A stretch of DNA of 64,000 nt from Xylographa opegraphella (GCA_022813865.1 JALDZX010000007.1:62001-126000), one strand, 5' to 3'; numbered from the stretch's first letter, positions 1 to 64,000 are shown. Notes: a model not told the origin generated them from the sequence alone. Translations and numbers: made by a program.

Positions 1-60
1 TTACCTATTTTGCTATCGTTCTTGTCATAATTACTCCGTTCGATTGCCTTGTTCAGTGCG

Positions 61-1062
61 ATGTCTATCCCTGGAAACCCAGACTCCCATACGTCGCACG
101 GTCCAGAATCTACGACAAAGATCTGGAGACCTGCTACCTATCTACACGCCGACCTCTCTCACCCGCCTCCACCGTACGCCGTCATCATCCTCAACCAACC
201 CATCGAGAACCCCCGTCTTTTCGTACAGGTCTGCGCCAAAGGTAACCCGCACTCCGACATCCCCCAACCCGTGCCCATCACTTATCCGAACCAGCCTCCC
301 TCGTGCTCGCTGCCGACGGCGGCCTGAACCGCTTGCGCCACCTGAGCCTCCACCATGACATCGGCATCGTACGTGAAGCCTCCACCCACCCCAGAGGCCG
401 TGACTTTTTCTAACCGACAGATCCCCCACGCCGTCTGCGGCGACATGGACTCCGTCCGCGCGGACGTCCTCGAGCACTACTCCAACCTAGGCACGAAGGT
501 GTACAAGGACCCGGACCAGTACTCCACCGACCTCACCAAATGTCTCCGGCACCTCAGCAGCCCGGAGTGGAAGCAGTACACCTTCCGCCACTGGGAGCGG
601 TACCGAATTCTCTCCCCGCAGAACAGGGACGCCGAAGTCGCGCACCAGAGCTCCCTCTCCCTCGACGCGACCCTCGACGTCCTCGTCGTCGGCAGCCTCG
701 GCGGCCGAGCCGACCAGGCCTTCTCCTTCATCCACCACCTCTACGCCGTGCACGAGGACCCGCTGATCCGGTGCGGGGACGTCTACCTGCTTGCTCCGGA
801 GAGCGTCATGTTTCTGCTGCGGGAGGGGCGCAATCGCATCCTCACGCCGGTGGCGACGTCGCTGCTCGGCGAGAACGTGGGCATCATCCCCGTCGCGCGG
901 CCAGCGGTCATCAGTACGCGCGGCTTGGAGTGGGACGTGCAGGCGTGGAAGACGGAGTTCGGGGGGCAGGTCAGCACGAGCAATCATGTGAGGAGCGAGA
1001 GTGTGGATGTGACTACGACGGAGCGCGTGCTCTTTACAGTCGAGCTGTGTTGCGTGGACTGA
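61..1062 (+). CDS. THI80: Thiamine pyrophosphokinase (3 exons; introns ~242-294 and ~369-420)
   Basis: Motifs IILNQPI, AADGG(L)NRL, GDMDS, DQYSTDLTKC, LGGRADQ, VGIIP, TRGLEWDV and FGGQVSTSNH join across two GT-AG introns. Confidence 0.92.
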
Positions 1063-1426
1063 GGGGTCTGGAGGCGGGTTTTTGGGCAGGATTTGGGGCG
1101 GCTTGGATGGCGGACGCTTATGTTGGCACGGGATCGTGATCTTTGGAATCAGAAGTTCTGTGGAGTGTCTGCTGGGGAGGATATAGGTTTGCCTTTATTT
1201 GGCCCTGATGTATGTGTGAATGCGCTACGTTGGAGTGATTGTAGGCGATTTTTGATGTCGAAGGCGATAACGGTTGTGATAGTGTGCTAGAAATGTATGT
1301 ATTCTACGGAGAACACCACTATTGCTCCTAGCTATCAACGATACAGCATACAAAAACCCCACCAAAACATTCCGGACAATGGTTAAATGACGCTGGAAAA
1401 CTCAACCCGCAAAAACCTGAAACCGC

Positions 1427-2314
1427 TCAACCCACCTTCCACATACCGACGTCCGTCTGAAATTGCAGACAGTGCTGCCGACTCAACAGCGAGACACGGA
1501 CATGGTGATCAACGCCTCCCTTCCACCCTATATCCTCGAGCGTGACCTCTCTGTTCCCACGATCCAGCGTCCAAACCTCGCCAGGGCTCCACTCGTGATG
1601 GCTATCTTCGGACCAGAGGACAAGGTGAAGAGGTCTGTCCCCCTCACCAGCGACAACGGACATGAAATCCAGACTTTGGACGAGTTGCTCGAGCGAGCAG
1701 TCTGCGCTGACGCCGAAAGCGGCGAATGCCTCCGGAGCGATGAGGTTTGGCCGGACACCGGAGGCGATGTTGGTCTGCTCTAATACGTAGTACAGCACTA
1801 GGATTTGCGAGTTCAGGAAGACGTCGCTGCTCCTTTCGTCTGGGGTGCCTTCACGTATTGGGCGCCGTGGTGTCGGATGGCGAGAATTCAGACATGGGTC
1901 GTTTGATAGGGGGCGGTGTAGAGCTAACAACTCTTGGCCATCGTTCCATGCTTGGAGGTAGAGTACGAAACTTTCCGATATCTTACCCATTTCAGTTACC
2001 GGAGATGCGGTTGGAGGAGCGACATCTGTTTCTAGTACTAGGGGTATGGATGGTCCGTCTTTTGGGATGATACTAGCATCGGAGCGAGTTGGATCCTCGT
2101 GAAGAGTTGGGCGGCTGGTATTCGAATGAATGCTGATTAAAGGATCAGACTGCTTGTTAGTTTGCACTACATCTCTATGCTCCCTATACTTATGATCGTT
2201 AACGCAATGCTGATTGGACGCCGTTGGATCTCCTTTCTCATCAACCCATTCAAGAACACTCCCGGAATAGAAACCATTAGGTTGGCGATTCAGAAAGTAT
2301 TTGACTGAAGGCAT
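1427..2314 (-). CDS. Hypothetical protein (~295 aa from first ATG)
   Basis: Uninterrupted ORF filling the gap between THI80 and L2HGDH; no recognisable domain. Confidence 0.4.
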   Translation of the reverse strand: MPSVKYFLNRQPNGFYSGSVLEWVDEKGDPTASNQHCVNDHKYREHRDVVQTNKQSDPLISIHSNTSRPTLHEDPTRSDASIIPKDGPSIPLVLETDVAPPTASPVTEMGKISESFVLYLQAWNDGQELLALHRPLSNDPCLNSRHPTPRRPIREGTPDERSSDVFLNSQILVLYYVLEQTNIASGVRPNLIAPEAFAAFGVSADCSLEQLVQSLDFMSVVAGEGDRPLHLVLWSEDSHHEWSPGEVWTLDRGNREVTLEDIGWKGGVDHHVRVSLLSRQHCLQFQTDVGMWKVG

Positions 2315-2599
2315 CTTGTCAAAGAAGCAGCGTTGCAAAATTGTTTTATCGAGTCAGAAGCGAGGCAAAACGGTACGAGAAGGAACAACGGTGAACCTTT
2401 GGTGGGTTTCCTTTAAAAATGGGTGAGCGATGCTCTTGACTTCTGTATATACAGCCTTTCCCAAAGGACCTGCAAACGATCAATACAGTGCTGGCAGAGA
2501 AACGCATCTCCAATCTCAGGCGCTATATGTGACTCCATGCTACATTTGTGAGCAATATTTTGTCGATCAGATTTTGGACGTGGTCTGGCGCGATCATGC

Positions 2600-3864
2600 T
2601 CATCGGTACAGCAAACCATCGACGTACTCCCCGATAGCCAACGAGCTTGTCAGCCCCGGACTTTCGATCCCGAGCAGATTCACAAACGTGTCAAAGCCAT
2701 CCTCCTTCCGAATGATGAAGTCTTGGAAGCCCTTGCCACTGGCCACAGCTCCAAGTTTGCCGAGCTTAGGCCGGATGCCGCAGTAGTCAACTTCCACGGC
2801 ATCCCGTTGTAAAGATGGGAGGTATGTCTCGATCTCGTCCAAGGCAGCCGCCAAGCGCGAGTGGTTTGGTTTGTAATCGTTCGGATCGTCCACCCATTCC
2901 ACATCCGGTCCAAAGCGCACTCGTGGCGGATTTGACAGATCGAGCGTGAGATGAGTGCCGAGACCGCCGTGGCCGGGTTTGGGAGCAGGGTAGACCAGAG
3001 TGTTTGGACGAGGATGGGAAGCGGAGTAGGAGAAATAGGTCCCTTTGGCATAGTAAGGCGTCAGGTGTCTCGACTCCGGTAAAACCATGTTTGAGATCGG
3101 AATAGCGAAGAGGCCGCCACTGTTGATGAGTGTTTCCGTTGTTACTGGCTCCGAACTACCATCATCACTTGCGGTGTGGATCTTAAATCCTCCCGAGGGA
3201 AGAGCCTCGATGCCTATGACCGCAGTATTGAAGGCAGTTTCCCCTCCCAACGACTGAAACTTGCCTTCCAGCCAAGTCATAAGACCATGTGAGTCAACTA
3301 TGCCGGTGGATACACTCTCAAGCACACCTGCCTGGGCGCGAACATCAGGCTCTTTATCATGGGCTTCTTGTAGCGGAAGAAATCGCGTAGGGACATCAAT
3401 AGATCTAGCAAATTTGTGCACTTTGACGAGCTCTTCCCACTGCTGGTCATCTTGGGCCACGATCCATTTCTTCGTGTTACGGTGCCCTATATTCTCCCGC
3501 CGGCAAAGATCGTACATCATATGTTTGCCTTGAAGACACAATTTCGTCTTGAGAGAATCATGGCCATAATACAGACCTGCATGGATGACTTCGGAGTTCC
3601 TGCTACTGGTTTCCGTACCCGCAGAGCCGTGTTTCTCAATTAGCAATGTCGTCGTCCCGTCTCTCTCCGCCAGTTTGCGCGCAATTGCAAGGCCGACAGC
3701 TCCAGCTCCGATGACCTGGCAATAGTCCATCAGCGATGGTGAATCATTTTTCTCAATCCGCAGCTTACCACATGGGTGAAATCAGCCCCTTTCGCCGACG
3801 TGGTGGCGAATTGACGCCGATTACAGTACGTGAGAAAGCGGTTGCTAGCTCTTATGGAAAACAT
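2600..3864 (-). CDS. L-2-hydroxyglutarate dehydrogenase-like FAD-dependent oxidoreductase, mitochondrial (intron 3716-3768)
   Basis: Exon 1 MFSIRASNRFLTYCNRRQFATT looks like a presequence. Motifs VIGAGAVGLA, ETSSRNSEVIHAGLYY, GLGTHLTLDL, FGPDVEW, YCGIRPK and NLLGIESPGLTSSLAI. Confidence 0.9.
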
Positions 3865-4503
3865 GATTTAGACTTTTCAAACTGATGTCAAATAGCAACA
3901 GAGGAGAAGTCACGAAAGAACATTAACATGATATAACTGCCTAAATACGACCATGTTTTAGTTGGGCTATCTAGCAAGTTTGACTATGACGTTGTATAAG
4001 GTGAAGCTGTAGCGACAAACGGTCATTCAGTGGTTTTTAGCCGGATAAGACCGGCTCTCCGCTTCGATATTCTACCTTGCTCTGTAATTACCATGTTTCG
4101 CAAGGCCGTACAGCAATCCAGGAACATAGAAATTTATCAGTAACCAAAGAGCTACACTGTTAGGAAGCACCCTGATCCAATAAACATGCGTACTCAAACC
4201 CACGAGGAAGCTTATCTTCAAGGTTTCCGCTTTCGTCACGACAATATCGTGATTACTGTATTAAATTGTAATAATGTTCGACGATAATCGAATCATAAAC
4301 AGTTGTCACAATCAGTTGCCTGTTGCAGTGAAGCCATAGTTCGCCATGCTATGCTGATGAGCTGACAGCTCAGAAAGACATCCCCACGTGTGCCTTCCAT
4401 TTTCTCCATAATCATTCCACCATTAAGTCATCGTCCGTAACGTCTTCATACCTGGATGTTTGTAGTCGAGTACTGTTGCCGCTCGCTGTTTTCGCAAAAA
4501 TGC

Positions 4504-5650
4504 TTATGCTTCACCTTTGTCCTCCTCACCCGACTGTGCACGAGACGAAGCCCGAGAGCTGGACGGCTCTAACGGCGGAGCAGCTAGATTTGACGGATTT
4601 ACTGGTGTTGTTACAGGTGCAGCATGTAGTTCGTTGACCTGACGCTCTTTGGACATTGTCAGCGTGTGGAACGAGAGATATTTTTCGATAGGCAATGTGT
4701 TGGACGAACCTAATTCTCTTATGCGCATCCGGAGCATCTGATTCTCTCGCGTCAAATTCTGAGTTTCAGCTTGATAGAAGGCGCTTTCATCGCGGCTACC
4801 ACCGCCTGCAAGGAGCCACTCATCGCCATGTGGATGCAGACCCGCTGAAAGGGGACGGATCGACGGTGAGCGACTCGAAGTTCTTGATCGCCGAGATGAT
4901 TGTCGGGAGAGCTCAAAAGAGCTACGAGGGATTGGCGAACGAGGTCGAGGATTGGTGACGGACATTGGTAGTGTTGGAGGTACATTAGGGAATGAGAATG
5001 AGCGCTCCGACGTTGGCGTCGAGTCGTCCACTGCAGCCGTGCTGGCGGATGGGGTGTAGCCGGCCTGTTGCATCTGTTGCAGCTGTATTTGTTGTTGTCG
5101 GATCATCTGCAGAAGTCGGTTCTACGGGCTCAAGGTTAGTGGAGCACATAACTGACACATCGTGCCGACATACCACTTGAGCCTCCTGCTCTTGTTCCAA
5201 TTCCTGGTGAAGTTCACCCAAGCTCGGAGCCCTCTGATGATGCGGATCGCCGGTAGCTATTGTGGGGGAGCCACCAATACTCTGAGGACTGGTGGTGCGG
5301 AAGGCATGCCCGATCGACGAACGAGGGTCACCCACCTGTAGCTCGCCTGGTCCTGGCAAACTTGGATCGTTCAGATTCAGGCTCATGGCAACGTTGGAGC
5401 GACGTCGCTCCGCCCGGGCCACTTGAGGAGAGCCTCGGCGATTGGAGCCCGTGGATGAACGTCTTGAATCTTGGTTCTGTATGCCAGCATTGATGGTGGC
5501 AGCAGCAGCTAACGAGACGGAAGACGTCCGCTGCAGTGGGGACGGAGTTTGACGTCTCAGAGACTCTGCATTGCTTCCGAACACACGGGTCTGGAACGGC
5601 GAAGCGTCTGGTGAACGGGAAGGCGGTAGTGAGTTGAGGTCAGGCGCCAT
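4504..5650 (-). CDS. Conserved fungal uncharacterised Ser/Arg-rich coiled-coil protein (3 exons)
   Basis: Two overlapping ORFs join via GT-AG introns: MAPDLNS..., RAPSLGELHQELEQEQEAQV|NRLLQMIRQQQ, RDESAFYQAETQNLTRENQMLRMRIREL|ERQ. Confidence 0.75.
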
Positions 5651-7002
5651 GGCAGACGATGGCAGCCTGTTGGCTTATACAGAGACCTGTCCCAAGATCG
5701 TGACTTGTACGCGTCCTTTAGAAGCATGAGACTGATATTGTGTCTGCTCAGAAGAACACCTTTGAGCATTCTGTACGCATTCAAACTTGCTAGACGATCC
5801 TTCGGGCTCATATTATTGTGAAGCTCTTCGTGGAGCAGCGGCTTGTTCCGCCCCTTCACGTGCGGTAGGGCTGATCCCGGTCGGCATTCCATACCGAGAT
5901 AATAAGTTACGGAAGGATTGACGCCCAAAGGTTTCACGACCAACACATTGTTCATTGTAGCATCGCAGTACCGTGTCTACACGGAACAAAGCGCGGTGGA
6001 CGGAAGGCCTCGGTCTTTCGTTGTTGACTCGGTGGACATCTGTTCCTTTGTGTTCCCAGAATGTTTCAGCTGGCGACAGTGCACGGCTTACGGAGCAGGC
6101 ACCGGGCTCATGATTTTCATCTCCACGCCCACGGAGCGCGCTACGTATCTTGATACGGCACTCGCGGCCTCGGAATCGTCATCTGCCAAATAAGAATGCT
6201 CACTTAATTTCCACACTTGCGTGGGATTATTGCAGCCAAGATTGGTTACGGAGGTAAGCCTCCAGGATTCGGTGCGCCCAACTCTGGAACGACCACTCAG
6301 AGGCCGCCATGGCTTGTGGAGCGCCCACGAACGACTCCATGCTGCTCCCGCACCAGCTCGCGTTCGCACACGGCTTTTGTGCTTCTTTAGCGACGCCTTC
6401 ATGCTCCATGCTGGATTCGAGGTATGGATGATCCTAACCATGCCTTTGTCTTCTGACGCTGCTCATGTCATTTCGGATATTGGCCATGTTCTGACGTATC
6501 GGATTCTGCTGAATAACAACGTAAAGTCCCCTCAGCACTGGGTATGATCGCTGTACCTTTAGCGCTTCCTCTGGCGTGTTGGTTTCTCCTGAGTTGCCCA
6601 GCATTGACTTTCCTCCATCATCCGTGCCTCCGCTGCCGTGTAATAAGAGACAGGCCTCGTTTCACGTGAACCCTCCTCCTCCCAAGCCATTCTTTCTATT
6701 TCTTCACTATTGCACCATCTGACTTTTCTTCCTGCGCTGGTTTCGCTTTCTGGTATTCAGTCGCTTCACACGAACATATTGCATGAACGGGGGTTTCTGT
6801 GCAGTATCACAACCTATCATTCACTGAATCTTTTTTATGCGCGTGAATTATCATACTCTGCACCCGTGATACTTCTGCGGGTCGATACTACAGGTCGTTC
6901 ATTTTCGGCGGCGATCTTGATGGGGAATCGGGGTAATCATCAAGTCAATGAATTTCACTCCAGCACAGTGACTTGTTGGAACTTGCTATATCTCCAATCG
7001 CG

Positions 7003-9471
7003 ATGGAGCAATCTGTACCCGAAACCCACCAAGGGACGGCCTTTCGAAGGGGCAAACAAATTGCCCCGATATTGACGTCCTTTGAATCCGACCATCCCAC
7101 GAGGCTCCAACGACCTCGTCCCGTTGAAACCATCATATACGAACTACCTCTGAAAGCTCTAGCTTCAGTACCTACATCTCCCCCTCTACAACATCGAATG
7201 TCTCGAGGTGGACTACGAAGTCTTTTTAGTCGGACCAAGTCAGCGAAGGTCGTGAAGCGGGTGGAACAACTGCAAAATACCATAGAGGAAGATGATATTT
7301 CTACAAACCCGGTGCAGAAGCCCGCCACGTTGTCTGTAGGGTCGGTCCGAAATGGCCGCAGTTCGTTCACACAAGAGTCTTCCTCGACGTCGACGCGAAT
7401 TGTTACACCGGTTTCAAGACAACAGCCGCTCTGCAGGGCAGCATATAATGCGCAGCCAGCAGAACGACCTGCCAGAAAAGAACATCCTGTTCAGTCACTC
7501 AAGACATGGAATCCCCCTCCGCTATTTCAGGCATACCCACAAGCAGTAAAACATTCCAATCTCCCCGCGCCCACGTCGTCGGTGGAGGCCATACTGAGGA
7601 TGGAAAAGCAACGCCGCGTCAATGAAAGGAAGCAAGCTCCACCACAAGGCGCAGCAGACAAGAATCCGGAACAACCAGAGGAGAGGGATAACCAGCAAGA
7701 AGGTATTCTTGCGAAGGGTCACAGGTCTCGAAAATCAGGCGGAAGTCAGATAGAGTGGACGTCCAAGGTCTTCGTCCTCGCTACTTCTGGATTCTTACTG
7801 CAGTATACAGGAGACGGCACTTTTGATAGGCTGCCAGAGAAGATACTTCAGCTTGGGAAAGACTCCGCCGCTTTTGCGAGTGATCTAATCCCCGGGCAGC
7901 GTTGGGTGCTTCAAATCTTGCAGGCTTCCGATGAGACAGGAGCAACGACAAATTCAACATCAGTCCTCTCCAGACTCGGGTTCCGTAGCGAAAGGAGAAG
8001 GTCGGTATCAAGCTTTTTATTGGTCCTTGACAGTCCAGAGGAAATGAATTCATGGCTTGTCGCTGTTCGGAAAGAAATCGAGACCTTGGGAGGCAAGAGC
8101 TATCGCCCAGATGTTGGCATACGGAAAACAACGGACGAGGTAATTCGGCAGTTGCGAGATAAACCCAGTCGACGATACTTGGTCAAACGCGACCCGAATC
8201 AATTTTCGAATCAACGTGCTCCACAATCTTTCCCGAGCAATGTCAACGATTCTGAAGGGACGGAGGGAGATATGTCCTCTGATTACGCTAATCAGGATCT
8301 ACTTCAACAGGGCAGACAACCTTCTCTACGCCAAGCACAATCGATAGCATTCAAAACACTCGCACCAGAAGGGACTTTACTCGAGGGATTACGTGGAAGC
8401 AGCAGGTCTTCATATGCTTCGACTGGTACCAGAACATCTGCAACTCCTTTCGCAGCCTCGCCTGTTCCATCACCTTCAATGACCAATTTTATGGGCGATA
8501 CTCTGCGTTCGGAAAATGGTGGAATCCTCACATACACGGCTCTTGAAACTACACGCCGACGGTCATTTCAAAGCAATGTATCACGAGTCAACGAGGGGAG
8601 AACCTCTCTCGATGTCAAGCGATCAACCCCAACGTCTCGACCTCTTTCTACCAACAGTGGTTCTACATATTGCTCTGCCTCACCAGTGGCAACTAATTTC
8701 AGTGTACCCAGTTTCAGCAAACGAGCTATGCAGCCAGGTCATCCATCACAACTACCAACCCCACCAGCATCGGCCGGTACCATACAAAGGTCGCCCTCAC
8801 CGAATCCCCCCGATGCTCTCCATGAGCGTCCAGACTCTGTTTTAGGGGAATTGCCAATGCTACGAGCAAGCTCAAGTGTCTCACGGTCTCGGATAAGCTT
8901 GAAACAGGACCCACCATCCACCATATTCAGTCCCGCAACGTCCGACTCAAAAGCACTTCCGAAAGTCCCGAGTGCCTTTCACTCTCACGCCGATCGGCCA
9001 ATTCCACGACGATTTTCATCTCTTGAATACGCCTCCGGAAATCTCTCATTGCCCAATTTGCGCCACAACCCATCTCCTCATCCTCCGCCGACCTCCGCGC
9101 TTCCTGCTCTTCCTCCTGCTGACACGTCGTCCTCGAATTCACAACATCTGGACTCCACTGTCAGCTTTGCCACTTCTCGCAAGCTTCGCCGGCCTGCGAG
9201 TATGCAAGTCCGCAATGATCCATTGCCTCAGTTACGATCGAGCTCCTCGCAGGCGAGGATGCATTCTATCGCTTCATCGGGTCAGCATCCAAGCTCTAAC
9301 CAGATGACTTCATCTGCAGTTCCCACTTCCAGTCTTACTTCACCGCGAAAAGAAGACATTCCCACCGTCCCTGTCGTTAGAATTTCGGAAAGCAGCCCTC
9401 GAATCAGAGGGAGAGGCTGGGCTGAATATGGTGGGATTGAGCTTGGAACGAGAGGTGTAACGGTCTCGTGA
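7003..9471 (+). CDS. PH-domain-containing protein with long disordered Ser/Pro-rich tail
   Basis: Single long ORF. WNPPPLFQAYPQAVK is followed by a PH-like core (KVFVLATSGFLLQY...LPEKILQLGKDSAAFASDLIPG..WVLQI...LLVLDSPEEMNSWLVAVRKEI). Start codon uncertain. Confidence 0.8.
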   Translation: MEQSVPETHQGTAFRRGKQIAPILTSFESDHPTRLQRPRPVETIIYELPLKALASVPTSPPLQHRMSRGGLRSLFSRTKSAKVVKRVEQLQNTIEEDDISTNPVQKPATLSVGSVRNGRSSFTQESSSTSTRIVTPVSRQQPLCRAAYNAQPAERPARKEHPVQSLKTWNPPPLFQAYPQAVKHSNLPAPTSSVEAILRMEKQRRVNERKQAPPQGAADKNPEQPEERDNQQEGILAKGHRSRKSGGSQIEWTSKVFVLATSGFLLQYTGDGTFDRLPEKILQLGKDSAAFASDLIPGQRWVLQILQASDETGATTNSTSVLSRLGFRSERRRSVSSFLLVLDSPEEMNSWLVAVRKEIETLGGKSYRPDVGIRKTTDEVIRQLRDKPSRRYLVKRDPNQFSNQRAPQSFPSNVNDSEGTEGDMSSDYANQDLLQQGRQPSLRQAQSIAFKTLAPEGTLLEGLRGSSRSSYASTGTRTSATPFAASPVPSPSMTNFMGDTLRSENGGILTYTALETTRRRSFQSNVSRVNEGRTSLDVKRSTPTSRPLSTNSGSTYCSASPVATNFSVPSFSKRAMQPGHPSQLPTPPASAGTIQRSPSPNPPDALHERPDSVLGELPMLRASSSVSRSRISLKQDPPSTIFSPATSDSKALPKVPSAFHSHADRPIPRRFSSLEYASGNLSLPNLRHNPSPHPPPTSALPALPPADTSSSNSQHLDSTVSFATSRKLRRPASMQVRNDPLPQLRSSSSQARMHSIASSGQHPSSNQMTSSAVPTSSLTSPRKEDIPTVPVVRISESSPRIRGRGWAEYGGIELGTRGVTVS

Positions 9472-10391
9472 GATTGAAAATTTCAAAGCATCAGTCACTG
9501 GCAAGGCCTCGATACTGCAGTTATAAAGTTCTTTTTATGCATCCGGTATACACTTGATCGTTTGTGACGCACTTCAAGTCATATTTCATCTGTACCACCA
9601 CCATATTCACCAGCTCTGATTCGTTGCTGTATCATTACACCTCGGACGCCTCCCTGCAATGCGTGTGACGAGATTGGTATGGAGCCGTACGCTGATCTGA
9701 TGGATTTTTTTGGCGTGTTACTTGTACAATTATAATGTTTGCACGAGACGTCTTTTCAGCATTGGAGTGTCAGAGCCAAGGCCTGTTCACTTGTATTATA
9801 GGTTCATCCTATGTGGTTGGTTTTGGGACAGTGTTCTTGATCAATGAGATGTAGGTATATAACGACGTGGAACAGAGTATGAAACCAAAAGAATATATAT
9901 TTACAACGGTACATGTGACTCCCGATCAATTTTGATGCCTCGTGTCAAGCACATAAACCAATATTTGATCGTCAGTCACCGTTAGCAATCTACGTTGCAA
10001 TCGAAGGAACTTGGGACCGCAGATAATACTTGTGATATGGAGGCCTCGTTGAGTCTCATCTACACGAGCGCGTTCCAGTGAAGTTCTGTTCCCACTTGGT
10101 CCACTCTATATCCACATCACTCTTTCTTCTCGGTTGATCGCAAATGTTGTGTGAGGGCCTACGACACTTTCGGTCCTGAGTACTCGGGCAGTGCTCTGCT
10201 AGTTCTATTTACGGCTAGATCCCGCCGTAACCCTGCCCCGCGGCCGCCCGTTTCTCACCTGGAGAAATAAATAACTTTATGATCGTGGCATCTTTCGAGC
10301 GTTACATCCAGAAATGCGATATTGAACTCACGTCCCTTCATCATCCGATTCTTCGTAAGACACCTTTGCCTTCTTCAAATCCTCTCCCATC

Positions 10392-11758
10392 ATGCAAGCG
10401 CCTCCAGCTCCGGGACAGCAGCCCTCCCCGCAACAAATCGCGGTCATGCAGCAAGCCATGGCTGCCGAAGCCCAAAAGCGAGGCATGACGCCCCAGCAGT
10501 TCCAAGCCGCACAACGTGCTCAACTCGAAGCCGATGCAAAAAAGGCGGGCCTCACATTCGAGCAGTACATCAACCAACTGAAGCAGCAAGCATTCCAAAA
10601 CCATCAGCGCCAGCAGCAGCTCGCTCAGCAGCAGGCCGCCGCTGGACAGCAATCGCCAACAACACCAGGTTCACCCCAGCAGGGACAGCAGGTGCCTATA
10701 AATCCTGGTACGCCCGATCCGAGGGCAGTGGCGGTAGCGAAATGGTTGAGATCGCAGGACTTGAAGTCCAGGACATGCATCTTAAACGGGCAGAGGAAGG
10801 ATATGTTTAAAGGTATGGGCCACATCGTTTTTTTGCATCTGCAATCTTTGCGCCTTGAAGATTGAAGAGTCCGTACTATCGTTACTAATAGCCACGCTTC
10901 AATAGTTAAACGCGCTCTCCGCGCCATTGAATCCCCAGCCTACACCATCGCGTCCAAGAAGAAAAACTCCGGCCTTCCCGAACTCACGTCCACCTTCCCC
11001 GCCACTGAGATCTTCAAACTTTTGCCGCTCTCTCTCCTTGCTCTGCGCGTTTCGAAGACCGACCCTCACGAAGGTCACGGCCATGCGCCGCCCGCTAAGC
11101 CCGCAAAACGTACCAAGGGGCTTTGGCATGTTCGCATCGAGCAGCAACAGGACATCTCGCCAGAACTCCACTACATTTTCCTCTACGAAGGTCCACAGTG
11201 GCGCACAAAGCTGTACGCGGGTGGTGCACTATTACTGATTATGGCGGTGATTATGTTCCCACTGTGGCCGGTAAAGCTGCGAATTGGGGTGTGGTACCTG
11301 AGCATGGGTATGGTGGGCTTAATTGGGCTATTTTTCCTCATGGCCATCTTCAGATTGATCTTGTTTGTCGCGACGATGTTCACGGTGCCGCCGGGACTGT
11401 GGCTGTATCCGAATTTGTTTGAGGATGTAGGCTTCTTTGATAGTTTCCGGCCTGTGTGGGGTTGGCAGGAGGTGAGTTTTCCGCCCTCTCTGCATCATCT
11501 TCCATGGATTCATCTCTCAATACTGCTACGAGCGGTGTGAGTTCTGCACAAGGGTGCTAATATGCCTCTTCTTTTTAGGAAAAGAAGAAGAAATCGAAAG
11601 ACAGCAAAAAGGGAGCCGACAACAAAAATGCCGCCCCTACCACAGCCGACGGGCAGACGCTGTCCGCACCTATAACAACTACTGCTACTGCTACGAAAGG
11701 TGGGGCTCACGAGAGGCGGAATCTGACACCTCGAATCGAAGAGGTTGAAGAGGATTAG
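10392..11758 (+). CDS. SEC62: Translocation protein Sec62 (3 exons)
   Basis: Q-rich N-terminus, AVAKWLRSQDLKSRTCILNGQRKDMFK|VKRALRA, two TM segments around FPLWP, GLWLYPNLFEDVGFFDSFRPVWGW, and a Lys-rich tail ending PRIEEVEED*. Confidence 0.93.
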
Positions 11759-12500
11759 ATGGTCCGAGGTCGGACTTTTGAATTCTATCAGAGGGATGTA
11801 TGCATAGAGGCGCAAACGGACTTTTAGGGGCGGAACACGAATGTCTGGAAATACTGGAGTAGAGACGAGAAAAGTCTATTGATTGAGGTTTCCAGCTGTA
11901 TTCATAAGCCTTGTGAATCTCACACCTAGCCACTTACCCTTAGTCTTGTCATGTTTGTCGCCAAACGTCCTTTTCCTCTTGTTCTTTACACTTCCTCATT
12001 CAGCCCCTATCTGTAGCACACAGAAACAGAAACCAGCCGTCTGCAAGCAGCATCTGTGAAGCAAATCCTGCCCGGCGTGTACCGGCATCCTACTAATTAA
12101 TTTATTTTCAACTGACAATGACAGATACTTGTCTGGAAGAAACGTGTCATGCTCGAAAACGGTCACAACTTGTCCCGAAGGACACGGTCCTCGAGCCGAG
12201 ATGAGTAATACAACTCAGTACTCGTGTGGGACAACAGCTTGAAGCCCACCCAGCACGAATCACCGACCACATAGCCAAGCACTAGATCAGACGACCTACC
12301 TTATGCCAGCACTCACTCACAATAGCACCGATACGTGAGCAGGTCTTCAGAAGAGAAATGTTTTATAATCGCCAGAGAATTTATCTCTAACACAAAGATT
12401 CATTCATTCTACCCTACCTCCCAGGAGTAAGCATTCAACACCACTTCCGAGGACCTACCGTAACGAACCCCACCGTTTCCTTTCGTCCCCACTTCACCGC

Positions 12501-12677
12501 TCAACGCCGCGAACGGCTATTTTGCTTCAGGGGGCAGCTTGCGTGTGGGCACGCTTGGGCGGTGACGATGTCTTGCGTGAACCAGCCGCCGCATGGGCCC
12601 GGGCAGCGGACCGGGTCGTACGCTTGTATGACCACGCAGTAGCCGCAGGCGTAGAGGAGGTGGGTGGCGAAGCACAT
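12501..12677 (-). CDS. Putative 58-aa cysteine-rich microprotein (below the ORF-track cutoff)
   Basis: MCFATHLLYACGYCVVIQAYDPVRCPGPCGGWFTQDIVTAQACPHASCPLKQNSRSRR. Seven Cys, strongly C/G-ending codons, CAAACATG start context and TATAAA ~165 nt upstream on the minus strand. Confidence 0.5.
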   Translation of the reverse strand: MCFATHLLYACGYCVVIQAYDPVRCPGPCGGWFTQDIVTAQACPHASCPLKQNSRSRR

Positions 12678-14219
12678 GTTTGCGGGGCTGGGTTGTGGGA
12701 GTTACTTAAGTTGGGTAAGATAGGTGGTGGTGGTGTGGGGGGAGAAAACAGTGGGTGAGTTCTGTTGGTGCGGGAACTGGGATGTGGGTGGTGCGGGTGA
12801 ATAAGGGGAACGAGCTGTGGGTGTCCTGAGAAATCCATTTATAAGTCTGGGGGAGAGGAGATCGAGATAATGCTGAGTAGGGGGCAACAACGGAATGGCA
12901 TTGTTGCTTTGGAGGGTCTGCTTTGTGCGGGTGGGCGAGAACGATTGTCTGGTATTGGTGTTGCAGCTCCGAGGCTTTCACAATGAGTGGGTTTCTCGAT
13001 GGTAAAGCGGGACTTGCATGAACAATAAGCAATGCCATGTCCGCTGTGCTCGCACCCGCTTTCACGTGATTCGGCTGGCCAACGGTTGTCGTAGCGGTCC
13101 ATTCTTCTGCTGAGCCCGAACACCATCGTTCTGCTTGCTGCAGTTTCCTAGCAAACGGAGGCTAAAGCTTGTTTTGACCACTGAGGGATGCTCTGTAGCT
13201 TCATCCTTCTCTCGCACCTCTGGGCCGAAGAGGGGAACGAGCAGCTGATATTCAAATGAGCGCCGACCTGGCTGACTTGGCCTGCCCTCAACACTCCGGT
13301 ATGCATCAGGATAGGAGACGATTGATCAGTAAGCTTGCTGGTGCATGAACGAATAATGAGTTGAGATAAATGCATGCTATATGCGGAACTTTACAGAACT
13401 TTGATAGTGTCTTAAGCGAGGCACTAAGATATTCTATATTAGGGATTTTAGACCTAGAATGGCTTAGCGTTCTGCGCAGGCCGAGAAAGCCTCCGTGGGC
13501 ATAAAAATACTACCACGACTCTCGTGTAGCCACCATGACGCCGATTACCAATTGTTTGAACCATGGTATGACTTCGGATACGTATGCTTCACCGGACTCG
13601 GGATGAGACATACTTTTCTTTGTTGAAAGCTTTGTACGCTCAAAACATGGTAATGTCTCAGCCGGCTCCAAGTGCTACTGAGCTATCACAACTAGTAGCT
13701 TTACCTTTGTGTTGCATGCTGCCTGTATTCCCTTTGGTTTTCGGGGAAGATGTAAGCCTGGCCCCGTAATTTTATCTACTTTAGGAGGGGAGCAGCGTGT
13801 ATGAAGGTTTCTCTTATCCTCTCGAATTGGTCATCAGGCCGATGCTTTGCGTTCGGTGGAACCCCAAGGACTTCGATTGGGTGGCATTTACGAGCCCATA
13901 AAGAACGTTCGGTGATCCTACTGCATGTAGTGCTACGTGAGAGCGAGTGGGGTCGTTATGGGGATTGCTTCCACATTAACAAAGCTTTTGCTGCAGTCTG
14001 AGAGTCGTGGTACCTCACAAATCTCGAGGATGATTTCTACCACGATATAGTGCAGATGGTGAAGCGGGGTCGAGCGTGTGCGGGGACGCGTGCTCAATGC
14101 TTATATTACCCACGATTTCCAGGAGTAACAGACAGAACGTTGTTGCTAAATCGATTATCAGATTGTCACACTCATCATCATCATTCCTGCTACACTACAC
14201 AACCAGGAACTCTCTGAAA

Positions 14220-15257
14220 ATGCTTGGATTACTTTTAATACTGCTTTTTGCTCCTTTCAATGTTCTTACACTTCCATTCTCATTCTCATTTACGGGTGAT
14301 CAATTGGTTTTGCAACCGGTCGATGGCCCGGCCATAGAGAGTGAGGTTTCTACAGGCCCATCCTCTGCAGTCCAGTTGATATATCAATTCAGAGATCATG
14401 TTGCCCTAGAAAATCTTGCCATCCGCTCAAATGGCCACCTCGTTCTGACGGCTTCAAATCAAGCAATCGTGTACGAAATGAATCCTGCTGCTCGCAATGC
14501 ACCCCCGACATCTCTGCCCTCAATACCTGGTGTTACCGGTCTTACAGGTATAGTAGAAACGGCCCCAGACGTCTTCGCTGTTGCCGCTGGAAATTGGTCG
14601 AGTGGAGGATTTCACGGTGAACCAGGTTCCTTTTCCATTTGGTCGGTCGATTTCAATCAACGTCGACCGACGGTGAAGCTTATTGCTGCAATTCCCGAAG
14701 CTGATGCCTTGAACGGACTAACGACATTGGAGTCATCACCCGAGATTATACTTGCCGCCGATTCGTCCGCAGGGGTCATACGACGGCTGAACGTAATCAC
14801 TGGGGAACACAATGTTGCTCTTCAAAATCCTTTCTTCGCACCAACCGGCAAGATTCCCCTGGGGATCAATGGTATTCGTACTTTTGACGGACACCTTTAT
14901 TTCCTCAATTCGGCTCAAGGGGTTTACGGCCGTGTTCCCCTCAACGACGACGGCAGTGCAGCCGGAGAGGTGCAGGTGGTGGCGAGGACCAATTTGCCCG
15001 CGATATATGATGATTTCGACTTGGACTGGGAAGGTAACGCATGGATTGCGACCCATGCCAACATGTTGAATGAGATCACGATACAAGGCAAACAGAGGAA
15101 CATCACAGCAGACAGTCGGAATACGGAAATGACGGAGCCCACCTCGGCACAGTTTGGACGTGGGTCCAAGCAAGCTGAGAAAACAGTATATATGGTATCG
15201 GCAGGAAATACTGCGGTTGGGGGACAGGTCCACGCTATCAACTTGTGTCTAATCTAG
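14220..15257 (+). CDS. Secreted six-bladed beta-propeller protein (SMP-30/gluconolactonase-like; resembles AsR5-type hetero-Diels-Alderase family)
   Basis: Hydrophobic N-terminus MLGLLLILLFAPFNVLT. Motifs ENLAIRSNGHL, LTGIVETAPDVFAV, LNGLTTL, LAADS, GINGI, LYFLNS, DDFDLD and PTSAQFGRG. Confidence 0.75.
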   Translation: MLGLLLILLFAPFNVLTLPFSFSFTGDQLVLQPVDGPAIESEVSTGPSSAVQLIYQFRDHVALENLAIRSNGHLVLTASNQAIVYEMNPAARNAPPTSLPSIPGVTGLTGIVETAPDVFAVAAGNWSSGGFHGEPGSFSIWSVDFNQRRPTVKLIAAIPEADALNGLTTLESSPEIILAADSSAGVIRRLNVITGEHNVALQNPFFAPTGKIPLGINGIRTFDGHLYFLNSAQGVYGRVPLNDDGSAAGEVQVVARTNLPAIYDDFDLDWEGNAWIATHANMLNEITIQGKQRNITADSRNTEMTEPTSAQFGRGSKQAEKTVYMVSAGNTAVGGQVHAINLCLI

Positions 15258-15938
15258 TACAACCACTGGGTCAGTCGATAGAAAGGGCTATGAGTTTATC
15301 GAATGAGCTGGATAGCTAACGATGGGTTCAGGGCAAATTCTTGGACTACAAGGACAACGAGGAGTGAGAAAAGTTAGTGGCCGATATTTGCATTGAGACT
15401 TGTGGATTGCAAAGACCATGACGGATAAAGAGCTTTAGGGTCTGATGTTTTGGCTTGATTCAAATTGGCACGCTATCGTACACAATCGTGGCTTGACATG
15501 GCCAGTGATCACGGGATTAGCACATCGCAAATTAGGGTTCTCAACAACCGAGGAATTTCACTCGCGAAATCATGCTTTGTGGAAGATTAGCATAAAAGTA
15601 CTCAGCTTACCTAAATCTTCGTCAAGGCCCCACGTGCTTTACTCCGTACCAATGACTTTGATATAGGCAAGTCACTCATCGTTCTCGCGCAAGCTTGTTC
15701 TCCCACAGCTCCGAAGATTCGGCCCGTCATGTTCGGTGGATTTTTATCATGCTCTCCATCTCATCAGTTTCTGCCAAAATTCTCCCAAATTTCCCCTCCC
15801 CTCAGATGATATAGGTCCTGCACAGCGAATGCAAGTCAGGAAAGCGAAGCCCGTTGCCCTCTGAAGCGTTTGGCAAATTGGACCTGGCCGTGCGATCAGC
15901 TCGTGCGATTCGAGCAGCCTATCAGCGTTCCCGCCGAA

Positions 15939-17842
15939 ATGGCCGAGCAGCGTCCGCCTAGCGAGCACGAGGAGAAAGCCACAGAGCACGAAGACCGGTC
16001 TGCGGAGCACGCGAAGCCGGAGGCGTCGCTCTCCATCTCGAGCTCAGAGCAGCATGGTGGTGACGAGCAGACCGTCGTCTACCCGACGGGCAAAGCCCTC
16101 GCCCTGATCATGCTAGCCCTGTACCTCGCCGTCTTCCTCGTCGCGCTCGTACGCCCCCCTTCCCCCGACAAAATGGTCGCTCCCCGCTCGAACGCTGACC
16201 GAGTTGGCAAAATAGGACCGCACCATCATCGCCACCGCCATCCCGCGCATCACCGACGACTTCCACTCCCTGGGCGACACCGGGTGGTACGGGAGCGCGT
16301 ACCTGCTCGCCCAGTGCGCCTCCCAGCTGCTCTTCGGCCGCATCTACACCTTCTACTCCCCCAAATGGGTCTTCCTCATCGCCATCGCTTTCTTCGAGCT
16401 CGGCTCCGCCCTCTGCGGGGCGGCGCCCAACTCCGTCGCCTTCATCGTCGGCCGCGCGCTCGCGGGCTTGGGGAATTCCGGTATTTTTTCCGGTGCCATC
16501 GTTATTATGGTGTATATTGTCCCGCTGGCCAAGCGGTCGATCTATCAGGGCCTCATTGGGGCGATTTGTGAGTTTCTGGCCACAAATGGGCTGTGTTGTG
16601 TCTATGGCTGATGATAGCTTGGGAACAGATGGCGTGGCGTCCGTTATGGGCCCATTGCTGGGTGGTGTCTTCACCGACCATGTAACATGGTAATCCCCCC
16701 CCCAAAACCTGGCTTCCCAGCGTCCGCTTCCATCCCACTGACCCGAACCTAGGCGCTGGTGCTTCTACATCAACCTCCCCATCGGCGCCCTAACGGTCGT
16801 GATCATCGTGCTCATCCTCAAACTACCCACCCACACCCGCGCGGCCACGTCGCTGTGGCAGAAATGCGTGCAGCTCGACCCGCTCGGCAACCTCTTCCTG
16901 CTGCCGAGCATCGTCAGCCTGCTGCTCGCGCTCGAATGGGGTGGCACCACCTACGCCTGGCGCAGCGGGCGCATCATCGGCCTCCTCGTCCTGGCCGGCG
17001 TGCTCGCCGCCGCCTTCGTGGGCGTGCAATGCCACCGCCCCGACACGGCGACGGTGCCGCCGCGCATCCTGCGCCAGCGCAGCATCGCTGCGGGCTTCTG
17101 CTTCGCCTTCTGCCTCGGCGCGGCCATGATCGCCATGGTCTTCTACCTGCCCGTGTGGTTCCAGGCCATCACGGCCGTCAGCGCGGTGCAGTCCGGCATC
17201 CGCAACCTGCCGCTGATGCTGTCGCTCGTGCTGGCCAGCATCGGCGCCGGCGCCGCCGTCGCCACCCTCGGCCACTACGCGCCCTTCATGATCCTCGCCG
17301 CCCTGCTCATGAGCCTCGGCGCCGGCCTGCTGACCACCTTCCGCCCGGACACGGGGCCCGCGCGCTGGATCACCTACCAGATCCTCTTCGGCGTCGGCCT
17401 CGGGCTCGGCATGCAGCAGCCCAATCTGGCGGCGCAGACGGTGCTCGCGCGCGCCGACGTCGCCGTCGGGGCCTCGCTCATGTTCTTCGCCCAGGCGCTC
17501 GGCGGCGCCATCTTCGTCTCCGTCGCGCAGACCATCTTCACCAACAGCCTGGTCGCCGGCCTGAGGCACGTGCCGGGGCTGGATCCCGTCAACGTGGCCA
17601 ACACGGGCGCCACCGAGATCCGGAACCTGGTTCCCGCAAACGACCTGGGTGCGGTGCTGGTGGCGTACAATGCGGCCTTGACGGACGCCTTCAAGGTCGC
17701 CTTGGCCGTCGCCTGTTTCTCGGCCGTGGGCGCCTTTGCCATGGAGTGGAGGAGCGTGAAGGTGAAGAAGGACACGAAGAATGGCTGTGGGGTCGCGGAC
17801 GCGCAGGAGGAGAGTGCGGGCGGGATATGTGAAAGCGTGTAA
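15939..17842 (+). CDS. MFS drug/toxin efflux transporter, 14-TM DHA2 (AflT-like), 4 exons
   Basis: [97 protein letters not shown]. Confidence 0.93.
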
Positions 17843-18118
17843 GGGGGGGGGGGGAAACAACACAGCATAGCAGTCACGCCGCATAGCACAATAGATAATT
17901 TGGATTCTGATTTCTGCCTACGCGAGTGACGACTCAGTCGAGCGATTGGCAGCGCCAATGCCAGCGGCTCGTCAACGTATGACTGCATCCTCACAACTGA
18001 CATCAAACGCGAGAACAGCAGCAGCAGCATGAGTCACGATCGAAATTGTCCAGAATCCCAATCTGTTGAAGACCGCACTGCGAATCTATTCGATACATGC
18101 ACACAGCCAGTCCACTAC

Positions 18119-19249
18119 TCACCAGATAGCCACACACCTCAACTCCAAACTCTCCCGCGGCTCCTCCCCTTCCCTGCCCGGCAACTCCACACTGCTATGC
18201 ATCGCTCCGCCCGCCGCCACACTGTCTCCCTCCCGGTCACTGTCCCACAGCCCCAGCACCAAAACCTCGTCGGGTGCCTGCTCGCTCACATAGCACCACC
18301 GATGCGCGTCGCTCCCCTTGCACACGTACGCGTCCATGATATGCATGCCCTTGTTCTCGCCGTCCCCGCTGATCGTCGGCGCCGGGACCTCGATCCGCAC
18401 GTAGTCGTCCTTGGTAAACGAGCGTACGTCACCGAACGCGAGCGGGTCACGCTTCACCGGTTTCAGGGGTCGCCACACCGAGTAGATGGCCCAGCGGGGC
18501 GCGTCGGGCGTGGAGGCGTAGTGGGTGGCGAGGGGCAGACCGGCGGCGTGGAGACGGTCTTCGGCAGCAATGACGGGCGCGCAGGCGGCGGTCAGGGTCG
18601 GGTGGAAGAGCCGGATGTGGGTTCGGGCGCCTGTGGGAGTGAAATCGAGGTGGGTTTTCCCGGCAGGAGGCACGCCGCCGAAGACGGGGGAGAAGCCGAT
18701 GACGTTGGGGAAGTGGAGTTTGAAGATGGTTTGGTCTCGGAGATGAGCCGGCGGCTGGGTGGCGCTGTTGGCAGAGGTTTCCCCAGGAGTTTCCTTGCTT
18801 GGCTGCTCTGGAGGAGGAGCGGGGGCCTCGGCTATGCGCTTGGGGGTACCACGCATGAGGAGGACTTCCGTGATCACTGTTTTGGCACCCGTGATCCGTT
18901 TCAGCATGTCCTCCACTTCTGCGATGTATACCTTTTGAACAATGTCGGGGTCGTGCCAACTTGCGGCAGTGTAGGGACTGAAATGTAAGCTGGAGGGGCT
19001 TTTGACAGCGGTGAATCCATGAGTCAGGAGTTGTGCAGTACCCTCTTTCGCGATTGGTAGCTCGTCCACGGTTGGCAGAGGACGGATGTCGTGAATGGGC
19101 ACCAGACGCTCATCATCGTATTCGGAGACGTCAGGCAAACCGAAAGGCTGTGTAATTGGTTTTGGGTTCCAATTGGCAGTAACATATCGAAGCTTGCCAT
19201 AATTGATGGGAGCAGATGAAGATGTCTCCGTCACGGTAGTAGAGGACAT
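18119..19249 (-). CDS. AsaB/CTB9/GA4-desaturase-like non-heme iron hydroxylase/desaturase
   Basis: HGFTAVK, THLDFT (HxD), YSVWRPLKPVKRDPLA, HRWCYVSEQAPDEVL, distal His in AMHSS, and C-terminal RESLELRC. Confidence 0.8.
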   Translation of the reverse strand: MSSTTVTETSSSAPINYGKLRYVTANWNPKPITQPFGLPDVSEYDDERLVPIHDIRPLPTVDELPIAKEGTAQLLTHGFTAVKSPSSLHFSPYTAASWHDPDIVQKVYIAEVEDMLKRITGAKTVITEVLLMRGTPKRIAEAPAPPPEQPSKETPGETSANSATQPPAHLRDQTIFKLHFPNVIGFSPVFGGVPPAGKTHLDFTPTGARTHIRLFHPTLTAACAPVIAAEDRLHAAGLPLATHYASTPDAPRWAIYSVWRPLKPVKRDPLAFGDVRSFTKDDYVRIEVPAPTISGDGENKGMHIMDAYVCKGSDAHRWCYVSEQAPDEVLVLGLWDSDREGDSVAAGGAMHSSVELPGREGEEPRESLELRCVAIW

Positions 19250-19763
19250 TGCGTTTGCTGGCTGGTAATTGTATGGTTCCAAAGACAAGTTACATGTAAA
19301 GGCACGGACTCAGAATGATATAAAAGTGTCACAATCAGCTGGTACGGAAGGCGAAGATGGGAAGTAGGGACGAAATATGGTGATGATCGTCGCCGAGGCA
19401 TCCCGAGCATTTAAGACGCATTGGATCATGACACTCGTATCATGCATGGGTTATTTCTTCAAGTCTGCCACTGGTCAGGTCAAATTCGCCGAAGGTCAAT
19501 TTAAAGTTCGGAGGTTTTATATCAAATCAGAAGACCTCTTTGATTCGGCCCGAACAAAGCTTGTGCAGTGACTTTTACTGCCAGAAATATACCTGGAACT
19601 CGTCTTACATTTGTAGAGACAGAGGTACCAGAAAACTCATCGTACTCTTGCTGAGTACCGTCGACCTTTTCACTATAGCGTTGATAGATCCGAGATGCGA
19701 CCCTAGGTATTCCAAATCCCAGGACTTTCTCACTAGATTTTCATCCCCACTCCAGTAGTCGGT

Positions 19764-21309
19764 ATGGTTCACGAAGTTTGTTCGATGAACGGCGAAGGCG
19801 CCACGCCGTCTTCCAGAATTGCAGAATTAGCGTCGGTGGTTATGGCCAACACGGCAAAGTTTGACGAGCTGCTTGCACTACACAAGCTCCCTTCTCCTTC
19901 ATTTGAGCCCTCGACAATTGCCGAATTGCCGCTATCGGAAGAGCTGCAGAAAACACAGACTGCTATAGTGGAGGGCATCTCCGAGTTGCAGGCGTTGGTT
20001 CTTGGACCTATAGGCATGTTACGGAATAATGCCTTAATGGTATATTAGGTCTGCCACTTTAGACGAAAGCGGCTTAGACTGATCGGAAACAACAGTACAT
20101 TGACCTCATAAGCCTTCAAGCCATCTGCCAATTTGGGATTGCGCAGTCCTTTTCCGAGGAAGCGTCATATGACCAAATTTCGAAGATATGCGGATTGGAC
20201 GAACCGACTCTGCGTCGAATCATGCGCCATTCCATGACCAATTACATATTCAAAGAACACAACGATATCATTACTCACACAGCCGCCTCCAAGTTACTCA
20301 ACGAGAATCCTTTGATGCGAGCATGGGCCGCTATGATTTGCGAGGAATCATGGCCTGCAGCGGCACGGGTCAGGATCTCATGTGACTTAAGCCACAAAGT
20401 ATCTACTAATTCATCGAGCAGACCGTTGATGCCCTGGATCACTGGCGAGGATCTGAAGAGCCAGAGCACACGGTGACGCGCTTTGGTCCGCAACGCAAGG
20501 ATGTAGTTCGCTGACGGATGTATGGCAGGGATTCGCTCTCGCGAAAAACACCAGTGTTTCATTCTTTGTCGAGCTTGGAAAGGATCCGAGCAGGGCGAAA
20601 CGATTCGCCGAAGCCATGAGTATGTTTGAATCTGGACATGGCTCAGCAATTTCCACCTTACTCAAGCATTTTCCTTGGGGCGCCATTGGTGAAGGGACCA
20701 TCGTCGATGTAGGCGGCTCACACGGAAGCCGTGGGATTGCCATTGCCGAAAGATACCCATCCCTTCATTGCGTCGTTCTAGACCTTCCGGAGGTCGTGGC
20801 TGACGGTCCAGCCAAGATTCCTTATGATCTTCAATCTCGCGTCACATTCGCAGCCCACGATTTCTTCACCGAGCCACCCGAGGTCGCGAAGGCGGCAGAT
20901 GTCTACCTTTTCTGCCGGATTTTCCACAATTGGTCCGACAAGTACTCGGTCAGAATTCTTCGAAGCTTGGTGCCAGCACTGAAACATGGCGCGCGCATCT
21001 TGATTAGCGACATCTGCTTACCAGAGCCTCATGCTCTTCCATATACGCTCGAGAAGAAAATGCGGTCAGTTCCCCATCCATCGCGAACTTTTGCAACTAC
21101 CCCCATCGGCCGCTATATTAATGGTTTGCCGCAGGGCATCTGATTTGGGAATGATGGCTATGCTGAATGCGAAAGAACGGGGACGTCACGAATGGGCCGA
21201 GTTATTTCGACAAGCAGACGAGAGATTTCATTTTCTGGGCATTCGGGAGCCAGCCGGTACTCAGATGGCGTTGATCGAGGCTGTGTGGAATGGACAGAAT
21301 TCACCGTAG
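19764..21309 (+). CDS. SAM-dependent O-methyltransferase (fungal Methyltransf_2, OmtA-like), ~5 exons
   Basis: N-terminal RIAELASVV...LPSPSF dimerisation region, LRRIMRHSM, HTAAS, VDVGGSHG, AHDFF, RIFHNWSD and NAKER. Confidence 0.92.
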
Positions 21310-21830
21310 TGTCCTAGAAGATAACAAGATTCCTTCTCAATCGAGGAGTTTACATGGCCGTCGCTGTTGGAAAGAGAACGTTCAGGTCACACTTTTTCGT
21401 TGGCTGCAGTTGTCTTAAGGTTTGTATGCTAAGTTGGCTACGCTGCTTACGGCCTAGCGCAGCCGGCCGGCCAGATAGGCGAGGTTCTGTCTGCATTAAG
21501 GGCTTACAATATAGGTAATGATTGGACGCTTATGATCGAAGTGGAAGACATGTTCTCAGGCTGTGTGACTTTAGTCGCGTTCGGTGATAGAGAAGGGCTT
21601 GCGTAGGACGATTAAAAGGACAGGAGAGCGTGATCGTTGTGAGCAGGGTCAGCGAGATGAGGCGCGCCTTAGGGAAATGACACGACGCCTACTTCTCTTG
21701 AATGAAATACAGTCTCAAAAGAAGCATCCGCCGACACAGTTCCAATCAATAGACGGCAATTGTGATGACTAGTCTGCTCAAGGCTGCAGCTCGCGGCGCC
21801 AACCCACTGGCGTTTCTGACTCATCCACCT

Positions 21831-23577
21831 TCAGCGACGATCATTAGAGCTTGAGTACGTTGCCTCTAACGCGTTGTAGTGCGAGAACAGCCTGTTGGGG
21901 TCATATTTGTTCTTGAGCCGATTCAGCCGCGGTAGTTTCCGCTCCGTGTACCAACCCAGCTGCCCTTCGTCGCCGTGCCCATAGTTCACGTAGACCTCGA
22001 TGTTGCTTGTGTTCGCACCACTTGTCGGGATAAAGATGCTTCGTGCAGTGTGACCGACTTGAGAGGCAGCAGCAGCTCGAGAGCTGTTTGAAAAGCCGAC
22101 GTCGAGGAGGCTAAAACCCGAAGGCTGTTAATGTTTGTTGGAAGCCAAGCGACAAAAAGAGAATTGAACATACAAGCGTGCGACAGCATTTCGGTACGGA
22201 TATGCGGTACTATCATCAGGGATGGACTCGGTGACTCGAGACGCATACATGTCAATCGCGAGGAATCCAAAGCGGAAGTCAGCATTCTGCGCATAAACAC
22301 TGTCCATGTAGTTCACTGCGGCGATCATAGTGGGCACATCGACCTGATAGAGATTCAGGCCCCAAACGCTATGGAAGTTGCCTTTGATGCAGGCAACAGC
22401 GTCGACGCCAAATTTGGACGAGGTCTCGATGTCTTTCCACGGGATCATGGTAATATTCTGGTCGAAGGGCCCGAGGTCGATCAACGGTTGGATAAGAGCG
22501 ATGCCCTCGCGTAATGCCCCCACATAGATAAAGTTGGCGAAGAGGTAAGTCTGGTGGCATTGTTAGCTGGGAGTAGATGGCAATACGACGATCACTGACG
22601 CCTCCAAACGACTCGTTGTAAGCGATCGCTATGTCGATTGAGAAGGTGTCGGGCATTCTGCCTGTGAAAGACCGCGCGAATTCGTAGAGGGATGCGTTTT
22701 GGGCGGCATAAAACCTAAAGTCTGCACTCATGGCTTGACCGTTGTTTGTAAAGTTGTAGACCTGATACGTCGCCGATGTGACAATGCCGAAGTTGAAGCC
22801 CGCTCCCCGTAAGCCCCACCAGAGGTCGGGGTGGCTGGTCGAGGAGACTTCGATGAGAGCACCAGTACCGGTGACCATTCTGACGGACTGGAGCGCATCG
22901 AGTTGAAGACCATGCAGCCCTCCGTACGGTCCGACACCGCCACCTAGTGTGGCTCCGAGAATACCAACGCAAGAGCACGAGCCAACCTCTACGCAGGAAA
23001 GAGTTTAGAAAATGCTCATAGCCGGATGATGGGAGAGAGAAAAAGATTTGATAGCTGGTCACGTACGAAACTCCTTTCCAGCATCGTACAGTGGACCTGT
23101 AATATTTGCAAAGTGGACAGCGCCACCGACGGTCATGGTGTTGGCATCTTTGTCGATGGACACATTGTTGAAATTGCCGAGGTCGATCTCAATGCCGTTC
23201 TGAACCGTACCCACAGTGACCGAGTAAGCATGGCCGCCACCGGTGCCGAGAAACGATATATTGTGCAAGAAAGCATATTCGATCTGTGCCCGAGGTAATC
23301 AGCGGCGGATGTCTGTATCTTTGCTCGGGCAGTATCAACGCACAATCTTCTGTACATCAGAATCGGTCGTCGGTTTCACGGATATAATGTACGTTGGCGC
23401 ACGAAAGGCGTTCCATCGTTGAGTTGTATCCACCGAGTAATTGGCCTCCGAAGGAAGATAGACCGCAGACGCGGATGAGAGGTGTTTCCGGAAGTATAAT
23501 GCCACCTCTGGTCCAGTTTGAGCAAATACTGGCCCAAGCACACACAGGAGCCCAAAGATTGAGAATGAGAAGTTCAT
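21831..23577 (-). CDS. FAD-linked oxidoreductase, berberine-bridge-enzyme-like, with signal peptide (5 exons)
   Basis: Signal-like MNFSFSIFGLLCVLGPVFAQ. GGGHAYS (His-FAD), GSCSCVG..GATLGGG (Cys-FAD), DLWWGLRGAGFNFGIVTS, and a last exon read manually as YVNYGHGDE...LPRLNRLKNKYDPNRLF. Confidence 0.9.
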
Positions 23578-24857
23578 GGTTTGACCGAGTCGAAGCATGG
23601 CAAGTCAATCCTCGCAGCTTCCCTTGGCTTCATGTACTCGGCGGTGCACACCCTCTTCCGCTGGATCAGCGATTGGATGACGCGTTTCCGCGCACACGGG
23701 GACGAACCAGAGATACAGTTCAGATGCAATGACGAGATCCAGCGTACATGGGAGCGAAGCAGAGATGCCGCTTGGATGCAACGACCGAATCCATGAGCAA
23801 AGCAAGACGAGTTCCGTACAGTTTCGTGCTCCGATTCGAAGGGGAGCAGATTCGGCGTTCGGTGGATTTCAGCGTGTCGATCAGAAAGGACGAGGTCTGT
23901 ATGCATGGTGGTGGGTGGTAGTGGTAAATTGCGGGCAACTCTGTTTCAATGTCACGTTGGGGTCCCTGCAATGATCGACGAACTGCAGCCGATTCTTCAA
24001 AGAGTCAGAGACCTGCATCCAATTCCCCCAACGAGTGCGGTGCAGCGTCGATAGTGCGCGTAGGAGGTGGAGGAGTGGTGGATATAGCTTCCACGCGTTT
24101 CACATACCTAGACACAGCCGGCGGATGACGCGACTCCGTCGGATTCGGTTAGGCCCGCGAGGCGGACTTAGTAAGGTGCCACAAGGAAGGGATACCTTAG
24201 TAATTAGCGTGTAGCCGGATATCGGGACTACTGCGTATAATACTCCACAATACTCCACACCATGCCCGATCGCCCGTCACCGAAGATCGATAAAGGTTTG
24301 GCGCTAGTGGCTGGATCCCGTGCAACAAGCACGGCAACGATCCTCGATCCTTCGTTCCGATTGGAGGCCGAAGACTGCTGGCCTACGATCAAGGCCGCCG
24401 TTCGCGGACTTCCGACGATAATCGTCCGGCGTGTAAGGACGACCGCGACGATTAGCAGGATTGCCAAAGATATCGGTACTGCCCGACTGAGGCACTGTCT
24501 ACCTACCTTACCTTACCTTATCGTGATAAGGTAGGTCAGGTAACTGAGATATCCGCCTATAGTGCAACAGCGCCGGTCCCGAATACCCGGTTCCAGTCGA
24601 TGCACCACGATCCGCCCTCGGCCCCGATGAGGCTAGACGGGTGACGATCGGCAGAGAGGCAGAAGTACGAGCATGCGGGTCGCCGAAGCCAACCGGCGGT
24701 GATGAATCGAGCCACGCCCACGCCCACCCTCAGCCGACATTCACTTGGACTGAAGCGTGCGTTATTTCATCCGTCTGATTCTTCTGCACAGTGCTTTCCC
24801 CTCCACCAACGCTTCCCTAACCCTGACCCATTATCTCAGTATTAACTTCCAGATAGG

Positions 24858-25962
24858 ATGCGAGTTGAGATATGCGGCCGTGAAGTCGGCAGTATTGGGT
24901 ACGGCATGTTGGGTCAGCAGTATCTGAACCGGCCATAGCTCACTCAGCCGCACTAACAGCGTTCTGCAGCACTGACCAAGCCGGGCACGACGGCGACAGA
25001 AGAGCAATGTTTTGCCGCGCTGCGTGCAGCTCTGTCGATGAATTGCAACCTCTGGGATGGAGGCGAGTTCTATGGCTCTCCCGACCTCAACTCGCTTACC
25101 CTGTTGTAAAAGTATTTCACTAGGTATCCCGAGGACGCGCAGAAGGTAGTCCTGAACATCAAAGGCGCTCTGAGGCCTGGCTTGATTCCCGACGGGAGCC
25201 CGTGCTTTGTGCGACAGAGTGTGGAGCGGTGTGTGCAAATGCTGGGCGGCACCGCGAAGATCGATATGTTTGAATTTGGACGCCGAGATCCCAACACTCC
25301 GCTCGAAACTACGCTAGCTACGCTGGACGAGCTGGTGCAAGAGGGAAAAATTGGTGGCGTCGCTCTGTCCGAGGTGAATGCGGAGACGATTCGGGCAGCG
25401 GCCAAGATTACCAACATCGTGGCCGTGGAGATTGAGATCTCTCTTTTCTGTACCGACCCTTTGACCAACGGGATCACCAAGGCGTGCGCCGAGCTGAACA
25501 TCCCAATCATCGCGTGAGTACACCGATAGTCACCCAGGGCATCACTGATACTCTTCCAACAGCTATTGTCCTCTTGGTCGTGGTCTGCTGAGCGGCCACA
25601 TCAAATCCTTTGAGGACCTTCCGGAGAAGGACCTTCGAAGGATGCTTCCTCGCTTTCAGCCGCCAAATTTCGAAAACAACATGAGGCTTGTCCACAAGGT
25701 TGAGACGCTGGCGCGGGAGAAGAATTGCACGGCCGCCCAACTGGCCATTGCCTGGATCGTGAACCTGAGCAAGGGACCAGAGATGCCAACGATCATTCCG
25801 ATCCCAGGAGCCACGACGGTCGACCGCATCATTGAAAACGGGAAAGGCCAGGACGTGGACCTGAACGAGACTGAAATGACGGAGATCAACCAGATACTTG
25901 TAACGTGCGAAGTAACGGGGGATCGATATCACCCGGGGGGCATGAAGTGGATTAACGGCTAG
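24858..25962 (+). pseudogene. Aldo-keto reductase (pyridoxal-reductase-like) with in-frame TAA at 25107-25109
   Basis: Exon 1 MRVEICGREVGSIGYGML, intron 24913-24969, then ...WDGGEFYGSPDLNSLTLL*KYFTRYPEDAQKVVLNIKG...IGGVALSEV...A|YCPLGRG...PIPGATT. Otherwise intact. Confidence 0.8.
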
Positions 25963-27131
25963 AATATCAATGCGCCCTGTAACCGAGCGACTGCTGAAGT
26001 CGACATCATGTCTGCTGCACCGTGCTTCTTGTCCGACATCGATTGGCTCCGCTGTCTTTCAAGTTGACGAGGACACTCCGCACTCGGCTTACCGGAGACG
26101 ATATTGGTCTGCTTCACCGGAGGGGGTGTAGGACATGGGTCCCGACAGAGTGCGTGAAGCACTCGAATTGGAAGGGCCAGATTAGGACGGTAGGGCAGGT
26201 GGCCGTGAAACAATGGAGTGTACCTTAGTGCTCGCCGTTCGTCGTTCGTCGCTAGCTTGCTCCTCATCTCGCATAAGGTACTCACTCGGCTTTGCATGGG
26301 GCGGCCCGATCCGCTTCGTAGAAAGACCGTTAGCCATACGCTATGCCCAAAGTGTCGAGCGAGCATCGCGCTAAACGCCCAGCCCTAAAAGTTACCGTCA
26401 GTCCTCCGTGCGGCGCTAGTACCGTACATACCTTAAGGTAAGACATGCATTCTTTACCGTACCTTAGCCCCAGGTAGTTCTCATGCTCGCACTGGGCTCT
26501 GCTGCACCATTTCAATTCCCAACACGCATCTACTCCCCTCAACACCAAAGATCCAGTAGTAGATCTGCGCTGGAATCTGCCTGTGATGACCATCCCGTTA
26601 TCGGCACACATGGCACTCTCTGACTTCACTCGTCCGGCCACCAGACCCGCATTCGCCCTCCCCCACTTCACTTAGACTTCAGTATCGTCGCTTCTGGCGA
26701 GCCGATCATCGATCAAGACTCACCTCCTACCCTGCCATTGCCGCTTTTCGTGCCAGGGCTTGGGGGCCATATGGCAAAATCGACAATCGGCATGCACATC
26801 AACCCCATCCGGTGGCCCCATCGACCTATCGGCCAAGGGCCGGCTGTGTACGACGATCATCGCGTGCTTGGAGGACCTGGTTCAAGCACTGTGAGCTCAG
26901 AGACCGGCCCATGGCTGTTCCGTACCTTGATACCCATGCCCTCCAGATGCCCACCAGATATGATAATGCTGGAACAGCTGGAAACTCCCATCCGATGTTA
27001 GCTCCCACTCCTCTACCGTTCCGGCCGCCATACCAGCAGCCAGCACCCTGAGTTGAAACTTTGCGCATGCTCGACTCTCCCTCCGGCCCCGCGTTCAACG
27101 TGTTTGCCACCCACCCCCCCCGGACGCAACG

Positions 27132-28754
27132 ATGTCAGCTTCTGGAGCGGATGGGCCCCGGACGTCGCTGATCTCTAACCCTCGCGAGAGCAAGCGGGGA
27201 GCGTGTGATCGCTGCCGTGGCCAGAAGCTGCGATGTCTGCGGGAGGATCAGAGTCAGGACTCCACCTGTGTCCGCTGCTTCAAAGCGGGTGCCATCTGTA
27301 GCTTTGGCACGCCCAAGCGGGCCGGTCGACCCCGAGGATCCGCTTCCTATTCTCCCCAGGAGCGGAGAGGGAATGGCGGCGGAAGCTCCAAACACGGCGG
27401 AACACCCTCGCGCTCGACTGTCAGCAGCAGTGGCCATGGAGTCTTGTTCGAGAGCAAGACGGATGGCGGCCTGCATCATGCCAACGGTGGTAGCTGGGAC
27501 GATAGTTGTTTCGTGCGAGAGAACACCGCCGAGGAAGAGAGCGCCGGCGAGACCGAGGATACGATCCCCGCACACGCGATGAGCCCGTCGTCTCTTTTCG
27601 ATACCTCCAAACTCCTAGCCGACTTCCCAGCAGTGGCGGGATCCTCCAACCCGGCTTTACCGTGGCCCGATGAAACCTTCCCGCCGTTCTACAACGACAC
27701 CGCGGGCGAAACCTCCGGTCTCGAGTCCTTTGGTCCCAAGTACAGCTGGGCCTTCCAACACTATCACGCGGGACCGATGGATATGCAAATGCTCACGGCC
27801 TCGCCCATCAATTCGGAAGGACACTCTCGCGACGTTAGCATCAACGCCTACGCCTCTGCGAACCTGCAACCTTCTCGGCACTCGGACGAGGCGATGGACC
27901 TCGACCTCCCGGACGCAAACATCCAACCCCCCAAGATCCTCGACCCCCGCGAAAAGCACACGCGAGACCACAACAAAAGCGTATGCACGACCTTCGGCGC
28001 GACCTCGACTGCCAACCCGCACTCTCAGCGCAACGCAGCAGGATCCGATGCCGGCAGCACCACCCGCGACGGCAGCCTCTCCGTGCAGGAAGGCCAGCGC
28101 CGACGCATGCAGGAGCTGTCCGAGCTCGCGATGGAGTTGTACACCCAGCTCGCAGCGCACGACCGCGAGAACGACCCGCCCGCGTGCGCCGCGCCGCCCA
28201 GCGCATTCCAGGACCAACTCGTCGGCACCGTGCTCCAAAGCTCCACCACCTTCCTCACGCTCCTCACCTCCTTCGCCCACCCGGACCACCCCTCCCTGCT
28301 CTACCCGTCCTCCGCCCCCAGCAGCAGCAGCAGCAACAGCGACAGCAGCGCCAGCAACGCGGCCAGCCAACCCAGCAGCACGAGCGCCTCGCCTTCGCGC
28401 TCCTCCTCGCACGACCCGTCCGCGCCCCCACCCTCCACGACCTGCTCCTCCGCCGCCGACCCGGCCCTGCCGCCCACCACCGACATGACCACCATCCTGC
28501 AGCTGCTCACCTGCTACATCCGCATCGTGCGCCTACACGCCCTGCTCTACAGCAGCATGCTGGCCTACACCCAAGCCGCCACCCCGGCCGGCACCGCTCT
28601 GCCGCCCGTCTTCCCCGGCCTCGCCGTCGCTGGCGTCCCGCTTGACGCTTTCGGCGCCCTGCAGCTTGGTCTGCTCCTGCGGATCGCGGTGCATGTGCTG
28701 AGCGCCATCGAGGCCGCGCTGGGCCTGCCGGATGAGTATCGTGTTGGGCGCCGT

Positions 28755-28798
<44 letters not shown>

Positions 28799-29012
28799 GC
28801 GGCGCAAGGGGGACGCTGGTGCCGGCAGCAGTGGCGGCGGTGGTGGCGGCGGTGGTGGTGGTGGTGGGGGCGTGCTTGGCGCGAGTGTCAGCGCGGGCTT
28901 CGTGCGCTGCCTGATGCGCGAGGGCGTGTGGCGCGGTGGCCGGGTCCAGGCGATGCGCGAGCAGCTGAGCCAGCTGAAGCGCGTACTGAAGGGAGCGGCG
29001 GTGGGGGTTTAA
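27132..29012 (+). CDS. Zn(II)2Cys6 pathway-specific transcription factor
   Basis: ACDRCRGQKLRCLREDQSQDSTCVRCFKAGAICSF binuclear cluster, and a C-terminal LQLLTCYIRI...IEAALGLP block typical of secondary-metabolite cluster regulators. Confidence 0.92.
28755..28796 (+). repeat. (CAG)14 microsatellite encoding poly-Gln; followed by GGY poly-Gly tract to ~28870
   Basis: Pure CAG run read directly; the protein shows Q14 then GSSGGGGGGGGGGGG. Confidence 0.95.
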
Positions 29013-29361
29013 AAAGGTGTGGGGAAAAAAAGGGAAACACGAATTTCCATCAAGGCCGGGGGCTTGTTGTCTAATGGCAGGGCTGGGGGAGGGGCGGTTG
29101 AGTGGGGTGTTTGGGGGCCTTCACAGATGACTCGGTTCTCTAGATATAGAATAGACTAGTCAAACTCTCTTAGAGGACTATCATCACACTGGGGGCCCAC
29201 TATCATTATACCGTGCGCGTGTGCCCTGACACTGCCGCAAACAGGGGGGGAGCAAAAAGTGGAGGAGAAAAAAAGCAGCACTTCGAAACGCGAAAACTCC
29301 CCACCACACGGCCACATTACCCTCCAACCAGGCCCTTCTGTCTTCATTCCACCATGACGAC

Positions 29362-32300
29362 TCAACGCTCCAACTCCTCCAGCAAAAAGTGATACCCAAC
29401 TCCAACGCCCTCCTCCCAGCCCGCGTCCCCCTCTTTCAACTTCAGATCGTGAATATGCCGCTGGCCCTTCACCTCAGCCAGGCCGCCTCTGACACCGTTC
29501 TCCCTGAGCGCGTGCGCAAAAGCGACAGCCGTCTGGAACGGCACGATCTCGTCCTCGGTGCCGTGGATGAGAAACGTAGGGGTCGTGTACGTGCCACGAC
29601 GGAGCTGGGCGAGCGGCGAGATGCTCGCGACGAGGGGCGCGGGCGGCGGCGTCGACCAGGCCGTGCCGGCGGGAGGGCGGATACTGTTGAGCAGGAGGGG
29701 GAGGCCGTGCCCTTCTTTGAAGAGGGAGAGAACTAGCTCAGAGCGCGGGTCGCCCGGGCGCACCCAGCCCAGATGGCTGCTGTCAGTGGTAGTGCCTGTG
29801 CCCGCGTAAGATGTTATCTGCAGGGAGCGAGAGGTCGTTAGCGTGTGGGTGTGGGTTTGATGGCCGTATGAGAAAAATCGTCCTCGAAACGTAGAAGGGG
29901 GGTACTTGTAGGGAGCAAGCGGTACTTACCGGTTTGGTAGGTAAAGAGGAGATAATCTTGTCCATTGACATCTGGCGTCTCGGATACATTTCGGCCCGAC
30001 GGACGTCGAGATCTGTTTATGGTGGAGGGAAGGAGTTAGCATGTGCAGGTAGTATTAGACAGAAGACTTTATAGCGAAAAAGGTTATGTAACGAGGCCGA
30101 GTAGGAAAGAAATGCAAAAGACAGGACCGAAATAGTGTAGTAGCAGACTTACCTCCAGACATGAAGTCAGTGGGCCCATAGAAGCTCAGAATAGCCACCG
30201 GGGGCTTCAGCCCTGCTTGTTTACTCGTCCACGCTGTCGACATGGCCAAATGCCCCCCAGAGGACCAACCTATGACCACAATCTTCTCTGCATCAATCGA
30301 AATACTTTTACTTCTGACAACATCCTGCAGGTCGTTTTGTACCCATGCATATGCGTCACAAACATCCGCGATAGGCCCATCGACCAAGTTTATCTCTGGA
30401 CAGAGCCGGTAATCGATGCTGACTGGCAGTAGGCCGTGAGCGAGAAGAAAAGCGGTTTGGAAAGGTCGAATTGCTTTTCTGGAAAGTGTCATGTGCCCGC
30501 CACCGTGGATCATGAGTGCTAATTACGAAAAAAAAGGTTAGCAAAAATAAGCTGGTGGAAATCAGGGACAGTGTTGAGCTAGTGTACCGATAGGCATGGC
30601 TTTTGCGGAAGCCTGGGTAGGTAGATATATATCTCCCTTAATGGAAGTGTTATCTACCTCTTTGTACACCACCGTCTGTACGGTCGGCCGTTTCTCTTCA
30701 GCTCGGGGAGGTGGAGTCACCTTTGGGTTGTTAGATGCTACTAGCAGTCGCTGCGTGTTGGACTCTGGATTTGGTCCTTGCGAATATGATATCCTGCTGA
30801 ATCCGGCCTCTTTGAATGATCGAATCCAAGACTCTGGAGGCTGCAAAGGGTATGTTGATCCATCGTTGGCGAGCCACCAACCGTCCAGCAGCCCAAAAAC
30901 AATATCATACCAGTCGATCTGCTGCGTTACTTCCGAGAGCACTATGAAGCCTTGTGGGTTGAGTATTGTTTTCAGTCTGGTAATCGTTTTCGTTTTGTTC
31001 GTAGTGGCGTGGACACAGTTCGTACCTATGACAATATCATATCTGCCCTTGAGGTGCGCTGGCATGTCCTTTTCCAGATTCAAGGGCTCGAATTCTATCC
31101 AAGGATACTTAGCAAACTTAGTCTTGGCGCCTTTTACAAGTGAAGGCGAGATATCAGTGAACTTATAGGATACGGGAACGCCGCTGGCCTCCAAAACCTC
31201 GGCTAGACGGGTAGTTGTACCGCCAAAACCGGCACCTACTTCAAGGATTCGCACTGGGTTGCCGCTGGACATGGTCCTGCTGGAGGTCACAACAGCTTGG
31301 ATGAAGGTCACGAGTTGTTCCGTTAAGGTGGACAGCATCGGCGAAGCACAGTAATAGTCTTCCATAACCTTTTGGGCTGCAGCCCCACGGAACATCAGGG
31401 ATATGGGATCAGTTTTGCCAGATAGACATTCGGCTAACTTTGGACCTGTGAGAGCCATGAGTCGAGCTTCGCCAGCGTAGGCGGGATATTTGGTAATGAA
31501 CTGTTCATGGAGCTCGTGAGACAGTGTAGCTGGGCTTTGCCAGCTGCCACGGATATAATCTGAACCTTGTGCAACCAAAATATCATGCTTCTGTAGGATC
31601 TCGAGAACTCGCATCATCATCTTTCTGTATTTAGGCTGATAAGAAATCAAGCGAACTTGCTGGCCTTGCGCCATTTGACCGACATCTGTACCGAGAGCCT
31701 TGAAAGCCTCGCATATGTATGCAAGCAGTAGTTCCTCTTGTTTTGGAGCTACCTGTGTCCAGTAATTCAGAAAACCACGCTTCGTGGCCGCTTGGTCGAA
31801 ATATGCCTCACAATGAACGAGGGCTTCCATTGGGTTACCAAGCTCAATCTCAGTCCCTTGCTCCTCCTCTGTAAGGATGCTCTTCTCAAGTCCATTCGGG
31901 TTACTCAAAGTCGCTGACTTTGTTGCCTGGGTAGTCGGTACCAACAAAGATCTTGTGTCCTGAGATGCATTTCCTACTCCTAGAAAGTCCAAGATCTCCT
32001 TCATTGTGGAGTCCAAGCTAAACCTGTCGTCCTCGATATCAATTTTGAACGCATCCTCCAGGTCACCTTTAAGCTCAACGGCGGAGAGTGAATCAATGCC
32101 AAGCTCTTGAAGGGTGGCAGTGTCCTTAATTGAGGAGATAGGGGCTCCTGATGTATCGGAAAGTAACTTCAAAGCGGTTTGGTAACCTTCTAAGCTTTTA
32201 GAGCCGGTGTTATCGCTAGTGGACATGATTGAGGATGATGGAGCAATAGGTATTGCAGCCTGAGGCCGTTGACTCGTGGGTTTAGGGGACTTCGCTCTCT

Positions 32301-35300
32301 TGGTCGAGGATAACGGAACAAAAGTATCTGAAAGAGTTCCATAACTGCTTGAAAGAAGATCTTCGGCGGCAATCTCCTTACCAAAATGTGTCTGAAGCTC
32401 CTCTGCAAGTTCAACGGCAGCCAGAGAGTCTACACCCATATCGCCGATGTTAGCATCGCGCCCTACCTCGGCTGGCGAAAGACCCGTATAGGTAGCGATG
32501 ATCTTTCGCAAGCTCATTTCAGCATCTTCATCAACTACCTCCAGTGTGGCAAGCCTGTCGTCGCTTTCGAATGATGTCGCCTGGCTACTGCTGTCCAAGC
32601 CGGGTGGAGTCTCAGTTCCTTCAACTGAAGTCGCCGTGGATGTCCTCTCCGAAGATCTTAACGGTACTCGGGTGGAACTTTCCGTCTTTGTAGCAGTCGT
32701 GTCAGACGGCTTTGCGTTGGCAGAGTCGAGGAACCTCTCAAGCTTCGATATCAAGAGCTTCGTGAACTGTGCCCCGGTAATCGTCATGGCAAGAACCCCT
32801 TCGCGTGTCATGACAAAGACGTCGCCTGCTGCTTGGCTCTCACCCGTGCTGGTGTACTTTGTGTAGACAGTCCATGACTTACAGTTGTGGAAGTCACAGA
32901 TTGGGGACATTGAGACACGGTCAACTCCTGTGGCGACGAAGACCTCTTCGCTGCTTACCAAGGCACTGCTATTGATCAAGAGGCCCACAACTTGAATGAA
33001 GGTGTCTATAGCTATCGTATCACAGTATTGAGTCACTGTGCTCTCCTCCAGCCCGAATAGTGCATCTTCTCTGAGGTCAATATTGGCTAATGCCTCTGCA
33101 TTATCCATCGTGATCGTAGAAATTCCTTGCAAGAAATCCGCATAGTGAACGACTTGGGAAAACAGTCCGTAAGCTCGGTTAGACATTAGCTTTTCGGTAT
33201 TTGGCTTATTCTGCAACTCGTCAATCCTGGAAGCAATAAGTCTTTCGTATGTGCTGAATTCAGGCTGCACCGTCATCATTATTCTTCCTTTAGCATGCGT
33301 TGAGGACCTCGACTTTCCATCGGTTTTAGAGGTGCTTTTGATGACGAAACTCCATGTCTGCGAATCGTTGGATTTTTCAAGTGCCAAGGTAGCTTCTCGA
33401 GCGACGTCAACACCTAAAGCTGCTTGGAAAGACAGATCTGCGAAGCCAAGAGTGCCAGCTTCTATGTGTCCTTGAAGTAATTGTAATCCCATTGCTACGC
33501 ACTCCATATACATTGAAGCTGGGCACAGCGGTCTTTGCCGAACCGCGTGGCCCGACACGATCTTCGTAAAACGCTGTGTTCCCAAGCAGATGTCGAATTC
33601 TTTGGAATTGTCGTTCTTGCACGCAAGTTTTCGAAGATTCACCAGTCTTAATGGCATTACTGGTTCTTGAGGTATTTCTACCGTCGATGTCTTCTCGGAT
33701 ACAAATTGTTCGTGTGCCTCAATAACTCTATCAATGTTCTTCAGCCAATGTCCGGTGGATTGAAATTGATACGGTGGGAGCCAGATCTGCTTGTAATCGT
33801 TCATCCTTGAGGGAAGGAAATTCCAGTATGATACATGAATCCCTTCACGCCAAAGATTTGTTGTCACATTTGACATGACTCTCGAAGGGCTTTGAGAGTC
33901 TGACATCTTTATGGCCTGAAGACAATGATCATCTGGGTTGGCCAGAGCTCGTTTGATCATTGGAATGATCGGTGAGTCCATACCGGCCTCTAGCCAGACA
34001 CAGGAACCAAGACGTTTCTCGATTCTTTGGACAGCATCAGCGAAGTATACCGGTTCACGCGCGTGCTGAGAAGGCCTTTTAGCAGAGAAAAGAGAGATAG
34101 GCTCCGCAGTACAAGTTTCCAGAAACAATTCCGGTTCCGAATAGGTCAGTGATTCTGAAACCTGATCGAGATCGTCGAGGATGCATCTTGTCAAATTTGA
34201 GTGAAATCCATGAGTCACTTCCAGCCGCTGGCATCGGACGCTGGAGAAGACCGGGTCACTGTTCAACAGGCCTTCGGCTTTATCGATCGCCAGTGAGGTT
34301 CCTACTACAACTTGACTTGACGGAGCATTATAGCATGCAACCTCGAGTTCTAGCTCGGCTGTACTCGTGTTGACCTTCTCGACTACCTTTCGCACGGTGT
34401 CGCGACTACCATGAATAACAAGCATGGTTCCTCTCTCAAGGTCCCATTTGGTTGCCATTAACCAAGCCCTAGACGCGACAAGTTTGAGGCCATCCTGTAG
34501 CGAGAGTATCCCTGATACTACCATGGCCGTCAATTCGCCAAAGCTGTGGCCGATTATTGCATCTATATGGAGACCGGCATCAATCCAGCATTTAGCGCAC
34601 GCATATTGCATGGCGAAGGTACCGCATTGCAGCGCAACCACATCATTCAGCGGTTCCGACTCAAACATTGATGGCAAGAAGGAAGCATACCCGAGTTTTG
34701 AAACGATCTTGTCGCATTCATCGATGTAGTTCTTTATATTTGGGTGTGAGTCGTAGAGGATTTTCTCCATGTTCACTGTTTTCTTTGTTTGTCCTCCGAA
34801 AGCTAGAACAACTCGTTTGGAAGTTTGTGGCACCTCAAAAAGGAGCTGAGCCTCATTTGTTAGACTTTCTGCAAGATTCTTGATGTCGAATGTGGAGGTG
34901 ACAAAGATTTGACGATGTACCTTGCGGCGCTTGCTGAGGGTGAAAGCTAAATCGCCTAGCTTGGGCTTTGGGGTTGAATTTTGGAGGTACCGACCCAGAT
35001 TTTGGGCATTTGCATGCAGTCCTTCTTGTGTTGTTGCACTTATAATGATCGGGTATGTTAATTCGCCTTCAAACATTGTTATCTGTTTGGAGATTTCCGT
35101 TTTTCGTGGTGGACCTTCACAACAGATCATGGCACAATTGCTTCCTGCTGCCCCATAACTGTTGACACAAGCAGCCAATAACGGTGCTTCCCAGCGAGCC
35201 TTTTCTGAAGAAATGTTCAACTTGTCCACTCCTAATGCCGGGATCTTCGGATTGAGAGATTTATGGCTGGCCTGGGGTGGAATTCCAGCGTTGTTAATCA

Positions 35301-37611
35301 TGGCGAGAACCTTAAGTAGACTGGCTGCGCCTGCGGCGGTCTCTGTATGACCAATATTGCCTTTGAGAGAGCCTACATTCAGCAGATCCGTTCTATCCTT
35401 TCCCCCAAACACTTCGCGGATGCTAGCAATTTCGAGTGGATCTCCGGCTTGAGTACCTGTCCCATGGGCTTCAACGTAGGACACCTGATCTGGCTTCATA
35501 CCAGCCTGGCGCAAAACCGTTTGATACAATTTTTTCTGGGCTGGAGAGTGTGGAATCGTGATAGAAGAAGAGAGCCCGCCTTGATTAGTTGCTATTCCTG
35601 GGATGACACCCAGAATTTGATCACCATCCGCTACCGCTTGACTGAGAAGCTTCAAAACGACCAATGCACCGCCTTCGGAGCGACAATAGCCATCAGCAGA
35701 CTGATCAAAAGGCTTGCATTGTCCTGTAGGACTTAAAAAGCCGGCTTTCGCCAGATCCAGAAAGTTGTTTATCCCGGTCATTATGTTGACACCCCCAGTC
35801 AGAGCCATGGTACACTCTCCTGTCTGCACAGCCTTACAGGCTCGATTGATAGCGACGAGAGACGATGAGCAAGCCGTATCCAAAACCTCAGAGGGGCCAC
35901 TCCATCCAAAATAATAGCTTATTTTTCCGCACAGAAATGCTCGAATTGTGCCCGTCGAGGTGTACGCCGTTGGTGGATGAGCATTTGTGTTATCTAGATA
36001 TTCGGCGAAACTGGCACCTATAAAGCATCCAACTGTGTCCCCTGATTCGCGCTGATGCGAACCCAGGTAGCCGCTTGATTCCATGGCTTGGTAGGCAAGT
36101 TCGAGGAGTACACGTTGCTGAGGATCCATGTTCAAAGCTTCTTTAGGATTGGTCCGAAAGAATGCGTGGTCGAAATTGTCAACCTGGTCAATGAAGTTGC
36201 CATAAAACTTCCTCTTGTCGGTAAATTTACGGTCTTGAGATGCGCGGAAGCTCCCAGAAATGTCGAATCTGTCTGTTGGGACTTCCACGTGTCGTGAAGT
36301 ACCGCTGGATATGAGATCCCATAGTTCTTCCATGCTGTTCGCTCCAGGGAGGCGACAAGAAGCGCCGACAATGGCGACAGCATCCCTTGGATAAGAATAG
36401 ACATCTTGTGACCTATTTGCCCGGAGTTTGTGCGTGGTGTCCGCTACCAAAGACTGGACATCCACCTTAGTGATCTGGAGCTGGAGTTTGTGGAATGGGG
36501 ACAACGGAATACAGTCGCCAATTCCAAACGTCGCAAAGGTGTGGGTTCGTCGCCCCGACAGGTCCAGGTCCTTCGCCAGCTCCGTAAGAAGGGTGTACCA
36601 TTCGCACCGCGAAGCAAGGATTACACTGACTGCCTCGTGGGTAAGAGATCCTTCTGTGATCAGGTTGCCCGTCTTGTTGGACCTTACGGGTGCTTGCAGA
36701 CTGCTCGCATGAGGAAGCCGGAGGAGCTCCGTCTTGTCGCATAGCTGGCACAGTTCTCGGGCAAGTTCGGCATTCTCGGGGTTGTGCACTTTGCCTCGGA
36801 TGTGCATTTCCTGCACTAGCAGACCCTGCTCTCTTGCGTAACATTGTAGCTTGAGAAGGACCGGTACTGGACCAACGATGCTGATGGTTTTTGGGTCGGT
36901 AACGGCGGATATGTATGACTGCGCATGCGTGTCAGAGTGTCCGCTATAAGGGGGGGATGTTGGAAACGGCGATTTGGACAACCTTACCCCCGGAAATCTC
37001 TGGATTAGCTCGTCTCCTTGACCCACTCGTTTGGTGCGAACGACAATGGTTGTCGCTCCCGGCACCGATTCATCGTCCCCAAGTTCACCGTAGGCTCCGA
37101 TTGCGAGCGCGATTCGCGCGGCTATTGCCGCGTTTTCGGCAACCTCGGACTCGTTCTCCGAACATGCAATTGCCATGGCCGGTAGCAAACCACCACAATA
37201 TCCTTGGATACCGCCCCCTGCTCGGAGCTGCGCTACGCACTGAGAGTGAGATATTCCGTGCAGCTCCAGATACTGGAAATACTGGCACGTCTGAATCACG
37301 ACCAGCAGCGGCAGCGAAATTATGCCCGACATGCGGTTGGCGATCTGGGACGATTTTCCTGTTATGATCCATTCGGATAGACCGTCTATATATCGGAGAC
37401 CTTGGCCCATATCGGCAATGTCCTGACGTTCATTGGCGAGGATGTTCCAGATGTCTTTGAGATTGAGAAGATAGCGCACAAAAGGTTCGAGATGCTTGCT
37501 GCTCTGGAGGAAGAAGTGTAGTTGGGTGAGATAATTCTCTCTAGGAGCTTTACTCTGTGGGCAGAACACCGCTGCTGAGGCCAGCGGGGGGCCATTGAGC
37601 TTGACCGACAT
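29362..37611 (-). CDS. Non-reducing iterative type I PKS: SAT-KS-AT-PT-ACP-ACP-cMT-alpha/beta-hydrolase, ~2619 aa (exons 37611-36988, 36918-30588, 30518-30153, 30012-29930, 29817-29362)
   Basis: SAT GYCGG; KS DTACSSS, EAHGTGT, GHTE; AT GHSFG; PT GHAVRQRPLCPASMY and DTFIQ; ACPs GVDSL and GIDSL; cMT LEVGAGFGG; hydrolase HGGG, GWSSG, HGTEDEIVP, HIHD. Exon sum 7860 nt is in frame. Confidence 0.95.
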
Positions 37612-37789
37612 CGCTGGCGTCAATGCGTTGTTGAAACTCGAAATCGTTGGGATGAGGTATTGCTGGTCGGTCGAGACGGGGCCTTTTGATGGAGCCTCGA
37701 GAAGACATGTGCTCTTTGGATTGTTTCTTAGCAAACGCTCCAACTCCCATGTGTCTTCCGGAGCGTTGATCCAACGCCATGACCATTGA

Positions 37790-37970
37790 CACCGATTTCG
37801 GAAGCCCGTTGAAACTAGGCCGCCTGTTTAGGGTCGAATTCGGTTTAATTGAAGTCGTCTACAGAACCTTCGGATTAGGAGGTTTGTTCGGTCTTAAGTT
37901 CGGTGTGCAAGAACACGATACATCGCAAATTCGCATTCGGCAGGTTTAGCGCATAATCTTTCGGAGCTTG
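37790..37970. promoter_or_regulatory. Divergent PKS/P450 promoter with seven same-orientation TTCGG sites (candidate Zn2Cys6 half-sites)
   Basis: TTCGG at 37797, 37839, 37869, 37887, 37899, 37936 and 37960. Confidence 0.6.
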
Positions 37971-38249
37971 GCTCAAGTCTGAATTGTCTTGTCCTGGTAT
38001 GGACCGTCACTTGCAATGCTGACGACGTCCGTAATTTTGTATTCTGGCTCATGAGAAGGTCTTGCAACATCTCGAGGCATCCTTTGCTGAGCTGACCAAT
38101 ATCTGAGGTTGAATTGTGCTTGCGATGCAGGCACCTCTGCAAATTAGGTGGTCTTCCTTAACTCTTCATCAACTAAGGCACTTCTTTGATTCATACTCCG
38201 CAGCATGCACTGGACGGTTTTTCATCCTTAACATCAGGTTCTGGAGACT

Positions 38250-39997
38250 ATGTTGACACGAGGCAGAATCGATACGATGCTGACACTCTCCGACATGCCC
38301 TCTCTGTTGACTTTTTCAGGAACTCACATTATGGGCACCGTCGGTGCAATATTTATCGTTGTGGGTATCTAAAGGATGGGGCGATCATTACTTTACAAAG
38401 CTAAAGTGAATCTCTAGTACTTTGTCGTATCCTCTATCTATAATATCTACCTCCACCCGCTGTCCAAATACCCCGGACCAAATTCAACGGCAATATCCCG
38501 CTTGCCTCTCATCTACTCTACGATAACGGGAAACACATGGCGCTTTACAGAAAAACTTCATGCGCGTTACGGATCGATCGTACGCATCGCTCCAGACGAG
38601 ATCTCCACAACCTCCTCTGGCGCCTGGAAGGATATATACACAACCAAACCACTCTTTCCAAAGGACCCATTTAGCCAAACGCCACCTATGAACGGAGCCG
38701 AATCGCTTTTTACCGCTGCAGGCGAAACCCACCACCGGATTCGCAAGAATTTCATCAACGCCTTTTCTGACAGAGCATTGAAAGATCAATCCCCTATAAT
38801 AGAGTCTTATGCCAACCTCTTGATGACGAGGCTTCGTAGAGAAATCATCAAGAGCCCGAATGCAGATGTGGACATGGCGAAGTTTTATGGTTATGCAACT
38901 CTTGATATCATCGCAGATCTGACGTTTGGGGAATCTTTTTATGGCTTGGAGGGCGATAACGAACACTCGTGGATTTTGGGTTTCTTCCTCGGCGCAAAGT
39001 TTGGTTCAGTGAGAAATAGTCTGAGCCGCTACCATCCTATCGACAAGATTTTTGGATGGATATTTCTTCGGTTAACGGCGAAAAATAGAGCTCGCAGTTG
39101 GCGGGTTGCGACGGACAAAATCTCGCGTCGATTGGAGATGGGGGACCTGGGCACTTCGAGATCGGATTTCATTACGCCTATCGTTGGTAGGTTGGACGAG
39201 ACGCAGCAGAAGGGTATCACAAGGAAAGAGCTCAACACCAACGGGCTTGCCGTCGTCATTGCTGGGTGTCAGTTAACGACTGTGGCATTAGCCACAGCCA
39301 CTTATCTGTTGATGCGTTACCCCGAGACTCTAAAGCAGCTCACCGAAGAGATCCGTGGGAGCTTTAATTTAGAGTCCGATATTACCATTCCTTCTACTAT
39401 AAATTTACCATACCTTGCAGCTGTTATTAACGAGACACTACGCATTCATCACCCCACGCCTATTAATCTGCCGAGAGTCATGCCTCCAGAAGGCCAGATG
39501 ATTGATGGCCACTGGATTTCCGGAGGGGTAATTATAATTTCACTTTTGGGTCGACTGTTTGGTTTTGTTCGTATGAGCTTAATAGCCGCTGACCTGCGTT
39601 CAGAACATCATCGGCGTAAACCTCCAGAATATTCAGAACGATCCCGCCAACTGGGTTGAGCCTCGAGTATTCCATCCTGAAAGATTCCTGCCCACTTCCG
39701 ATTCGAGATACGAAAAGCGTTTCGACAAAGACGATAAGCAGGCTTTCCAGCCGTTTTCAGTGGGTGGGCGAAATTGTATGGGCGGAAAGTAAGTCTTTCT
39801 TACAATATCTTGTACTCTACGGTCTAACTTCGAATAACAGGGTCTTCCTGGCTGAGGCACGAATAATTCTCGCAAAGATGGTCTGGAACTTTGATTTCGA
39901 GATGGTCGATACGAATGATTGGAATTGGATGGATCAGAAGGCCTACCTCGTCTTTGAGCCGAAGGCCCTGATGGTGCGGCTGAAGGAGAAGGCTTAG
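38250..39997 (+). CDS. Cytochrome P450, CYP65-like (4 exons), atypical I-helix
   Basis: LHPLSKYPGP, RIAPDEIS, TLDIIADLTFGESF, IAGCQLTT, ETLR, HPERF, and heme motif FSVGGRNCMG (in exon 39604-39788). Start could be 38250 or 38277. Confidence 0.9.
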
Positions 39998-40698
39998 ATA
40001 TGGCATAGAAAGGGGCTCGGCGGAAATTCAACATTCTCGGCGAGCCTGCTGGCTTTGTGTAATTATCCGTGGATGTTATCGTACAGATAATATCAAACAC
40101 CACATATATGCTGTACTAACATATGTCGATGTAGGCACTTGTCAAGAAATCTGAACTCATTATTTCTTTCGCTGTCGCGCATGTACCAAAGTAGCTCATT
40201 CAGAAACCCTAATTCTATATACTTACAAAAGCACTTTTGTACCTCAATGCGATTCTAGTTTGCAGTGTATATAGTAGAAGGTTGAAGCCAGACTATCTAG
40301 AAAGCAACGGTAATGCCCGCTCCTCCAAGAAGATACAACATGACGCTGGCTCTCAATTAGACCAGTCCTGGCCATGGGATAAAGGTCTGCTTCGCAGAGT
40401 TCTGTCCATCGTCTCCGGTACATGTTTTCATGTCTCCAACATATGAACTAATGCTGTCGATCCTGAGACGAGAATTTCAAGAACCACGCGAACTCAACGA
40501 CAAGAAGCTCAAGAGTATCCCTATGCCTCGTTCCTTTACTGCCGCTTAACGGTAACTTGCAAAGCGATGTGCAAACGAATTATGCCGATCAAGGTATCAA
40601 GTACGCCGTTGATAGGAAAGGACGTGGAACGCAGTGCGTCGATGTGGGGCAAACAAAGATCTAGCGATTCTTATGCAAGATAAGGCGCCTTTTCTTTC

Positions 40699-40786
40699 TG
40701 CTCCGAAACACCTTGTCAATATTCGGAGCATTTCTGCTGCGCCGAAAGTATTTCTCGCCTCGGCAAATTCGGAGGCAGCCACCGAA
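40699..40786. promoter_or_regulatory. Inverted repeat TGCTCCGAA-N14-TTCGGAGCA plus three further TTCGG/CCGAA sites upstream of P450-2
   Basis: Perfect 9-bp inverted repeat at 40699-40707 / 40722-40730; other sites at 40742, 40768 and 40782. Confidence 0.6.
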
Positions 40787-40961
40787 TCTGAGCGATCAAA
40801 TAATATAATACGATTGGAGCACATACCGCTCCGGTCATGTCGCTGTATTCAGCAGTGTTTCCCTGTTCTGTTCACTTCTTCTTTCTACAGGTTTTCGAGT
40901 TTGTGAAAGGGCGAAGATTCGCTGTGCGTTCCGACTTGGAGCGACTGAACCAAGTAACGCC

Positions 40962-42718
40962 ATGCATGTGCTCGATTTGATTATTACCTGGCCTTTGAGT
41001 ACCATAGCTGCCTCCTTCACCCTCTATGTCGTCCTCCTCTATGCCTACCGCCTGACTCTGCATCCGCTTGCCAAGTTTCCCGGCCCCCGCCTCGCAGCAG
41101 TGACCTTCTGGTGTGAGTTCTACCATGACTACTTCCGTGGCGGCCAATACCTCTTTCGTATCCGCGACATGCACGCCAAGTACGGTCACATCGTGCGCAT
41201 CTCCCCCGATGAACTACACATTGATGACCCTTCCTTTCTTCCCGAGTTGATGCCCGCCGGCGGACGTCGCAGGGACAAGTACAGGCGCATGATCCAGGTA
41301 TTCGGCTTCTCGCAGGCCGCAGGTGCCACCGCGGATCATGATTTGCATCGGACACGGCGAGCGGCTATGTCAAAGATGTTTTCCAAAGAATCCGTGCGGC
41401 GGCTGGAGCCGATCATGAGGACGAACTTCAATAAGCTCTTGGTTCGACTGAAGGAGTTCCAGGATAATGGGAGAGAGATCAGTCTGCTTCCCATGTTTGG
41501 GGCTTTCACCAATGATGTGATTTCCGAGTATGCGTATGGCTTCAGTCTGAATTGGGTGCAAGCACCGCAATTTAATAAGGTTTTTTTTGAAATGGTATGT
41601 ACCGGACAATGCGTATGAAAATCGACGACTGAACAGCTTGCAGATTGATGGTTTTCATGATCTTGGGCCTTTTGCGGTGCAGTTCAAATGGTTTATGCCA
41701 CTCTTCGCTAGTTTGCCTAGGTGGTTAATATTGAAGATTAATCCTGGTTTTGAGACTTTCATTAAGTTCAAATTGGTAATGATAACGACATGACCACACC
41801 GGCAACCAAGCTAAATTCAGTATAGCAACTGTTAGGCAACATTGATAGAGTTGCGAAGTCTCATGGCGAAGGAAAAGACAGCAAAACGGTATTCGACGAG
41901 ATCTTTGACAGCAAACTATCCGAAGAGGATAAGAAACCACTTCGGCTTCTGCAAGAGGCTCAAAACTTCTCGATTGCAGGCACCGAAACAACATCTTGGA
42001 TTTTAAGTGTGCGTCGTGCGGGAAGAGAAGTCTCTTGGTTTCGCAAAGCTGACCTATGGCCCAGATTATGACCGTCCACCTTCTTTCCACTCCACAGGTC
42101 CTTGCTAAGCTGAGAGCCGAGCTCACAGCGGCTCTCCCCGACGTCTCTGCGCCCCTCGTGATCAAAGACATCGAACAGTTGCCTTATCTCACCGCGGTCA
42201 TTACGGAGGGCCTCCGCCTCGCCATTGGCACCAGCCAACGGCAGACGCGCATCAGCCCCCACGAAGTAATGACGTTCAACGACGGCAAAAAGAAGTGGCA
42301 CATTCCTCCCGGCGTGCGTCTTCCTCATTCCGCTCTCGCTCCATGCACACTTTCTAACTGATGATTCTAGACTCCCGTGGGCATGGCCGCGCCCCTCATT
42401 CACCTCAATCCTGACATCTTCGCTGACCCTCTCACGTTCCGGCCCGAACGCTTTATCGAGTACCCCCTATTGAAACGGTATCTGATGACCTTTTCCCAGG
42501 GGTCTCGGCAGTGTCTTGGGATGCAGCTCGCCTACACAGAGATTTACCTGCTGCTCTCGGAGATCTGGCGCCGCTTCGGCAGCAAGGAGGATCATGGGGA
42601 GGACGGTTGGTGGGAGCTGTGGGAGACGGACCGCAGCGACACGGATATGGCCTGTGATCGTTTCGTGCCGTATCCAAAGGCCGACAGCAAGGGGATCCGC
42701 ATCAAGGTGCGGAAATAA
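40962..42718 (+). CDS. Cytochrome P450, trichodiene-oxygenase-like (CYP58/CYP682-type clan), 5 exons
   Basis: LHPLAKFPGPRLAA, EFYHD, RISPDELH, IAGTETT, EGLR, RPERF and FSQGSRQCLG. Confidence 0.92.
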
Positions 42719-44404
42719 GGAGGTGTGGAGACTAGATAAAACAGTGTTGCCATCAGTATTTAGCCTAAGCCTACCTACCTAGGCTGCTGTCGTGAGGCAG
42801 GCAGAGAAGTATACCTGAATACAGCAAAGATTCCTGCAGCAGTACGCGTTCGGTCGCTGGTAGGCGTTCATTACATGGAAGATATCGCTCTTCACATCAG
42901 ACGTGACATTCGCGCTAAGTCGAATGTCCTTGTTAACTCTTAGGTCCTGAAGCTTGTTTACACGCAAGAATACATCGTAGTGGTGATTGTTTCAGACCAC
43001 AGCAAAGATCGTTTTGGCCAACCTCGAAACTACGGATTGTTCACTCTCCCCTCTAGAGTGAAGCCATCAGTCTCAATAATTGGCCGGGCGTAGTTGAAAC
43101 GACGGAACGCGTAACCGTCGTTTGGGCCCGCTAAAGCCACTAACCCTTGCTGCAGATTCACGGGATCCTTGCCGAGGGCTGTGATTGGCTTCTTCAACCC
43201 CATCCCTTGGCCACAGAGGAGTCGTCTTTATCGATAGCATCCATAAAGCACTGGCTGCAAGCCCGTCGAGCCTGGCACGCTTTCTTCAAGCTCCAAGAAG
43301 CCCGTTCTTCTGTACAGTAGCCTCGCTTCCATTCGAAGCTCGTCTACCAGTCGCTATGGTCGACAGTACGACCGTCACGCATACCGACCTTGCTCGACAC
43401 TGTTCCTAATCGCCGGTTGTTTCCACATGCAGGCCCGAATGACTGAAGACTGGTGACAACCATGGCCGTAACCTCCGGGACCCTAGGTGGTGGAATTCTC
43501 CTCCCGTTTCTGTACTTGAAGGCCTCTTGATTGCTTCGCCTCCGAGGTTCTATGCCTTGTGTGGAAACACATTCACGCGCCCTTTGCAATAGGAGCGGGC
43601 CGCACAAATGCCTCTTCGCATCGTGAATGGTCCAGAAGGTTTCTCGTTGATGACTTGGCCCGTTCTATCGATTTCATCTCGTTTCACATGAGCTGCGACG
43701 GCCTTTTCGTCTGCAAGTTGATATGAGTACCGAGGATAGAATATAAAATCTAGCCCTCCCAATCTACGTCTCCGTTCCTCTGCGACCTCATTCCTGACCT
43801 CGTTAATCTTCTTTGTTCTCGTGCACGAAGGCCGGACCTCGTCCATTGTTCATTTATTTCATTATATTTTATTATACCACATTAGAGATTTTCAAAGCAG
43901 ACGAATCAGCGACGACTTGTACAAATAGAATTTTATATTGCATAAAGTATCTTGGACTGTATCAAGTACGTACTCTAGAGTCTTTGTTTTATTGTTTCCA
44001 TGTTCTTGAGAACGATACCATTCCCATTCATTAATGAGAACAATTGATCTTTATTGCGAAGCCTCGAGAACCTTTGTGGTATTCAACAATAGTGTTATGT
44101 TATTGTCGCAGCACATTCCGTTGTTCGCTCCTAACCTCGAGAATAAATATCCGCGCTTCCACCCCCACAGTTCTATATCCAGACACTTCGACTCACATCT
44201 TCACAACAGATTCATTCGGAACACTTCGTCACACTTTCACACACGCAAACTTACTACTTACAACTTTTGCAATCTTCAAAGTCAACCTCTTACTACAAAA
44301 CTTCGACACAGCAAACCAAGTCCCACAAGCCTCCTTACTTCAACCTCTACATCATATTTTTCAAAGTGCTTTCGTCGGGTACGAAAACTTCCGGTTTCAG
44401 CAAC

Positions 44405-45616
44405 ATGATATCGGGCAAATGCCTTCTCTTGGTTTCGGCCTTGGCGCTGTTTTCGACCGTCAACAGCCATATGATCATGAGTTCGCCCATACCATATGGC
44501 AAGTCGACCCTAAACAACAGCCCCTTGGCTGCGGACGGCTCGGACTTCCCATGTAAGCAACGCCCAGGCGTATATGACGCCGAAGGTGCCAGCAACACTA
44601 TGCCCATCGGCGTTAACCAAACTCTGTCGTTCATCGGTAGTGCTACGCACGGTGGTGGCTCATGCCAAGTCTCGCTCACCACGGATCTCAACCCAACAGC
44701 GTCCTCCACGTGGCAGGTCATCTACTCCATCCTGGGTGGGTGTCCTATTAATGCCGCTGGCAATCTGCCAGAGGATCCAAATGGCGACGGCGCTACCAAG
44801 TTCCAATTCTCCGTTCCAGAAGGAATCAGCCCAGGCAAATACACGCTCGCATGGACTTGGTTCAACAAGATCGGTAATCGGGAAATGTACATGAACTGCG
44901 CTCCCGTCACCGTGACCGCGGCCACCGGCAAGCGCGATACCATCAAAGCCGCCCCGCTCTCCAAGCGCGCTGATTTCCCACCTATGTTCGTCGCAAACGC
45001 TTGTGGCCACTGCACTACACCAGATGACGAAACATCGGTTCTGGTGTTTCCAAACCCTGGTCAATACGTCCAATACGCCGGCTCCAGCCCGTTCTTCTCG
45101 CCTACATGTGCCTGCAACGCTGCAGCCATGCAAACCGGTTCATTGTCACCTGCCTCCGCGCCAGCTCCAGGAGCGCCAGTATCCTCAGCCACTGTTTCCA
45201 CATTGGCCGCGTCGTCTGTCGCCACCTCCGCCGCTGCGCAACCCACAGCAGCTGGCGCTATCGCCTCCGCCATTGCCTCCGCATTCCCCTCCACCTTCTC
45301 GATCGTTGCTTCTCCCCCGGTGGCTTCGACAGCACCTACTGCCGCCAGCGCTCCGGCAGTTGCTTCCGGCTCCACGACCACGACTCCTTCCGCAGGCGCC
45401 CTCACAGGTGCTTGCACACCAGAAGGCCAATTCAATTGCATCGGCGGTAACTCCTTCCAACAATGCGCCTCGGGCGCATGGTCCATTGTCCAACCCGTGG
45501 CCTCCGGCACGTCCTGCACTCCCGGCCAATCAGCCAACCTCGACATTAGCAAGCGCTCCAATGTTCGTTTCTCCAAAGCACACATGGCGCGTCAGTACGC
45601 TCGCAGCGGCTATTGA
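44405..45616 (+). CDS. Lytic polysaccharide monooxygenase, AA11 family, with Ala/Ser/Thr linker and C-terminal Cys-rich chitin-binding-like module
   Basis: Signal peptide ending VNS|H (N-terminal His), DFPCK, ATHGGGSCQ, YTLAWTWFNKIGNREMYMNCA, and C-terminal CTPEGQFNC...FQQCASGAW...GTSC. Confidence 0.9.
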   Translation: MISGKCLLLVSALALFSTVNSHMIMSSPIPYGKSTLNNSPLAADGSDFPCKQRPGVYDAEGASNTMPIGVNQTLSFIGSATHGGGSCQVSLTTDLNPTASSTWQVIYSILGGCPINAAGNLPEDPNGDGATKFQFSVPEGISPGKYTLAWTWFNKIGNREMYMNCAPVTVTAATGKRDTIKAAPLSKRADFPPMFVANACGHCTTPDDETSVLVFPNPGQYVQYAGSSPFFSPTCACNAAAMQTGSLSPASAPAPGAPVSSATVSTLAASSVATSAAAQPTAAGAIASAIASAFPSTFSIVASPPVASTAPTAASAPAVASGSTTTTPSAGALTGACTPEGQFNCIGGNSFQQCASGAWSIVQPVASGTSCTPGQSANLDISKRSNVRFSKAHMARQYARSGY

Positions 45617-47162
45617 AGCCTAGTACCAGTCAGCTCTCATGTTTCCTTTGTCATGGATTAATTAGGGTCCGGATGCAAGGTTGGCGTTGGAGTTCTGCTG
45701 CATCTGTCGGAGTTGAGTAAGTTATCATTTACTGGTGGAGAAATTGCTTGATTAGATATGAATACACACATTCCTTTGACAATGACAGAATAGTGAATAA
45801 TCAGTGGTGAATTGAGTGAATCATGATGATGTGAATTAAATATACTTCAGAGTGAGTATCCGACATTACGCACAGAATGCTAACCATGTAGCATCTGAGC
45901 AATATCAAATCAGCAACTTTTCCTCTCCATTGTTCTCCTCCGCCCAAAGTGCCCTCCACTACCGTGCAGACAATGCATCTCCGAGCACGATAATCATTCA
46001 TGCGACGTGACCACCACCGTTCTCCACTCCACTTAGATAACCACGCATTCGATATGACTCCTTACACTAACCCGACCCCCTCGTCTGGTCTATCGAGTAC
46101 CTAATGACAAACCACACACGGCGCCATTACCATTGATGATCAAGCAAGCAAGAAACGAAGATTCGTGACTCATAACCCCAGCCGAGCGCTCCCTATGCCC
46201 GGGTCACTACCGCCCTCCGCCCAGACATTAGACACTCCATGGGAACTAACGCAGCTGCTCGCGGTCGGGGACAAGGCACCTGTCACCCACAAACGGAACA
46301 ACGGAATACCGGTTGATGAACATAAGAAGCGGGCCTTCTGGCCGGAAACAGCGTCGTTTATAAGTACGGTAGTAAAGGATGGAGCTAGGATGGCGCAGTA
46401 CCTGTTGGGCTAAGCTATTGATGATACAGTGTGGCGCTCATTGTATACTTTACTTTCTAATTGTAAACCATGACGGACTTGAGCGGGTCACTGATGCGAA
46501 ACATGGTCGGGAGCCGGAGGGGTGAAGAGCTTTAGTATGAGGCTTCAGGTGAGTTATACTATCAACCGCCCTGGAAACCCCGCTGTTGCTCACGGGATAT
46601 TTAGTATTTGAACGGTGGGCCTCTTTGGGAACCTCATGATACTTTCTGAGACAGTTAGCTTCCGGGCACGAGGGCGAAGTGATGGTGTTTGGGGTGATTC
46701 ATCCCTGAAAGGGGTACGGAAAATCGGGAGACGCATGTGCTGCACTGGTATAGAAACCGAGAGTTGTAGCACTTGAATATGGTTGCGTGGATGCTGCGCT
46801 GTGGGTCGTAAATGACAGTATTGGTGGATGGGAGGTGCAGTGGATGCAGCGCGGTGCGGTTTGGAAATGTGTGGGTAGAGAACGCATCAGAGGAGGTGAC
46901 AATTGGCTGTGTGGATTATGTGGGATGATTGACGATGGTAGGGAGATTGATGTCAACAAAGGACATGAATGAATAGTTGGGACAATGCAGAGAATATTTT
47001 GGTTCAGCACTTATGCAAGCTATTGTTGAACCCGAATATGATTTCTTACACAACTGAGGATCGGATAATCCGCACCGAGTCCCAAAATCCAATAGTGGCA
47101 AACACAAAGCATGGAAAGGCGCTGATAGATCGAAGCGATGACATTACAGCTTTGGAATAGTT

Positions 47163-49429
47163 TCAGGCTTCCAGTGCGTTCTTCAACTCTTCGAAATGTT
47201 GCTGCTGTTCCTGTGCTAATTTGCCTTCTGTATCTGCGATAATAGTGAGCACAAGGGCATAATTATTGGCCAAGAATCTTTCTCGTTTCTTTGTGTCGGC
47301 ACCCGCCCCTTTGCTGGCCTTTAAGAGGAAAGCTTCGTACTCATTCCTGAGCCTTCCCAAACTGTTGAACACGGGTTCATCGTCACCAGCCTCGTAGCTA
47401 ATTGATAATATGCCGTAGAGAAATTGGCCGAATCTCTGAGTAAGATAGTGCGGTGCTGTGGATTGTTTAGTCGCGTCAGTAGCGTTTCCGGTAAATGAAA
47501 GCTTTGACGCAGCACTACGGCTAGATACTGTAGTCGTTAGTAGCCGTATTGACTCGCAATGCAAGTCCATAGCGACCTGGAACCTTGGCCACAAGAGCAT
47601 ACTCGTGCCGTTAATGTAGCCATCTGCAACAGGCACCTTCCTCCGTTGTAGCTCAAAAGCGTAGTGCTGGTTAAGACGCACGCATAACAGGATGCCAAGA
47701 CAGTCAAATGACGTGTCAACGAGGTCTTTCACTAAGGAATGGCCGAGATTGAAAGTAGGGTCGAAAATTTCCGTGAACCTTCGAGACATTTGTGGAAAAG
47801 AGCTGAAAGAGAAGAATTCTGTCAGGAAAGAGTATTCGGTAGACACGTTATCTATCAGGGCTTGGTTAAAATTCCGGAATGGCGTTTCTATGTGGTGTGT
47901 GGCTTTATCCTCTTCCGCAACGTATGAAGTGATCACAGTTGCGTTGGGATTTTTCAGAATGTCCTTACGTCTACCGATATTGTTCGCATCATGGGTCGCC
48001 TGCGCTGGTCTGGTTCCAGGGGGTTTGGTGACTAACCATATCAGTCACGTATCTGCAGAACCAACACTGAAGTAGACATGCCTCGTTGAGTAGACTGGTC
48101 ATTGCCAAGTCCATCGTACCTATCTACGTGGTATAATACTATTTTGTCAAGGGCCTGGCGATAGCGTGTGAAATTGTTGAAATAATACCAGCGCATGGTG
48201 TTAATATACGCTTGGGCGAGATCTTCGGCCAATTGTTGATGATGTCTGGAAAGGAATCCATATAGCTCTTTGTATTTTAGTAATGTCCTCTGCTGTATAA
48301 TCTGAGCATTGATATTCGGAGACCGCAATGATTTGATCTGAGCTGCGAGATAATCACGTATTCTCTCTATGGCCTGAATACTCTCAATATCTTGTCTGTG
48401 AAAGAGAAGAACATCTTATAATCACGTACCTTTGCTGTCAAGTTGTCTAACAAAGGCTTCACATCTGTTATGGCTTTGATCACTTCGGACCCCTTTAGTT
48501 TATTTTCGACCACTTTCCACTTCTTTTCGAGCTCAATCAAGGCCTTCAGCCAACTTTCGTCAATAGGGCCTTCTGAGATTACTTTAACAATAGTAGGCGC
48601 AACAGAGATTTCTTCAACAGCAGGTCCCAGTAGCTTCTCCACAACTTTCCGGTTTTTTAGCCTTGTGTTAAGTGCACTTGATCTGTTCTGAAGAGTTTCA
48701 ATCTCGGCTGAGACATGTTCAAGGTCGTTTTGGAAGCTTGTTAAAGAGATCTCGACAGATTTTAGTACATCGTCACAAGCCTGGACCGAGTTAGTGAATA
48801 TGTACTCGAGTAATCGCACATGCTATAGCTTACACCGATCGACATATGCAGATCTTCCAGCTTATCTTTCTCCTTGTCATCTTTGTTTCACTCAGCAATC
48901 ATCAAAGATTCGTGTCTTGTGGGTGTACATACTCACATTCCTCGATTGACTGCATGCTCAGAGGACTAAAACGTTCCTCATATAATCCTTCCTTTTCACG
49001 GTCCGTGGTCTCGTGCGCGAACTCTTGCAAGCTCAGGCCATCAAAGGCAATCTCTTCCACGAGTTCAGCAGGCTTCGCAAGCACGGCTCCAAGTTCGAGG
49101 CCATTAGTGGCTCGGTCATCCGCGTTGAAAGATGATCCAAGTATCTTCCCTAGTATTGCCAATGGGTCTTCAACAAATTCCGGAGGGATGATTTGTTGCT
49201 TGAGCGTTGAGCCATTGGATATCCTAGCGGCACCCGGAAGTGAGGTATTTGATGTATTGGACCTCGATACTAACGACAAGGAGGAAGAACGAGTACTATA
49301 GCCCGGGCGTGCTACAGACCCAGGCGCCAAGTGCATAGACCGCTGAGGGGCAGGAGAGTAGGACCTGTTCTGGCCTACTGGCGGAGTTCCAGAGGGGGTG
49401 GGTTGGTTGGAGAGACGATCGAGCCACAT
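47163..49429 (-). CDS. VPS52: GARP complex subunit Vps52/Sac2 (multi-exon)
   Basis: MWLDRLS start; ACDDVLKSVE..LTSFQNDL..VSAEIETLQ, RSPNINAQIIQQ, AYINTMRWYY, RLNQHYAFELQRR, LLWPRFQ and ERFLANNY. Confidence 0.92.
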
Positions 49430-49778
49430 TGTGACGAGCTCCAGGGTTTCGTCAGTACTGAAGAAAAGTACTCAGTCATGCTTATCTGACTCACCAGAAT
49501 GCGAGTCAGGGTGCTCGACCATGGTGCTGTTCAATGCAGAGTTTCGACGGTTCTGAAGGAGCTCAACTCTTCGTTCAAGTGGCCCAAAGAGCCACTTCAC
49601 GCTGATTGGTCAAGCATTTAAGTACTAGTACCCCTCCCTGCACATTTCACCTTTCTCGAACATCGAAAAATCCATCCCACTTCTCCACAATCCCCTTCAT
49701 TTCGACAGTCCCTATACTCAATCTCGTTGCTACAATCCAGATAATCGTTCCTTTCCTCCAGTAGTCTCAACGTTCATT

Positions 49779-50486
49779 ATGGCAGACGACGCGCAGGTAG
49801 GCGAAGCCCACTTTTTCCTTCCCCTCGAATTTGCCCCAGTGCTTCGAGCGCAAAATCTACCAACATATATATGGTGGTCTCAAAACGCAGCTGACGTTGA
49901 ATTACTATAGCATGAGCATACCTTCGACAGCGCTGATGCTGGCGCATCCGCTACGTTTCCTATGCAATGCTCGTCCCTTCGCAAGAACGGCTTTGTTGTA
50001 ATCAAGAACCGCCCCTGCAAGATCGTGGACATGTCCACCTCGAAGACTGGGAAGCACGGTCACGCAAAGGTGCATCTTGTCGCTATCGACATTTTCACTG
50101 GGAAGAAGTTGGAAGAACTCTGCCCATCCACTCACAACATGGATGTTCCAAATGTCACCCGCCGCGAAATGCAGCTTGTGAGTAACCTCTCTAGCATGTG
50201 TCAACCTGTAAACCAGTGACAGCTTACACATATATTAGCTTGACATCTCCGACGACGGATTCTTGTCTCTCATGGGCGAAGACGGTGAAACTAAAGACGA
50301 CGTCAAGGTTCCTGATGGTGAAGTTGGCGAGAAAATCGAGAAGCTCTTCCGTGGCGATGAGAAAGACACCAGTAAGGTTTCAACTTCTTCTACTTAGCTC
50401 GCTTTCTGACTCCAGCAGATGTCATCGTTCTTACTTCCATGGGTGAAGAAGTCGCTATCGATGCTAAAGAAGCTCCTCGCTCCTAG
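49779..50486 (+). CDS. HYP2: Translation factor eIF5A (4 exons)
   Basis: [30 protein letters not shown], hypusine site [22 protein letters not shown]. Confidence 0.97.
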
Positions 50487-50985
50487 GCGGCGTGGCATTT
50501 CGAACACCCTGCAACCTTCTGCATATGATGAGAAGCGCTCTGTGGGCGTATCCTTATCATATCACGAAGCTGGTTTTGGTCATATCTGGGGGTACGTACA
50601 GGACTGTCTTAGCGCATTATCGGGCTGGAATATCTTTGGACGGATGTGAGAAATGATGGAAGGGCGGGATGAACCTCAAACTGTCTTATTAAAGCTAGAT
50701 AGTCCATCCAGAGATAAAATGATGTCGGAGGGCTTCCACGCTATGTAGGAAATGAAACTCAAGTAAAAAATCAATTACGACCTAATTAGCGTGTTTTTGG
50801 AATGTAAAATATGTTTCGCAAAAACTGGTAAACCTACTTGATGTCTACTAATCAAATATTATTCCTGTAGAAGATAAACCGACCTTGAGCGGGCTTTTCT
50901 ATTATCTTTGTCTTGACGCAAACCACCAATGCAGACATCGTGGACCACAATAAAATGAAGTCGTCACTGCTGGCTCACATTGATC

Positions 50986-52979
50986 ATGGATGGGACTATA
51001 GAATATTTCCCGGGGCCCAGGTGTGGCATTGAAAATTGTCGATCGAAGACTTATTATGAAGAAGACGGCCGTATTACGTGTAAAAATGGTCATCAAAGAG
51101 ATGTTCGTTACATATTTATCAGCAAGAAATTGCCTTCAGTATAGTCCGCTGAAGTAGGTAGGTACCCCTAGTATCAAAACCGGATGATGGAGACCGCATC
51201 GGCAGTCTGGGCAAAATATCAAGAGCGAAAAGGGAAAGACCGGAGAGGGTTTCAAGAAGTAGGAACCCTGAGAAGCCAATAACGATTCTGATATGTACTG
51301 ACTAAGTCTAGTCTTGACCGGCAGGAAGGCTTTTGAGCTATTTTTGCAGTGCTATCAGTTATTGCTGCGAAAGCTATGCTATTCCTTAGTTCACGACAAA
51401 GGTTTCCCAACCGAGCTGGAGAGAGTGGTCTGTGATCTGTGGGCACTACGCCTACAGCTGGTCGACGGAAAGCAGATGGGGCTGTCAGAACCTGAGCCGG
51501 AGTCACGAATGTACAGCTCGCAGACTGAGCTTTCCGAGACTGATGACGGACCCGCCGAAAGATTAGGTAGAAAGGAGAAGGATATGCCGACACTCATCGA
51601 TATCCTTGGCCTTTGCTATATCGGTATGATGCTACTACGTATTCCTGCTAGTCTAGGAGAACTTCACCGGTACTTGTTGAGACTGACTACTTGAGGTCAC
51701 TGTTGACTTCGAAACAGGTGGGCTTTTTCGGAAGAGGTCCCTTATACATTACCATTGCGCCATATACCTCGAGATATGAAGTCAAGGCTCCCAGCTCGGT
51801 ACCTAAACATCCTGGACATGCAAGTGAGTCCATTTAAAACGTGAAAAGTTCGTTCATGCTGAAACCATTCCAGAAGCCGCTCACTCCTGACGACCTTTGC
51901 AGAGGCACGTATGAGCTCGTATGCCTCTATCGTAAGAACTTCGGCCTGGAAATACCAGCTTTGAATTACCCTCCGCTGCTCTTCCGATTTATTCAGCAGT
52001 TGGCTTTGCCTTGTGAGTTCCATAGTGTTGGTATTGCTTGTTCCTTTGGCTTATTATCATAAATTCAGTAGAAATGTTCACTGCTGTTCAGCATATCGCG
52101 TCGGTTTTGACGTATCCCTTCACCTTTCCGGCTTCCAAGTTCCGCCAGCAATTCTCTGCGCTTCCTGAAGTCCAGCTTCTGGCACTGGTAGTAGTTGCTG
52201 TCAAACTTTATCATCCCTTTGATCCACTGGAAAGATTTCCGAAATCGTTAAGTGATATTGGATGTTTGACAATAGACTGGGACCTTTGGCAAAATGAACA
52301 GGCAGCGCTTGCAAAGAAGATCAAGGGAAACAAGCCCTTCCCAGCAGGCTCCGAGATCAACGTTCGCGAGCACGATGTCTTCAATATGACAGATCTTCAA
52401 ATCGATACATATCTTGACTGGTATGAGAAGACTTGGATTGATCCAGAGGAAAAGGAACGAAATTATCGGTCTCTTCCCCAGGATTTACTGGACATGTTCC
52501 CTACCGGGCGTTTAAATGGTTCCAAAGCCCCACCGGTCACCAATCTTGCGGAAGAACTAAAATTGTCCCAAGACGCACACACTCAGAAGCTTATTGCCGT
52601 GCAGAAGGGTCTGAAGATGAGGGAGGTCGTCTCCGAAGCACGGGAAGGCAAACAAACTCATCCGGTCAGGCGTCTCGGGGCCATGTACGCCTGCTATCGC
52701 CATGTGACGGACTTCCCTCCACTTGCCAAAGTTTTCTACGAGGTTGCTGCTACGGTGGTTGCTGTTTCTCTACCTACGTTAGTCACAGCTGTGTATTTGC
52801 TGGAGGTAAAGCTGCAGAAATGGAGAAAAATCCAATTGAGGAAAGAAGCTGAAAAATCAACGACGAGTGAAATAGTCGACCCGAGTAGTGATGAGGATGT
52901 GCAGGATATGGAGCTCGACACCTCCGTCTCAGGTATTAGTGATGCGAGGGAGGGAGAACACGAAGCCCACCAGGACTAG
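50986..52979 (+). CDS. RRN7: RNA polymerase I core-factor subunit Rrn7/TAF1B (multi-exon)
   Basis: Zinc ribbon CGIENCRS...CKNGH in exon 1, LFLQCYQLLLRK, ELERVVCDLW, LGLCY, PEVQLLALVVVAVKL and DTYLDWYEKTW. Confidence 0.8.
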
Positions 52980-53276
52980 AGATAATGAATTAATTAATGA
53001 TCTCTGTCGTGACTTGTAAACTTCTGCCGTAGCTATTCCTGAACGTTCATAGTACGATAAATCGCCGGAAGCTTTCTCAACCATAAACATTCTCTTACCA
53101 ATAGGAGCTTGACAGTTCTCCATACATGGTGTTTGAGAAATCGAACTGCCTCTCTAGCTTCAGCATCAACCAAAATCTCGCTAAGGGCTTCGCTAACGCC
53201 CTAGCCCCACTGAGCAAACCATCACCAATTTCCATCATCAGCATCCGCGCACCAAGCATTCAACGACACCGCCATC

Positions 53277-54013
<737 letters not shown>

Positions 54014-54746
54014 ATGAAGAGACGGCGGAGGGTAGAGGCGGCACGGGGGGTTTTAGCAGAGAGAATGGTAGCCGATTGGGAGCGGAGTTTCATGTACTTC
54101 AGCTTCATAAATCAGATTCCTGCTACTCTTTGTGCTGTGATGCATTGTGGAATATCCTAGGAGGGAGAGTCTAGGAATGTGAAACTTGCTCTACCAAACT
54201 ATAAAGTCCTTTTTCTGTTTGAGAACATTTACTTCAACACAGACAACACCCCCTTCAAGAGGACGGAAAAGCCCCATTATCCCGTCCTTTGCAAACACTA
54301 CTGATCAGCTATAAACTTCTCTCATTCGGCCATCAATTCATTCAGATCAAATGCTCAGTGAAAGTCAGGGCTCGTGACTGTAAACCCAGCCAACGTATTG
54401 GGGAAGGTGTTTTTGTGGCTTTTTGGTAATCTTCGAATTAGGCCTTTCAGTGATCTGGAAAGGGAGTCTAGAGCAAAGCTGAGGGAAAAAACTTTGTAGC
54501 TCGCGGCGCACTTGCATCAAACTTCGGAGCAGCGCTTCCACCCATTTCGCGGCGCAGTCCTATCAACTTTGGAGAAGAGCTTCCACCACTTATCTTCCCA
54601 TGGGAGACAAGCCTCGTGAAACAGGGGGTAATACTGTCAAGGGGAAAGCAGCGAATCCTTCGAGTAATATTACACAGATCGGAGAGAGAGAGGGTAGGAG
54701 GGTAGGTAGTATCGGCGCTGGGGGCCGGCAAGACCGTCAGGCAGCA

Positions 54747-55842
54747 CTAAAACTTCAGTAATGAGTCAAGAGTCTTCCCCTCATCGGACCCCGCCCCGGT
54801 GCCAGTGGGCACATGACTCCCATGCCTATACGCACAACTCGATTAGCGTGTTCAGCGTCGGCCGAGAACGGCGGACCACTCACGCGAAGAAGAACTCCTT
54901 GATCGCGATCGCCAGGCCGGCGTGCAGCGCAACCACCACGACCAGCAGCACCCTACTGGTCCTCATGTCGGTTGCATTCACCAGCGGCCACAGGTTCCGC
55001 ACCAGAAACAGTGCGCTGAGCGCGAAGCCCACGGCGACGAAAACCCAGTTCAGGATGTTGATGGGCGACCAGCTGATCAACGCCACCGGGATCCAGATTA
55101 GGTTCGCATATCCGTACAGCGCCCAGCACTCCAGCAAATTAGCACCCTCGCTGCCGAACCAGCGCAGGACTCCCCATAACGCGACGGGCAGGACGAAGGT
55201 GTAGCCGTAGATGAGGCCGCTGGCGCCGCTGAGGAGCGTGAAGTCGTAAGCAAAGTGCTCGACGCCACGCTGAGCGAGGTATTGTGAGATTGTACCGGTG
55301 ATGAAGAGGATGAAGATGACGGTGGTGGCAATCCAAAAGGGACCGTAGAGATCGGGATTGCCATCCAGAATGTCTAGGAAGTTGGAACGCGGGTAGACTG
55401 CCACCCGGCAGCGGCGCAGAACCTCTGAGGTGTCGACGTCAAAGAATTGTGCGTAAAAGGACAGGGTCCAGAGGTAGCGCTTTGACGCGAGTGTAGAGTT
55501 CGAAGTCGAGAAGGGACTGGAGGAGTCGCGTGGAATCTTTGAGGCACGTGGATTGTCATCGAATGCTAGGGAGGAGTCAGTGGCGTCAATCGTGAAGAAA
55601 TACGGATGGACTGAGCGGGAATCGGTACTGAAGATCGCCGACGAGTGTGGCATTTCAACGCGAGAAGCAGGGAAAGGGCTGAGAACTTACTTGAGGAGTG
55701 GAATTCAAGATCCTCCTGTAAGTCGGTATGTCCCAGATCGCCCTATCGCCCAAGTTAACATGAAGGTGGAAATGGTCTTCTTTCTCATACTTCGTACCTC
55801 TGCATCCACATCCACCACCACGTCATACCCTCTGTTCGACAT
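54747..55842 (-). CDS. Yip1-domain membrane protein (YIPF1/Yip5-like), 4 exons
   Basis: MSNRGYDVVVDVDAE|GDLGHTDLQEDLEFH, FYAQFFDVDT, PDLYGPFWIATT, WALYGY, and a last exon FFA|HGS...LLKF*. Confidence 0.87.
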
Positions 55843-56283
55843 ATTGGTTGGGTTGCGAGATGCTTCAGCTTGGTTGATGGGGGGAGGTGGCCTTTGCGTG
55901 AGTCGAGTTGAGGTGCAGCTCGGCTACGCTAGGCCGTCACCATAAGTGTGGGGGTACCCGACGGGATGTTTGGGAGTAAGGTAGGGCTGAAAGGTTCCGT
56001 GGTTGAGGACGTATTAAAGGTATGGTATGCTCGACTGACAGCTCATCTACTGCTGCAGAATGAAGGTGGGCATGCAATGCATGGGACCGACCGCATATGC
56101 AGGTATTGATAATTACCTTAAGGTAGGGTCAGCTCTGTCCTGGCGAGTCTGGTCCGGAACACAGCTCGACACCGCATCGGAACATTGCAGGATCGGCCAC
56201 GAGCCGCACGCATACCTCGATCGGTCGAAGTACGCTGAGCACGAAACCGCTACATCAGGCTAGGTTCAAAGGAAGTTCGATAT

Positions 56284-57601
56284 TCAAGGGCCAAGCAGCC
56301 TGAAGATTGCCCATATCTTGCGGAAAGCATGAAAGGGTGTCCCTAACACGCCACCATTTTGTATCCAGATTGAGACCAGACCAATCAGCAGAGCGATTCC
56401 TACGCCCCCGGCGGGTTTCCGATATTTCCAAATCGCCAATCGTATCTTCTGCCGAAGCAGGGCTCTCTCGAGTTGCGTAACTTGCTTTGCAAAGAATGCC
56501 TCACCTTCTGTCAAAGGTTGGGGCTTGGATAAACCCCTGGTCGTTTTCAGCACACTATAAGCTGAGATCTTCTTCCAGGCTCGGAACGGCAGGCGTTCTG
56601 GTGGGTGTTCGAAGACCAATGTCTTTGCTCTCGCAATCATGTCCTCCACGTCCAAAGGTTTCGGTAGCTTGGAGAGAGTGAAGTGTAGCATTTCCGGCTC
56701 GTCGGCCGGAATCTCGAAGAGTTCTTCTCTCCGCGAAAGTATGATTATGGCAAAGACGTAGACGGACACGACAGCATCTTCTGCAAGTAGAAAGTCAAAG
56801 AGCCGAGCTATTGCACCATAGTCCTCGATCTCGTGTGCGTACAGCGTCAGAGTTGCAGCCAATGCGAAAAATGGTTGGGTACCAGAAAGATGCTGGCATA
56901 GCTTAGCATCTACCGAATACAGTATTGCCGGCAGCAGACCCAGGTGGACGAGCGAGGGCGTTAAGGAGGGAAGCATGAAGTCGCGAATCCGAAGGAGCGC
57001 CAGGTGAGTGACGGCAGGGACCGCCAACTCCTTGCCCAGTACAAGCAAGATCACTTGAACGATATCATGGAAGCCTTGGAAATAGCACAGCGCAGGATGA
57101 CGACGTAGTACCTCTGTAATCACATCGGAAAGGTCGGCTTTCCGACGGTCGAGCTGCTGTTCCGATTCATCTGTTCCACGTTCATTAGTCTGACCGAGCA
57201 TGCTGCCGAGGAAGCTTTCCACACACCCTTGGGGTAGTAAATGAACGAGCGATTGACGTCGAGCTTAACCTGATCCTCGTCTTTGTGCTTCGGCAGAAAG
57301 CGCCAGTCCAGCAGGACCTTTGCAGAATCCGGGGGGGGTCCATCGGATCCGAGTAACTTTGGCCCTGCATATTCAGACTCAGCTCGAGACGTCAAAGCAT
57401 CGTGAGCCACGTACAAGCTACACAGCGGACCCGGTCATCGAGCAGGCCCCCCCTCGCGGAGGCCAACGCAGCGATTGCGGAGAGATTGTTCGTCGTACTG
57501 CAGGTCCTGATGTAATCGGTCACCTTGGTTCTGGGAGAAGCGTGCGTGGTAGAGCACTCCGGCCGAGCGCTATGTGAGGGGAGTGTCGTGCTCCGTCTCA
57601 T
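56284..57601 (-). CDS. TBC-domain Rab GTPase-activating protein (Gyp8/TBC1D20-like)
   Basis: GGLLDDRVR..W, HKDEDQVKLDVNRSF, YFQGFHDI, RIRDFM, RLFDFLL and a C-terminal TM anchor. Confidence 0.87.
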
Positions 57602-58987
57602 GGCTCAATGCATGCGATCATATCATGGTGATCGTGCGCGTTTGGGTCAATGCACGAGCCACATTCAGTCGAATACGTCCATGCAAGGCTGACGAGAGCG
57701 AGATGGATGATAATGCTAACAGGTACCTAGGTAGACTACCTACCTGACCTTACCACCTTACCTTACGTAGAGGGTGGGGGGCGAAGTACCGTACGGAGTG
57801 GTAAATACTGTGTACTACCTATCGTACCTTAGTCAAGTGAGATATCGCTTAGCTGCTCAATCGAGGGAAGAGGCGGGCCCTGCAAGCCCGGTCGTCGGGA
57901 CTGTCCCCATTGTCAGGGGCGTGACTCGGGGGGGAGGGCAGCGGCGCCACCACCCACCACCACCCACCTCACCTTGAAGATAGCGGGCGTTGCTCCCCCC
58001 GCTATTGTGAAGCCACTTAGAGTTTACGTTAAGGTCTTCCCAACCATCCCCCGTACAGTATGGCCCCGTGGCACTAAGGTGGACGATCGCTCCCTCACAT
58101 GATCGAACAAGGCCTCGCTCACTTCCTCCCTCCCTCTATCCCTCGGTCAAGGATCTAGATGCCCTGGCCGCTTCTGCTCCAGACGTGATGCACAAGTGGG
58201 AGAACAGCCAGCCAAGCGGGATCACAGGCTACCTGCAGCTGTCTTCCGACCTGGGCACGACCCGAAGCTACGACTAGGTAAGGTAAGGGTATGGCCCATA
58301 CCGAAACGCCGTCCTCATTCGTGCAGGCCCGTCGCTTTCTGAACTCTCCCAAGGACGAACACCGACGACACAGCTGCTGAGCCAAGCGAAAGCGTCGTCG
58401 TGCATGAGGCCGCTGACGCACCGTTTCTTTGATATGGCTGTCCCCCATTTCAACCTTATCTCAGCGTGTAAATCGACCTCCATTCCATTGGCCCACCGCT
58501 GTACCGCTACCTACAGAGGCTGTGATCCAGGCTGCCAGAAGGATCAACTCTCCAGGCTTGCCGCCAGCTCCGGTTCGGCCCTCTGCCGTTCAGTAGTAGA
58601 ACTTAGAGATATCTCCTTCCCGCGGTCCCATTCGCCCAGCTGAATTGCGCTATGGCGGGCTCCACACAACGTGCCCTCAAGCACTAGGCCACGCCCCGGC
58701 GCTCGCTCCTTGCCTACATGGGAAGGACAGTATTGACGGATATCTGACCGCAAGCCGGGAATTGATTCACAAAGTTCATCATCGTTCTCACTACATGTTG
58801 TTTCACCATCCACTTCCACATTTGAACAGTCACTCGACCTTCTTTGGCCCTTCCCACCCCGTGGCCTTTGTATAGCGGTCTCTAGTCCTTTTTTATGCTT
58901 TCAAATGGACATATATAGTCCCTCACAGTCCTCCACTAATTTCCAAACATTGCCGTAGCCATTACTCCTGCCGTTCGCTTCGACGCC

Positions 58988-61900
58988 ATGGATGGTTTGC
59001 ACACTACATCGGCTGCTGCTGCAGAACACCAAACTGGTGAACACGAGCCTTTCGATCGTGGTTACACGCCACAAGTTTCCGGCGTCTTGGTCCGGACAGT
59101 GGTCCCCAGTCCGCTCATTCGATGGATTCTTCCAGCACGAATAAGACACAAGAACAAGAGCGATGTAATCTTCGTCGGCGATAGCTCCATCGAAGTCAAG
59201 GAATACCGGGGCGATTCTTTGTATGAAGTAGTCACCAAAGATGATTTTGACGCAACTATCAGAGCGGCAAGAGTGATTGGGACTCCTCCAATACTTCTGA
59301 GGGCGGAACAGCCAAGCGGTCTTGACGCGATCACAAAGAAAGAAGATACGGGCGAAGCTTCTGCGGATGCTATGGGACTCGATCTGTTCGCCAGTCCGGA
59401 AGTTCCTCCGCAAATACTAGTATTGGCTATGGAGTCTGGCCTGAAGGATAAATTGTTGTTTCTCTTTGCCTTCTACGATCCATCACAGCGGATACGGTTT
59501 CTTTCATACGAACATCCACTGCTATATCACAAACGATACGCACAGCGCCTCGGAAAGCATGTTGCTGTGGACCCAAGGTAAATTGTCATTCCGTCCCACA
59601 TCCGGAAAGTGACCTTCTAACTCTGCAGATCACGGGCAATGGCCGTGGCTGCCACTTCAGGCTCCTTCATTGTATATACCTTGAAGACCATGGCACAGCT
59701 GCGAGAAGAGGTCGAAAGTCCTGCTGGCCTCCTCCAAGATAAGTTTGTGCCTATCAAAAGCGTATGCCATTGTCGTCCGACAAATGAAACCAGCAATGGT
59801 GAGACTGAATGGTTCTGTAGGAACGACTCATGAAACTCGACGGCGTCATTCTGAAGATGGAATTCTTGCATCCACGTCGCGAGGATGAATATCATGTGGT
59901 TCTGCTCATAGTCTTCTCCATCGGGGAGCGTATCAAGCTACGGGTCTATGACTGGGACCACGCAAAAGACTTACAGAGCATCGTGACAGGAGGCGATTTC
60001 CTCGTGGGATCAAACAAGCGGGTGCCGCTCCTCCTAATTCCATTCACTTTAACCACCGGCTTCATCTTGGTCTCTGAGGATACAATGGCTTTCTACCATA
60101 ACATCTTCGCTCGAAGTATGGTACCAGCTTACCTGAAGCATGCGCATGAGGATATCAAAGAGCCTGGTAGCTCACGACGATTACCTCTCTTCACAAGCTG
60201 GGCTCGGCCTACGAGACGAGAAGATTGGAATTTGAAGAACGACGCTTTCTATCTATGTCGTGAGGATGGCGTTGTCTTGTTTCTGGAATTCTGTCGTGAT
60301 GCCTTACCGCTTTCAATCAAGTCTGAGCTTGGTGGAATCAGTGTTAACGTCGATACGGCATTTGCGGTACTTTTCGATGGCGGAATCGGCAATTCTCAAA
60401 TAGACGGTCGCAGCTACGATATGCTCGTGGCGGCTGGTGACATGAGCAATGGAGTTGTTGCGCGATTTGAAGCCCGCAAGCGACCCGAGCCTCATAAATC
60501 TATCCCAAACTGGGCACCAATGATGGATTTCTGTACAGCTCATGTCGCGCCGGATTTTGCATCCAGCGCAGCTCGTCCGAGCATACCATACGAGTCTCGA
60601 ATCCACGAGCACGAGCGGGTGTTCGGTTGTTTCGGGAGGGGGAGAGACCACGGTGCTGTGGGAGAAATACAAATGGGTGTCGAGGCGAGCTCCAGAATCA
60701 ATTTCGAAATCAATAACGGGACCACGGGCATGTGGATCTTACCCGATGTTTCTGGGTCTTCCAGTAGTACCTGTGTGCTGATGACAAACCTTGAAGACAT
60801 GACGACGCTTCTCCGTATTCAGAACGACGGTTCCGGTGCCGAAGAGATTGTGGACCTCGAAGATCTGTGTGGAATCGATGTTGACTCTGTCACTTTGACA
60901 GCCGGTAGTACTCTCGCTCATGTTGTAATCCAAATCACTAAGCGATCCATACGAGCTTTGAGTCCCCAATTGGGTTGTCGCTTTATCCACACTTTCGAAA
61001 AGGAGACAGTCACGCTGGCTCATATCGACGGGCAGTCTTCCGCTATACTCATAGCTACTAATAACAACTTTCTTCATTATGGGGAGTTCGTCATCAGAAA
61101 CCGAGAGATAGCCCTTGGCTGGATAGACGACCCGGTTTCTCCATTCTCTCTCGCGTCAGAGGCTTCTTGTGTATATCTAGTGAAGTTTGAACAATACAAG
61201 TTTGCGTTTGTTGGAACTACTGCTGGACAGCTTCACTTGTTCAGGGTAGACCACAAGGTGGGTCTTACTCTGCTATTGACGCATGACTTTCATGGGGATT
61301 TCGCAATCTGCGATAGTATTGCAGTTATCGCTAGAGATACGGAAAACATCATCGATCCGCTTATGGCGGTGGTATGTGGACTTCGCAACGGCTCGATTCA
61401 CAACTTCTTCTTCGATGTGAGAAATGGTGAGTACTCTTGATTCGTTCTGTTCGAAGGAAACACCATCGTTGACGTTTAACTAGGCAACGTGACGTTGGAG
61501 CTTACTGAGTTCCTAAGTCTGGGCACGACCACGGTGACCGTAAGATCGGACACTTCTTCCTATTCTGGACCCAATCATTTGTGTAGGAGAGCTCTCATTT
61601 CCTGTGCTGAAAACTTTTGCCGCCTATACTACCAACCTTCCCGATGGGCATCATACCAAACGGTCATACAAAATGTCTGGCTTTCCGCTCCTGATCAGCC
61701 TAGTATCAGGCAGTCACATATAACTTGTGTAGCTCAAGCGGATCCTTGGATATTCGACCAAGAAAGTGTCTCGGGATTCTTGTTTTTTATTAATGATTCC
61801 AGACTACATCTGACCGAGCTCGATAACGGCTTGCGATCCTCTCCGATCGTTCGAAAAATGCCAGTACCCGGTACGCCTAACAGGATTGCGTTTTCACGTT

Positions 61901-63234
61901 TGCTAAACATGCTGGCCGTTGCTTTTACTACCATTAGGGTACGAGAGTTCCAAGAAGATCGAACCAAAGGGCTATCTCAACGAAAACGGCTAGTCTATCC
62001 AACGTTAATGTTTCTCGACCCGAATGGAAGGCATACGCAGGACTCTAAAGACCTCATACATGGGACATTGTACTCGGCGACAAGTGAGCCCCAGAGATTG
62101 CCTCTTGGAGTGCCAATGAACATTGGCCCATCAGGGACGAAAGTATTAGGATTGATGGAATGGAGGCCATCCGTGCTAGGCAAGGAATTTCCGCTACTCG
62201 TCGTGAATACCCTACGCACTCGAAAGGGAGGTAGAGCAAATAGTGGAAGCATACAGATTTATCATATCACAAAGAATGCTCCCACTACTGTGGTGATCGA
62301 GCTCAAACACAATATCTCCGTCGCTAAACCAGTCTATTCACTTGCCAGTTATGGTGCAAGTTCTCTTGTTTTCTGTTCCGGTACAACATTGTCTCTACGA
62401 ACAATGGCAGATGTGGACGGTGTGCCCAAATGGGTTGTAATGCCTGGCTACGAGCTCAACACAATGGCGCTTCACATATCGATCAGAGAGCCATATATAT
62501 ACCTGAGCACCGCTAGCAACTCTGTGATGGTATTTAAGGTTGAAGATACATTGCTCGTGCCTCAGACTAGCGACACATCAGGTCGATCCGGGCTTCATCA
62601 CCTGCTGATTCCAAACCGTTCATTAATCCTCTCTGCAAATACGGAAAAAACTTTGGCCGGATTGTGGCAGTCACCAGAACCGCCTCTTGATAGATCCTCT
62701 CGCACAGTGTTTGAAGCCATCCTCCCTGTATCGATCCGAAAGCTCTGTGAAGGCTCTATCAAGCCGCCATGGCTTATTATCCCCGAGACGAGTCCTAGAG
62801 TGATCCTTGGAAGCAGTATAGATGGGTCGTTCCGTCAATTCGAACTGATCAATGAGGACACATGGCGTCTGCTACGCTTCATACAAAATATGGCCGAGAG
62901 AAATGCAACGCTCTGTCCCTATACCTATGCCGAGTCACTAATGACGCACATCGAGCCGAGACTCCGAGAGAAATGTATGGAAATTAAGGGCGATCTATTG
63001 TGCCGTTTGCTAGACCGTGGTTCACCGGACACTGCCGCGTTACTGCATGCCATGTTGGAGAAGGAGCCAGATTTGGACCGACGAGCGTATGATTTTGACA
63101 CCTGGCAAGCTCGGCAACAAAGGTTCTTTGAGATTGTCGATATCGCGCTCGAACCCACAACTCTGCAGAAGCAGGACCGCGTCAAAGTTGTGGTCGACTT
63201 TCTGAGAAGAAAGATTCTTCCACCTGTAATATAG
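58988..63234 (+). CDS. Mms1/DDB1/CPSF-A-like multi-beta-propeller protein (4 exons)
   Basis: GVLVRTVVPSPLIRWILPARIR, LGKHVAVDPR|SRAMAVAA, GVILKMEFLHP, WARP, PNWAPMMDF, PGTPNRI, PVYSL and RLLRFIQN. Confidence 0.8.
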
Positions 63235-63891
63235 TATGAAGGTACTCGGGATTTCTGCTGTTGCGGACGTGGCGAAGCAAACCATAAGGCATCGGCATAC
63301 AAGCGGACCCTGGAGAATGATTTTGCCTGATTACCTTCGGTGATCTATCTCGGATTATGCATCGCCTATCATATGGGCTAGGATATTGACATTCTTGTAC
63401 TAAATTTGCTAGTGTAAGCGATGTGGCACATCGTCTCCTGTCTTCCTCGGACAATGGAGATCTCTGTTAAAAAATATCAAGCCTGTAGATGTGATATAAT
63501 CACACATCGTGATATATGCTGGAACATCCCATTTAATAATGCTACGTACTAAAAGTAAGCCGGGTCAGGACTCCGGCCTTCAGACTAGGGCTTCTCTCGG
63601 CTATCGTAATCTAGCCGCCACCCCGCTAACTTTACTACGTAGTTTCCATGTTAGGGAACCGTCAAATAAACCGTCCAAGACGCCACACAAAGGTTCTCCT
63701 AGCTCCCAGTACGATACACCATCTACGTTCGGTCAACTGTCTCGTAGAACTACAGAGACCTTGCGAGCTGAGTTAAACCGCGGCCGGCACAAACCTCTTA
63801 TCTGCTCCGCAGAGGAGACCATCGCTACTCGTGCAACCAGTCACACTCCCAAAGACGCCAATTTTAAGGTACAGCGAATCAAGTCGCTACC

Positions 63892-64000
63892 ATGCCGCCT
63901 AAGAAGAAAGGGAACAAAAAGGGCAACGACGATTGGGAGTCGGAACTTGGCGAAGTTCCAGACCCAATCGCGGCTGCTGCCCGAGAGGCCAAGGAGGAGG
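63892..64000 (+). CDS. Probable N-terminus of translation initiation factor eIF5B (truncated by window end)
   Basis: MPPKKKGNKKGNDDWESELGE matches my recollection of Pezizomycotina eIF5B N-termini; only 36 codons are visible. Confidence 0.6.
   Translation, partial: MPPKKKGNKKGNDDWESELGEVPDPIAAAAREAKEE

Follow-up and report, generated by a model that had tools for sequence, protein, structure and literature searches.

A probable stictic acid gene cluster of the lichen PKS1 (dsd) family in Xylographa opegraphella, with an interrupted aldo-keto reductase gene and a candidate beta-propeller member

Our analysis indicates that a ten-gene locus at positions 14220-42718 of a 64,000-nucleotide window from Xylographa opegraphella (GCA_022813865.1, JALDZX010000007.1:62001-126000; coordinates are counted from the window's first letter) represents the type IV form of the lichen PKS1 ('dsd') cluster family in this species, and that it makes stictic acid and, as a by-product, norstictic acid, a reading to which we give a probability of about 0.82. 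The family itself is not new: it was described and partly proven in 2025 by Kim et al. (New Phytol, PMC13062703), who name 11 dsd genes of the lichen 'PKS1 BGC' in the main text; statements attributed to this article below refer to the part of it that was available to us. In that part, three enzymes of the family are proven by heterologous expression, X. opegraphella occupies row 72 of a table of 100 genomes, dsd7-9 are defined from X. carneopallida, and Table 2 assigns 'Xylographa spp.' to type IV, which has dsd2, dsd3 and dsd7 and the product (nor)stictic acid. A preliminary description of this DNA had regarded the gene combination as uncharacterised, which does not hold against this published family; the product it proposed, a beta-orcinol depsidone with aldehyde or lactol groups and an O-methyl group of the norstictic/stictic type, is the one assigned by Kim et al. 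to Xylographa type IV (PMC13062703).

The ten genes run from the ATG of a beta-propeller gene at 14220 to the stop of a second P450 gene at 42718, exactly the range first proposed, and hand-built spliced models are open and intact in nine of them, the exception being the aldo-keto reductase. All genes listed in the preliminary description are present, as judged by Pfam and NCBIfam matches or, for the propeller, by fold; its 'AsaB-type dioxygenase' is the protein matching NF041278. The families (PF00109 PKS, PF00067 twice, PF00172, PF00248, PF01565, PF00891, NF041278 and PF07690) match dsd1-dsd9 of Table 1 one by one, as far as the available text of PMC13062703 defines them. Pfam scans of ORFs read from stop to stop, with a minimum length of 95-100 aa, covered all 97 in the flanks and 56 of 86 in the range 13000-44000 (the others there being mostly overlapping frames). 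They revealed no third P450 that would stand for dsd10 and no PF00083 sugar transporter (dsd11) in the 64-kb window; as previously noted, domains of a prenyltransferase, terpene cyclase, NRPS or HR-PKS were likewise missing from the matches. Both flanks consist of housekeeping genes, among them Sec62 (10866-11537) and Vps52 (47166-48822).

At the core of the locus is the dsd1 (pks1-type) NR-PKS (29362-37611, minus strand), an intact gene of 5 exons and 4 introns that encodes 2619 aa with the domain order SAT-KS-AT-PT-ACP-ACP-CMeT-hydrolase (Pfam: PS-DH, two PP-binding, HTH_51/methyltransferase and Abhydrolase_3/BD-FAE). Its KS-AT region is 100% identical to X. opegraphella MMC26_001471, and over its entire length the model aligns colinearly with the enzymes of two congeners, X. 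pallens (86.7%) and X. soralifera (84.2%). Whole-length identity reaches 78% with a PKS from Letharia lupina and 62% with one from Icmadophila ericetorum, and both of these genera are listed with PKS1 BGCs in the available part of PMC13062703. Together with the gene order shared with nine metagenome loci (see below), these identities lend indirect support to a place in the PKS1 clade. The intron count equals the figure that Kim et al. 2021 (mBio, PMC8262933) report for PKS1 and PKS23. On the basis of position, gene content and the text of the 2025 paper, rather than of a tree, the enzyme probably belongs to the PKS1 family, paralogous to the PKS23 (atranorin) family; of the two, Kim et al. consider PKS1 to be older.

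Divergence of the PKS gene from a P450 gene, another feature of the preliminary description, is confirmed by the start codons: the PKS begins at 37611 on the minus strand and the P450 at 38331 on the plus strand, which leaves a shared promoter of 719 bp (37612-38330); this matches the arrangement of dsd1 and dsd3, described as divergent from a common promoter (PMC13062703, available text). The first P450 (38331-39997, plus strand) is intact, with 4 exons, 493 aa, p450 Pfam matches and an FSVGGRNCMG heme loop, and by position it is the putative dsd3, the C-8 hydroxylase that forms the depsidone ether. The second P450 (40962-42718, plus strand; 5 exons, 514 aa, intact, p450 matches on four exon pieces) would be dsd2, by elimination, given that Pfam scans find exactly two P450 genes in the 64-kb window and that Table 2, as available, gives dsd2, dsd3 and dsd7 for Xylographa.

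Five further intact genes are of the dsd4 and dsd6-dsd9 types. The dsd6-type FAD-linked (BBE-like) oxidase (21831-23577, minus strand; 5 exons, 498 aa) carries FAD_binding_4 (PF01565), a BBE domain (PF08031) and a hydrophobic N-terminus, and has orthologues in 20 of 22 metagenome loci at 56-81% identity. The dsd7-type O-methyltransferase (19764-21309, plus strand; 5 exons, 436 aa) matches Methyltransf_2 (PF00891) with an E-value of 1.3e-22, its GT..AG introns being 53-70 nt long. A single-exon gene on the minus strand (18119-19249, 376 aa) encodes a dsd8-type oxidoreductase of the CmcJ/NvfI (AsaB/'GA4 desaturase') family, which scores 132 bits against the NF041278 cut-off of 80 and shares 77% identity with MMC34_002565 of X. 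carneopallida. The dsd9-type MFS efflux transporter (DHA2; 15939-17842, plus strand; 4 exons, 570 aa) matches MFS_1 (PF07690) and the NCBIfam model TIGR00711 (efflux_EmrB-like). In the dsd4-type Zn2Cys6 transcription factor (27132-29015, plus strand; 626 aa counted from the ORF's first ATG), Zn_clus scores 19.7 bits, under the Pfam cut-off of 21, but the motif CX2CX6CX9CX2CX6C is nonetheless found; counterparts 45-47% identical adjoin the aldo-keto reductase gene in five loci. The order PKS-(TF)-AKR-BBE recurs in nine metagenome loci, whose PKS part is 71-77% identical. Since dsd7, dsd8 and dsd9 occur in none of the 22 metagenome loci, the type IV module is confirmed only through protein matches and locus tags.

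Read through this gene set, a route to stictic acid can be proposed. Judging from orthologues of other lichens, the PKS would build two 3-methylorsellinate units and couple them to form a depside, 4-O-demethylbarbatic acid, the dsd3 P450 would close the diaryl ether to give a depsidone and hydroxylate the C-8 methyl group, and the dsd6 oxidase would convert that alcohol to the aldehyde of virensic acid. These steps follow the available part of PMC13062703, in which 4-O-demethylbarbatic acid is the product of pks1, an assayed Dsd3 from Parmelia both closes the ether bridge of the depsidone and acts as the C-8 hydroxylase, and virensic acid is obtained through Dsd6. The dsd2 P450 may then oxidise the B-ring methyl group next to the carboxyl, the product closing to the lactol of norstictic acid; this role is suggested because all cluster types with lactol-bearing products contain dsd2, whereas the protocetraric type lacks it (Table 2, PMC13062703, as available). 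Methylation of the 4-OH by the dsd7 PF00891 enzyme would yield stictic acid, the dsd9 transporter may export the product, and the dsd4 Zn2Cys6 protein may regulate the cluster. The expected product agrees with a TLC record for X. opegraphella, from a specimen other than the sequenced one, in which stictic acid is accompanied by norstictic acid in trace amount.

It is unlikely that the main product is another beta-orcinol depsidone (norstictic, salazinic or psoromic acid, or a satellite of the constictic/menegazziaic type), with the dsd8 enzyme and the propeller adding oxidation or rearrangement. In its favour, Kim et al. obtained no end products with dsd2 and dsd5, term the late pathway hypothetical and themselves lump '(nor)stictic acid' (PMC13062703, available text), and dsd8 and the propeller are left over with no pathway step attached. 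Against this, stictic acid is the major compound in the TLC record of the species and the O-methyltransferase required for the 4-O-methyl group is intact; salazinic acid, moreover, is thought by the same authors to need a dsd10-type third P450 (PMC13062703, available text), which the window lacks.

The propeller gene at the edge of the cluster (14220-15257, plus strand; single exon) encodes a secreted-looking protein of 345 aa with a hydrophobic N-terminus and matches nothing in Pfam or NCBIfam. That it is a beta-propeller, as first described, is borne out by an all-beta AF2 model (mean pLDDT 86.3), six-bladed, and by Foldseek, which ranks two Diels-Alderases, PycR1 and EupfF, highest (TM 0.75-0.76), followed by beta-propeller lactonases of the SMP-30/gluconolactonase type (SGL); EupfF (E 4e-17) and PycR1 are also its sequence matches in the PDB. 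The protein is 77% identical to one from X. carneopallida, and its gene lies two locus tags from dsd8 in all three other named genomes that have both genes. We therefore consider it a candidate extra member of the cluster, outside the 11 published dsd genes. The hetero-Diels-Alderases PycR1 (7x2n) and EupfF (7x36) share the six-bladed fold with it, as do the propeller lactonases, and are likewise encoded in polyketide clusters. Yet their identity to it is only 24%, their context is a cluster of tropolone and humulene-synthase genes, whereas neither a terpene synthase nor tropolone genes occur in the 64-kb window, and they perform a cycloaddition, which stictic acid does not need. EupfF acts on a benzylic alcohol beside a phenol-type oxygen (PMC7814671, available text).

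The dsd5-type aldo-keto reductase gene (24858-25962, plus strand; 3 exons, 332 codons, with Aldo_ket_red, PF00248, on three exon pieces) is broken, as the preliminary description had said, by an in-frame TAA at codon 65 (25107-25109). At this site all 15 orthologous loci encode K (11) or R (4), and an independent contig from the probable source run, at a word depth of 163, carries the identical sequence. The nonsense codon occurs in a species that is on record as a maker of stictic acid. The conserved WD and EFYG motifs, which we take to hold the catalytic residues, lie upstream of the stop, so that re-initiation would yield a dead enzyme, and the remaining frame is still open, which points to a recent change. 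Inactivation of the gene by a nonsense codon suggests that stictic acid can probably be made without the reductase. The same codon could instead be the first sign of pseudogenisation, this strain's cluster being in decay or silent and the depsidones coming from elsewhere or being absent from the sequenced individual. The conservation of K or R at this codon, the agreement of the second contig and the loss of the motifs to any re-initiated product are all compatible with such decay, but nine of ten genes retain open canonical models, the lesion appears recent and stictic acid is recorded for the species, and we regard this explanation as very improbable.

Among known systems, the type IV PKS1/dsd cluster is the closest in these respects: it has the same families dsd1-dsd9 and comes from the same genus (PMC13062703, available text), dsd10 and dsd11 being apparently missing here, and the present locus differs from it by the dsd5 nonsense codon and the edge propeller. 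The preliminary description had seen an expanded atranorin locus, which we replace by the paralogous PKS1 family. The atranorin cluster atr1-atr4 (PKS23; PMC8262933) has a paralogous NR-PKS of the same domain order, whose first product is also 4-O-demethylbarbatic acid according to the available part of PMC13062703; its neighbouring P450 is a relative of Dsd3, and it too includes an MFS transporter. However, the P450 of this cluster, Atr2, oxidises a methyl group without ether formation, its product is a cortical depside as opposed to the medullary depsidone expected here, and it is without a second P450, FAD oxidase, aldo-keto reductase, CmcJ/NvfI gene and cluster transcription factor. Closure of a depside diaryl ether by a P450 is also described for the non-lichen enzymes MollD (mollicellins), DepG and pRosK, compared here by their description in the available part of PMC13062703, and MollD, like Dsd3, hydroxylates too; the depsides of their pathways are heterodimeric, and an HR-PKS partner, decarboxylase or prenyltransferase, none of which is in the window, is required in some of them.

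A cluster for an atranorin-type depside, a DMOA-type meroterpenoid or methylphloracetophenone (usnic) is almost certainly not what this locus represents: although the PKS shares the domain order of Atr1 and is accompanied by genes for a P450, a methyltransferase and an MFS protein, the 346-aa Trt5-like PF08241 carboxyl methylase Atr3 has no equivalent, the sole free methyltransferase being the 436-aa PF00891 protein, the extra P450, transcription factor, aldo-keto reductase and FAD oxidase are those of the PKS1 family (PMC13062703, available text), and the terminal domain of the PKS is an Abhydrolase_3-type hydrolase, like that of its listed relatives. We accordingly rejected the atranorin cluster, six further genes lying beyond its four-gene core, and likewise a DMOA-type meroterpenoid of the AusA/Trt4 kind, as the Pfam scans of 56 and 97 ORFs described above showed neither a prenyltransferase nor a terpene cyclase alongside the PKS in the 64 kb.

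Taken as a PKS1-family type IV cluster, the locus upholds the chemistry first proposed from this DNA, yet the cluster type had already been described. What X. opegraphella adds to the published family is a broken dsd5 and, as a candidate member, a secreted-looking propeller, both of which we grade as small additions.

Ten genes lie within 14220-42718 of the window, as modelled by hand from six-frame translations with canonical GT..AG introns of 49-140 nt and assigned to families by Pfam and NCBIfam profile searches. We name them after their counterparts, by family and position, among the dsd genes of the published lichen PKS1 cluster. From left to right they encode a β-propeller protein (14220-15257, plus strand, one exon, 345 aa), an MFS transporter (dsd9; 15939-17842, plus, four exons, 570 aa), a CmcJ/NvfI-family oxidoreductase (dsd8; 18119-19249, minus, one exon, 376 aa), a PF00891 O-methyltransferase (dsd7; 19764-21309, plus, five exons, the last two at 20529-21064 and 21135-21309, 436 aa), an FAD/BBE oxidase (dsd6; 21831-23577, minus, five exons, 498 aa), an aldo-keto reductase (AKR; dsd5; 24858-25962, plus, three exons, 332 codons), a Zn2Cys6 factor (dsd4; 27132-29015, plus, one exon, 626 aa), an NR-PKS (dsd1; 29362-37611, minus, five exons, 2619 aa) and two P450s (putative dsd3; 38331-39997, plus, four exons, 493 aa; and putative dsd2; 40962-42718, plus, five exons, 514 aa). 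Nine of the ten reading frames run uninterrupted from ATG to stop; the aldo-keto reductase is the exception and carries an in-frame TAA. The Pfam-matching ORFs of the flanks (at least 95 aa) are housekeeping genes: thiamin pyrophosphokinase, a DAO oxidoreductase and Sec62 on the left, and Vps52, eIF5A, Rrn7, ubiquitin, Yip1, RabGAP and CPSF1 on the right. Of the 86 ORFs of 100 aa or more in 13000-44000, 56 were scanned with Pfam (the remainder being mostly overlapping frames), as were 97 flank ORFs of at least 95 aa; no prenyltransferase, terpene cyclase, NRPS or HR-PKS was found, nor a third P450 or a sugar transporter. Since the ten genes are present, the flanks are housekeeping and the excluded classes are absent from the scans, the cluster proposed in the preliminary description is confirmed with its borders, as is its statement that the first four of these classes are missing.

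Two long ORFs had no Pfam match, at 6952-9468 (plus, 839 aa) and 44147-45613 (plus, 489 aa), the latter within the strongest negative GC skew of the window (-0.21 at 44-46 kb). Third-codon GC is sharply uneven in the cluster, reaching 0.94 in the last MFS exon (16754-17842), 0.78 in the transcription factor (27132-29012), 0.77 in the last PKS exon (29362-29817) and 0.70 in dsd8 (18119-19249), against 0.51 in the PKS body and 0.48-0.62 in the flanking housekeeping genes. The two GC-rich blocks span convergent gene ends, MFS/dsd8 and transcription factor/PKS 3' end, a pattern that would fit local GC-biased conversion better than foreign origin.

The gene combination, which the preliminary description did not recognise as a characterised cluster, is in fact of a published kind with three steps proven. 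For the lichen PKS1 BGC, Kim et al. (2025, New Phytologist, PMC13062703) describe eleven genes (dsd1-dsd11), comprising a PKS, three P450s, a Zn2Cys6 factor, a PF00248 aldo-keto reductase, a PF01565 FAD oxidoreductase, a PF00891 O-methyltransferase, an NF041278 CmcJ/NvfI oxidoreductase, a PF07690 MFS transporter and a PF00083 sugar transporter, with Xylographa carneopallida as the source of dsd7-dsd9. The families in the window correspond one for one to dsd1-dsd9, the second P450 being taken as dsd2 by elimination, and the scanned ORFs hold no further P450 for dsd10 and no sugar transporter for dsd11. In the published cluster, dsd1 and dsd3 are divergently transcribed from a common promoter (PMC13062703); here, the PKS and the first P450 are separated by a spacer of 719 bp. 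Type IV clusters (dsd2, dsd3, dsd7), which lead to (nor)stictic acid, are stated at genus level to include "Xylographa and Usnea spp.", and X. opegraphella is row 72 of the supplement among the 100 genomes (PMC13062703). The kind of cluster is already published, and this species is part of that study's data.

Two other identities were considered and rejected. The paralogous atranorin (PKS23) cluster has a core of atr1-atr4, in which Atr3 is a 346-aa Trt5-like carboxyl methylase of Pfam08241 (Kim et al. 2021, PMC8262933), whereas the free methyltransferase here is a 436-aa PF00891 protein, and six further genes in the window belong to the PKS1 set. A meroterpenoid cluster is dismissed by the lack of a prenyltransferase or terpene cyclase among the scanned ORFs.

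The PKS has SAT, KS and AT domains, PS-DH at the PT position, two PP-binding stretches, HTH_51 with a methyltransferase, and a split Abhydrolase_3/BD-FAE hydrolase (Pfam). Its KS-AT part is 100% identical to "hypothetical protein MMC26_001471 [Xylographa opegraphella]", and 90%, 86% and 82% identical to those of X. pallens, X. soralifera and a Letharia lupina PKS, respectively. Over its full length, the 2619-aa model can be aligned with both the X. pallens and the X. soralifera protein; the public protein model P0002 (2607 aa) leaves an in-frame 69-nt first intron (36919-36987) as coding and omits an 83-nt exon (29930-30012). PKS1 and PKS23 have four introns in common at conserved positions (Kim et al. 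2021, PMC8262933), and our model also has four, the comparison being of number; its assignment to PKS1 over PKS23 is based on context. A search with a dsd6 exon recovered 22 metagenome loci. In nine of them, the 3' part of a PKS (71-77% identity) is followed by the aldo-keto reductase and then the BBE oxidase in the order and orientation of the window, with a Zn2Cys6 gene between the PKS and these two genes in four of the nine. None of the 22 contains dsd7, dsd8 or dsd9, so these loci represent other cluster types, and 12 ORFs from the flanks of the window gave no match to any of them. Two loci, L019 (9423-13419) and L020, have a more distant BBE-like oxidase (56% identity) beside an O-methyltransferase 37% identical to dsd7, with no aldo-keto reductase or PKS within reach, and are probably a different cluster family.

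Heterologous expression of orthologues has proved three steps of the pathway (PMC13062703): the product of pks1 is 4-O-demethylbarbatic acid, and Dsd3 carries out ether bond formation and C-8 hydroxylation and together with Dsd6 yields virensic acid. Addition of dsd2 and dsd5 did not give an end product, and the authors accordingly label the later pathway hypothetical; their Table 2 assigns dsd2 to the types that make salazinic and (nor)stictic acids (III, IV and V) but not to the (fumar)protocetraric one (type II) (PMC13062703). A TLC record of X. opegraphella, from a specimen other than the sequenced one, gives stictic acid plus traces of norstictic acid, which fits a type IV product. The products of types III, IV and V carry a lactol on the B ring. 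Because dsd2 is present in these types and absent from type II, its product would oxidise the B-ring methyl next to the carboxyl, with lactol closure leading to norstictic acid; Dsd7 would then methylate the 4-OH to give stictic acid, which Dsd9 may export, and Dsd4 is the putative regulator of the cluster. The norstictic/stictic-type depsidone suggested in the preliminary description is thus supported by a gene set of type IV (PMC13062703) and by the species record.

The propeller gene is not among the eleven dsd genes, and the word "propeller" does not occur in the main text of that study (PMC13062703); in our literature search, depsidone with gluconolactonase was unmatched and depsidone with propeller gave only unrelated papers. 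The protein (345 aa) is hydrophobic at its N-terminus and matches no Pfam or NCBIfam profile. In a sequence search of solved structures, EupfF (E 4e-17) and PycR1 matched, together with a putative Nostoc lactonase. The AlphaFold2 model, computed from an alignment of 39 sequences (mean pLDDT 86.3), had PycR1 and EupfF as best Foldseek matches (TM 0.75-0.76, 24% identity), followed by propeller lactonases of the SMP-30/gluconolactonase type. Residues E64, N165, N217 and D264 are invariant in the protein alignment, with a spacing reminiscent of the metal-binding residues of SMP-30-type lactonases. EupfF is reported to convert a benzylic alcohol to an o-quinone methide that then undergoes cycloaddition (PMC7814671), and the Dsd3 product resembles its substrate in having a benzylic alcohol adjoining a phenol. 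A lyase-like or a lactonase-like tailoring step are both candidate functions for the modelled fold.

We considered whether this putatively secreted EupfF/PycR1-like propeller forms, with dsd8 and dsd9, a three-gene module, conserved in dsd clusters of the stictic-acid type but left out of the eleven-gene scheme, that tailors the benzylic alcohol, aldehyde or lactol of the depsidone, dsd5 conversely being dispensable for stictic acid. We give this combined reading a tentative probability of about 0.3. In favour of linkage to the cluster, close propeller orthologues and dsd8 orthologues are two locus tags apart in all three other named genomes listing both: X. carneopallida (MMC34_002567/MMC34_002565), Lepraria finkii (ABVK25_011538/ABVK25_011540) and Stereocaulon virgatum (N7G274_001433/N7G274_001431). 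If sequential tags reflect adjacency, one gene would fit into this gap, the place taken by the MFS gene in the window. Equal longest-contig values for PKS and propeller (31717, 427883 and 74751) and for PKS and dsd8 (58270 and 50074) suggest shared contigs, and one such value (9867) for a more distant propeller (P0203, 45% identity) and CmcJ/NvfI protein (P0284, 48% identity) is a hint that such a pair may also be linked beyond clusters of the stictic type. A propeller gene (49% identical) directly follows dsd6 in two of the 14 metagenome loci with more than 2 kb downstream of dsd6 (L001 and L002); its absence from the other 12 counts against linkage, as do the homologues in X. soralifera, two proteins of 63% and 54% identity whose locus tags are far from that of the PKS in this species. 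The L001 homologue (11888-12702) was matched as two overlapping pieces, which suggests a frameshift; its counterpart in L002, a nearly identical locus, is a single open ORF of 384 aa with a sub-threshold SGL match.

Also counting against linkage, no promoter motif common to the propeller and the cluster genes was found. The 7-mers present in five of seven promoters were equally common in shuffled promoters, no gapped motif of the CGG-N-CCG type occurred in at least six promoters, and CACCGAA, with 14 occurrences against 8.2 expected, was rejected as evidence. The 9-mer CACCGAACG has five exact copies, all within 13850-23864 and so confined to the cluster's left half. Two lie upstream of the propeller gene and one is within dsd8; of the others, one separates the 3' ends of the O-methyltransferase and BBE genes and one falls in the BBE-AKR promoter. 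We discounted it as not significant once all 9-mers are allowed for, since by our own estimate chance alone should give five copies of some 9-mer; when one mismatch is permitted, it occurs 15 times against 14.2 expected.

The TAA in dsd5 lies at 25107-25109, codon 65 of 332, in the stretch SLTLL*KYF. The equivalent codon is sense in all 15 loci with an orthologue (99-100% query cover), encoding K in 11 and R in four. In a public run, a contig assembled independently reproduces 24800-26000 without any difference at a mean word depth of 163, which rules out an assembler slip; the run may be of the source sample and so does not represent a separate individual. Cover of the gene in two other runs of the same study amounted to one 53-base piece (X2) and nothing (X3). 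The conserved WD and EFYG motifs, which we take to hold the usual catalytic Asp and Tyr, both precede the stop, so a product restarted downstream would lack them. The frame after the TAA stays open, making this a recent change. Dsd5 would be dispensable for stictic acid, given its natural inactivation in a species on record as producing this compound; provided that the sequenced thallus did make it, the gene is not needed.

Stictic acid, norstictic acid and similar depsidones are classic taxonomic markers of lichens and are bioactive, and we know of no depsidone genes identified before 2025. The window adds no new kind of cluster to these; it provides a clean, fully modelled type IV example with exact borders against housekeeping genes. 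The natural knockout of dsd5 and the conserved propeller beside dsd8 and dsd9 are modest leads and not a new system. Dispensability of dsd5, if true, would be useful given the published failure with this gene, and its removal by nature in a species recorded with stictic acid offers a testable lead on the unsolved late steps of the pathway, for which the propeller is a candidate missing enzyme.
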